This document shows, one piece after another, positions 1-64,000 of a DNA stretch of 64,000 nt (its first letter is position 1; each line of letters begins with the position of its first letter). The stretch spans positions 10,478,001-10,542,000 of the forward strand of contig OX597832.1 of the NCBI GenBank assembly GCA_951406725.2, written 5' to 3'. Below the pieces are notes generated by a model. That model saw only the letters and a list, made by a program, of their open reading frames with translations, did no database searches and was not told the DNA's origin. Source of the stretch: Octopus vulgaris. Taxonomy: Eukaryota. The position numbers were made by a program, and so were the translations under genes.

Positions 1-82
1 ACAACGCCCGGTCTGGGAATCGAAACCGCGATCCTCCGACCGCAAGTCCGCTGCTCTAACCACTAGACCATTGCGCCTCCAC
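1..82 (-). mobile_element. tRNA-derived SINE 5' head (group C), cut by window edge
   Basis: Reverse complement GTGGAGGCGCAATGGTCTAGTGGTTAGAGCAGCGGAC...GGTTTCGATTCCCAGACCGGGCGTTGT has Pol III A-box (TGGTCTAGTGG) and B-box-like (GGTTTCGATTCC) motifs. It is homologous to the head at about 63770-63848. Confidence 0.75.
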
Positions 83-872
83 ATGTTGCTGCCTTTACAT
101 TTTTTTTCTTCTTGCTTGATTTCATTATGTCGTGTTTACCTCTTCCTGTTTCTGAGTTCCAACGAAAACAAAATGCATCGAGTAGCATTTTTTCATGGTA
201 ATTGTATGTTGTTTTTGTTTGTCTTACCATTTTTGTCCTCTTACTTTTTCTAAACCTCCTTCATGTACAATATCATACATCACATTCCGGGTCAAACTAT
301 TTATTTGTGCTACTATTTGAATGTGTGTGTGTATGGTTTTTTTTTTTTTGGTTTTCTTTTTTTAAATATATATATATACGTATGGAAATCTTGATTTCCT
401 TTTTACCTGCTCTATAAGTAATAACGACATTTACTGGATAAGAAATTCTCAACCTAATATGATTTATGTACATATATTTGCTAGCACGATAAAAAGAAGT
501 GTATATAAAATATCATTAGTGTTATAAGAGCAAAATATACTAATCATATAAAGAAAATACTTGGGAATATAAACCGTAGAACATTTATTTTTAGATGAGG
601 TGATTCCTATGAAAGCCCATAAGAAAACACTTCAAGATAATGTTAAGAAAATATTTCGGAAAACATCGACGTAATAAAAATCTCCCGAGAATGCTCGAAA
701 GACTAAAACGCATCTCTAATGGAATGTTATGTGTGAGAGGGGCCATTTTGTATACTTAATGTAGGTATTTGCAGCCTCAAACGTGAGTCCATTTTCCATA
801 CACGCAGTATTAAATAAATCAGCTCTATTTCAGGAGCAGACTTGCGTAAGTAGAGGTTTAGCAGAATAGACG

Positions 873-905
<33 letters not shown>

Positions 906-1266
906 ATATGAGTACATAAATAGACAACATAGTGGAAAATGTTACCACTCGAATACCTATGAGAGAATAAAATCCTTTTATGAAAGTTGGAATGTTATCA
1001 CAAATCTGTTACTCAGAGTAAAACATTCCTGTTCATGGCAGGAATGCACTATTCAACGAATGTGCATTTGAATTTGTTTGGTAGGCTGATTTTCATACTA
1101 TAACGGTGCCATTTTCGTTTCGAATTTGGTGGTTCGACGAAGTCAAAATAGACAGTAAAATATAAATGTAAATGCTATAAGATAGCAAACCCACCTCGTG
1201 TCGAATGAGAGTAATGACCCGAAAATAAGTTATTAATAATGAAATTGAAATATATATATATACATA

Positions 1267-1398
1267 GGCGCTGGTGTGGATTTGTGGTAAGTAGCTTGCG
1301 TGGCATCTTGAGTAAGTGTCTTCTTCTATAGCTTCGGGCCGATCAAAGATTATGAGAGTATTTTGGTAGACTGAAACTGAAAGAAGCCCCTTGTATGT

Positions 1399-1449
<51 letters not shown>

Positions 1450-1672
1450 TTGTGTGTCTGTGTGTATGTTTTGGTGTGTGTTTCTGTCCCTCTCACCATC
1501 GTTTGACAACCTATGCTAGTGCGTTTACGTCCCCGCATCTTAGCGGTTGGGCAAAATAGACCGATATAATAAGTAGAAGGCTTGCAAAGAATAAGTCCTG
1601 CGATCAATTTTCTCGACTAAACGTGGTTAATGCATCATGGCTACAGTCAAAATGACTGAAACAAGTAAAAGA
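1267..1672 (+). mobile_element. SINE group A (tRNA-like head, internal (TA)n/(TG)n tract)
   Basis: Aligns by eye with copies at 3963, 35336, 42505, 43551 and 62404 (GCAAGTGTCTTCTACTATAGCCTCGGGCCGACC...GAAACTGAAAGAAGCCC-(TA)n-...GACTGAAACAAGTAAAAGA). Confidence 0.85.
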
Positions 1673-2254
1673 AATATATATGATGTATATATTCATATGT
1701 GTGTGTGTGTGTGTATAAACGTATCTATAAATACATTAGTATCATATGTAGTATATCTATGCATAATACATATGTACTTATGCATAAACCGACTTGTTCA
1801 AAATATGCACCCTCGCACCATAGTTTATTTCTCGTTATTGTTTTCAGATCCGGCTTAAAACCCAGATTGAAAAAGTATAAGGATTTAGCGATTGGCCTGT
1901 TGTAATAATGAATACAACAGTGCTTGTGCTCCCAAATTGAAAAGTAAAATATAGAAATATAGAAATATAAAAATATAATGACATATAAATAATATATTAA
2001 TAATTCAAAAAATCGATTTCAAGAACATTAGATTAAATACGTCGAGAAATATGCAATACAGTTTCAGAATTCACAAACAAATAATGAGAAGTATCTTGAA
2101 TATTAACAAATCTATATAGAAGTACATCTGATAAATGATAATGAGGTCAAACGCATAATAACAAAAATGTGTTCGAATAATTAATGATATAAAGAGGAAA
2201 ATGAGGAAGATATTAACAAAAACAGAAAAGGAAGTAACCACTATCACTACAACA

Positions 2255-2256
<2 letters not shown>

Positions 2257-2343
<87 letters not shown>
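2257..2343. repeat. (AAT)n microsatellite
   Basis: Pure AAT tandem array. It explains the poly-Tyr ORF. Confidence 0.97.
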
Positions 2344-2345
<2 letters not shown>

Positions 2346-2489
2346 GAACAAAATACGGGCTGCAATAACGGAACCGCCAAATGCACTGGAGGTTGCTTTA
2401 AAAATAAGAGGTGTTACTGGTAGTGGACAGCTGCCACCGTAGTACATCTCCAGCGTTAGAAGCTGTGCAAAGGCAATAATAATAATAAC

Positions 2490-2942
2490 ACACACATAGA
2501 GAAATTAAAGCCAACAGACCAGATATAGTTGTCAGAGATCATGAAGAAAAATGCTTCTAATTGATGTATCAATACCAGCAGATGACAACGTGTCTCTAAA
2601 AGAAATGGAGAAAATCTCAAAATACAAAGACCTGGAAATAGAGGTAACCAGAATGTAGAATCTAAAAACAGAAACAATTCCTATCATAGTAGGTGCATTA
2701 GGCATGATAAAAAATATTCAGACAAATACATAACAAAAACACCAGGACTTACAAACACATATAACATACAGAAAATTGCACTACTAGGCACTGCACACAT
2801 CCTACGCAGAACACTTTCCATACAATAACCATCAGAGCATCACAACAAACATCAGAGCATCACAACAAATCACAGCACACACCCAAGGCACATAGAGCTG
2901 CGCTCGGTAGGGAAGTGAATGCACGTTATAAAAATAAAACTA

Positions 2943-2946
<4 letters not shown>
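2490..2946 (+). mobile_element. 5'-truncated R4/Dong-like non-LTR retrotransposon (restriction-like endonuclease C-terminus and 3' UTR)
   Basis: Translates with frameshifts as REIKANRPDIVVRD...LIDVSIPADDNVSLKEMEKISKYKDLEIEVTRM*NLKTETIPIIVGALG...IQKIALLGTAHILRRTLS, a PD..D REL endonuclease signature. AAT repeats lie on both sides. Confidence 0.88.
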
Positions 2947-3005
<59 letters not shown>

Positions 3006-3033
3006 GACAACGATGACGATGATGATGATGATG
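2947..3033. repeat. (AAT)n grading into (GAT)n microsatellite
   Basis: Tandem triplets immediately 3' of the R4/Dong-like element. Confidence 0.95.
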
Positions 3034-3039
3034 GTAATT

Positions 3040-3140
3040 GACCACCTAGGGTGATGCATACACTGGAATGCTTGTAAATAGTAGAAAATTAAATGCCATC
3101 ATAAGTGGTACTGTCACCATCCAGAGGATGTAGTAAATGG
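3040..3140 (+). mobile_element. Short decayed R4/Dong-like fragment
   Basis: IHWNACK*.KIKCHHKWYCHHPEDVV resembles the HW..C......KWY.H.P region upstream of the REL domain. Confidence 0.5.
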
Positions 3141-3962
3141 TAAGACCTTAGTAGTGTCACTAAGCGTTATGTACGTTTATAGTGACAACTCTGCATGCTT
3201 GCTACCTTAAAAACGATAATGGTGTTTCAAATTTTTGCACGAATCAAGAATTAATGGGGAAAGTATGATCGATACCAGCAACCCATTTGGCAAAATGTGG
3301 TCGTGTGAGAGCACCAATAACTAGCTATTTCTCCGGCATTTGTGGAACTACATAAAACGTAATGACTGCGGCGTATTTAGGAGAGAGCTGCCTCGATTTC
3401 AGCATTTGTGGCAGCAACAATTATTTAAGAGCTTTCTACTCAGAAAGCTTAAAACAACAATATAAAAATTATAATAATTACAGCACAAAAAAAAAAAAAA
3501 ATTCATTGAGATTGCCATATTTCAGGCAATACCACAGAGAATAATTGAATCATTAAATAAATCTGCAGAGACGAGGATCGAACCGGGAGAAGCAACAAAT
3601 TCTCCCATCAACCACAGTTGAATGCAATTAGTATCATTCATAGCAACGATAAAAGCATTAAGACATAAATGCTCAGGGAGTTCGCAATATGAGCAATAGA
3701 GCAGTGACATTCTGACCATTTGTTATAAGACTAAGGCTTGCACATGTTAAGATGAGGCTTTCCCGGACATTATCTTTCTTATGTTTCAAGGTAAGTCTCT
3801 TAGTTCTTCTTTAGCTAATTTCCGGAAAGCAACAGAATATCGTATTAGAGTGACTGCCCGTGTTTTGACTGCAGACATGCTTTTATATCCATCAAATTTC
3901 GAGCCTGGCACCTGTTTTTACTCTCCTGAGAGATTTGTTTCTTGCCATTTATTTCATTTCTT

Positions 3963-4395
3963 TGCAGGAGTGGCTGAGTGGTAAGTAGCTTGCTTTCCAA
4001 CCACATGATTCAGGGTTCAGTCCCACTACGTGGCACCTTGGGCACGTGTCTTCTACTATAGCCTCGGTTCGACCAAAGCCTTGTGAGTGGATTTGGTAGA
4101 CGGAAACTGAAAAAAACCGTCGTGTATATATATATATATGTCTGTGTGTGTGAGTGTCTGTGTGCGTGAGTGTGTGTGTGTGTGTATGCTTGTGTGTCTG
4201 TATTTGTCCCCCCAACTTCGCTTGACAACCGATGGTGGTGTGCTTACGTCCCCGTAACATAGCGGTTTGGCAAAGAGATCGATAAAATAAATACTAGGCT
4301 TCCAAAGAATAAGTCCTGGGGTCGATTTGCTCGACAAAAGGCGGTACTTGAGCATGCCTGCAGTCAATTGACTGAAACAAGTAAAAGAGTAAAAG
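3963..4395 (+). mobile_element. SINE group A, near full length
   Basis: Head GCAGGAGTGGCTGAGTGGTAAG...GGGTTCAGTCCC (A/B boxes), internal TA/TG tract and a GTAAAAGA repeat tail. Confidence 0.9.
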
Positions 4396-4429
4396 TGACG
4401 AGTCTATATGCCTCCAATGCACATAAGTA

Positions 4430-4910
4430 CATAGAACGGTCACCCTCATTCATTGTCCCATTTCGGAGTTTAATTCATTGAGACTCGGGTATTTTCCCCA
4501 CTTTATCACTAGCATTTCACATTTATCTATTCCTAAACCCATGCGAATGCCATCCCTCATAACTCTAACATTCTTAACCAGTGAAGCTAAAGCTTTCTTA
4601 CTTTTGGCAAATATTTTCAGGTCGTCTATAAATGTATTTTTCTCACAACTGCTAAATCCGTAGCATGTTTTAACCACCATCACCCTCTCTCACCCTCTCT
4701 CTCTCTCTCACACACACACTCTCTCTCTTTCTCTCTCTCTCTCTCTATCTCCCTTATTAGAGGTATAAGGGCAAACACGAATAGCAGTGGTGAAAGTATA
4801 TAACCTTGGAAGATTCCCCTACTTAGTATGACTTCACTCGACTTATCTTGATCTGATGATAATACAGTTTTCCATTTCGGCATACTGATTTCTAAGAGCC
4901 TGGAAAATTA
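4430..4910 (-). mobile_element. R4/Dong-like reverse transcriptase fragment interrupted by a CT/CA microsatellite
   Basis: ORFs 4680-4883 (RGIFQGYILSPLLFVFALIPL) and 4450-4683 (FIDDLKIFAK...MGLGIDKC) carry the RT QG..LSP and YxDD-like motifs. Confidence 0.85.
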
Positions 4911-4911
4911 A

Positions 4912-4940
4912 TATCATCGCCATCATCATCATCGTCGTCG

Positions 4941-4972
<32 letters not shown>

Positions 4973-5001
4973 GCCATCATCATCGCCGCCATCATCATCA
5001 A

Positions 5002-5037
<36 letters not shown>

Positions 5038-5038
5038 T

Positions 5039-5069
<31 letters not shown>

Positions 5070-5129
5070 TCGTCATCATCATCATTATCATCATCGTCAT
5101 CATCATCATCATCGTCGTCGTCGTCGTCG

Positions 5130-5163
<34 letters not shown>

Positions 5164-5275
5164 CATCATCATCATCATCATCGCCATCATCATCATTACC
5201 ACCACCACCATCATCATCATCATCATCGTAGTCGTCGTCGTCGTCGTCATCATCATCATCGTCGTCGTCATTTTC
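4912..5275. repeat. Compound (CAT)n/(CGT)n/(CAC)n microsatellite
   Basis: About 120 triplets. It explains the poly-Met/Thr ORF 4843-5277. Confidence 0.95.
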
Positions 5276-6689
5276 ATTTGCTACTGATGTGAACGGCGTT
5301 TCTGGACATCACTGTGATTAAATGACTTATCAACATATTGCCTCGGAATTAAAATGGTTGTTTACTACTTTTACTAACGGAAGTTTTTTCAGATAATTTC
5401 TGTTTCTTTCACATCATATGCTGCAGAGGAAAGTTTTGTCTGTAGATGCTTAACTGCATATTTTTGTGCAAATAGACATTTAAATTGCTTTTCGTCTTGA
5501 AAAATAACCTCTGTATCTCTAGGAAGATTTTCGCAGCAGTCTATCACTATTAAATAGCCTTGATAACGTTAATAAACACATCTTGCAATTAATTTCAAAT
5601 ATAATTATAAAATCAGACTAGAAAAATATCGAACAGACTCAGAAAGCCTTAAGCAAAAATTCACAGTTTTCGCTCTCTCCTATTTTACAACGGAAGGCAG
5701 GAGAACAGGTTGAATTACATTCATTTGAATAAGAAAATACAGAGACCAATCAGAAGTAACTTAATCCCAATTTTGTAATTGTTGTATTATATTAGAAGTA
5801 ACTCTGCTTAAAACAACTCAAAATGTGTAAGTAGACTTATTTGTAATGTAAAGGTTGAGTATTAAGGCAATATAACTCACGTTGAAAAAAATTGAAATGT
5901 GAATTTACATATTTACGTTTACGATAATGTAGTGGTAACTAGAAAAATGTCAGAAACCATTCCGTGGTTATGTTTTCTAGAAGAAAAATATCTTTTATTC
6001 CGAACACTTGCCCACAAGCATTCAACGCACTCTATGCGTCCCGTGAATTCTAGCATATATTCTGATATTTGCATGAATATGATACTTAGACTTTGATCAC
6101 CATTGTGTAAAGCTGGAAATATATGGAGGCTGGAGAGTAGGCATGTTTCACATATCTATTGTTTCTGGTATCGATGAATGCAGACTGTAGACGAAAGAAA
6201 TAATTTCCAAAACAGGGTGCGGGGGAAATTTTCAGTCGGATTTGTGGGCAATCTAAAAGATTTTAGCTATTTACCTGTGTAATTAAATGCGATGTATCTT
6301 GTTTCACTCGGACAGAAAACAAACGTAAGCTTCTCTTTCATTAGACCAGTTACAATCGCTAAAGACAATGGACACTCCTCTCATCAGAGAAGCGATTACA
6401 ACTTGGAACGTGTAGTAGTAACACATTCACAACTTTCTCGGGCATTAACCGGAAGTAAACGATATGTAAGTTTAGAAATCTGATGCACTTTAACTAAGAG
6501 CATTAAAGATCAAAAATATAAATGAGAAAATTATCATTATTTAGGATTCTTCTCTTGACTGCTAGAACGTCTTCTTCTATGTTCTGAATCGGCGGATGCT
6601 ACATGTAAACGTCGTAATATGTATGCAAATAGTTTGTCACAGAACATGATATATTACTCACGAACGTAATACTTCATATTTATATCATT

Positions 6690-7290
6690 AGGGCGGCGAG
6701 CTAGCGGAATCGTTAGTACGCCGGGCGAAATGCTTAGCGGTATTTCGTCTGTCGTTACGTTCTGAGTTCAAATTCCAATGAGGTCGACTTTGACTTTCAT
6801 CCTTTTAGGGTCGATAAATTAAGTATCAGTTGCGTACTGGGGTCGATATAATCGACTTAATCCGTTTGTTTGTACTTCTTTGACCTTTCAGTGTTTAGCC
6901 CCTTGTATGTAGTAAAGAAATAGGTATTCCGTCTGCTGCTACGTTCTGAGTTCAAATTCTGCCGAGGTCGACTTTGCCTTTCATCCTTTCAGGGTCGATA
7001 AATTAAGTACCAGTTATGCACTGGGGTCGATATAATCGACTTAATTCTTTTGTCTGTCCATTTTTGTCCCCTCTATGTTTAGCCCCTTGTGGGTAATAAA
7101 GGATCAGGTATTTCGTCTTCCGTTACCTTCTGAGTGGAAAATCCCACCGAGGTCAACTTTGCCTTTCATCCTTTCGGGGTCGATACATTAAGTACCAGTT
7201 ACGCACTGGAGTCGATCTAATCGACTTAATCCCTTTGTCTGTCATTGTTTGCCCCTCTATTTTTAACCCATTGTGGGCAATAAAGAAATA
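6690..7290 (+). mobile_element. SINE group B trimer with 22-bp TSD
   Basis: One full unit (GGCGGCGAGCTAGCGGAATCGTTAG...GAGTTCAAATTCC) is followed by two head-less units starting at GGTATT(T/C)CGTCT. The direct repeat AATACTTCATATTTATATCATT lies at 6668-6689 and 7291-7312. Confidence 0.92.
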
Positions 7291-7704
7291 AATACTTCAT
7301 ATTTATATCATTTTTTAGTAGGTGAAGATAAGTAGATGGATTGATGAAACGGAGAGAAAGAGAACACTTTTACAGACACACACAAAGTGCAGTACAGATT
7401 GAGAGAACATTGTTTTCATGTTGCCCACATCACGTTTTAGAGCCTTTAGAGCGTCCACAAAACATTGAGTAGCAGTTAGGATGTAGGCATTTTGATATAC
7501 AGTGCGAGACATCATGATGTCGGTAATTCTTTTCCATTATTCAGACGGCTCCGAATTCCTCCATGTCAGCTAACTTTTTCTCAACTACCATATTAATCAT
7601 TATTCTCTCGAAAGCCTTTGATTGTTCACCAATGCATGAAGATCTTTACGTTTGCGCCATGAACAGGGATTAATCTTCTCTCATCGCTCCTTTACGCCAT
7701 TTGG

Positions 7705-8190
7705 GCTCAACTCTCCTCCCCTCTTCATCTAACCCCCCCTCTTGCCTCTCTCCCCTCCCTCCTACATCCTCCTACGCAACTCTTCTCTCTTGCCCCGACT
7801 CCTACTTCTCTTCACCCCCACTCTCTTTCCCTCTTCTCTATTACTCTCTTTTTCTCTTCCCTCTTTCTCTCTTACTCACTTTCTCTCTTCTCTCTTGCTC
7901 ACTTTCTCTCTTTTCTGTTACTCTATCTCCTCACATACCCACCTTCCCCTTCGCCCTTCATCGTCAGCCCTCCCACATAACCCCACATCACCCCTACACA
8001 TTCCTACTCCACATTCCCATCCTCTCATCCTATCCCCTACACCCTCTCCGATATACCTCAAAGCTACCCCCACCCACTGCCTACCCACAAGCCCCAACTT
8101 TACCCCCACCCTCCCCTACCTACATACCCCAAAACTCTACCCCAACCCTCAGCCGAACCCATACCCCACCCGTACTTTCCCCACTCTTTT
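7705..8190. repeat. C/T-rich low-complexity tract (G-rich on minus strand)
   Basis: About 480 bp nearly devoid of G on the plus strand, with many C3-C6 runs. Confidence 0.85.
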
Positions 8191-8194
8191 TTTT

Positions 8195-9210
8195 AGGTTT
8201 ATTATTTATTATTAGTGTTGCTTAATATGTCTTGCTAAAATTACTGTTTCTTTTCAGATATCACCAGAAAAAGGTAATTAAAATTCATTAAAATGACAGA
8301 TCTATCGGACTTTCAAAGAGTATGGCAGGCGATAGTGAGACGAAAACAGCGGAAATCTTTGGTGTATAAAGAAGTACTGTTTTTAGAAAAAGGGAAAAAC
8401 TTCCTCGTCGAAACAAAACTTCGGAAGAAAGCCAAAGCTTTCAAATTGCGACCGTTGGACTCATACGCGAATTGTTACAAAGGATCACAAAAGTACAGCT
8501 CCTAAAATTACTGCAGTGCTTAATGACCACCTCGAGCACCCAGTTTCCATAAATTCTGTTCGCCGGAAGCTGCACAAACCCGGATTTTACGGGAGGGCTA
8601 CAATTAGAAAACCACAACTTTCAAAAGCAAACGTTGCAAAGTGTTTTGAGTGGAGTAAAACCCTACAGAACCAGTCCCTAGAGAAGTGGGATAATTTTAT
8701 ATTCTCGGACGAGCAACCCTTTACCTTATTTCCGAACACTGGACGAGTAAACGCTTGGAGCTAGCCAGAGGATGCATTTGACCCAGTCTGCTTTCTTCCA
8801 ATTGTTAAACATGTAGGAGGAGCTGTGATGAGCAAGACTATTTAAGCATTTTATCTCAGCAAATTCATCCTGTTACTGCGGAACTGTATTCGGAGCCAAA
8901 CAAACTCTTTCAGGATGATAAAGCACCAAATCACAGAGCTGTATTTGGTACGGAATGGCACGAGCAACATTCTAGTGAAGTTGAACATCTTACCTGGCTA
9001 CCACAGTGCCCAGATACCAATATCATTGAACGTTTATGGTGCGTTTTAGAAAAAAGAAGTAAGAGGTCGATATCCTCCATTATCATCACTACAAGAACTG
9101 AAGAGAGTTTTAGCAGAGGAATGGACAAAGATTCCTTTGGAAGCAATTCAAAATTTGTACTACGAATGTATCATAGAATTCAAGCTGCAATTACTGCTAA
9201 AGTGTGTCCT

Positions 9211-9213
<3 letters not shown>
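8195..9213 (+). mobile_element. Decayed Tc1-like transposon, both TIRs lost
   Basis: MTDLSDFQR...; SINSVRRKLHKPGFYGRATIRKP...FIFSDEQPF; FQDDKAPNHRA...WLPQCPDTNIIERLW. Colinear with the 60696-61792 copy. Confidence 0.9.
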
Positions 9214-9278
<65 letters not shown>

Positions 9279-9375
9279 CATACATACATATATATAATAA
9301 AAATATATATATATATATATATGCACATCTATACGGTCTTGTTTTTTTATCTCATTACACAAATAATTCATATAT

Positions 9376-9443
<68 letters not shown>

Positions 9444-9449
9444 TATATA

Positions 9450-9717
9450 TTGCAGCGTGGAAGGTGTTTATAAGCCATTTAAGAAACACACAAAAGCCGT
9501 TCGATTCACTCCAACATTTAAGTTTAATTTGTCAAAATATTTTCGTCGCTAAAATCCGCGACCTGTTCACTGACAAAGTCCGTGCTGCACGGACGTTTCA
9601 GCACACGATCGATTTTGACAAATCTTAAATGTTACTTGCTTAAATGGCGAGTAAACATGCAATTGTTTTCGTTTCAGCACACGATCTCAGATCAAATTAT
9701 ATGCGAGTACATCTCAG

Positions 9718-9720
<3 letters not shown>
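9450..9720. mobile_element. Penelope-terminal-repeat-like unit with internal inversion, embedded between (TA)n tracts
   Basis: 9451-9577 is the reverse complement of 44386-44516, while 9660-9720 matches 44515-44578 in direct orientation. The unit contains a hammerhead fold. Confidence 0.65.
9528..9577 (-). ncRNA. Minimal type-I hammerhead ribozyme candidate, G3-C8 core variant
   Basis: Minus strand reads UUUGUCA-GUGAACA-G-GUCGC(GGAUUUUA)GCGAC-GAAA-AUAU-UU-UGACAAA. This gives a 7-bp stem I, a 5-bp stem II, an intact GAAA and a palindromic stem-III loop. Confidence 0.65.
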
Positions 9721-9783
<63 letters not shown>

Positions 9784-9956
9784 TATAGGCGTTTGCTTTT
9801 GTGCATGCATGGTACAGCATATGTTTCGTTAGTCACTGAATTTAACTATTTTGATATCATGTGTGTGTGTATGTATGCATGTATATATATGTATATACAT
9901 ATGTGTGTATATGTGTATGTATGTGCATATAATTAGATACTAGTATTTGTTTCTTA

Positions 9957-10015
<59 letters not shown>

Positions 10016-11429
10016 TATTATACGCGCGCACACACGCATAGACACACAGACATACAAAAATACACAGACCTACGTGCATATGTGGTTGTGTGCCTGCACC
10101 CGAAATTACGCGTCTGTGCCTACAGCGTGTCTGTATTTTCATACGGCTGGTGTTGGCATGTGTTGGCATGTCTGTTGCCTTTTGTTTAAATATTATGACC
10201 TACGCAGTTTTCACTGTATTTTTTTTGTGAGTTGATCCACTGATGTATTTTTGTGCTATGTTTATATAATCTAAAGATAAAAAAGCATATATATATATAT
10301 ATATATATATATGCATGCACGGGTGCATGTTTGTTTGTGCGTAGTATACTCATACAAAAATATGTAGGCACATATGTCTATAGATATACACATACGCATA
10401 TGCATACATTTGTGCCTATATATTTACATATATATATGTTTGTCTATGTCTGAGTATGTATGTGTGTATTTGTATGCTTGCGTGCTTGTGTGTTTGTGTG
10501 CGTGTTGTTTTCAGAACAGAAATAAGACACTGCTGGTCTCCTAATGGAACATATGTTTCTATAGCGTATCTTTTTAACTCTTGAGTAACATCAGTAAAAC
10601 AACTTATGTTCAGTATCTTTTCACTGTACTGTGTAGATAAAATGTTTTATTTGCGAACTAAAATCTTTGTTGCATCCGTTGAGGTCAAAATCCTCAGTAG
10701 AGATATGAAAAATACATTTATTAAAATATTCTTTTGAATTTTCCATATATATCGAGCAAAAAAAACAGCGAATAAATAAGATAATGAAAGACCATATCAA
10801 TTTGGCATACCTTTATAACTGTTTCTGTTCTTTTTCTTTTCTTTTGGAGAATGATTTTTTTTTATTCTCATCATCTTAATTTGTTTTCTGTGTTGTTAAC
10901 AACTAGGAAATGAATGTTTTCTGTAAAATATAATACACGGAATTATTGCTGTGCTATTTTCTTGCATTTCTGTATTGATATTGATGTGTGTGCGTTTGCC
11001 TGTGTGAATGTATATACTTGAGAGAAAGAGAGTGTGTAGCTATGTCTATGTGTATGTTTAGTTCTAAGTTTACAGTGTATTCTGCACAAAATACAGTAAT
11101 CTACTAAATGAGGGTATCCGCATTTCGATTTTGTAATGCTGGAATATATTTCGGTTCTTTTTTTTCTGCTATAAAATATAATAGTAAAGCATTCCCTATG
11201 TACTTAGTATTATTACAGGCAAGTATGACCTGTAAAGAAATTTGTGTCATTCTTATATGATTTCGAAGTCGCAAGGGTCAAACTTGTATTCCATCTTCAA
11301 TAGCGGATGAAATGAAGTACCACACAAAAATTGATATCGAAAGAATCCATTAAGGAACACCAACTATTATTATTGTTGTTGTTGTTGATGTTATTATTAT
11401 TATTATCATTATTATCATTATTATTATTA

Positions 11430-12480
11430 CTCTTTTCTTTTTATCACAGATGCACATATCGTCAGCCACTAAGGGACATGCTCAACTGGTTAAGGTGAAA
11501 CAACTGACAAGCAAATCTGTGGTATTGAGAATGATATTTGCTGTAGCCCATCTTTTATACCAAGATTCACCTATTTCAGTTCCATTTCCATATGTTGCCA
11601 AGTGTCTACCTGACACCTAGGAAAGAGAAGCGTTTTATATTCATTGGTAGGCCATTAAAACAAGCACACCAGTTCATTTGCAGATTCCTGAGACAGAAAA
11701 AACAGGGAAGACAGAGAGCAAAAGCAATAAATTAAAAAATAGAAAAGTAAAGAAATAAATGCTCTTCTCAATACGTGTAACAGACATACCCCTTTAGATA
11801 ACCATTTGCACTTCCTGGATGGATGGTAAGCCAGAGATCATTCTTAAATAATGTTCAGTTCCTTTTTTCTCATTGAAGGTGCTACTACAGTCACTGATAT
11901 TGCAACCATCCTGAGATGCCACATATTTTCGATTTCGATTAGCAGATCTTTATATTTTCTGCGCATATCAAATTCTTTTGCCGAGATTTTATTTTCATAG
12001 GGTATGCTCACGTCAATCAGTAAACATACTTTACTGATTTTGTCTTTCACAACAATATCTAGGTTATTTGCCTTCACGGTCCGATCTGTACATATTGGGA
12101 AGTTTGAAAGAATTGTTACATTTTCCTCCATGAGTTACAGCTTCAGGGTGGTGCATGTAAAATTTGTCAGCAGTTCTGATTTTATAATGCCGACACATTA
12201 TCCAATGTTGATGTTGGCCAACTCATGTTTTGATTCGTACTGTATTGGTACTAAAACCTTACATCCAGAGATTAGTTGGTCGACTGTTTCTATCCCATCG
12301 CCGCAGTTTCGGCTCTTTGCGTCTACACCAATTTTCATCATATTGACTTCATAGATCTGAGTCAATAAACTCGGATCTTGGGCAACCATGATAAAGCATT
12401 CACTTTCTGCCTTTAGCTCTAAGCTCCCTAGCCCCTGATTTTTGTAGATGTTCTACCTTTACAAAAGGTCCAGCCTGTGA
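11430..12480 (-). mobile_element. Decayed R4/Dong-like LINE 3' portion (zinc knuckle, REL endonuclease, probable 3' UTR)
   Basis: ORFs 12198-12389 (AKSRNCGDGIETVDQLISGCKVL) and 11844-12131 (TDRTVKANNLDIVVKDK..CLLIDVSIP...KYKDLLIEIENMWHL). The 3' boundary is inferred from the (TTA)n tract at 11367-11430. Confidence 0.85.
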
Positions 12481-12627
12481 CAGAATCAACATTGTCATAG
12501 TAATGCCATCATCATTAATATCGTCATCATCATCATCACCATCATCATCAACTTCATTGTCGAACACCCCTTCGATGAGATCCTCGTTTCCCAATTTCTC
12601 AGGAACTTGATGTAGACAAACACACCC

Positions 12628-12628
<1 letters not shown>

Positions 12629-12694
<66 letters not shown>

Positions 12695-12715
12695 GTCGGT
12701 CTGTCTGTCTGTCTA

Positions 12716-12792
<77 letters not shown>

Positions 12793-12797
12793 ATCTT

Positions 12798-12858
<61 letters not shown>

Positions 12859-12930
12859 ATGTCTGTCTGTCTGTCTATTCATCTATCTATCTAGCGATCT
12901 TTCAATCCATCTCTATCTGTCTATCTATCT
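12629..12930. repeat. (ATCT)n/(GTCT)n/(TA)n compound microsatellite
   Basis: Direct tetranucleotide tandem array. Confidence 0.95.
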
Positions 12931-13511
12931 ACGTACCTACTCATCTGTAATTATACATATATGAATATACATATATAGGAGAAATTTTGGTTTAAGAACG
13001 CCTTATAATTCTTCACAATATTTTATTTTCTGGAATTTTCAGAAACTTTTGGTGAATTCGTGTTCTATGCACTGCAATTCATACAATTATGGAAAACAAG
13101 ATTGTGTCATTTAAGGGTGATTTAGCTTTTCTTTCAGCACATATCACGACTACCTCATACCTTGTATCTTTTTCTCCGTGGCAGGTATTGGTATTTTTCA
13201 ATACTTTTCTCTGAATTTAACTGAATGATGGTGCATCCAAGAATTACCAATTACTGGGGTTTAAGCACCAATATTCGGATCGTCTGTATTTGAAGCTCTG
13301 ATTTCTAAAAAGAATTAAAAAAGAGTGGAAGTTTTCGGATTTAGTGGCGGGCTTTAAAAGCTTTAAAGAAAGTTGTTTTTACGTACTCTTATGAGTTCCC
13401 GTGTGTAGAACAAATTCCCAAATTTTAACTGAGAATTCAAAAAAACATATTTAAAAAGTTATGGTGGATTATATGGTGTGCTTAACCCAGAATTTTGCCT
13501 ATATGTATATA

Positions 13512-13550
<39 letters not shown>

Positions 13551-13695
13551 GCACACGCAGGCAGAAACACACACGCATTCACACACAAACACACAGACAC
13601 ACATACACGTACACATATAGACTCACACGCACATAGAAACACACTCATACACACATGTATGAGACAGCTCATGTACTGTTTCCATTTATTAAATA

Positions 13696-14568
13696 CGTGG
13701 TCTGATCAATAAGCATCCAGACTGTTACTATAGTAACGAAGCTAAAGCATCTAGTGTAAAGAATCGCTTGGCAAAGATTGACCTGCAACTCTGTTACGTA
13801 TGTGCAATAAGTTTTAACGTTGTAGCTCATTTCCGCCATTTAGAGCAGTGCTTGGGAGAAAGATGTGTAGCGTGTGATCGTCTCCATTAGCCATGACAGA
13901 GTTGTCATGGCGATCCCTGATTAGAGTCCTACGCTAAGTTGCAGAAAGTTTATGGAGAGGTGTGTATACGCCGCATACAACTGTACGAGTGGTCCAGACG
14001 TTTTCAAAGTGGCCGAAAAAATGTCGATATTGACGAACGTTCTTGGAAACACGCAACCAGCAGAACTGAGAAAAACTTCGCAGATATGCGTGCAGCTGTG
14101 AAGGAAAATCGTCGAATCCCCATCCGTGAGTTATCAGAGGATGTGCAGATTAGTTACGGTTCAGTTCAATACACTATCACTGAGGATTTCGGTATAAGGC
14201 GAGTGTTTGCCAAGTTTGAATCAAAAAAGTTTTCAGCTGACCGAAAAGACGCTCCAGTTGCAAAAAATCTCATTGAGTATGTCGAGAACGGTGAAAACTT
14301 TGCGTAGGCCTCTGATCAGGTATTTTTGACAAAATTTGATGCAGATTTTCTGCTCGATTTTCTCTGACATGTTCAATGTGATTATTACACGCTACACACC
14401 TTCCTTCGAAGCATTGTTGTAAAAAACAGAAATTAGCTACAGCGTTAAAACTTAGTGTGCATGCGCAACCAGCAGAGTTTAAGGTCAATCTGTTTGAAGC
14501 GACTTTACTCTGCGTGATTTGGCTTCGTTACTATGGTAAACGTCCGGATACTTATTGATCATATCACG
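13696..14568 (+). mobile_element. Non-autonomous mariner derivative with ~185-bp imperfect TIRs and TA TSD
   Basis: TA|CGTGGTCTGATCAATAAGCATCCAGAC at the left end and GTCCGGATACTTATTGATCATATCACG|TA at the right end. Inverted homology extends over 13696-13880 versus 14385-14568. Confidence 0.9.
13939..14307 (+). pseudogene. Mariner transposase N-terminal HTH DNA-binding region only (no catalytic domain)
   Basis: QKVYGEVCIRRIQLYEWSRRFQSGRKNVDIDERS...ENRRIPIRELSEDVQISYGSVQ..ITEDFGIRRVFAKF. Confidence 0.85.
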
Positions 14569-15321
14569 TATACAAATAATTACAATGCATCGTGTGGCCC
14601 TTCCTGATGCCAGAACGATCTATTTCAAGATGGCGTGCATTGAGCCTCAACATAAAATCACATGGTTGTAAGACGAAGTAACGTAGATGAGAAACATAGC
14701 TTTGACCTAAATATCTTCATACTAAATACACATTATCTCCATGTATTCTCGACTGTTTTCATAGTGAAACAGAGATTTTCCATTGGTGTAACAAGCAGAT
14801 GAATCGGATGTACTTTCCCCACTAATCCACCATATCTCTTTTCGTATAAAATTTATATTTTATGTCAAGAGAAATAATATCTTTTATGAGATATCTGTGC
14901 AATTCATGTAAGAGGAAGTGTGGTTGGCTACAGAACTGTTGTTGCCTTGTAGAAGCCAAATTTCCGATCTTTTGGGCTTATGTAATTTTATTTCCTTATC
15001 TTGTTATTCTACGTATTGATCAGATTTATGTCAGCCATGATTGATCAGACCCATGTTAAAAAGCATCTTAAATTAACAGCAGCAACCATTTTCATTTTTC
15101 ACATATAGTGTATCAATAATGTATTACCTAATACACCTTTCTTTATTTAAGAGTTATGGTGTGATCTGGAAGAAATTGCACTTGTATTACAATCTACTAT
15201 GCAACTGCGTAGCAGTTTCTTCCTTAGATCGAGCATCTGTTTACACTTGAGCAGAGTTGATTCTGTTATTTTCGTTTGCCAATTTATTCATTCAGTCCAA
15301 ATTGAAAATACTTCCTGTCTT

Positions 15322-15530
15322 TTCATCTTGTATCTATTGTTTCAGTCATTTAACTGCGACCATGTTGGGGTATCGTTTTGAAGGGTTTTAGTCGAAGACA
15401 TGACCGCCAGGACTTATTTTTACAACCTAGTACATATTCTATCTGTCTCTCTTGCCGAACCGTTAAATTGCGAGTATGTAAATACACGAACACAGGGAGT
15501 AACGCTGTGACAAGATAATATAGGAGAGGA
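15322..15530 (-). mobile_element. SINE group A 3' half, diverged
   Basis: TTGTTTCAGTCATTTAACTGCGACCATG...CTCTTGCCGAACCGTTAA is the reverse complement of the group A tail. Confidence 0.75.
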
Positions 15531-15959
15531 GACAGATAAGAATTCACCTGTTCTGTGCGGCAGACAGAAGGAAAAGAAATGTGATCACGTGATAGACGAT
15601 AGTCACGTGTGAGCAATGAGAGAGACGATGGTCACGTGTAAGCAATGAGAATTAATGAATTAAAGAAAGGAAGAGAGAGAAAACGAAAGGGGGAGATAGA
15701 GAACAGTAGAGGGTAGAGTCGCATAAAAATCATTAGGTATAAACTTATATTAAATTGTGGCGCAACCCAAAACTTATCAACATCGAAATACTCCCCTTAC
15801 CACAAACCAAACCAAAACCTTAAATACCTTGTCACTAATACTCCTCCCCAAGCTTTCAGTCATACTGTAACATCTCTTATCCTTCACTCGCCCCAGGACA
15901 CTGGGTGTGTCTTGGCAAGTGAGTGTAACGAACATGCAGACTAAAAAATAAAAATTAGA

Positions 15960-16002
15960 TAACAAGAACAACAACAATAATAATAACAACAACAACAACA
16001 AC

Positions 16003-16086
<84 letters not shown>
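15960..16086. repeat. (AAC)n/(AAT)n microsatellite
   Basis: Tandem triplets. They are the source of the poly-Leu and poly-Ile ORFs. Confidence 0.95.
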
Positions 16087-16087
<1 letters not shown>

Positions 16088-16859
16088 CATGCATAAACAC
16101 TCATACATTCGTATATTTCTGCGAGTATGTTTTTTGAAGTCAATAACCGTATATTACATTGACATAAGAAGAACAACGTGCCCAATTTAACTTCAGAAAT
16201 GAAATATATATTTATGACACACGTCTTGAGAACGAAAAGCAAAAGTATATGTAGCTGAAGTTACATGATGGAAAACAGTATGGAAACATGAAAGAAAACA
16301 ATTTCACATAAAGGATATTTTCGCCCATCTACGTTTAAGTACGAAAAACAGAGAAATAAGATAGGAACAAGAAATTCAGTATAAAGTATAGAATACTAGA
16401 AAAGTACAAAGCTATAAGAAAATGCCCAACATAATTAAGACCTCCCCACGATTCTCTAACTTGCTGGAAGCTTTAATGTACATCTAAAACAATGTTTAAG
16501 CATTTGGAAGAGAAAAAAACCTGATATAACACGAGAACCAACAATCTTATCTTTATCACAATTGATCTAAAGATAAAAAGTTGGGTATGCTAGAATTTAT
16601 AGCAACACAGGAAATACCACAGCATTCTACAGTTATATGGTGGGGCAAGAGTCTTTCTTTTATCTATATTTTTATAATCTGCTTTGCCTTTTTTTTTCAA
16701 GATGTTTGTTTTCTCAGTGTTGACACTTTCGTTATTTCTAAATATCTGTATTCGCTTTCTGTATTGCTATTCGCGAATGTATCTTTATGAAAAGCATGAG
16801 GGATATCATGATGCATGAACGGAACGTTGACTCATTAGGTATAAAAGGCACCTAAATTT

Positions 16860-18150
16860 ACCAGCATGTCATTCGTTTCCAGAACGCAGCAAGCATATCA
16901 AGACTGACACGAAAGCGGATAGAGCAAGCACCGGACGTCCACATGCTGGTCAACGTTCATGGTCATTGCCAATGACACGAACTGTAGTATTCGGAGAATT
17001 GAGCGGCTGAAGGTACGATACACTGCTACAAAGAGCATGGATAATCGTCCACGCAGTGGCCAAACGAAGGTCACACCGGCACGTCAAGATCGCCACCTTC
17101 ACCTACAGCACTTGCAAGACCGATTCTAGAAGGCAGTAAAATCAGCTAGGCAGACCATAGGGACAACCCAGAGGCTCATTGGGCTGAGACAGTTCGCCGT
17201 CGTCTAAGATCTTTCAATCTGTCATGTCGACGTTAGGCTAGGGGTCCCATCCTCACAGATCATCATCGACGGGCACATCTGCAGTGGGCTAACGATATCA
17301 ACAGTGGGAGATTGTAGTCGTCTCTGATGAAAGTCGATATTGCATTTCTAGGGAAGATGGCAGGGCTAGGATTTGGAGTATGTGTGAATGTCATGCCGAT
17401 GGCTGTGTGGTGGAGAAGGTCTCATGAGGAGGACAGAGCATCATGGTATAAGGCGGCGAGCTAGCAGAATCGTTAGCACGCCGGGCGAAATGCGTAGCCG
17501 TATTTCGTCTGCCGTTACGTTCTGAGTTCACATTCCGCCGAGGTCGACTTGCCTTTCATCATTTAGCCCCTTGTGGGTAGTAAAAAATAAGTATAGGGCG
17601 GGATTGCACTCACGCTGAAACCGGTGGCCTTCTAAAACATCAACCAAAACCGGGTCGATCGAGTAACCGCTGATCGCTATATCTAACAAGCTCTGACGCC
17701 TCACATTTTGTCATAGTTTGCTCCTCATCATAATCACGTGTTCCAACACGACAAAGCCCGTGCCCATACTTCCAGGTTGACAACATATTTCTTCCAGCAA
17801 CACAACATCCAAACACTGCCATGGCCTGTTCTAAGTCATGCCTTGAACCCGATAATTCACCTGTGCAACGAAATTAAAACAAGGCTGAATGACATCCATC
17901 CAAGTCCGACAACTGTGGTACAACCCATTGCAAGTTTTAACAGCTGATATCTCCATGCCATTCATCAATCGTTTGATACCTTCAATGCATAGAAGATGCC
18001 TGGCACAGAACACCGTGTGACGTCAAACATGTTACAGGAAGTGACGTTTTATGATTAAGGAAGAACAGTTTCTTATTTAGCACTCTTCAATTAATGCTAT
18101 AAACTAGTTTCTATTTAGTATGTGTGCAACGTCTATTTTGTGGCCGAGTT
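16860..18150 (+). mobile_element. Decayed Tc1-family (DD34E-type) transposon, second family
   Basis: DNRPRSGQTKVTPARQDRHL...ETVRRRLR...VVVSDESRYCI...QSIMV-[SINE]-GGI...FQHDKARAHTSRLT...LPWPVLSHALNPIIHL, with multiple stops and frameshifts. Confidence 0.88.
17451..17590 (+). mobile_element. Internally deleted SINE group B nested in the Tc1 transposase
   Basis: GGCGGCGAGCTAGCAGAATCGTTAGCACGCCGGGCG...CCCCTTGTGGGTAG, flanked by a GTATA repeat. Confidence 0.88.
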
Positions 18151-18152
18151 TA

Positions 18153-18228
<76 letters not shown>

Positions 18229-18240
18229 TGATAGATATAG

Positions 18241-18308
<68 letters not shown>

Positions 18309-18345
18309 GTGTTTGCGTTCGTGTGTGTGTGCGTGTGTGTGTATT
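18150..18345. repeat. (TA)n(GA)n(TG)n compound microsatellite
   Basis: Dinucleotide arrays. Confidence 0.95.
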
Positions 18346-18689
18346 TGTGCTCGTATTTTCTGTTTTTTGGCGTATACTATAGGTATAGCGTGCGTATATA
18401 TTTCATTTCAATCTTAAATCCTTGTTAAAATTCTATTTGGTCGAAATATCTTTGGATGTAAGATTAAATTTATGTTATCTGCTTGATATTTGAATGATAG
18501 AAATTTAATTTATATTATGTAGTATATGTGAAATAGGAAATATCGTCATTATTTAAAGTTTCTATTCTTTATATCTGATGCTGAAATGTATATCCGTCTG
18601 TTATACAGGCGTGGAAATGACGAATGAGAAAAGCATGAAATCGTGCTTTAGTTGAAGATGCACTGACGTTCTGCAATGTATACCACCCC

Positions 18690-18856
18690 ACCCAGCACGA
18701 GATTCTGGTCTGTCGGAGGATTACTTATTTTGGCAGCTAAGTCGACTCGAGGAATGGGAAATGAAGTGTTTTTTTTCTGAAAAACAAAATGGATTACCCG
18801 ATTCAAGTCCAAAATCTTGAGTCCAAAATCCTAACTATTAAACCAAGCATCTCCAT
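18690..18856 (-). mobile_element. Highly diverged SINE group C
   Basis: TTTTGGCAGCTAAGTCGACT...GAAATGAAGTGTTTT resembles the core shared with the 45945 and 63705 copies. Confidence 0.55.
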
Positions 18857-19099
18857 AACTATTCTGGAAAATATCAATTTATCTCCATATAAGTAGAGGT
18901 GCTCTTTAGAATATTTTTTGTCATAGACAGATGCACAGATTTCCGCTGACTGTTGAAGCTGATCCCGTGTGAAAAAAGCTATCAAATTGCATTCTTGGTC
19001 CAGGAATCTTGGAAAGTCGCCAATTATATGGAACAATATCATACATCACGATTGAGGTGTAGCATAAAATTATATTGATAAAAAGTATGTTGGCAACAT

Positions 19100-21040
19100 T
19101 TTTTAAAGTTTTATTTTCTTTATTTATTTATTCGATGTCATCGATGAAGTAAACCAACAACTAATGAGGTATGCATTGGGTTTAATCTACCATTGTTTCA
19201 GGGGGCACAAGAATTGCACTTACGGAAGCTGGCGCTAATTTAATTTCTAATGCTATTTCCTACAGATTTTAAATTTTTTACTGTTTTCCCCGGTCTCAAG
19301 ATAAAATTTCAGGTGTATATTATACCAATCAGAGTGTCCTTGCGATGAATACGAAGTCGGGTGTTTTCTGTTGGAGTTGTTTAATTTGTTTGCTTGACTG
19401 TAGTGTTGATGACCTTGTATCTGTTGTTTCTGTGTGTGCTGCGAGTGTGGCGTCTGCGGGAATAGAAATCTGTGTGAGTGTCATTTCCTGTTTAGGTTGT
19501 TTGCGTTTGAGGGATTCTGGTGATAGTGTTTGTGATGGTTGTATTTGTGTTGGTGTTTTCGGGTAGATGTTTGCGTGGGTGGTTTTCGTATTTTTTATTG
19601 TGTTGTAATGATATGTGCTTTTTGTGCTTTCTGTTTATTTTTTTATATGTCCCTTTTGGTTTTGCTTCATCTTTCCTACTGGAAGGTGAATGGTCTGTTG
19701 CTGTAAGTATGTCTGTGTCTGTGTTTATGTTTATAAAAATGTTCATATGTGTATTTTTGTTTCATGTGTTGGGGTGGGAGAGCATTACTTGTTTCCCACT
19801 AGGTTGGTTAATGTCTTTGATGTTGCTGCTGGTGGATTTGCTGGTGGTTGTTCCGGTGGTGGTGATGTTTGGGGTTCTCGTCTTGACGTTGGCAGCAGTG
19901 ATGACCGTAGTCGGTTGCGTGCACCCAAATGAGTCATTTCTCCGCACCTGAACCAATGAGGCCTTTTGTCCTCAGTCATGATATGTATCACCGGTCTGTT
20001 TCGGAGACGGATGTGGTCTGGGATTTCTTTTATGATTTCGGGTCTGATCTGGTGAAGTAACTCTAGGTCAAACTCTCACCAGTCCTCCCTGGCAGTTCTT
20101 GTCACCTCTATAGGGACTGTACCCGTCCAATGTACGATTATGCATTACAGATGCCACCAAATATCTAGTCCTAGTGGGGCTTTTGTAATGCGGACATGGG
20201 CTGTACGTTTCTCCATGTGGGAGGGATACATGAAGACTTTGCTGGTTTTGCAGGGGATCGTTCAACGTTTCACAGCGTAAGCTGGAAATGGTGCCGTATT
20301 CTTTGGCCCTCGCTGTGAATTCAATGTAATTTCTGATGCACCTCAGCGCCGCCTCAATATCTACTTGGGCAATCAAAGCCGCTCTTTTTGTATCTGCTGT
20401 GATGCATCTGAAGAGCATCGTTCTTCTCTCCACTACTTCAATTGCCTCTGATGGGATTGTCAGAATTGCCCAACTGTTGTCTTGTTTAATTAGTTTCCAT
20501 GCCTCTGGGAACATCTGCTGCCTATTTGTGAAGTTTATGTTGTATCGGCGTTTGGCTTTTGCTGCTGCAGCTGCAAAACTATTTTTGATATTTTTTATTT
20601 CTATTGTTTTTCTTCTTATTTTTGTTGTTTTCACTGTTGCTGTGGCTTCTGCTGATTCCGTTGTTGACGTCGTTCTTATGGATGTTGCTGGTATTGGTTT
20701 AATTGCTGCTGCTGTCGTCACTTTTGTTTTCGTTGTTGTTGCTGTTGTTGTTATCGCTACTGCCACTGCTGTTGCTTTCGCTACTACTACAGCTGCTGTC
20801 AATGCTGCGACTACTGCTATTGTCATTTTTTACCGCTCTTAGTGTTTGTGCTACTATGCTTGTTACAGTGCGCTGTACTATATATCAGGTCAGTTTCGCT
20901 CTTCTCCTCCTCTTCCTCTGTATTGTTGCCTATGATGGAGGGAAGGGAAAGAAGTCTTCATCTATTACCATATTGTAGGACGGTTCGGGTTTGTTTACTT
21001 TCTCTCAATACTTTAAAGACGCGTTCCGCCATCTTGTTGA
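19100..21040 (-). mobile_element. LINE-like element carrying only a degenerate gag/ORF1
   Basis: The 5' end has CAAGATGGCGG. A Thr/Ala-rich ORF (20068-20826) continues through frameshifts into IKEIPDHIRL..HIMTEDKRPHWFRCGEMTHL (decayed CX2CX4H knuckle) and a Pro/Thr/Lys-rich tail. The 3' end is AATAAATAAATAAAGAAAATAAAA. No RT was seen. Confidence 0.6.
20068..20826 (-). pseudogene. ORF1/gag-like protein N-terminal part (252-aa open frame)
   Basis: Longest ORF in the window. A low-complexity N-terminus is followed by globular-looking sequence (AILTIPSEAIEVVERRTMLFRC). The frame is lost before the knuckle. Confidence 0.5.
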
Positions 21041-21296
21041 GTTGTATTTTTTTCATAAAATTTTAAAGCTCACCGAACTTATATGGTGGGCCTAAAATCG
21101 CCCCTCTGTGGACTACACGACCATGTAAACTTGTGCATCTATTCAGAACTAGGAATAAATTAATTATTGTAACAAGACACCAAACCTGGTGTAAATAAAT
21201 ATTTTGAAGCGATCATACTGGGAACATTCGAAAACATACCCGATGTGCTCCGCAGCAAAGATAATAATAATAATAAAAATAATAGTAACAATAATA

Positions 21297-21343
<47 letters not shown>

Positions 21344-21898
21344 AGAAGAAGAATATTGGTATAGTGCGTGCAACACTCGATTCCATATGAGAGTGTGAAA
21401 GTTTTCAGTTAATGTATTTATAATTTCTGACATCTATTTCCGATTGAAATGAAAAAATCTCAGGCCATAATCCCGGTTTCTTACAAAAATATTTTCCATA
21501 TGATACAAGCTTACATTGATGCGGTACAGGAGGAAATGTTTTTTAAATCATATATGTTTGATTGCATTTTAATAATTCTAAAAATATCTCGGAGTGGAAC
21601 GTGTATTTCGAATGAAATGTAGAATATAAATATTTGAAAGATATTTCATTTAGCAGCAGTTTAATTAATAATAGACCTCATTAGCTACATAGTTGTATAA
21701 TTATCATACGTAATTAATAAGAAATATAACTAAGTTAAATTATTTAAATTAATGTTTATCTCAAAGCATCAGAAAATACCTTGGCTATTATAGCCGTAAA
21801 CTGTTGTATGAATGTATGTGTACGTGCTGCGTGTGTGTGTGTGCGTGTGTGTGTATGTTTGTGTGTCTATATGGCTTGTATGTAAATGTGTGTGTTTG

Positions 21899-21933
<35 letters not shown>

Positions 21934-22067
21934 ATACCAATAAGAGAATATAGTCGATGTAGCGTGTAGATAATGTAATGTGTTCTGTTTCACCATACGT
22001 GATAAATTCAGAAAATTAAAAGAAAGTTAGAAGCAGTAACATCTGCCTCCCTTCGCCTCTCATTAAA

Positions 22068-22075
22068 CACATACA

Positions 22076-22109
<34 letters not shown>

Positions 22110-22210
22110 CATACATACATACATACATACATACATACATACATACATACATACATACATACATACATACATACATACATACATACATACATACATACAT
22201 ACATACATAC
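22068..22210. repeat. (ACAT)n microsatellite
   Basis: About 35 tetranucleotide units. A second array lies at 22440-22571. Confidence 0.97.
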
Positions 22211-22699
22211 TCAGATATGTAGCACACTGCTTAAATACCAATGTTGGCAATTTATGTTTCTGAAAATTAGGATAGAGAAAGTTGATTCGAAGACTACAGA
22301 CTCAAGCCCTCACCAGAACTATACACAACGGTAAAACCTTCCAGAATTTACTCATTTAAGTATATACGAGCATTTTCTAGACATGCTTGAGAAGACGTAC
22401 ATAAAACACAACATACAAAACTTCACGTACACATACATGCCTATATACATACATACGTACATACATGCGTACATACATACATTCATGCATATCTACGTAC
22501 ATCCATGCATACATACATACATACATACATACATACATACATACATACATACATACATACATACATACATACAAAGGAATACAGGTTGAATGTACCAGTG
22601 AATACCTCAATAAAATGTCAGCACAACAGACCTTATATGATGTTTTGAGACAGAGAAGTGAAACTTTGTACTGTTGTGGAAAGCAGCTTGCTCAGCGGA

Positions 22700-22975
22700 T
22701 GTTAACATAAGCGATAAACTTTTGGAAGATCTGTGAAAAGAAGAAAGCCTATGCAAAACTATTGAGAAATCTGCAGTAGCTCTATCCTGATTACAAATTT
22801 AGATTTATACTTGTAATTATTGGGACCCTGAGATATGTAACACATTGCCTAATTACCAATCTAGAGAAATTGGGATTCTCAGAACCATAAAGGAGGAAGC
22901 TAATTCAACCTCCCACTTTAAAGGGTATGTGAACAGTAAAAATATGAAACTTCTATCAAGTTCCAAATGGGAAAT
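22700..22975 (+). mobile_element. REL-endonuclease LINE C-terminal fragment
   Basis: KICEKKKAYAKLLRNLQ*LYPDYKFRFILVIIGTLRYVTHCLITNLEKLGFS matches the K..KY..L...P(V)IIG(A)LG pattern. Confidence 0.7.
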
Positions 22976-23062
22976 TGTCTGTCTTAACTGCATCGCAAAG
23001 ATGGAGCCTAGTATCTTTGTTTGAGACCGGCTCCATCCTCAGTGGAAAATAATAATAATAAT

Positions 23063-23720
23063 TTTAAAATAGAAGAGACATACATACAAACAAATCTGCC
23101 CCTGAGGCATGGTATAGTTGCAAAGAATATTTACAAAGCTGTCTCGAAGGTGGACTGCCCTGACGTACACATCAAATGCATGTCAGAACCAGCAGATACT
23201 CACATCTTTGAAAACAAGGAATTTTGGTTGAATGCCCCAAAGGAAAGTATCAGCACGGTGCAAACATAAACGACCTGATATCATTCTATGGGATAATGAA
23301 AAAATATAGAGCTTTGATGTTGAGGTTAGCTACCTAACACTTGTGAATGTATTGAAAGTGACCAGGTAAAAAAAGAATGCTTGTAAAGAATTAATGCAGA
23401 AGTTATAGATCTTGTACCCTCACTATGAATCCACTTTTGTGCCTGTCATCATGGGTGCATTAGGTTATGTACCAAAACAAATTTGCAAAAAAGCTTAGAA
23501 ATACTCGGTTTCATGGTAAAAGAGCAAAAGAAACTGACGAAGATTCTCCAAATCTAAACTATTAGTGGCACAATGTAGAGTTGTAAGACTTTCCAAAAGT
23601 TCTCTGCGATTCTTATGCGAATAGATGCATACCCTAGGTTGTATGCATCTGCAATTCAACCAACATACCAACTCAGTTACTTAATTAGAAACACCGGGAG
23701 CTCTGTTACCTCGAACAGTT
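23063..23720 (+). mobile_element. REL-endonuclease LINE 3' fragment (R4/NeSL-like)
   Basis: LRHGIVAKNIYKAV...EFWLN...CKHKRPDIILWDN...VEVS...FVPVIMGALGYVPK. Begins right after a short (AAT)n run. Confidence 0.75.
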
Positions 23721-24497
23721 TTGTTGTTTTGTTAGTAACCGACTTGAACTTAAATTATAGTAATATATATAGACTTCTGAGAGAGAGGTGGGGAGAGAGA
23801 GAGAAAGACAGAGAGAGAGACAGACAGACAGACAGACACACTGACGTACATTCATAAATCATTTCTTCTAATAGTGTTCATGTGTTTGCTAGCGTACGGA
23901 TGTGCAATTTGTACGCTTCCATTCTTCTAAGGTGTATCATTGGATTAAATTAGTTAATGAAACACGAGTCTTGGTTACGGCTTCATAGTTTTTTCCATTT
24001 CTGTAGTCTTTAGTTTATAATCGTCTTATTACACCAGTGTAATATTTTACAGATACTAATTGGAATATTGGTAATACTAATTCTCTATTGGCCACAGTAA
24101 TATAAAACATGTACAGGTGCAATAATAAAGGAACTACAAAAATCAACAAATCTAGCTTAGAAAGCGCATTAAATATTTAGTACCTAAATAAAGATATTTA
24201 TCCGCAAAGCTACGCTATAGGCCCAGAGATAATCTTTCGAAGAAATATTTCAAAATCAAACTTAATTTGGGAGAAATCATTTATGTTTCATTCTGGGTGT
24301 AAGTATCTATCCTTATTGTGACCGCAGTCTATTCCTGCTATCACAGGTGTGGCCATCTGAGGCAGAAATGAAGATGTAAATAACATATTGCCATGAATAA
24401 AAAGAGAGGAACAAAGTCATCTCTGATTCAGATTAATTTACGCTTCGAACACTTTAATCCGGTACCTGTACTTTTCAAATTCAGACTAATAGATATA

Positions 24498-24728
24498 TAT
24501 TTCTTTACTACCCACAAGGAGCTAAACACAGAGGGGACAAACAAGGACAGACAAACGGATTAAGTCGATTACATCGACCCCAGTGCGTAACTGGTACTTA
24601 ATTTATCGACCCCGAAAGGATGAAAGGCAAAGTCGACCTCGACGGAATTTGAACTCGAATCGTAACGACAGATGAAATACGGCTACGCATTTCGCCCGGT
24701 GCGCTAACGTTTCTGCCAGCTCACCGCC
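24498..24728 (-). mobile_element. SINE group B monomer
   Basis: Full-length reverse-complement match to group B. Possible TSD TAATAGATATA at 24487-24497 and 24741-24751. Confidence 0.9.
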
Positions 24729-25094
24729 AATTGATATAGATAATAGATATAGATTTTCTCCGCTGGTTGAAAGACAAAATCACTATATTTATTTGGACAG
24801 TGTCCTGTTATGCATTAATGGGCCATTATATGAATGAATGTAGGGATTTTATCATTTTAGAGTGCAAAACGCTTCTCCATGAATCACAGTACTCTAAGGA
24901 TTTTTAAGCAGCCCCATTGATCTTCGCACATTCCTTTGGAAACAGAGTAATTCCGGCACTACGGGTGAAAACACCGCTTCTAAAGAAAAACATTCCTATA
25001 TCCTACTTCTCCTTAATACTACACTTTTCATTTTAATAGCGTCTTTCATTTTCTATTTCCCACATAGTTATTCAAATTTTGGTCTGATAACCTT

Positions 25095-25184
25095 TATTGT
25101 CAGCACCGCAAATGAATGTGGATATCTGCTCTGTAAACCTATTGTCAGCACCGCAAATGAATGTGGATATCTACTCTGTAAACC
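25095..25184. repeat. 45-bp tandem duplication
   Basis: Two copies of TATTGTCAGCACCGCAAATGAATGTGGATATCT(G/A)CTCTGTAAACC, differing by one base. Confidence 0.95.
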
Positions 25185-27008
25185 TCAGTGTGAATTTCGT
25201 GCTACACGTTAAAGAATCTCTTCCGTTTTCCAATTTTCGCTTCAACTAGCCACTTGTATTAATAATGGAAGTTATTGAGTTATTACATCAAGTTGTGCAG
25301 TGCTAATCATTTTGTTCATCTCTGTTCTTATTTGAGGTGGCCTATTCGATTTTCCTAAATTCAGTGTAAATGATTAGAAGTTTACGGCACCTATTTCTTC
25401 ATAATTATCACATTAATAACTTCCAACTCTGAACTACAGTACTTAATAATGTACACTTTGAGAAATGGGCTTATTACTTCTTATAACTTACATTACGCTG
25501 CGTCATCTATTTGTAATGATCTTGCGAATGGAATAATGATTATTATTTGCGGATATTTGAAAACGATGCGAGGCACAAGAACACATTTACACAATAGACA
25601 TAGAAAGTGGATCAAATGCCGAAGAATGTCTCCGGGTTCAGTCGGAAACGCGCGCTTCTCAGTGATAAGAATATAAATTGTATTATTAATATTTGTATCA
25701 ATAATACTATTATTAATTATAAAAAGAATTATAACATTAAGGCGTTAAGAAGTTCTTTTATGTTTGCACGTAGCTATAAATTTAAAGGAAGGCCTTAGCA
25801 AAATATATTGACCCCATTATTTAACGGATAGTTAACAGTTACTTCATGAAAAATAAGAAAACCAAAATTAACTCCGCTAGGATTTCAACCCAAAATTATG
25901 TCTTTAGAAATACCACGAGGTATTTTATCCGACGCTCTAATTACCCTGATTTTTTTCTTTGCCTAGCTACGAACCTCAGTTGGTCAAGAGGGAAAGCGAT
26001 GATCTTGGACGTTTAGTGAGACGGCTCGAAAGGAAAACTTAAGAGGCCTGAGTACTGGCACAAAATGTAACAGATTACAGTCTGCTAAATACAAGTAATT
26101 TGCTATTTACTGACGCTATAGCGAGTGAGGAATAACATATAAAATGCAATTAAGCCTTGCCAGGATTTAAACTCAAGACCAAACCCGCTAGAAGAAATAG
26201 CTCACGCATCCAGTTTAATGTTTTCACAGTTCTTTCAAGCAATCGACCTTGATTGATACATTGTATCGTCTTCCTAAATGATGAAACCCAAATTTCCCCT
26301 CGGTGATATTTGAAGAGAAAGTCAAGGCGCATGATAAGGGAACAAGTACCTCGAGCAATGTATTGTACGCAGTCCTGAGACTAGACTCACTGCGTTTTAT
26401 CATTGAAATAACTGGTTCTGCTCGATCAGTCTGTGCTGAATTTGTTCGGCTTAACACTACCACGAACTTGTAGCCATGTCTATCTCTTAGGAATTATTTC
26501 CATCCTCCCTCTCATCACCATCATGTAATTCAACCGCAACAGCTCTATCAGCGGTGGCACCGACGATATAATGTCATATCTGACGATATATGTGATAATT
26601 CCCCTTAACCTGTGACGTTCATATTGAGGCTGCGAATAATCGATCTAGTCCAAGTTACCCGCATGTTAACGAAATCGCCTGGAAATGTTGATATATAGTG
26701 TTACACCGAAAGTTTTTTTATCTACCAAAGGACACCGATAATCTACATCTCTCTATGCGGCAGAAACTACAAGACACTTTAATATGATGTGTCAGTACAA
26801 TCTTCGCTGCATGTGTATGTGCTCCGAACTACGGGCGTAGTTTTCTTGTTTCTTTTTTTTATATATCTTTCTATATTCTAACATACCTATTTAGCATTAT
26901 CTATTTATTACTTGTAAATCTATGAGTTTTCTGTTTGCTGCTTTCCTTTGTACTTCGTTTGAGTAATGTCCTCATCGTCTTGGCCCTTTAGGCCAGCAAA
27001 AGAAATTT

Positions 27009-27023
27009 TCATCATCATCATCC

Positions 27024-27090
<67 letters not shown>

Positions 27091-27185
27091 AATCGTCGTC
27101 GTTGTCATTGCTGTTGTTATTACTATTATTATTGTTGCTGTTGTTGCTGTTGTTGTTACTATTATTATTGTTTTATTGTTGCTGT
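27009..27185. repeat. (CAT)n then (GTT/ATT)n microsatellite
   Basis: Tandem triplets. Confidence 0.93.
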
Positions 27186-28720
27186 TTTTATTCTTATTTA
27201 TTTATTTGTTCATTTACTTATATATTTCTTTCCATTTTTATTAGTTCCAGCAGTTGTAATAGTAGAATAACTCAAATGTAGTGTGAATGAGATAATCTGA
27301 TGCTTTTCAATGCATGGCATTCATATTCTTCGCATAATGTACAGATTATGTTTAGCTTTTAGAAAAGCGATAACGCTTGCAATGCCCATTCATGCTATTT
27401 CTCTCTTTCGCTTTCCCTGTCTTTAGAAATTATACATTGATGGCACTATACATCCATCGAATGACAATGGCCTGCCATTTATTGAGAGCTACGTGATATC
27501 TTTGCTAAGACATGTATGATAGGAATTGCTGAAATAATTAATTAGATTTTAATATCCTATATAATTTTGTTTGTTTCCTTCTTTACATTATTTTTGGTTT
27601 CTTTTGTTTTCTGCTTCTCTAAGTTTCAATATAGAAATTATTTATACATTAATATATTTCTTTTTTAATTATTGATAGAATTACATTAAAACATACATGC
27701 ATATTTATGTATTTTCTTGTATTTTCATTTAGTTTTTTTTCTTTTCTATTTCTCGTTTGTCAATACTTTTCCTTCGTTTTTCTTTTCTCTCAATAGATTT
27801 CTGTTTTCTGAGGCTAAATTAAATGCGGCACTTATAAATATTTCTACGTGTCATCTTGATTATTAGTTATTTCCTTTTTGTGTTTTTTCTTTCATTGGAT
27901 TATTACATCTTCACTTGTTTAACTCTTCAGATAATATAGTTATATATTTATTTTTTTGTATTGCTGTCCATTTTTTTCATAATTGAGACGTAGTCAGTTT
28001 TATCTATAGCCTGATAGAAAAGTTTTTCAATGCATGTCATGTGGAATATATATCAGTCGTAGTCAACAAACAGATGCTGCGACGTGTTTTCAATTCCCAA
28101 TTAAAGATATTTCGCTTTAATTCAGCTAGTAATTCCCTTAAATATTTCTCATGAATCTTGAAAATTTTCATTTGCATTCATTTTATATTTTTATCACAAT
28201 CTTCTTCATGTCAAATGAAACAGACATTAATAAATATGGAGAAAAAATCTAGATTCGGAAAGAAGTAGCAGTGGTCGACGCCGGCAAATATTAATGCAGA
28301 GAAATGTTCGGAGCAGGGATTATGTTGATTTCTGTCAAGAGTCAATAATCTAACATTTATATATTTTTCATTGGGTTAAATCGGAAGAAGTCTTCCTAAG
28401 TTTTCATCCTTCCACATATATTAACAGCCAATCGAATATTCAAACAATTGTACAATTGTAAATGGACAGTTGAAGGAAATATATGTCCATAGGTAATAGT
28501 AGTGATCTCGTAGTATAGGGACGAAAAGCTGGGTTTAGATGTTTGCCTGTGTTCTCAGTGGTGTACACAAGACGTAGGTAACGGCAACAGTGAGTATACT
28601 CAATCAAAGCAGTCTCTAATAGCAGACGAGTCTGCACTAAAGTAACAGAAATAATAAAGATATGATTCTTTTAAGATAGTACATTCTGATGAACGAGGAT
28701 AAATAACTATTCCTCACTAT

Positions 28721-29077
28721 GGAGATTGGTGAAAGCAGGTGGGCGAATTCGTGCCAGGGGATATTATCATTATACAAGGAGGAGATTGGTGAATGCAGGT
28801 GAGCGAATTCGTGCCAGGGGATATTATCATTATACAAGGAGGAGATTGGTGAATGCAGGTGAGCGAATTCGTGCCAGGGGATATTATCATTATACAAGGA
28901 GGAGATTGGTGAATGCAGGTGAGCGAATTCGTGCCAGGGGATATTATCATTATACAAGGAGGAGATTGGTGAATGCAGGTGAGCGAATTCGTGCCAGGGG
29001 ATATTATCATTATACAAGGAGGGGATTAGTGAATATAGGTGAGCGAATTCGTGCCAGTAGATGTTATCATTATACAA
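28721..29077. repeat. 60-bp minisatellite, six units
   Basis: Unit GGAGATTGGTGAATGCAGGTGAGCGAATTCGTGCCAGGGGATATTATCATTATACAAGGA. Units 2-5 are identical, the outer units are diverged, and there are no spacers. Confidence 0.97.
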
Positions 29078-32058
29078 AAGTAAAATTGAGTATTGCATTT
29101 GAAAATTGGGCAAAACTTTAATCTCATGGTGAATGAAAAAATATTTAACCGTGTAAAGGAGTGGCAAACTACTTGATGCAATAATTGATATGCTGATTAT
29201 CAGTTCCAACACTGATCTTCAGTACAGGAGAGGCCTAGAATTTGAGGCTTCTTGAAGGCTCTACTAACGTATTTAATCTTCTTTTGTGCGCAATGATTAC
29301 GCTTTAGTTTTGTTGTAGGAAACAATTTTGGCATGAATCCATCTTGGAAGGTGCTCAAGTTTTTATTCCGGGAACTACAGAAGAGAAAACAATTTTGGCA
29401 TGATGTATTCAGGTAAATTTGTTAATGGCGTTTTCGAATTTAAGCGAGGAACATAACGTACGAATTAGGAGTAAGCATTATTTGAAATTACGTTAAGTGG
29501 GATGGTTGAGAAAGACAGGTCCAAAACGCGCCAGATTTCACCGATTTCGTTTGATTGAAGCTCTATCAGTACATGCCGCATACCTACAGTTTGATACGTA
29601 GCCACCGTCACAAGATACGTGATGTTGATGTCGCTTAGTTGTGTTCCAGAGAAAATTTCATATTTAGAAGCTATTCAATTCAAATGCGCTTTTTTCCAAC
29701 AATATTCATGATGGTGACAATCTAATAGTGAGTGTTATACGAAACTAAGTCAGTGGATTTAGTTATACGAACATCATTGCTGTGGAGATTAGTTAAAGAA
29801 AGGAAAAGGATAAGATCTTGTAAATGTTTTTAAAATAAAATAGTATTACTTGGAAATTTGTTAGGTTTACACGTCATGTTCCAAATAACATATATATATA
29901 TATAAAGACTTGTAGAGAGAGATATATCGAAAGAGAGCAGGGTGACATTGCATGTGGGTAACGATAGCGAATTTGTCAAGAACAAAGTCCTATTCTATTC
30001 CTTAGTTTTTATAGGATATTTATAGTGTTCTTGGTGGATTTGAAAATAATAATTTTCTAAGTATATTTAGCATGTATAAGATGCAGTACAAGACACAGTG
30101 GGTAGCAAACGTAGATGCGTTCTCAGCAGAGATCCGCTTGCTGAATACGTATTTTAGAGAAGTGGAGGAAGAAGGTTTCCGTGAAGCTGGCAGATATCGT
30201 TTTGGCATGCATCCACGAATACTGATTACAGTTTGGAAAGTGAGAGATAGATATAGCCGAAGAATTGTTATTGGGTGTAAACTTTGAAAAGTAAATAAAG
30301 AAACATAATCATAGTAAGAGTTATAAAAAGTGTTAATGTGTCTCTTGCTGATATTAACGTGAATAAGTTCAAAGATGAGGAAGATGTCGACAGCATATGC
30401 AGTGACGCTACTGTTAGAGTGAAGCTTAAAGGAAAGTGTTGTATCACTTTAGGAATCGACAAACTATATGTCTTCATATATTTGTTCATCGGAGAGGAAG
30501 TTGATACTTTTTTTAGAAAAATGCTGTTTGGTATACAGGTTGGGTCGTCATACATGTACATTGGAGAAAGGGTAAAACATCTAGCGTGTTTTATATAATT
30601 TAGAATACTTGACAGCCTTATGACATTTGAGAAGGGAGACATGTTTGCTGCCTTGAGTGTAAGACAAAAATTACCCAGGGGAATAAGAGGGTATGATGTG
30701 GAACTGAAGGATGGAAAACATCACCCAGATCATGTGTAAATGATGCACAAATTAAAAGGCTTGTGAAGAAATAAAGAATGAGAAGCAGATGTAGAATACA
30801 GAACTACAGTTGGTAGCAACAAAATCATCAGGTACTTTTGATGGGATTAATGCGCTGAAATTTTCCGCTGATTGTAATATATTTGGCAACTAATTGCCTA
30901 TACTTAAATTTAGAATCATATTTCTCATAATATCTGTTTATATTGAATCATAATTCTTATAATATCTGTTTATTTTGAATGAAAAGAAATACATTCTATG
31001 GCAATACGTAACTTGAAAATGAATCTTAATGAATCCCTGTAAATATCGTAATCTTCATAGATATATCATTTTCGAAGCATCTCTTAGAAATAGCATTTAT
31101 ATTTATCAGCTTTATTTCATAAACTGTGGCCATGGATCCATTCAATAATTTCAAAGCTTCAAGTTTTAGCCTAACAGTGAGAAAAGCAAATATAATGGAT
31201 ATACTTAAAACGCTTTTAAGAGTATTCTCGCATTTGCATGTGTACATTCATATACATAGCTCACTATTTGTGCGTGAATAGTTCACTCTCCACATTATGC
31301 TGTAATATTTAAGGTGATAATCTTAACACTTTAGATTAATTCTTTTACCACAGATCATGAACCATTTCAATCGCTCAAAATGTGTGATCTTCATGCTTAA
31401 CTTCCTATTACACTATTGAACAAAAGTTCATTATTTGTGAACTTTGAATGACATTTACAAAACAAGGTCCAACTATGAATTTATTTCTTTCGTACATATG
31501 AATTTATATACACTAAAAATATGTAAATACTATATAATGTAACGATAAATCTAGACCAAAAACAACCCGGATTTCTTTATATAAATATGCTATTATAGAT
31601 AAGGACGCACTGTGAGAGAAGTGTTGTGGATTTCGTTTCGCAATCACGGTGCCCCAGTTTTGATTCTACTGTGCAATTGCCTATTACTGTAATTCTATTT
31701 GATCTATATTCTTTATGAGTAATATTCGAGAAAGCAAGATTACATGTGAAAACATAGGATTGTTCGCATCTCTAATTTAAAGGCGCAGACTTGTCATCTA
31801 ACTCTATTCTGATTATACCATTGCTCATCATTTTATATGCCAATTCCATGAGCAGGTTATTCATTTGTACTGTCGACGAAATGATGTTCACTGGAACAGA
31901 AGGAGATATGTTTACATTACCAGAAGCATTAAAATATTAAGTCTTTAATGATACATATGGTAATATATACGTGATCTGCGTAGGACAATTGGATACGTGC
32001 GTGACATGTTTTCTAATGACTGACTTTGGCAGCCACAGGTAATTGTACTATGTATACG

Positions 32059-32149
<91 letters not shown>

Positions 32150-32514
32150 CTGTGTATATTGCTGTATACATCTATGTGCGTGTGTGTGCGTGTGTGTGTC
32201 GATGTATGTGTATGTAGCTATGCAGTATGCGTGCAAGCATGAAAATAATCGAAAGATAAACAGTATAAAAATAGAAAATGCCAACGTTTAACAGAGAAAG
32301 CAGAACTACTGGACAAAACAATGAAGTGATGGAAGAAAAAGGGAAGAAATTGTCTTTAGGGATGAAAGTAGAATGGGAGATGATATTTGAAGTGAAAAAA
32401 GAGAGAGGCCTACGTGAGTTAATGGACAAATATTAGAGAAAGGAGACGAACGATAGTTAAGAAGATATATTGTAAGACCTCTCAGTTCGATTGTAAATTT
32501 CGAGTAAGCAAATA

Positions 32515-33626
32515 ACAGGTCGGTTCAAAAGGAATGTCCGATTTCTAGAAAAAATGTTTCAGAGCAAATTTATCAGTTTTTTAACCCCTTCTTTGCGTTT
32601 TAAGATATCCCTGATGTGTATCTAAATCGTACTATTTTCTTTCAGATTATCTAACGTCTGGTGATAATTCTTAGAAAATTATACTACTATGTTTGTTCCA
32701 TCTAAATATCACTTAAGAAATGTTTTATTCTACGAGTTTAATGCAAGTGCGGAAGCAAGCTCTATTCAGATCACTTATGGGGATGATGTAGTGAATGAAA
32801 GAAGTGCCAGGAGGTGGTTTTCCCGTTTCCAATGTAGCGATTTCCCTTTGAAAGAAGAGCCAAAATAGGGTCGTCCAAAACAACTTGATTCCGAAATGTT
32901 GAAAGCTCTTGTTTCAGAGAACCCTACCGTTATTAATAGGGAACTTGCAAAACAGTTAGTCATGGCCAATCCAACCGTGGTACGCCAGCTAAAACACTTT
33001 GGAAAGGTTTCAGTGGCTGGAAAATGGGTCCCTCAGGAGCTGTCTCCAGAGAATAGACAACAGCATGCTGCTTGTTTTCAATCATTGCTTAGACAGGCTT
33101 GTTACAGGTGATGAGAGGTGGATTTTTTACCATAACGTTCAACGCCGCCGTTCTTGGATCAGTCGAGAAAGACGCCCAGTTCAACAACGGAGAGTAGGAG
33201 GTCATCCAAAGAATATCATTTTGAGTGAATGGTGGGATATTAAAGGTGTAATCCATTATGAACTGTTACAACTAAGCTAGACTGACCAGAACCCTCTTAG
33301 AAGAACTTGGTTGGGAAATACTGCCTCATCCTGCATATTCTCCTGATCTTGCTCCTTCTGATCTCTATTTGTTCCGAGGACTATAGAACCATTTTGATGG
33401 GCTTAGGTTAACAACAAGAGAAGAGACTGAAAATTAATTGGATTCCTATTTTGGTTCTAAACCTACAGAAGTTTACATGCGATGCATTTATAAGATTTAT
33501 GGAAGATGGAATGAAGTCATTGAAAGCAATGGAGAGTATGTTAAGGAATAAATATTTCCACAGTCATTGGCTTATTCATATTTACCTCAGATCTTAAAAT
33601 CGGACATTACTTTGGCACAAAACTAA
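32515..33626 (+). mobile_element. Mariner (DD34D) transposon, decayed, with ~30-bp TIRs
   Basis: TIRs ACAGGTCGGTTCAAAAGGAATGTCCGATTT and AAATCGGACATTACTTTGGCACAAAACTAA with TA flanks. Confidence 0.9.
32689..33551 (+). pseudogene. Mariner transposase pseudogene
   Basis: Diagnostic WVPQELS, LVTGDERWIFY and LPHPAYSPDLAPSDLYLF motifs. It has internal stops, a frameshift and a deletion spanning the second catalytic Asp. Confidence 0.92.
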
Positions 33627-33879
33627 TATACTTCATATGTTAAACATCGCTAAGATCATGCTTCCAAGATACTTTAATCCGTTCTGTTAGTGTTAGTATT
33701 TGTTTAAAATCATTCAGTTTGAAAACTCTTTCTCTATTCCAAAATCTCTATTTCACATTGTAAGCAAAAGGTGATAGATAATGAAGAAAGTAAAGATTAC
33801 TGGCCTATATAAAAGTATAAGAAAACTCAATGCAAGGAGTTTTGAGGATACTAGATTGCTGCACATATCTTTGGTTCCC

Positions 33880-34555
33880 ACGTATACCCAGTTTGTTAGA
33901 AAATCTGAAGTGCTACAGAGAATCTTAACATGAAAGATAACTTCAGTTAAAAGACTTAATTGTATAGAATGTCTTAAATCTGTACACCTTTGAACGACTC
34001 AGAGAATGATATGGCGTTCTAAGCAAAGGCCTCCACGTACATTTCGGTGCAAGAATTGGTAGACACCATCAAGTCTCCCATTTGCCACCTTCCAAATCAC
34101 GAGAAATAATACAATACTGCAGATGTCTTTATTCCGAGGACTGCAAGTGTTCAGCTGCCTACAGAGAATAATTGGAGACCTAAAAAAGGCCTTTTAATAA
34201 AATATTACAGATATCATTGGATGAATCCGTAACCAAAATATCTATTTATTTACTACCCACAAGGGGCTAAACACAAAGAGGACAAACAAGGACAGACACA
34301 CGAATTAAATCGATTATATCGATCCCAGTACGCAACTGGTACTTAATTTATCGACCCCGAATGGATGAAAGGCAAAGTCGACCCCGACAGAATTTGAACT
34401 CAGAACGAAACGGCAGACGAAATGCCGCTAAGCATTTCGCCCGGTGTGCTAACGTTTCTGCCAGCTCGCCGCCTTTCCGTAACCAAAATATCACACCAGC
34501 CACCTGTAGAAGGTCACGTTCAAAGAAGGTCAGCTCCGGCTAACTAAGCTTCAGA
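33880..34555 (+). mobile_element. CR1-group LINE 3' fragment interrupted by a SINE
   Basis: CLKSVHL/LYTFERLRE...RIGRHH...QYCRCL.FRGLQVFSCL...-[SINE]-.QPPVEGHVQRRSAPAN resembles the post-RT C-terminus of CR1/L2-group elements. Confidence 0.6.
34243..34475 (-). mobile_element. SINE group B monomer with 17-bp TSD
   Basis: TCCGTAACCAAAATATC at 34226-34242 and 34476-34492. Confidence 0.93.
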
Positions 34556-35335
34556 TCAACATCCAGCGAGAAAAACTAAAAATACAGAAAAATCTAGTAA
34601 TATATAGAAAATAATGAAATAGAAATAAAGCAGTACTTCAGCGTGGCCACAGTCCATTGACTGGAACCAATAAAATAATAAATGAATAAAAGAATTGAGA
34701 CTATCTATACATTCATAAAAAACCACAGTGTTATGCTTATAAATATGAGTCTTCATGTGAACAAAATATCGCCATGAATTTGTGCATAAATAATTATTTA
34801 TAATACATGAAGCATACAAAAGTAAATACAAATAGCGACGAATTAATAATGGTTCAAATAATAGAATTAGTTAATGGAAATATATATACTGCAATATGTT
34901 ATATAATATTAAAGCAGATATGGTATAAGTGTAATTTGTCGCAGAAATATGCTGGTATATTTACATAAAGAGGATTAGAATTAATAGTTGAATTAAAATT
35001 GAATGTTAAATTAATGAAACGTTCGAACTGTGATATCAGAATCTTTGTACAATTGATATAAGATTTTTATAAGATTTTTATAAGATGAGTAAATGATGTA
35101 CAAGATATGATGACCCTCTGTCAGGATACAAACAGGCTGTTAATTTATGAAATAGGTATAAATACTTTTGAAAACGTTAGGATAACTTTAACATGAATGG
35201 GTCAAGAAGATCTTTTGTCAGTGTCTTTTATACAGATATTGGTTCATTCATATAAAAGATTTCCTGTTTGTGACATGCGACTTTCCGAGTTAATTCTAAT
35301 GTTATGCCCTCATTCAAAAAAATATATTAAAGTCG

Positions 35336-35409
35336 GGCAAGTGTCTTCTACTATAGCCTCGGGCCGACCAAAGCCATCGGTAGATGGAAACTGAAAGAAG
35401 CCCGTCGTG

Positions 35410-35440
<31 letters not shown>

Positions 35441-35662
35441 GCGTGTGTATATGTTTGTATGTCTGTGTTTGTCCTGCCAACATCGCTTGACAACCGATGC
35501 TGGTTTGTTCACGTCCCCGTAACTTAGCGGTTCGGCAAAGGAGACCGATATAATACGTACTAGGCTTACAAATATTAAGTCCCGGAGTCGATTTGCTCGC
35601 CTAAAGGTGATGGTCCAGCATGGCCACATTCAAATGAATGAAACAAGTAAAATAGTAAAAAG
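35336..35662 (+). mobile_element. SINE group A, 5'-truncated
   Basis: Begins at GGGCAAGTGTCTTCTACTATAGCC and ends in GAAACAAGTAAAA. Confidence 0.88.
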
Positions 35663-36294
35663 AGTATATAAGGAATTTAGAAATGAAATTATATTTGTTA
35701 TTCATAGTTGGTACTGATTGTAACAGCTTAACTTTGGAGGAGTAAACGCCAGCACGTTTGTTAACTTTGCAAAGTAAGATATCTTTAGAAACTAAATGCT
35801 TGTTGTGTCTGTATATTAATTTAGTAATATTTGAAGTAAAGTCTTGTTTTCGGGAAAAGACCATGATTCGCATTTTTAATAAAAAAATTCGAAAATGCAC
35901 TTAAATCTCTATGGGGTCGGCAAAGTACGATACTAGTCAAGTACTGAATTGATTTAATAGACTTCAAATATATGCCAGTTTGCAGAGAGCTAAATTTTTC
36001 TTTAACAATAGCACTCGGAAAACAGCTAGGATGACAAACTATTTGGAGGAGACTGATTTCTCATTAATAATATTTATATAATAAACAACGTTGGAGCTTT
36101 AACGAAACACACACATTCATATATATATATGTATATATATATATATAAGTATACTCACACTATATTATCGATTCATATATTCACTAACTCGCCACTCTTT
36201 AAAAACGTTGAGAGCAAAAAGAAAATTGTAACTTTGCCATTGGAATAATACATCGAGTAATAAAATCAAAGTAAAAATGAATTTAGATGTAATA

Positions 36295-36332
36295 TTTATA
36301 TACATATACATAAATATATACACATACACACA

Positions 36333-36398
<66 letters not shown>

Positions 36399-36412
36399 TG
36401 TGTATATGTATG

Positions 36413-36444
<32 letters not shown>

Positions 36445-36531
36445 TATATTATATATGAATATATATATGAATATATATATATATATATATATTATATATG
36501 AATATATATATGAATATATATATATATATAA

Positions 36532-36595
<64 letters not shown>
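36295..36595. repeat. (CA)n(TA)n(TG)n compound microsatellite
   Basis: About 300 bp of alternating purine-pyrimidine sequence. Confidence 0.95.
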
Positions 36596-36970
36596 TGATT
36601 CGAGTACAGAATATACAAAGACGACCGTTTACACACGGATGTAGGAAAGAAAGTATAATCAAGTGGGACTGATTTAAATAAGGAAGGAAAGTTTCTTAAA
36701 AGCGTAGGAAAATAAGGAACAATCTAAAGTGGGAGAATGACGAAAAGAAAGGACCAAAAATTAGGAAAAAAAAGAACACCAAAAACAAGAACAACATCGG
36801 AAGTAACGATAGAAGTAGAAAAGCATGAGAATAAGAGGAATGTTTGGGAATGTTCATGTCTGTGTGTTTATTATATATATTAAGTAAATTCTGCGACATT
36901 CTACCGATATTCTGAGCAATTATTTCGGTATTTTACATTTATTTATTGTGAGAGTTGGTACGGAGACCTA

Positions 36971-37006
<36 letters not shown>

Positions 37007-37867
37007 CAAATAAAAGGAAATCTGGCATACGCGCTTACAGACACACAGAAACACATACGCACACACATAGACAGACACAGACACGCTCGCATACAGACAA
37101 ACATGAACACACCGCACGCATGAACACATACACATATATATACATGTAGCTATGTCTGAATATACGTATGTGTGTCCGTATACAGATACTCACACACTCA
37201 GACACACACTCCACGCAAACACACACGCAAGCGCACACAGACACGTATATATATATATATATGTATTTATATGCAAATGGTTATATATAATGGTGTATAT
37301 ATGTGTGTGCTTGCGGGTTCGTATATGTTGTCTGCATTTAACAAATATCACTTTAGTTTATGTATATTTCCTCCTCCCAAACTCCATACGCTTCAACTTC
37401 TGATATGTCTCATTATTAACGTTCAGAAATTTGAACAAACATTTTCCTTCGATTGAATTTTGTTTTTATTCCTAATCAATATATTCTAAATATTGGAAAT
37501 CCATTCTTAATAGTATACTTGATGGAAACTTGTATGTAAGCATACGTCTGAACCTCAGGAGCAGTTATCATTCCATGTATATAATTACTAATATTTAAAT
37601 GTAATATTAGTTGATTTTCGTATTTGTTACTGTAAAGCTAAGTAACTTTGACTTCCTCAGTCTCTGCATTTATTGTATATCAATATAGATCTTTATTTAA
37701 TACATTTCTTCTATTGGAAATATCTATCTATATGGATAAATATGGCTTAATTTCTACAACATGTACCGAAATCTTTCTGCATTTCTTTGTCTGAAACCAT
37801 GTATGTATGTAGAAACACGCGCCTATGATTATGTGTATATTAGTTATATTCAATTTTTTTCCGTTCA

Positions 37868-38170
37868 GGCGTGGTGTTGGTTTTAAGGAATTCGTTTTGA
37901 AACAATATGATTTCAGTTTCAGTCACACTATGCGATAAGTTGGACAATTCTCCTGGTTAAGCTTCTGGCCGACTGACGCTTTTACATGTCTGTGGTGGTT
38001 GTCGTGACGGGTTTTGCCTGCGATCTTCTCTGTTTGTTTTTGTGCACCTCACGTCGCACACTCAGTTTGCTTGTGTGGCAGTCGAATAATTACAAGTCTT
38101 AATATAAATTCAGGGTACGTTTGAGATACAACGCTAACGACTAAACTGCTGTCCAACCACTAAAACATAT
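37868..38170 (+). mobile_element. Highly diverged SINE group A
   Basis: GGCGTGGTGTTGGTTTTAAG...TTTCAGTCACACTATG...CTTCTGGCCGAC, colinear with group A at low identity. Confidence 0.5.
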
Positions 38171-38217
38171 AAAGAATTAGAAGCGCAAAGAAAAAGTACG
38201 CATACACAGATACAATG

Positions 38218-38248
<31 letters not shown>

Positions 38249-38279
38249 CATATATACATATACATAAACCTTATGAAGA

Positions 38280-38640
38280 CGGCGAGCTGATAGAAAAGTT
38301 AGCACGCCGGAAGAAATTCTTAGCGGTATTTCGTCTGAGGTTATGTTTTGAGTTCAAATTCCGCCGAGGTCAACCTTGCCTTTCATCCTTTCGGGGTCGA
38401 TTAAATAGGTACTAGTTACGCATTGGGGTCGACATAATCGACATAATCCGTTTGTTTCTCCTTGTTTGCTTTCTGTGTGTCTAGCCCCTTGTGGATAGTA
38501 AAAAATAGGTATTTCGTCTGTCGTTAGGTTCTGAGTTCAAATTCCGCCGAGATCGACTTAGCCTTTCGGGGTAGATAAATAAAGTATCAGGTCGCACTGG
38601 TGTCAATGTAATCGACTTAATCTCTCTGTCTGTTCTGGTT
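38280..38640 (+). mobile_element. SINE group B dimer
   Basis: A full unit followed by a second unit starting at GGTATTTCGTCTG (about 38508). Confidence 0.85.
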
Positions 38641-39588
38641 TGTGTATGTCTGTGAGTGTCTGTGTGTGCGTATGTATGTGTGTTTGTTTAATTCAATAAA
38701 TAGAAGAACACGAAATTATGCAATGTACTTCATTAGGTCACAATCGTTTCTGCTATCAGTTGCAGTGCGCTAAGTGTTTGTGCATCAAACACTTCCAACG
38801 TGAAGTGATCTTTTCTATATTTGTACATTATTTTCCAAGTTAATTTACACTTCAGTTTGGAAGCTCCGAGGAAGTGAAATTATACATATGGTTCACTTAT
38901 GAAAAAACAAACTTTGGAAAAACACACACATACATATCTCACACACAGATACACGCAATCACAAACATATATATATATACACAAACTGAAAACGATCAAG
39001 AATTAAAGCAGATTCATGAAAAGAAATTTTTAATATTTTCAATGTTTTCATAAATTTCCAATTCCTTTGTATACGCGAGAAAATACTTAAATATTATCCC
39101 ATGGTTTGAACGTTCCATGCACATTAATTATATAAAACAGCAAGGGTTCCTTTTCAGCTGTATCACCGTGTCTTATTAGAATATATTGCTATATATTTAG
39201 TATGTAAGAATGTAACTTCCGAGAAGTAATAAAAATATTGGATAACATCCATTTATTTGCTCTGAGATTGACAGAAATACGAGATGCTAACGACTGTAGA
39301 CCTACATTTATAGATATACTCAACGAGTGCTCACCAGCAGTAACTAAGACAACCACCGAGTACCTCATGTGTTTCCGAAATAACTGAACATACAACAGAG
39401 TTCTATAGCATATGTAATAGACATTTCTTTTAGAATAATATGTTTATATATTGCACGGTTAAGAATACGAATTTTGCTACAGAAATATTCGGTAGTTGTG
39501 GTAATAAGCGTAGGTAGTTTGATGTATATTAGCCGTCATATTTACTCTTCTTATAGAGTAATAATTCTTATAATTCTTATAATTCTTC

Positions 39589-39646
39589 TTATAATTCTAT
39601 GTGCCGCCAATATGCATATATATATTGGCGGCACATAGAATTATAA
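39589..39646. repeat. Perfect 25-bp inverted repeat, 8-nt loop
   Basis: TTATAATTCTATGTGCCGCCAATAT-gcatatat-ATATTGGCGGCACATAGAATTATAA. Confidence 0.95.
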
Positions 39647-39714
39647 TGCTTCATCTCTTCAAATTTACAGACCATTCTAAATTATTAGGATTCTATTGCT
39701 GCCTGAATACCGAT

Positions 39715-39920
39715 TTCGAATTTTAGCACTAGGCCAGCAATTTCGGGAGAGAGGGTAAGTCGATTACTTCGAAACAAGTGTTCAACTGGTACTTATTTTA
39801 TCAACCCCGAAAGGGTGAAAAGCAAGGTCAACATCGGCTGAATTTGAACTCAGAACATAAAGATTGACGAAAAGTGCCTAAGCATTTCGGCCGGCATGCT
39901 AACGATCCTGCCAGCTAACC
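39715..39920 (-). mobile_element. SINE group B, alternative 3' tail
   Basis: Same head and core as group B, but the tail is the reverse complement of TTTTAGCACTAGGCCAGCAATTTCGGG, shared with the 50686 and 58880 copies. Confidence 0.8.
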
Positions 39921-40937
39921 CCTTTTTTGCTGCTTTAATATTCAAATCGTTATATTTTATCTGCTACTCCTATTTCCTGCAATTCAGCTATCTGATCTTT
40001 CTCTCCTTTATTTCATCTTTCTTAAAGGCTAACTTTACCCTTTTCAATTTTTTGAGGGCTTAGGATTTGTAACTACCGTCATTAATGCTGACTTTTCTCC
40101 TCGTATTTCATCGCTCATCACAAATTCCTGAAACTCCTGAACCTAACTCTCTCCCCCTCTCTCTGTCTATCTATCTATCTTTCTATCTATCTCTCCCTTC
40201 CCCCTCTCTCTTACTTCCTCTCTTTCTCCCTCTTTCACATTGTGTATCAAGCTCACATCTTCCTTTCTCTCCAACTACATCTCTGTCCCAACTCCTCAAA
40301 ACGACATAACCACATTCATTATCTACATTAGCTTACGAAGAGCAAGTCTCCGAAACTTTAGATTCCTCACGCCATTTAAACATATGGAACTCTACTATGA
40401 ACTTTCATATTTGTTAGTTAACCTACGTTTGCTGTTCGTGACTTGTCTGAATTTTAATTATATCATGGTAGACGCTGATTTCAGATTTTCCGTTGGGATG
40501 AATCATGTAGCCGACATACAATACATTTGATTTGATCTAATGGATTAAATATCTCGATGTTTGCAAAGTTATTTAATCTATTAAATGGTTTCGGAGCAAT
40601 ATATAATTTTGCTTAGCGAAACCGTCTTAGAATATTCTACATTAGAAAGTGATTTCACCAAGTGGATGTTCTATTAGGAACAATATTACTGCATATCCAT
40701 TAGGTTATTTTATGAATGAAATCTACTAAAACTATAACAGTAATGATTTCTAGATCCGTGTTTTATTTATCTATATTTTCTTCATCTTATACTGAATATT
40801 ATCTCATGTGTGCACCACATTAATGTGATTATATTCTGGTTTCAATTTCTCCATTATATTAGCTCATTCTTCTCTTGGGGAAACTTTTGCAGGTTAGCTA
40901 GACTTATTATCTAGAACAAACTCAGTCTAGAATTAGA

Positions 40938-40950
40938 TATCTATCTATTC

Positions 40951-41033
<83 letters not shown>

Positions 41034-41043
41034 CATCTATTTA

Positions 41044-41108
<65 letters not shown>
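40938..41108. repeat. (ATCT)n(CT)n(TA)n microsatellite
   Basis: Tandem arrays. Confidence 0.95.
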
Positions 41109-41109
<1 letters not shown>

Positions 41110-41111
<2 letters not shown>

Positions 41112-41380
41112 TAAAGGGAAGTGTAAAGATCTCCATTGGTCCTGAATGACCATGGGATTGCATCTAGGAAGTTACCCTCCGATGCACAAATCCAGACAAA
41201 ATTGTTTATGGAAGACCAGCAGTCGCCCACGCATACTAGTCTCCATTCTCCACGCCATTGATCTTATCTAAGAGAAAAGCAAAGGCCAATACAGCTTGTT
41301 ACTAGTGACATAGCTGAGTGAACTGGAGTAACGCGAAATAAAGTGTCTTGCCCAAGAGCACAACACACAGCCCAGTCTGC
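41110..41380 (-). mobile_element. SINE group C-related fragment (CORE-like segment plus a distinct tail)
   Basis: AGCTGAGTGAACTGGAGTAACGCGAAATAAAGTGTCTTGCCCAAGAGCACAAC matches the cores at 45950-46005 and 63712-63770. Confidence 0.7.
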
Positions 41381-41665
41381 GTATTCTTATAGACTAGCGT
41401 AACCCTAGGCAGCCAGGTGAGAGCAAATGACGAGCATTAATAAAATGCGAAATCACTGTCAGTCTTAGGATAAGTGCTTTCTCTTGGTAAACGGTTATTT
41501 TCATTCTTGCTTTCAGCAATGCTGGTGCTAACTAGTTCCGTTAGTAATTTTTGTGAATTCTGACCTTCGGTTGTAAATTGCTAAGCCAAATTTATTATTT
41601 ACAAATCCATAGATATATATGTATACACAAATACACACACACACACAAACACGTACACACACACG

Positions 41666-41696
<31 letters not shown>

Positions 41697-41789
41697 TATG
41701 GATACTAAATGGCAACAAAAGCATTGAAAGGAAGAGTAGAATTTTCTGGAACTGTGATAGATACTTTGCATCCAACTTACAAAGATATA

Positions 41790-42200
41790 TATTCGATATC
41801 TTGGAACAGAAGATGCCTACCAAATACCCGATAACATTGACAAATGATTCCACCAAATCTCCACATCGTGATAAAAATTGTCGGCTCTGCTATGCCAGTG
41901 TGGGAGATATCACACACATCTCCATCATCAGTTACTCAGAAATGTTTACGAGTTACTACCGGCACCAGAGGCATGATATAAATGTAAAATTTATTTACAA
42001 TGCTATTCACAGAAAAACTATCCTGTCTTATATATTAAAAGTATGTCAGAAGAAACTGGTATTCACCCCTTTAGAAATAATGAATACTGTGGAGCACCCC
42101 ATTAAAAATATCAATTCGGTGCTGATATAAAAGCCCTCATATTGTTCTGTGGGACAGGAAACAAAACCAATTCATTGTTATACAGGTTAGCAGCCAAATA
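41790..42200 (+). mobile_element. REL-endonuclease LINE fragment (zinc-knuckle region)
   Basis: EQKMPTKY...DKNCRLCYASVGDITHI...RHDINVKFIYNAI...KPSYCS/IVLWD. Related in character to 23063-23720. Confidence 0.72.
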
Positions 42201-42504
42201 GTTATGAATGTACAGACAAAAGTCAAGTTTTTATCTTTTTCAATAGTGATAGATAGTCCTTGGTTATTGAAGAAATTATGTAGTCTTTTTGTAGAGTTCA
42301 AGTTTTCTGTTGGGACTGTTTTGCTGAGTTCAAGCTGTTTTTCAAGTAGTTTTATTTCAGGGTGTACATGAAAAAAAGAACACCGTGCATAAACAAATAA
42401 GTATACTCATACCGGTGCAAAGAGAGAGAGAAAAGCCTAACGGATATAGATATAATTATAATTACATACACATTAAAAAATTACTATATAAAAATATAAA
42501 TATA

Positions 42505-42667
42505 GGCCTAGGAGTTGGTGTGTGGTACGTTGCTTCCTTACGAACCGCGTGGTTTCGGGTTCAGTCCCACTACATAGCATCATGGGCAGGTGTCTTCTAC
42601 TATAGCCTCGGGCCGACCAAAACGCTGTGAGTAGATTCGGTAGGTGGAAACTGAAAAAAACCCGTCG

Positions 42668-42758
<91 letters not shown>

Positions 42759-42908
42759 GTGTTTTGTTTGTGTGTCTGTGTTTGTACCACCAACATCGCT
42801 TGGCAACGGATGCTGGTTCGGCAAAAGAGACCGACAGAACAAGTACTAGGCTTACAAAGTTCTGGGGTCGAGGTGCTCGACTAAAGGCGGTGCTCTACAG
42901 TCAAATGT
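42505..42908 (+). mobile_element. SINE group A
   Basis: Head with GGGTTCAGTCCC, an internal (TA)n(TG)n tract and the group A tail. Confidence 0.88.
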
Positions 42909-43550
42909 ATATGTGTGTGTGGAGGAGGACATGCGTATATGTGCACACGTTGATATTAAAAATACATATCAGTGATAACATATGGTTAAAAGCACACGAT
43001 AGTAATAATGATAATAAGAATAAGATGTATATACACACACAATGACAAAGAAGATCGATATCTAGAAATGCGCAAGTTGTTGTAGTCAAGTTGGACACCA
43101 AGAAGTATTTATGCGTTTGTATATATCAGCTGTAAGATATAATTAAATGTCAGGTACATTAGCAAGTAACATTAAACATTATTAATTGGAATACGTAAGT
43201 AGGGCTGGTTATTAGGTACATTTTATGATAATGAAATAAATCTTTACTTGGTATACTACTTCTTTCATTTTACAGTTTCCATCTGCTTCACAAGTATTAG
43301 AGTCTCTGGAATTAAAATTTAAATTATTAGGTGGGACTATGTTGTTATGTCTATATATATTAGGGATAATGGAATTTTGCTTATTATCATAATGCTAGTT
43401 GTTAGTTATAGATTTAGTGGAATTGCCTGGTATATTGGATGAAGCTATTTTTTTTCATATTATAGAATAGGTCCAGTTTTATATTGTTAGGAGTTTATCC
43501 TGAAAGTGTTTGTAGAGAGTGAAATTCCCAAATCTAGTTGATTTTGTTAG

Positions 43551-43765
43551 TCTTTTACTTGTTTCATTCATTTGACTGTGGCCATGCTGGAGCACCACCT
43601 TTATAGTCGAGCAAATCGACCCCAAATCTTATTCTTTGGAAACCTAGTACTTATTCTATCGGTCTCTTTTGCCGAACCGTTAAGTTACAGGGAAGAAAAT
43701 ACACCAACATCGGTTGTGGAGCGATGTTGGAGGGACAAACACAGACACACAAACATACACACACA

Positions 43766-43811
<46 letters not shown>

Positions 43812-43855
43812 GTAGACGGAAACTGAACGAAGCCCGTCGTATATATGCATATATG

Positions 43856-43911
<56 letters not shown>

Positions 43912-44105
43912 CAGATATACACATACATATATACATATATACGACGGGCTTCTTTCAGTTTCCGTCTACCAAATCCACTCATAAGGGTTTGGTCGTCCCG
44001 AGATTATAATAGAACACACTTGCCGAAGGTGCCACGCAGTGTGACTGAACCGGGAACCCTGTGACTGGTAAGCAAGTTGCTTACCACACAACCACTCCTA
44101 CGCCT
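43551..44105 (-). mobile_element. SINE group A, full length, with internal fold-back duplication
   Basis: Reverse complement of the group A pattern, with an extra inverted copy of TTTGGTAGACGGAAACTGAA.GAAGCCCGTCGT at 43807-43866. Confidence 0.9.
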
Positions 44106-44385
44106 ACAAATGTTAAATATTTTTGCATATTTGGAATTTTTAAAGTTTTTATTAATTATATTTCTAATGAATATCATAGAATTATATTTTAGATTTTTGG
44201 CAATAGTTATTATGATCCAAGCAGTGTTATTGTTTTCTTTGTTATAGATTATGTTTTGGAGGTCATCTATTCTTACATATGATATTGGTGTCACTTATCA
44301 ATATGTGGTTATGTGTATTTTTGGAAGGATTAGATGAAATGAGATTTATTTTCATTTTTTATATTTATTGACAAAACTTCGAAGT

Positions 44386-44438
44386 TTTGTCAGTGAACAG
44401 GTCGCGGTCTCAAAGCGACGAAGATATATTTTGACAAA
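44386..44438 (+). ncRNA. Second copy of the G3-C8 hammerhead fold (GAAA mutated to GAAG)
   Basis: UUUGUCA-GUGAACA-G-GUCGC(GGUCUCAAA)GCGAC-GAAG-AUAUAU-UU-UGACAAA. The stems are identical to the 9528 copy and loop II differs. Confidence 0.55.
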
Positions 44439-45662
44439 TTAAATTTTAATGTTGGTGTGAATCTAACGGTTTTTGTGTGTTTCTTAAATGCCTTATAAAC
44501 ACCTTCCACGCTGCAATCATTTTCGTTCCAGCACACGATCTCAGATCAAGTCACTCGCTATGCAAGTGAATCTCCGTAGATTTTATTTTTCATCTATAAT
44601 TAAATGTGTTTGATGTTTGTTGTCAGTATTCTTGGGTTTATTTAGATTATTATTAAAGTAGTTAGTGATTCGTGAATTGCTAAAGTTAATATTATTTTTT
44701 TTTCTTTTAGTAAAGTTTTGGTTATGGCGCTCCTACTGATTATGTTTGTTACTACATTTATTGTGGTTGTGGATTTTCTGTCTATTGCTAATTTTGTGTT
44801 GATGACCATTATTGAGAGTTTCTGTTTGTTTGTCGGGGTGTACAAATCACCGGTTGGTTTAGGTTCACTAATATTGTCTACGTTGTTCATATCAGGATAC
44901 ATTTTGTCACTATTAATATTGATGCTTTTGTTTTATTATACTTAATTTCATATTTTTTATCCTGTTTTCTTAAGTGCTAGATTATAATTGTCTTTATGTT
45001 TTTTTTTTAATTTCTTCATTATATTAAGGAAAGTTATATTGAAATGTCCAGTGGAAGAGCATAGATATATTTGAATTAGGATATGACTTGACAGTTATAA
45101 GCAATATTAAGTATGATGTGTATTTAAAAAATATATTCGTGAGAATGAAATTAAACTAATGAATGTAGTTTATAGGAAGCTACTAGAAAACAACGAGAAC
45201 AAGAGTTAGGAGTAGAAATGCTTAAAGAGCTACATATAATGGAGTTGTTTTAGTGTAGGAACAATAAACATAAAAAATGAAAATAAATTTCATTTAACCT
45301 AATCCTTCCAATAATACACATAACCACATATTAATAAGTGATACCAATATCATATGTAAGAATAAATGACCTCCAAAACATTCGTTTATGTGTATTAAAT
45401 ATGAGGTGTAAATTAAAAAGTAGGAAATTAGTTGTAATTATTACAACTAATTAAGATAGTAAATACTTGCTGTGGCTATAACTATTAAAAAATCGTTCAG
45501 ATGTTTAATAGATGCAGTAACACTTAGATTAACAATGTAGGGGAGATAATATAGTTAGGAAAAAAGATAGGAAAATTAAAACTTATAATCATCGATATTT
45601 AGTAGATTGACTATTTAAGTTTAAATAAAAATGTGTGTTAAGAATATGTAAGCCAGTTAACT

Positions 45663-45703
<41 letters not shown>

Positions 45704-45759
45704 ATGTGTGTGTGTGTGTGTGTATGTGTGTGTGTGTATGTATGTTTACATAGGAGTAC

Positions 45760-46075
45760 TCCGTCGATTACGACGACTATGGTTCCAGCTGGAACGATCA
45801 ACGGAACATCGTGCTCATAAAATTTACGTGCAAGTGGCTGAGCATTCCACAGACACGTGTACCTTTAACGTATTTCTCAGGGAGATTCAGTGCCTCACAG
45901 CGTATGACAAAACTGGCCCTTTGAAATAGAGTTACTACTAATTTTTGCCAGCTGAATGGATGGACTGGAACAACGTAAAATAATGTGTTTCGCTCAAAGA
46001 CAATTCGTCGCAGGGAACCGAACTCACGAACTTACGATTGTGAGCCGAAAACCCTATCTACTAAGATACGCGCTT
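45760..46075 (-). mobile_element. SINE group C-related element
   Basis: tRNA-like head at 46010-46075 on the minus strand, core TTTTTGCCAGCTGAATGG...GGACTGGAACAACGTAAAATAATGTGTTTCGCTCAAAGACA, and its own tail. Confidence 0.72.
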
Positions 46076-47077
46076 TGCCCATCACTTAGCATTGAGAATT
46101 GATATTGAATATAAAACGTTTCTTTAATTTCTCTCACACTCTTGTACAAGCTTTCCAAAGCCTCGTGGTTGTAAAATCGAAGACATTTACGTTGTTTCTG
46201 AAACACTGCAAGCATGGTACTTCAAAAATAAAGATGCTTAGGAACGAAATTTAAGAGAATAATTCTTATCTCAATTGGATCAATAAGCTTTCAAGCGTAG
46301 TGATAATATTACTGTAATCTAACAATCAGATTACTTGAACGTTTAATAAAAGAAAAAACACGAAAACAGCAAATGTGATATTGTACCGGGGTTATTTCTC
46401 AGATAAATCATTGATGTTATCCTCCTTCCATTTTAATCCTAAAAAGTTGGTCACTCCTAAAAATGTCCGATGTTTTTATCAGAGTCAACCGGTGTTTTAG
46501 CTCGCCAACACATTGATTGTTAATTAAAATCACGTCTTCTAATTTGCATTCATTATATTTGTGTTTTAACGTTACATTTATTATTTCTTCCACATTTAGG
46601 AAGCATTGATTTAACAATGCAAATTACCTGCTGCTTCATTTTTCTCAATATTCATCAGAAATCTTCATACGAGAGGATTTCGTTCGAGGATACATACTCA
46701 CTAAAATATACATACACACACAAGCGTTTATGTATGTTAATGTTTATCGCCAGTTAAACATGGCTATTCCGTAGGAAAATACGTTATTACTATTTTAACC
46801 ACAGGAGAACACCTCCTACACCTAGTTATTCGAACCGATTTGCATCCGATATCAATTGCAAGCAGGGGGATTTTTCAGCCACGGGAACACCAGACCGTAC
46901 GGTTTCCAGCGCCTTGTATTGATCCTCGGTGGTGGATAGTCGTCCGCTAGAGATCGCAGTAGTTCACTCCAACCATGCTGAAGTGGCGGTAACAATTACT
47001 TCTCCGTATAGTTACTGCTCTCATCTCATATAGAGGTTTGTATCTTGATAATTTCCTTATAGATACACCATAATTTT

Positions 47078-47236
47078 GTGGTTAAGAAGCTTGCTTTGCA
47101 AAAGTAGTCAGGGGCCTAGCGCCACGGGGTAGAGCCTTGAGCAAACACCCTCTACTATATCCCAAGTTAACCAATACCTAATGCCTTGTAAATGAGTTTA
47201 GTACACAGAAATTGTATGTAACTCCTTCGTACACAC

Positions 47237-47250
<14 letters not shown>
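47078..47250 (+). mobile_element. Diverged SINE group A 5' half
   Basis: GTGGTTAAGAAGCTTGCTTTGC...CCTTGAGCAAACACCCTCTACTATA...AATGCCTTGTAAATGAGTTTAG. Confidence 0.6.
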
Positions 47251-47294
<44 letters not shown>

Positions 47295-47446
47295 TAAACA
47301 TAACGACCTCGAACCCACAAGATTAAACAAGAGAGAGAGAGAAGGTAAAAACAAGGAAAATACCCCTTGTATTTGAATACTATGCACATATTCTTCTAAA
47401 AACTTTTCTATTAATTTTTCCGAAATTTAATTGTTTTCCATACTTA

Positions 47447-47482
47447 CAGTTGAAAAAGTCTCAATCACTGGAACCGGTACTG
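47447..47482 (+). ncRNA. Degenerate minimal hammerhead fold, U3-A8 core variant
   Basis: CAG-UUGAAAA-AGU(CUCAAUC)ACU-GGAA-CCGG-UA-CUG. The stem-III loop CCGG is palindromic and there is one mismatch in GAAA. It sits in a ~280-bp unit flanked by (TA)n. Confidence 0.5.
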
Positions 47483-47763
47483 GATTGTTTTTTATAAAAT
47501 TATTTTTATATTTTCTACCTTGACTTTTTTCCATACATATCAACTCATGTGTTCCTTTACAACAATCTTTATATATATATATATAATATATTTACGTGAC
47601 AGTTAGGCGTTGGGAACCCAACCAACTGGATTTTACCTATCCAATATACTGCTGGCAGTATACCAAATTATTAATACCCACGTACTAGTTATTGCGTGGC
47701 AATTTAGCAATCGAGTGTCATATATAGGCGAGGGTAAACGGTGGTTTACCCTTAATTTATACG

Positions 47764-48250
47764 GCAAAAAAGAAAATGAAGGGGATGCAAAAAGGGCCTA
47801 CATCAGCCGGTACACATTCTATTATCTCTAATTATTGTAAAATATGAGAAAGTATTATAAGAATACATACACATGCAAAGAATATGTGTAAAAGACAGGC
47901 AATGGGGTGCAAAGAATGATAGGAATAGAGCGAGTGAGTGTTGCTATGAACAAAAATGGAATGAGTTGAAAGGATCACTTGCTGAGGGAGGATAAAATTG
48001 ATTATATATGAGAGATGTGATGGAAATCAATGTAGAATGAAATACAGGAAAAAGAAGAACAAGAGTAGTTGGTAAGAGATGTAGACAACAGGGCAAAAAG
48101 ACGTGAGTTACATATAGTAACACACTGTCTTTCTACTAGTAACACAGTTTTTGCATGTATATGTATTCTTATAATACTTGCTTATGTTTTAGAATAAAGT
48201 CTACCGACTGATGTGTGTCATTTTTGTATCCTCTCTATTTTCTTTTTTGC
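47764..48250. mobile_element. MITE or fold-back-like element with ~100-120-bp imperfect inverted ends
   Basis: 47764-47880 (GCAAAAAAGAAAAT...AAGTATTATAAGAATACATACACATGCAAA) is the reverse complement of 48150-48250. The interior is non-coding and purine-rich. Confidence 0.7.
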
Positions 48251-48304
<54 letters not shown>

Positions 48305-48313
48305 GAATTACAT

Positions 48314-48396
48314 ATAAAACCACTATTATGCAACTCAAACAGTGATAGACATAGTTTATGTCTATCACTGTTTGAGTTGCATAATAGTGGTTTTAT
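48314..48396. repeat. Perfect 40-bp inverted repeat, 3-nt loop
   Basis: ATAAAACCACTATTATGCAACTCAAACAGTGATAGACATA-gtt-exact reverse complement. It extends imperfectly to about 48292-48418. Confidence 0.96.
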
Positions 48397-48484
48397 CTCT
48401 AATTCATATTTTATATATTTATACTGAGAAATTTGATTTAATACCTAATCGAATTTTTCCCTGTGAGTTTGGAGCTATACTCCG

Positions 48485-48552
<68 letters not shown>

Positions 48553-49377
48553 GTAAGTATGTATGTATGTATTTATGTGTATATGTATGTGTGTGTATAA
48601 AATTATATATTTAATTTTATAATTATATATGTGTATATGTGTATAGAAAGAGACAGAAAGAAAGAGAGAGAGTGAGAGAAAGAGACAAAGAGAAATCCCT
48701 ATATATCTATATATATATAGTAACAGTGTATAACAGTATATAAGAGGAGAGTAATAACAGCAAGTCAACAGTAGACTTCATGGTAGCTTAGTTTCCTGCT
48801 CTTTTTCCGATATACTTGGAAATATTAAATATTATACCACTTTCGTTCGGTGACTTCATTGAGAAATCTTTATTGAAAGGGAACGGATACGGTATTCTAA
48901 CGGAATTATAGGCATTTAGCTACGTTAAATCTTTTAAAGAGGTCAATAATTTATTGATTAATTTAAGAATTTTTTTCTATATTCTTGTAGCAGTGTGTGT
49001 ATTTCGCGAAATATCTAAGTGTGTATAGCGAAATATATGCGTATATTTTTCTGCTTGTGATTTTGACTCATAAAATGGAAAACAATGATTTGTTTCCTGT
49101 TTTAAGGTATTATAATATAATAGATGAAGCTAATTTTATTTCATCGTTTGTTATGAAATAATTGCATCCCATGTTTCAAATAATCTATGCTTACGTATAG
49201 GATTTATACACAGCAAGCAGAGGACATATACTGCAAGCAAAGAACTTGTGAAGTAATATTAATGATAAGCATTTGTAAATATACAGACGGAAAATTATAT
49301 TAACGAAACGAGAAATGAAGTTAATATTAACGCATAGAATAAAGGGTAGAGACTGGAGAAAGTTGTGCGTGCATGTT

Positions 49378-49428
<51 letters not shown>

Positions 49429-50685
49429 CCAAATATGAGATAAATCAGTAGTGCATATTAATTGGCTTTGAGGTGGACAAATATTTCCATTCACCTTATC
49501 TACGTGAAAACGTAATAAATCAATAATATAAAACTCTATATTATTATAGTCTTATGAGTGCGAAATGGCTGTAGTTTTAAGTACATTGAACGAGAACATG
49601 ACAAGAATTACAAAATGAATGTTACTGCAATGACAATTTGATTACGATCTGTACCCAACACTAAAGGTGTTCAGCAGTAGAAAGATGGTGCCAATATAAA
49701 CATCAATATATTAATTTACTTCAATTATTGCAGATAAAATGTGGCTTCTATGCAGTTATCTTTATATGATTATGATGTCTAATTCTTCTACATCGCTTTC
49801 GCTCTATGTTTGCTCTTATTAGTTATACACACAGAAACACACACACACACGCACACATACATATATGCATACCGTACACACCAACATATATGTGAGTGTA
49901 TATATATATATATACATTAAATGTTTTAGATTTAATAGCGGAAACTGTGTTTGAAGACGAATGTAATTATTATGTCTACCAAATATGTTCTCAGACACAA
50001 GGTGCGCTTGTATGTACATTTTAGCTGTGTATGGCGTCATCAACCGCAGTTTTGTACCCTCTTTAACTATCCATAAAGAAATTGCCCATAAAACCTGTAA
50101 TATTAGTGGCCAGTTTTAGGTAGACCAATTAAGAATATTCTAGCATACTAACACTTTTCTTGTCAGCGACATTTAACACTTATCTGTTGGTACACTTTAA
50201 TTCTCTCTCTCTCTCTCTCCCTCTGTCTATGTATCTACGTGTCTCTTTATATCTCACCTCTCTCTCTATGTCTGTATATATATATATATAATATATATGT
50301 ATGTGTGTGTGTGTAGATATATTATGTATCCCATACAGTGTTGCATTATATAAATATACAAGTGCTTTTCGAAAATACACCCACGTTACTTCGGCAAATA
50401 AGTCTACGAGGCTATATAAATATGTGTGCAATTGTAATAATATTAGCAAGTAATAACATGTGTGTAAAAAACACATTTAATATAAATGTGATATACATTA
50501 CAAACGACATTTATCTAAATATTAGTCTCCTTCAATGACAATAAAAAAAGAGAAAAAAGAAAAATAAAGAAAACCTATTCACTAATATCCGGTAAATTCA
50601 CTTGTATGGTCCGTGGTAGGAAATGACGAAATGTAGCATAGCATTCCAACCGATCGATTAGAGAGAAACTTCCCAAAATGTTGGC

Positions 50686-51120
50686 TTCAAATTTTGGCAC
50701 AAGGCCAGCAATTTTGTGGTAGCGTTTAAGTCGATTACATCGACCCGAGAACTCAGTTGGTACTTATTTTTTTTCGCCCTCGAAAACTGAAAGGCAAAAT
50801 CAACCTTGGTGGAATTTGAACTCAGAACACAATGACGGACGAAATGCCGTTAAACATTTTACCCGCGCGTGCTATCGATTTTGTCATCTTACTCCCTGAC
50901 TTGACCAAAATATTGGTCTCACATTTTGACACGAGGTCAGCTATTTCTGTGGGATGGCTAAATCGAATACATCAGCACCATTATCCGATTGGTGCTTATT
51001 TTACCGCCCACGAAAGGATGAATGGCAAAGCTGACCACGGCGGAATTTGAATCCAGAACGAAAAGACGGACGAAATGTCACTAAGCATTTTGCTTGAAGT
51101 TCTAACGATTCTGCCAATTC
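50686..51120 (-). mobile_element. Two adjacent diverged SINE group B copies (alternative tail)
   Basis: TTTTGGCACAAGGCCAGC...GGAATTTGAACTCAGAAC is repeated at about 50686-50895 and 50915-51120. Confidence 0.78.
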
Positions 51121-52040
51121 ATGGACTGACGTGACAAATAAATTAATAAATAAATAAAATTTTGATTCTATATTCAGTTTCAGCCATGAAAATATACCAA
51201 CAGTGAACTCACTCATCTCAATGTACTCGATTTCATATTAATTGAAAGTTATATGCTCTTATGTTTATAGAATGTTATACAGAGAATATTGCATCCTTAT
51301 AGTTTACGAATAGATTGCACCGAACGTGTAACAGCTAAACGGCTGCATTTGTTACCCATTTGTCACAGATCTGAAGGACGCCGTTTCGTCCTGAAATTAT
51401 ATATGAATCTAGGTCCAAATTTCATATTAGCCAAAGCTACTTAACGACCAGCCTATCTTTAATGCAAAATCTTTTTTTTTTTTCTTTCAGAACAACTTAA
51501 AGAATAAAATATTCGCTCAAAACGAAGCTGAAAATAAACTGGAATGTCTTCTATCATCAAGCTCCACCAACGAAAACGAAAGCAGACATTAAAATGCTAG
51601 CCTTTACAGCAATATGCCATGTCATTATCTAATCTTTCTAATTCTCAGTTTCCTAACTTACAGAACCTGAAAGTTAATAAGTGTTTCTAAGTTTTAATAT
51701 ATATTTACCTTCAGACAAACGATGAGAAGTCAGCGTAATTGTCACTAATGCTTATAATGAAATTAACAACACAGCATGAAATATATAGATTTAGAGAATA
51801 TCAATTGATATTGGCCAAATGTTTGTAAATGCACAAGATTCGTGTAGGAGAACATTTCACGACGTGAAATAGGAAATTTTACTGCATTCAACACCTTCTT
51901 CAGAAGTGTGCAATTAGGCCTTCAATAGTTCTCGGGCCTGTTGTTGCAACCAAAGGAGCTCTTTATCTAAGATACTTTGGTACTTTCAAAGTCTAATCCC
52001 ATTAGCCATATCTCCACTGCAGAAACCAATAGCAAGAACC

Positions 52041-52272
52041 TATTTCTTTATTACCCACTAGGGGCTAAACACAGAGGGGACAAACAAGGACAGACATAAA
52101 AATTAAGTCGATTACACCGACCTCAGTGCGTAACTGGTACGTAATTTATCGACCCCGAAAGCATGAAAGGCAAAGTCGACCTCGGCGGAATTTGAACTCA
52201 CAACGTAATGCAGACGAAATACCGCTAAGCATTTCGCCCGGCGTGCTAACGTTTCTGCCAGCTCGCCGCCTT
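52041..52272 (-). mobile_element. SINE group B monomer with 15-bp TSD
   Basis: CCAATAGCAAGAACC at 52026-52040 and 52277-52291. Confidence 0.93.
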
Positions 52273-53757
52273 GTTGCCAATAGCAAGAACCGTTTCAGAA
52301 ATAATCTCAATAACTACAAGCCCACTGCATTTAAATACAAAAGATAGTCCTTTCCTAAAGACGACTTTATCTTATCACTCTTGTATCAGGTTAATGAACA
52401 ATTTTATCATTTCTGGCAACCCCTATAAGTTCACATCTCGTCCTCAAACACCAAATATATGCTAAGTGTTTTGTGACCAGTTCACTCAAATATATCCAAA
52501 ACCTATACGTTTAAATGGACATCGTGAATGCATATACTTTAAATATTCTGAAGTTTAATTGCTACCCCTTACATGGAACAGATAAAACGTAAAGCACATA
52601 ACACCAGTTACACCTGTTAATTATTCGCAAGGTATGTAGATGAGGCCCTCATGCACAAATCGCGTAAGGAGACAAAATACCAATTTGGCATTATCAATAA
52701 TATTTACGAAAACTTAGACTGAGAAATGAAATATGCCGATTATAACTCATATCACAAGCTGATAGATTACTAGCACAAAATGACATAAGAACTATGAAAG
52801 CAAACTTTCGCAATATAACCTACTGCTTTAATTGTGCATTACAGAGTAACCCCGTTATCACTACCAAAGCTTATTCAATACAGAATTAAATTACTCTAAT
52901 TGAGAACAGATAGAGTGCAGCTACGCAAAGAAACAATAACACTAACCAATTTAAAATATTATTAATGGTATTCACTGACATCCTTGAAGAATGAGTAGCG
53001 TGGTAGTATCAAATCAAACAATCACTACAGATCTGTCATACGATCATTAAGAGGAACGGATTTCCTCAGGAAAATCTTGTTGTGGAATCAATAAACAAGT
53101 GGTAAAATTGTATAGAATAGTACGAAATATCTTTGGTGGATTATAAGTCAGAAAGATGCTTCGCATTAAAAGACGAATTCATAAAAACGATATATGTCGC
53201 CAAATTATACACATCAATGTTGAACATATTGTACATATGTCAGGAAATTGATTTTAGGATGTATGCGAATGAGAAAGACTGTACTTATTAATATAATGAA
53301 GACAACATTACACAAAAGAAGGTTGAGCAATGCTGTCTTCTCATGAGAGGATCTTAATCGGGTCTGGCTCTCTAACATATAGTTAAATATGCACAGATCT
53401 GAGCTAAGTATAGTTGCCCACTTCTTACATTCAGACAAATTTTCGGAGTCGAAGAATCAAAATGTATAGATTGTAAATCATTATTTTCCTTCGACTTTTA
53501 TCTCCACACTGCTTCATTCAATTAGCGTTGTGACAGCTTCCGGGAATACTATACACATGCATACATGGAGCCATACATACAGACAGAGAGACATAGTCAC
53601 ACACATATATTTATCTCCATATAAATATATGAGTTCATGTGTATAAGTATGTATATGTTGAGTGCATATGTACATATATACATATATACGTATATATGGA
53701 TACACACAGATGCATACATACATATATGTATATATATATATACAAACATATATATAT

Positions 53758-53797
<40 letters not shown>

Positions 53798-55294
53798 GTG
53801 TGTGTGTGTGTGTGTGTATACGTGTGTGCGTGTTTTGAAAGTGCTACACTTTGGGCAACCCACTTTCAATGTATTTAAGAATTCAAGTACTTCAATTTTT
53901 ACGAAGGTAAACATCATTTGCATTTTCTTCCATTACTTTTCCACACAGGAGTATTAAAAGGCATAAGCATCACACTGTTCGTTTAGTATTGTACCACATG
54001 TAACTCCATAGCATTATTCTAAAATAATCGATATTTAATATACTCTGTTGTGTCTTATTGCATCTTATATTTTAAATGTCGCGCACGTTTTTAATTGTGC
54101 TCATATGATTTTCTTTAAAACATTTTCTAATATGTTTTTAATATGTTCGCTCGTTTATTTGTGTATTTTATATATTTATTTATGTATTTATATTTAATTG
54201 GACAAATTTGGCCATTTTGGTTCTCATTTTCTTTTTGCGTGTAACACTATAACATTTTCGTCAATCGTTAGTATCATTAATCTCTGTAAGTTTAACTGAG
54301 CTATATATGTTGCAAAGATATATGATGCTGTTCGTTACACTTCTTCTAAAAGTTTGTAGTTGTATCTTTGAATAAGAATACTGCAGTTATATTTGTTTGA
54401 TTTGTATTTTGCTGTATTCAACCACGTTTGCTTATCGATTGATTACAAGGTGTAGATGGTTTTAGATGCTTTTTTTCCTTCATAACATATATGCAAAGAA
54501 ATCTATTCATATTTTTATTTTGGTATGTGTTCCCATTTTTATTTTGTTCGTGTATTTCATGACTGTCCTAAAGGCGTTGATGCGTCAAGATTCTGTTTCC
54601 TCGGAAACTTTCTCTCAATTTTCTGTTTTATTTCATCTTATTTATTACCTTTTTGTGTGTCAGTGAAACCTGCGTCATTCTAATATTCGTCCATATCTTT
54701 ATTGCAGAATATTCTACATTTCCTTTCAATAAAGTATTCTCTTTTCAAGTTATTTCTGTCTCTGTGACATACTTGCTAAAAAAAAATTATTTCAACATAA
54801 GTTATAAGGATTCCTATAAGAATTCATAAATGTTCATCGTTGAAAATTATTACAATGCTACGTTGGTTATAGAGATATATTTGTAAGTTTTTTAGTGCTA
54901 TATCCGCGAGATATTTTGTGAAACAACTGATACATATTTTTTTGTTCTGTATTCATATTCTTATAACAACTCATAGATATTTTTCAGCATTTATATATTT
55001 TTATAACAAATGATTTTGTTTTTCATTTTGAATTGATAATGTCATAGAAAAGGAATATAAATTTTGACTTCGAATTGGCAGTTATGATAAATGTATTATC
55101 ACTTAATGGAAGCCGTAAGTATTATATTTTCCACAAAAATATTGGTTTTACTGTTGGTGGAAATTACAATGCTCATTGTCGCTTCTAAGTACTGCTCAAC
55201 CATTAATTTTATGATTTGAATACTGTTATTTCAAACGTTTTTCTCTTTCCAACATGCAATTATTGGAGTCAGCTGCATTTGATTTGCTGCTCTT

Positions 55295-55551
55295 TCTTTT
55301 GTTCTTCTTCTTGTCTTGAGACAGCATTCACCAGGGCTTCGTTGAGCTGGCTTCATTCATCCTCAATGCTGCATCTCTAAAAAACACCGACCAGACCTGG
55401 CGATTTGAGGCTAACGACCGCGTGATCTCCGACCACTGCTGATTCCAGCGGCGAACGCCGTAGATATGAGGGCCTAGGTTGGGTTCCAGATCAGCCTTGA
55501 CTGTCATCAGCCAGGTTTTTCGTTATCCAAAACATCGCTTTCGCCAACCCT
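55295..55551 (-). mobile_element. RTE-clade LINE 3' end
   Basis: Minus strand GWRKRCFG*RKTWLMTVKADLEPNLGPHIYGVRRWNQQWSEITRSLASNRQVWSVFFRDA...PW* is a typical RTE C-terminus, followed by a short CAAGA/AAG repeat tail. Confidence 0.8.
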
Positions 55552-57206
55552 TTTGTCGTTGTTGTTACTATTGTTTATCACAAAGAAATACTTATCGGGC
55601 AGATATATGTCGAAAGATACTCCAATCAAAAATAATTCTTTCCGTTATTTTTTAATTTTTATTTGTGTCCGTAAAGTTCATGCCATTCCATTGAATTACG
55701 AAATTGATAATCTTTTAAGGAAACTCTGACTGTCATTTCTAATAGGGTGTTCGAACACGTAAACAAGGTGAGTGGAAATTGAATCAGCAACTTAATTTTG
55801 GGACATAATTTCTACTAGAAAATATTAGAATTTGTACAATGTTAAGACATGTTAATAGATCATGTGCAAAAATATTACGTACCATTATACAAACATATAA
55901 GGAGTTAGAACCATTGAGTATACAAAGTTATTTTTAAGTTTCTGTGAACTGTTGTAAAGAAAGAATGATTGGGATTATAAATATTTTAATAGATGAAACT
56001 CAATGCATATTTGATTTTGATTTTTCCAGTTTCAGCTAATGAGCTGTGGCCATGCTGGGGCACCGCCATATGATTGCTCTTTGCAAACATCACTTGAAGC
56101 CAATGATTCATTCATCAAAAACTCCAAAAGTGTATTTTCCGATTGAATGTTCTCGTAAAGGAATGATCTCATCCCAAAATTAATGCAGAATTAAATTAAT
56201 CAGAATTGAATTAATCCGTGGCACATGATCTCACACTATATATTCTTTTTGATTCTTCGTTGGTCAGCTCAAGGTCCGCAATGAACAATCACCTGTAACA
56301 TTAGAAATTTTTTCGTCCATAACAAAACCCATATATTCAATCATGCGTCAACTTACACTAGATTATCCAATATGTTCTTTAGAAATTTCTTTCAAAGACA
56401 TTATGTCGTGATATAGTAGAATATTAGCTTCTTTGTTTTCCGTGACACTGAGCCGCTACGTGGAAAATACTTCATTTGCCAGTCAATATGATTTTATTGA
56501 GGAATATGTTGATTTTTAGATTATCCTATCTCTCATTAACTCGTTGTTTGTAGTTAGGGGATTTAGAATTGCACAATTCTTTTTGGTGGTAATTTAAAGA
56601 TCATCAGGCTGCTATTCTTGCATTTTCGGTGACCAGAAAGACATCAACTCAATGACTCAAATGTTTGGTATATACAACTTTATCATACAAGCAGAACCGT
56701 ATCAGTGTGTTTGATACATATTTCTGTATTAGATATTTTCGCATCAGTCCAGCTGCATTTCCTCTTGAGCAATATTTCTATTACACTCCAAAGCCAACAA
56801 TATGTTATAAGAAAATTCGATAGTTGGAAGTTGTACGTCGTGTGTTTAATAAGAAATATGGTATAGCGCCGGCGACTAATTGTGCCAGCGTGTCTAAAAA
56901 ATGCGATGATATTGACCAATTAATTAGGAGTGACAATCGATTGCAGATGTTGAATTTGAATTAATTAGAAAGTAGATGGAAGTAATTATGTAACGATAAA
57001 AACTTAAAATCGAAGAAAATTGAGAATTTCAGTGGTAGTTATGTGGTGGAAGCGAGGTGTATTCCTAAACAGTTTTGCGTACACAAGTTACACAAGACAC
57101 CTAAAAAAAGTAAATGGTGCAGATGGAGCATAAAGTTAGCAAAGAGACACATTGCAATATAGTTCACTAAGTGCTAAATATCATTTGGTCAGTTTTTGTT
57201 AAATAT

Positions 57207-57437
57207 CTATTTCTTTACTACCCATAAGGTGCTAAACTTAGAGCGGACAAACAAGGACAGACAAAGGGGTTAAGTCGATTACATCGACCTCAGTGCGTAA
57301 CTGGTACTTAATTTATCGACCCCGAAAGGATGAAAGGCAAAGTCGACCTCGGCGGGTTTGAACTCAGAACGTAACGCCAGACGAATTACCGCTAAGCATT
57401 TCGCCCGGCGTGCTAACGTTTCTGTCAGCTCGCAGCC
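57207..57437 (-). mobile_element. SINE group B monomer with 14-bp TSD
   Basis: TTTTTGTTAAATAT at 57193-57206 and 57438-57451. Confidence 0.93.
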
Positions 57438-57855
57438 TTTTTGTTAAATATTCCGAAGCCGTTAATAGACGAATTTGATTTATTTTAATAAGGACCATAA
57501 AGTATATGATGGAACTTTTGGGTAAAACCTAAGAATATGAAGTTAATTAAGATGTTGCATGTGTATTATTTTCTGTTTTATATATTAAGTTGGATTTCGA
57601 AATGAAGCAGATGAGACTATTAAAATTAATAGAACTCATATACAGGGGTACATTATTTGAGTTAACATTGCAAAGAGTTTGATGTTTATTATAAGAACAA
57701 TGATTTCAGTACTATACAAAATAAGTTAAAATTGTTAAGTTTCTTTAAGAAAATGTATATCTTTCTGTTGTGTCTGGGGAGAGTCATTCTCTTTTAGTGC
57801 ATTATTATTTAACACATTCACCGGTAAAATTTCCACTTATTTCTAATTTTTATTT

Positions 57856-57894
57856 TCTAAAATTTCCGTTGCGTCTTGCAACATTTTCAATAGA
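57856..57894 (-). ncRNA. Possible minimal hammerhead fold, U3-A8 variant with almost no stem III
   Basis: UCUA-UUGAAAA-UGUUGC(AAGAC)GCAACG-GAAA-U-UU-UAGA. Confidence 0.4.
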
Positions 57895-58534
57895 CTTGAC
57901 TCTTTCGTTTATCAGACTCTTTCGTTAATCTATATTTTTCTTTTATCAGAAAAGAATTTGGATAAATTAAAGTCTTCTCATGAGGAGTAATAATGACACT
58001 TTGTTAGTGGCCTCTAATACTTAGCGGTCTCTAACACTTAGCAGCTTCCTACATGTAGCCTCTTCATTTTAATTTCCATGTGCGTGCTTGGGAAAAAGAA
58101 ATATATTACTTTAAGTCCGCAAGCTAACTATTGCAGTTGTTGTTATTTGATATTTTATAATTTAAATTTTTTCTGACAAATTTGTAAACTAATCTAATTG
58201 CTGCGAATTTTGAGAGGATTAATTGTCTGCATGCTGCGATGTGTAATAAATCTTCTGCTACTAGAGTATTACTTGAGAATTAAATTTTGGCCTCATTTCG
58301 CGTGTTGTACTCTTAATAAACAACATGCATTGCAAATGTAGCCTGTTTTCAGTCCATGTAATGTACCGAGAACTGGAAAACTAACTATAACAAAGTAACT
58401 GGTGTTTGGAGTTTTTATTAAGATTTTAGAACATATTATAAAGCAAGTCTTTAAAAATATTTTTAAAATAAATTCTGGCTTCTCTCAGGTTTTGCAAGGT
58501 AAAATATTAGAGTGATATTATCTTAGTGTAAGTA

Positions 58535-58922
58535 GGGCGGAGAGCTGGCAGAGACGTTAGCACGCCGGGCGAAATGCTTAGCGATATTTCGTCTGTCGCT
58601 ACGTTCTGAGTTCAAATTCCGCCGAGGTCGACTTTGCCTTTCATCCTTTCGGGGTCGATTAAATAAGTACCAGTTACGCATTGGAGTCGATATAATCTGT
58701 TTGTCTGTCCATGTTTATCCTCTCTGTTTTTAGCCTCTTGTGGGTAGTAAAGAAATAAGTATTTCGTCTGTCTTTAAGTTCTGAGTTCAAATTCCGCCGC
58801 GGTCGACTTTGCCTTTCGACCTTTGAGGGTCGATAAATTAAGTATCAGTTGCATACCGGGGTCGATCGAATGGACTGTTCCCTGTCCACAAAATTTTGGG
58901 CCTTGTGCCTAGAGTAGAAAAG
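58535..58922 (+). mobile_element. SINE group B chimeric dimer (tail type 1 plus tail type 2)
   Basis: The full unit ends TTGTGGGTAGTAAAGAAATA. The following head-less unit ends AAAATTTTGGGCCTTGTGCC. The flanks carry an imperfect repeat ATTATCT.A.TGTAA. Confidence 0.88.
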
Positions 58923-59702
58923 ATTATCTAATTGTAATTTCATTGGTTAGCATGTTTGCTTAGTTTGCTATGACGTAATAGTTTTGTCTTTCGTCTGAGT
59001 TGACTGGTCCCTGCAGAATGCGAATTATTTTTTGCTCGACTCATAATTTGATGGGAGATTTCTTTCATTTGCAACGAAGAGACCTTGGTTCGCTATTAGA
59101 ACACAATATGACCACAAAGTTTGCTTTGTAGCCTCTTTCAAGGTAATTCTCTGAATGAAGTTAGTTTTGTATTATTTCATAAATATTAGTAATATACTTC
59201 TATCATTACACCATATAATTTAGATCAATTTATACAATGTTCTTTTCAAATTTTATTTTAGTCTCATAGGATGGTATGTACGATTTCTGAGTTGGTCATA
59301 ATATTTCTTACGTCATTTTATTAGTATGTAACAGATTCAATTCGAATTATGTTTATTTGCATATTTGGAACGTTAACGTTCGGAATAAGGACGTGTAAGA
59401 GCATACAAATATTTGATTTGTATACTACAAAACATTGTTTTCCTAAAAATATTTGGAACGAACACAGCGAATGTTCTTGCTTTATCTGTCGAAATCACGT
59501 TGATATCCGTTAGACAGCTGAGGAAGGAAAGTGCGTGGTTATCTGAAATGAATACCCTTTCGTTTATTATGAATACTTATGTTTAGTTTATGTTTTAGTG
59601 TATGTCTTTTATAATTGTATGTATGATTCACAACAGGTGTTATGCAGATTCTTAGATAACTTTTGTACCTTTGTTGGCGTTAATTATAGGATTATAAATA
59701 TC

Positions 59703-59778
<76 letters not shown>

Positions 59779-60520
59779 TATATAACAATATTCATAGAAT
59801 CTGTAAATGATTAAATATTACCATTATCTACCGGTGGTATAAGGATTCGGAAGAGATTATATATGCATAAGCATATGTGCAAGCATATGGCTAAATTAAC
59901 GTGTGTGTGTGTGTAAGAGAGAGAGAGGGGGGAGAGGGAGAGAGAGAGAAATTGTGTGTGTGTGTGTAAATGTATTCACCCCAGAATACCTACATTTGTA
60001 AGAAGGAACAACGTTAAAGAACAAAATTATATATAAAATTTGAAGGAACATTTAGTAAAAAGAGCACTTATATATTGATTATTTAGGCTGCATGTTATCG
60101 CATAGATCATCCGTGCATAAAATATTCATTGTTGAACTTACATTTTCTTCAAGGTATCTTTTTTTTATTCAATATCCGAAACTACAAAATATTATATATA
60201 GTTATTTTCATCTTTTTGGAAATTTAGTATATGAAACTTTTATACTATATAGTTAGACAGTAGAGATCTTTTTCATATATAAAAAGAAAATAATCGAGTG
60301 AATATTGTAGTTCTCGCAAGGAAAATTTTATATTCATTCTTTCAAGAAGATATATTTCTACAAATGTGCATGACAGATAAGAACTGTTGCCAGAAACTTC
60401 CCGCAGTTTCAATACTCCTTGATACATTTTCAAAAAAAAATCTTAGCACCGTTTGACACCTAAAGATAAAAAAAATTACACACTTCACACAAAAAAATAC
60501 ACTTCACGCAAAAAATACAC

Positions 60521-60609
<89 letters not shown>

Positions 60610-60695
60610 GATTTCTCTCTCTCTCTCTCTCTCTCCCTCTCTTTCTCTCTGACACACAAACACAAACACACACACACACACACTATACACATATG

Positions 60696-61792
60696 CAGGG
60701 GTTGGACAAAATAATGGAAACATCTAGCATCATAGCATCATCATTTTGAAATATCTAGAAACCCGTCCAAAGCTCGTTTATTCTTGTGTTTTTGATTTAT
60801 TATTAGTGTTGCTTAATATGTTTTGCTAAAATTAATGTTTCTTTTCAGATATCATCAGAAAAAAGATAATTAAAATTCATTAAAATGACAGGTCTATCGA
60901 ACTTCCAAAGAGGTCAAATTGTTGGTGCTCGTATAGTGCTCCGTTGGACTCTGACGCAAATTATTAGAAGGGATCACAAAAGTACATCTCCCAAAATTAC
61001 TGCAGAGCTTAATGACCACTTCGAGAACCCAGTTTCCACAAAAAGAAGTCGGATTTCACGGGAGGGCTGCAATCAGGAAACCACTACTTTTAATAGCAAA
61101 CGTTGAAAAGCGTTTAGAGTGGCGTAAAAATCTGCAGAATTGGTCCCTACAGCAGTGGAAGAATATTATTTTCTCGGACAACTCATCTTTAACCATTTTC
61201 CAGACACGGGCCGAGTATACGTGTGGAGAAGCATTTGACCCAGACTGCCTTCTTCCAATTGTGAAACATGGAAGAGGATCTGTAATGATCTTGGACGACT
61301 ATACCTTGGAAATCCGCCGGCCCAATGGTTTCCATTCATGGCAGAATCAACAGTCAATAATATTTAAGCATTTCAATAAATTCATCCTATGGTTGGGAAA
61401 CAGTTTCCGGAAGGAAACGCAATCTTTCAGGGTGATAATGCACCAATTCACAGAGCTGAATTTGTTACTGAATGGCACGAGGATCATTCTAGTGGAGTTG
61501 AACAATTTATCTGGCCACCTCAGTCTCCAGATCTCAATATTACTGAACATTTGAGGTGCATTTTACAAAAAGGTTTAAGGAGTCGATATCCTCCACCATC
61601 ATCATTACTAAAATTGGAGACTGTTTTAGCTGAAGAATGGAGAAAAATTTCTTTGGAAACAATTCAAAACTTTGTCCGAATCCATATGTCATAGAATTTA
61701 AGCTGTAATTACTGCTAAAGACGGTCCTACCCCATATTAAAATAAATTTGTTTGAAATTTTAAGGTGTTTCCATTATTTTGCCCAACTCCTG
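60696..61792 (+). mobile_element. Tc1-like transposon with ~30-bp TIRs and decayed transposase
   Basis: TIRs CAGGGGTTGGACAAAATAATGGAAACATCT and AGGTGTTTCCATTATTTTGCCCAACTCCTG|TA. Translation gives MTGLSNFQRGQIVGAR; IIFSDNSS; VKHGRGSVMI; FQGDNAPIHRA...WPPQSPDLNITEHL. Confidence 0.93.
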
Positions 61793-62321
61793 TACGTTTC
61801 AGTTGTTGGGGGAGGGAGGCAGAAAGTAAAGAGTGCTCAGTTGTTGCTCGAAGTTTGAAAGGGAGAGAATTAATCCCGAAGAGATCAAGAGAAGGCTTAT
61901 GGAGAATGAGCCTGTGGAAAGTGAGTCAGTGTTGCGTTGTACGTGTAACATGTGTGTGGGAGGAAATGCCTGAGTGATGCAGGCCAGTTCAGCCGTTAGA
62001 GAACTCACAGGAATCAACTTGCAAAACGAGATACGGCTATTTTTTTTATAACAGAACGCATGCGATCTGTGGAAAGATGTGCCTTTCAATTGGACGATTG
62101 AAAAGGCAAGTCAAAAGACTTCATGCAGTGGCTCTTGTTCCCTCTGCCAGCCAGACACACCTGTGCCTTTATATAATAAAATGTGCAAAACATCGACCAG
62201 GCTCAGGAGTCATAAATGTGTCTCACATTGCATAATATAATCATCCAAGATTCGTTTCAATGATTCTGTCTAGCAATGGCTTTGCTCGTATACGAGAATG
62301 CAGTTCCTATATATATATATG

Positions 62322-62361
<40 letters not shown>

Positions 62362-62403
62362 GTATGTATATGCGTGTGACCGTGCATGTGTGTGTGTGTA
62401 TAG

Positions 62404-62581
62404 CCGCTTGTTTAGTTGTGTGGTAAGACACCTACTTCTCAATCACGTGGTTCCTGGTTCAGACCAATTGCGTGGCATCTTGGCAAAGTGTGTTTTACTA
62501 TTGTCTCGGACTGACAAACGCCTTGTGGATTTGGCAGACGAAAACTGAAAGAAGCCCTTCGTGTATATATGCATATATATG

Positions 62582-62637
<56 letters not shown>

Positions 62638-62845
62638 TGTGTGTATGTGTGTGTGCGTATGTGTGTGTGTCTGAGTGTTAGTGTGTGTGTGTACGTATAT
62701 GCATATATATATATATTATTTACATATATATATATGTATATATATATATATTTACATGCATGTATATTGATATGTCTCTGGTTGCGTACCATGTTGGTAC
62801 TGAAGCATGACCACAGCCACCTGGCTGAAATACATAAAAGAATTA
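62404..62845 (+). mobile_element. SINE group A with expanded internal microsatellite
   Basis: GTGTGGTAAG...GGTTCAGACC...GAAAACTGAAAGAAGCCC, then about 200 bp of TA/TG, then AGCATGACCACAGCC...CTGAAA. Confidence 0.8.
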
Positions 62846-63599
62846 AAGAATGCATATACAGAACGTTTGTCCTGATATCTTGCTGTATTTCTACGGATTT
62901 TGTGAATTCTGAATTAAAATCACAACATATTGTGGGTAGGAAGAAGACTTCAGCCGTCAACCCATTCAACATAACCATCTAGAATACTGGTGCCTTCAGC
63001 GTAGTTCGGTGTGTTGCATAATGTTGGCGAAACTTTGAGCATAAGCTATCAATTTCCTCCACAATCAATTATAAAGATAGACAGCTAATTGATTCAATGC
63101 AGTGAGAGAAAGATAGAGGGATAGAGAGAGGGAGTGAAAGAGAGAGAGATACTGACAGACAGAGATGCAGTCAGACAGATAGGGTGTTCGCGTGAACTGC
63201 AAGAAATTTCAGCTAAATGTCCTGTACATTCAATCATACCGTTTTCAATGATACCGTACATGTTTCTAAATATATTCTGCAAAACTTTAACATATCCACT
63301 GTATTATGATAGTGTTTGTCGCTCGACCACGCATCATTTACTAGTAAATTACACCAAGATCTTGACACTTCATATACGAAGTGTTAACTGTTATGTTTTC
63401 TTAACTATTCTTAATTCCGTATATCATTTTGTTATACACAAACTCATTCATACGTTCGAATCAGGTTTTCAAATCAGGTCTTTCTACTAATATTATTTTA
63501 CATTATTGTCATTCTACAATAAGTTTCACTCTAACAACACAGGCGTAATTGTTTCTATTTCATCACTGGTTATTTTACATGAATAAAAAATAAAATAAA

Positions 63600-63848
63600 T
63601 GTTCCTTCTGGAGCCATGCCAGGCTCACAAGGGCAGTTTCCCGGTTTCCGTGGCGTAGAAATTCACAACCTGGACGGAACGCCGGTCCATATCAAGATTA
63701 CTCATTTTTGCCAGCTGGGCGGACTGGAGCGACGTGAAATGAATTTTTTTTCTTCTCAGGAACAAAACGCATCGCCCGGTCCAGGAATCGAAACCACAAT
63801 CTTACGATCATGATACTGATACCCTATCCACAAAATACGTACCTCCAT
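63600..63848 (-). mobile_element. SINE group C, near full length
   Basis: The head matches 1-82 (GCCCGGTCCAGGAATCGAAACC). Core TTTTTGCCAGCTGGGCGGACTGGAGCGACGTGAAATGAA. Confidence 0.78.
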
Positions 63849-64000
63849 ATGGTTATTTTACATAAGATATATTATTTCCAAACAATTCGTTTCATTAATC
63901 ATTTCTTTGCGCACGTTAAGATGTTAAGAAGGGAGCGTTATTTTGTTGGTGTGTTTGTGCGTGTATATAAACAGTGGTGTATGTGAGCTTGTCAGTGTGT

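What the first reader, a model, noticed from the sequence alone, without database searches (positions are those of the whole stretch)
9450..57900. Synthesis: several short ribozyme-bearing repeat families with different 3-8 core pairs, favouring (TA)n tracts
Seen: one 64-kb window has at least three sequence-unrelated short repeats with hammerhead architecture, using G3-C8 or U3-A8. Two of them (9450-9720 and 47293-47570) are ~270-280-bp non-coding units sandwiched in (TA)n. Established: solo Penelope terminal repeats and retrozymes are short hammerhead-containing mobile units that can yield monomeric or circular RNAs. Inference: this genome may hold a large, under-annotated population of variant-core self-cleaving elements that target TA microsatellites. 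Core and palindrome differences might keep dimerisation family-specific.
Basis: inference. Interest (0 to 1): 0.7.

Follow-up and report, generated by a model that had tools for sequence, protein, structure and literature searches.

The report
Penelope retrotransposon stubs with swapped-core hammerheads
The three short repeats are end-pieces of three ordinary protein-coding Penelope-type jumping genes that often land in TA microsatellites; each carries a hammerhead-shaped RNA motif, predicted but not shown to cut itself, whose central base pair differs by family (G-C in one, U-A in two), and the stubs are likely by-products of copying uncut element RNA rather than self-spreading ribozyme circles.

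Summary
Observation largely confirmed. Three unrelated repeat families with minimal type I hammerhead folds lie in the window: A (G3-C8; 9449-9589 minus, second copy 44386-44578), B (U3-A8; 47299-47563) and C (U3-A8; 57763-57912 minus). Exact core-pattern matches genome-wide: 9,795, 674 and 2,750 (controls 60, 0, 0). They are not retrozymes. A is the pseudo-LTR of a 4.26-kb RT/endonuclease Penelope-like element; B and C copies also join Penelope ORFs. A stubs mostly start near +1, upstream of the predicted cut (+58), and end at two sites (about +146, +206), so they were likely copied from uncut RNA; no head-to-tail short tandem junction was found. TA bias is real (8 of 12 A ends vs 5.5% background) but also holds for a canonical C3-G8 family. 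The 3-8 pair lies within one strand, so it cannot set dimer partners; stem I and the palindrome could. Only one of four window copies has an intact core. U3-A8, TA targeting, inverted stubs and tails are published; a natural G3-C8 core was not found in my searches (one key paper unavailable). This scan reported the same family repeatedly on other DNA of this genome.

The parts
9449..9589 (-). Family A pLTR arm (+4 to +144 of the element front end), 98.6% identical to the full-length element's pLTR; its 3' end runs into (TA)n
   Evidence: BLAST to L281 pLTR; sequence
9528..9577 (-). Intact minimal type I hammerhead fold with G3-C8 core (GUGAACA), bulged G, 5-bp stem II, palindrome AAUAUU, 7-bp stem I; predicted cut after UU at about 9535
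   Evidence: score 13; 0 in 30 shuffles; MFE fold forms stems I and II
9594..9720 (+). Scrambled, internally deleted sense arm of family A ending in the ~60-nt tail (+139 to +201), then (TA)n; no hammerhead
44386..44578 (+). Older family A copy (87.6% identity), G3-C8 core at 44393, damaged GAAG box, tiny fold-back at its 5' end; AT-rich, non-TA flanks
47299..47563 (+). Family B: truncated end of a longer Penelope-like element, inserted in (TA)n
47447..47482 (+). Family B hammerhead fold, U3-A8 core (UUGAAAA), 3-bp stem I, palindrome ACCGGU; this copy has GGAA and a stem II mismatch, predicted inactive
57763..57912 (-). Family C pLTR stub without tail; not in a TA tract
57857..57893 (-). Family C hammerhead fold, U3-A8 core, 5-bp stem II, palindrome AAUU, 3-4-bp stem I; this copy reads GGAA (a variant in 6 of 25 parsed family copies)

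Best explanation
The units are pseudo-LTR stubs of three protein-coding Penelope-like retrotransposon families of the Zn-linker (Neptune/Nematis-type) kind, likely made when the element's endonuclease nicks (TA)n or other AT-rich DNA and its reverse transcriptase copies uncut element RNA from one of two internal start sites back to the RNA's 5' end; each family has fixed its own 3-8 pair in a minimal hammerhead that is predicted to cut slowly and only as a same-family dimer or with protein help. Shown: link to ORFs, pLTR-ORF-pLTR for A, two 3' end classes, 5' ends clustered at +1, inverted arms with a tail on one side, TA bias, family-fixed cores. Inferred: +1 is a capped transcription start (extra G at -1), priming sites, nicking, ribozyme activity.
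For: A: L281 has pLTR (core 4738) - ORF (YVDD RT motif, C-x3-C-xx-C linker, VYQIKC...YIGET endonuclease motif) - pLTR (core 8999), period 4,261 nt; all 8 fetched long loci hold parts of this ORF next to the pLTR. The ORF starts at +115, so the tail lies inside the ORF 5' end, as in the PAc element (PMC11167929). C loci L069 and L073 join an ORF 50-58% identical to A's; at least 8 of 30 B loci carry endonuclease-region hits upstream, 36-67% identical to an intact 781-aa PLE ORF with Pfam RVT_1 and GIY-YIG matches. In 30 consecutive A arms on C1, 16 start at -2 to +4, 2 (one locus) start near the cut site, none extends further upstream, and 3' ends fall in two classes, +142-149 (11) and +198-208 (19); 19 of 30 have an inverted partner and 16 of 30 run into TA. 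13 of 18 arms stopping at +1 have G at -1 where the element has T/C. In the random sample, TA follows 8 of 12 A ends and 5 of 10 C ends vs 5.5% background. Cross-family stem I pairing is 0-2 bp vs 3-7 bp within family.
Against: Pfam gives no RT or GIY-YIG match for the family A ORF at E<=1; its assignment rests on motifs read by eye and weak BLASTP hits (E 1e-9 to 1e-5) to Pfam-positive PLE ORFs. No intact full-length copy was fetched for B or C, and L281's ORF has a stop and a frameshift. Several -1 G's could be templated by the inverted arm (microhomology), and the sequence just upstream of +1 also looks like a 3' splice site. Within family A there is no compensatory subfamily: 21 double changes at 3/8 look like random mutation, with 1 C3-G8; covariation is only between families. 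The clade was not placed on a tree, and no cleavage data exist.
Confidence: 0.88

Rival explanations
1. Non-autonomous retrozyme-like units that self-cleave to unit-length or circular RNAs and spread as such.
For: About 95% of young A arms lack upstream element sequence (rough estimate: about 280 of about 5,000), and stub sizes are stereotyped. Retrozymes are proposed to derive from PLEs (bioRxiv 2026.07.22.740005).
Against: 0 tail-to-head junctions for A genome-wide (no positive control for the gapped pattern). No short regular direct tandems among 90 A, 30 B and 30 C loci: the few direct pairs were at 33-49 or 645-894 nt and irregular. Stubs span the cut site in 95 of 100 listed. Arms are head-to-head, so the two hammerheads lie on opposite strands and cannot release a monomer.
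Confidence: 0.04
2. The variant cores, G3-C8 above all, are vestigial: the fold persists by descent and copy number, but the RNA no longer cleaves.
For: Cleavage is not needed for insertion in vitro and C3G/G8C gives only partial rescue (PMC11167929). Genomic stubs come from uncut RNA. High copy number alone explains the excess over shuffles.
Against: Between sister families A and C the 3-8 pair stays Watson-Crick and stem II shows a compensatory C-G/U-A change. Between young and old A subfamilies, change concentrates in loop 2. No listed variant at positions 3 or 8 at >=3% in four runs from four organism labels (8 rows not shown). This rival is compatible with the structural part of the best explanation.
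Confidence: 0.2
3. The head-to-head stubs are a MITE-like hairpin element that is mobilised as a whole.
For: The best matches to 9451-9720 were near-identical ~309-bp palindromes.
Against: That was ascertainment: only 37 loci have that exact junction, and junctions vary in unselected copies. Among 18 distinct palindrome loci, 3 share a private variant on both arms and 4 have arms of different subfamily type, which fits assembly at each insertion.
Confidence: 0.03

Closest known systems
Minimal type I hammerheads (min-HHR) in pLTRs of metazoan Penelope-like elements (Cervera and de la Pena 2014, PMC4209133; Results and Discussion read)
   Same: Type I fold, no real helix III, palindromic loop 3, bulged nucleotide after A9 (A, C), mostly single genome-wide copies, U3-A8 variant already reported in Schistosoma Cercyon PLEs (about 1,300 hits).
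   Different: Family A has G3-C8, which is not mentioned in the parts read. B lacks the bulge and has A10.1-U11.1.
C-terminal-EN PLEs with CX2-5CxxC linker (Neptune/Nematis), and (TA)n-biased Naiad/Hydra (Craig et al. 2021, passages); Adineta Pen2a (PMC3846280, passages)
   Same: pLTR-ORF-pLTR, inverted 5' copy, tail on one end, Zn-linker, microsatellite insertion bias, head-to-head palindromes, solo pLTRs.
   Different: Tail is about 60 nt in A and C versus 30-40 nt described. Stubs with ends pinned at +1 outnumber long copies about 20:1 (rough estimate). Clade not placed on a tree.
PAc Poseidon element of Anolis (Frangieh et al. 2024, PMC11167929; main text parts 1-2 read)
   Same: Two internal RT start sites in the 5' part of the ORF define the tail; AT-rich nicking; uncut RNA is the insertion template; engineered C3G/G8C is partly active.
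   Different: Canonical C3-G8 core and no Zn-linker clade. Here the evidence is genomic only.
Non-LTR retrozymes (bioRxiv 10.64898/2026.07.22.740005, abstract to methods read; PMC7229834 search listing only)
   Same: Short, non-coding, type I hammerhead, related to PLE pLTRs.
   Different: Retrozymes are head-to-tail tandems; these units are single or head-to-head and continuous with ORF-bearing elements.

Membership tests
EN+ Penelope-like element (Neptune/Nematis-type) | RT ORF downstream of or between pLTRs | tested here: met
   A: L281 pLTR-ORF-pLTR with YVDD motif. B and C: tblastn hits to PLE ORFs adjoining the repeats.
EN+ Penelope-like element (Neptune/Nematis-type) | C-terminal GIY-YIG endonuclease | tested here: inconclusive
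   B: EN region 36-57% identical to a Pfam GIY-YIG-positive ORF. A: motif seen by eye and BLASTP E about 1e-5 to GIY-YIG regions, but no Pfam hit.
EN+ Penelope-like element (Neptune/Nematis-type) | CX2-5CxxC linker before EN | tested here: met
   A: CQSNCAVC. The B-related ORF D: CGRPNCGIC. C and B linkers read by eye from DNA printed.
EN+ Penelope-like element (Neptune/Nematis-type) | Inverted 5' copy and optional 3' tail | tested here: met
   19 of 30 A arms have an inverted partner; two 3' end classes 60 nt apart; same layout seen in B and C loci.
EN+ Penelope-like element (Neptune/Nematis-type) | Insertion bias to (TA)n | tested here: met
   A 8 of 12 and C 5 of 10 ends vs 5.5% background in the random sample. 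Best-scoring loci: B 16 of 28, C 13 of 37.
EN+ Penelope-like element (Neptune/Nematis-type) | Placement in a named RT clade | not tested
   No named reference RTs were at hand; A and D ORFs are only about 21% identical, so they probably belong to different lineages.
Minimal type I hammerhead | Core N3UGAN N8A...GAAA...UH with Watson-Crick 3-8 pair, stems I and II, palindromic stem III | tested here: met
   Met by the family majority forms and by the 9570 copy; not met by the B, C and second A window copies.
Minimal type I hammerhead | Self-cleavage after H17 | not testable with these tools
   Only contigs of runs guessed to be RNA were available.
Non-LTR retrozyme | Head-to-tail tandem units each with a hammerhead | tested here: not met
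   0 junctions for A; no regular short tandems in 150 loci.
Non-LTR retrozyme | No own ORF (non-autonomous family) | tested here: not met
   Repeats are continuous with RT/EN ORFs.
Non-LTR retrozyme | Circular RNA accumulates | not testable with these tools
   No raw RNA reads were listed.

The most novel reading that the evidence does not exclude
Family A carries an active natural G3-C8 hammerhead, a core not found in my literature searches, placed between the likely cap (+1) and the start codon (+115). Because it should cut only when two same-family RNAs pair through stem I and the palindrome, it would decap its own mRNA in a dose-dependent, family-specific way: a copy-number brake that explains why PLEs keep ribozymes they do not need for insertion.
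Probability: 0.1. Interest if true: 0.7.

Novelty: new variant of a known kind. Interest (0 to 1): 0.3.

Why it matters
The system itself is known. The added value is modest. (1) A G3-C8 core is fixed in roughly ten thousand copies, and standard CUGANGA descriptors would miss it. (2) Sister families with three different 3-8 pairs in one genome give a natural panel for cleavage assays. (3) Thousands of stubs act as a genomic footprint of the likely transcription start and two priming sites, and they agree with the in vitro finding that uncut RNA is the insertion template. That sharpens the open question of what PLE hammerheads are for.

Tried and rejected
Rfam scan: no hammerhead family among the 150 of 196 matches listed; all were low-complexity hairpin noise. 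Fixed-junction MITE idea: rejected, only 37 loci. Link of family A to the intact 781-aa PLE: rejected; the A stub in L117 is a separate insertion and that family (D) has its own U3-A8 pLTR. Compensatory subfamily inside A: not found. Expression and circles: no RNA holder listed on record. Contigs of runs guessed to be RNA cover the pLTR but cannot show ends, strand or level, and the few 'goes back' joints were single contigs away from the cut site, so they are used neither for nor against. Pfam on the A ORF: nothing. The strict descriptor misses B and D folds with weak or mismatched stems, so the U3-A8 class is undercounted; B had no hit in the random sample. The first C pairing table used a mutated copy and was redone. 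Papers not held: Lunse et al. 2017 (PMC5785218) and Przybilski and Hammann 2007 (PMC1986816). No supplements were read; supplementary alignments of PMC4209133 may show further core variants.
Full report
Setting. The window is G000:C19:10478001-10542000 of a 2.8-Gb animal genome. It is AT-rich, with 50 (TA)6+ tracts. The top named homolog of the family A protein is an Octopus vulgaris RT-domain protein at 57% identity, so I treat the host as an octopus (inference).

Checking the observation. A descriptor that allows any Watson-Crick 3-8 pair found one perfect minimal type I hammerhead: minus strand, G3 at 9570, core GUGAACA, bulged G, 5-bp stem II, GAAA, palindrome AAUAUU, 7-bp stem I. No hit reached that score in 30 block-shuffled windows. 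With one core mismatch allowed it also found a second copy of this family A at 44393 (GAAG) and a U3-A8 fold at 57890 (family C, GGAA). Family B at 47447-47482 was missed because this copy has GGAA and a stem II mismatch; the most common form among 23 parsed of 30 loci is a U3-A8 core with a 4-bp stem II and palindrome ACCGGU (10 exact). So three families are present, but only 1 of 4 window copies has an intact core. Two of the four sit between TA tracts. Such 150-400-nt spacers are common in themselves (10 in the window, 155 in 1.2 Mb). Rfam listed no hammerhead among 150 shown of 196 matches.

Abundance. Exact core patterns with positions 3 and 8 left free match 9,795 (A), 674 (B) and 2,750 (C) places, against 60, 0 and 0 for reversed controls. 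By hand count, 94 of the first 100 in each list keep the family pair. These count arms, not insertions, and are lower bounds. In 120 evenly spaced 10-kb stretches, strict hits (score >=9, palindromic) were C3-G8 7, U3-A8 2, G3-C8 4 (3 loci, all family A) and A3-U8 0, against means of 0.2, 0.2, 0.1 and 0.3 in 10 shuffles. Non-Watson-Crick classes were 5 vs 2.2 (max 6), which is within noise. Thirteen hits in 1.2 Mb extrapolate very roughly to tens of thousands genome-wide, about half with variant cores. This excess reflects repeat copy number, not proof of function.

What they are. Searching for sequence upstream of the A motif gave long copies. Locus L281 reads pLTR-ORF-pLTR with a 4,261-nt period. 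Its ORF has the YVDD RT motif, a CQSNCAVC linker and a VYQIKC...YIGET endonuclease motif, and all 8 long loci fetched hold parts of it, often as inverted pairs. Pfam does not recognise this ORF, but it matches Pfam-positive PLE ORFs weakly (E 1e-9 to 1e-5). C loci L069 and L073 adjoin an ORF 50-58% identical to A's. At least 8 of 30 B loci have endonuclease coding sequence upstream, related to an intact two-ORF PLE (family D: RVT_1 and GIY-YIG). D has its own U3-A8 fold and ends in (TA)n. All three families show the published PLE layout of a sense copy, an adjacent inverted copy and a tail on one end (Craig et al.; PMC3846280).

How the stubs likely arise. Numbering from the AGATG 58 nt upstream of the predicted cut, the ORF starts at +115. 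In 30 consecutive young A arms on C1, 5' ends were -2 to +4 in 16, +16 to +29 in 9 (some probably alignment stops at a small insertion), +42 to +50 in 3, and +56/57 in 2 (one locus). None extended further upstream. The 3' ends fell at +142-149 (11) or +198-208 (19). In the longer list, 95 of 100 arms run through the cut site (hand count). Of 18 arms that stop exactly at +1, 13 have G at -1 where the element has T/C. This fits a copied cap, though microhomology with the inverted arm can explain several, and the upstream sequence also resembles a splice acceptor. The pattern matches the PAc element in vitro: two internal RT starts in the ORF 5' end define the tail, AT-rich DNA is nicked, and uncut RNA is the template (PMC11167929). 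The stubs are therefore most likely cDNAs primed at about +146 or +206 and run to the RNA's 5' end. The window unit 9450-9720 is such a head-to-head pair with one intact arm and one scrambled arm. The apparent fixed 309-bp palindrome was ascertainment (37 loci). Among 18 distinct palindrome loci, 3 share a private variant on both arms and 4 have arms of different subfamily type.

TA targeting. In the random sample, TA follows 8 of 12 A ends and 5 of 10 C ends, against 5.5% of random positions (arms of one locus are not independent). Among best-scoring loci it was 16 of 28 for B and 13 of 37 for C, and 16 of 30 for unselected A arms. It is a family trait, not a core trait: one canonical C3-G8 family had (TA)5 downstream in 4 of 4 copies, the other 3 C3-G8 hits and both U3-A8 hits had none, and the background was 17%. 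TA bias is published for Naiad and Hydra and is attributed to the Zn-linker also present in Neptune.

Dimer specificity. In a double hammerhead, positions 3 and 8 come from the same strand (established geometry), so the 3-8 pair cannot choose a partner. Contiguous pairing is 7, 3 and 3 bp in stem I and 6, 6 and 4 bp in stem III within A, B and C, against 0-2 and 1-3 bp across families. Family-specific dimers are thus plausible through stem I and the palindrome alone. Head-to-head arms are on opposite strands and cannot form a dimer in cis.

Is the G3-C8 core under selection? Between sister families A and C the 3-8 pair stays Watson-Crick and stem II changes C-G to U-A. Old and young A subfamilies differ mainly in loop 2, and no variant at positions 3 or 8 was listed at >=3% in four runs from four organism labels (8 rows not shown). 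Against: the 21 double changes inside A look random, and engineered C3G/G8C is only partly active. Activity is likely but unshown.

Retrozyme test. No tail-to-head junction was found for A (no positive control), and no regular short tandem among 150 loci. RNA data were limited to contigs and are not used as evidence.

Literature seen. PMC4209133: Results, Discussion and part of Methods; U3-A8 reported in PLEs. PMC3088659: passages; natural U3-A8. PMC11167929: main text. Craig 2021, PMC3846280, PMC6765202, PMC3884650, PMC6155905, PMC6962438 and PMC13282606: passages. The last reports 31 recently active Penelope-like families in O. vulgaris and never mentions hammerheads in its main text. bioRxiv 2026.07.22.740005: abstract to methods. 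Searches showed no natural G3-C8 core, but Lunse 2017 was not available and no supplements were read, so 'unreported' is tentative.

Earlier notes of this scan describe the same G3-C8 family and the stub model on other DNA of this genome. My reading was logged before I saw them, and they are not independent support.

Verdict. This is a real feature of a known kind: Penelope pLTR stubs with minimal hammerheads. The only new-looking point is the family-fixed G3-C8 core. Novelty: new variant of a known kind. Interest 0.3.

Noticed in passing
L111-L115, L128-L130 (G000 C16, C17, C6, C3, C2, C5, C4): Young, apparently intact PLE family D: overlapping 479-aa and 781-aa frames (RT + GIY-YIG), pLTR-ORF-pLTR, U3-A8 fold with very weak stem I and palindrome ACAUGU, ending in (TA)n with an optional ~35-nt tail; many copies with a full 781-aa frame.
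   Followed up: partly
window 47430-47449; L281:4700-4721; L114 pLTR: Splice-acceptor-like sequence (pyrimidines + AG) ends exactly before U3 in family B, at +1/+2 in family A (with a CTAAC branch-like motif), and inside the core in family D, recalling the intron end at helix I reported for D. virilis Penelope. Splicing was not tested.
   Followed up: no
run X14 loose end at L281:4762: A contig from another organism label shows family A's stem II preceded by a canonical CUGAAGA core; only 1 such place was found in this genome. It may be a mutant or a sister lineage.
   Followed up: partly
window 6677-7303, 24490-24742, 34236-34491, 38276-38643, 39715-39943, 50673-51116, 52028-52277, 57200-57453, 58533-58909: Dispersed ~184-250-bp repeat family with about 11 copies, tandem at 6739-7290; looks like a cephalopod SINE (label recalled, not tested).
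   Followed up: no
window 1296-1672, 3966-4394, 35335-35661, 42510-42895, 43544-44099, 62415-62650: Second SINE-like family with an internal (TA)n/(TG)n tract; contributes many of the window's TA tracts.
   Followed up: no
window 8197-9219 and 60788-61737: Two decayed Tc1/mariner transposon copies (Pfam HTH_Tnp_Tc3_2, weak DDE_3).
   Followed up: partly
window 48317-48393 and 28721-29077: A near-perfect 77-nt inverted repeat, and a 60-bp tandem array of 5.9 copies at 96% identity.
   Followed up: no
L132:7913, L194:6031, L205:7999, L239:2599: Abundant canonical C3-G8 minimal hammerhead family (palindrome ACGU) that also ends in (TA)n; ORF link not sought.
   Followed up: partly
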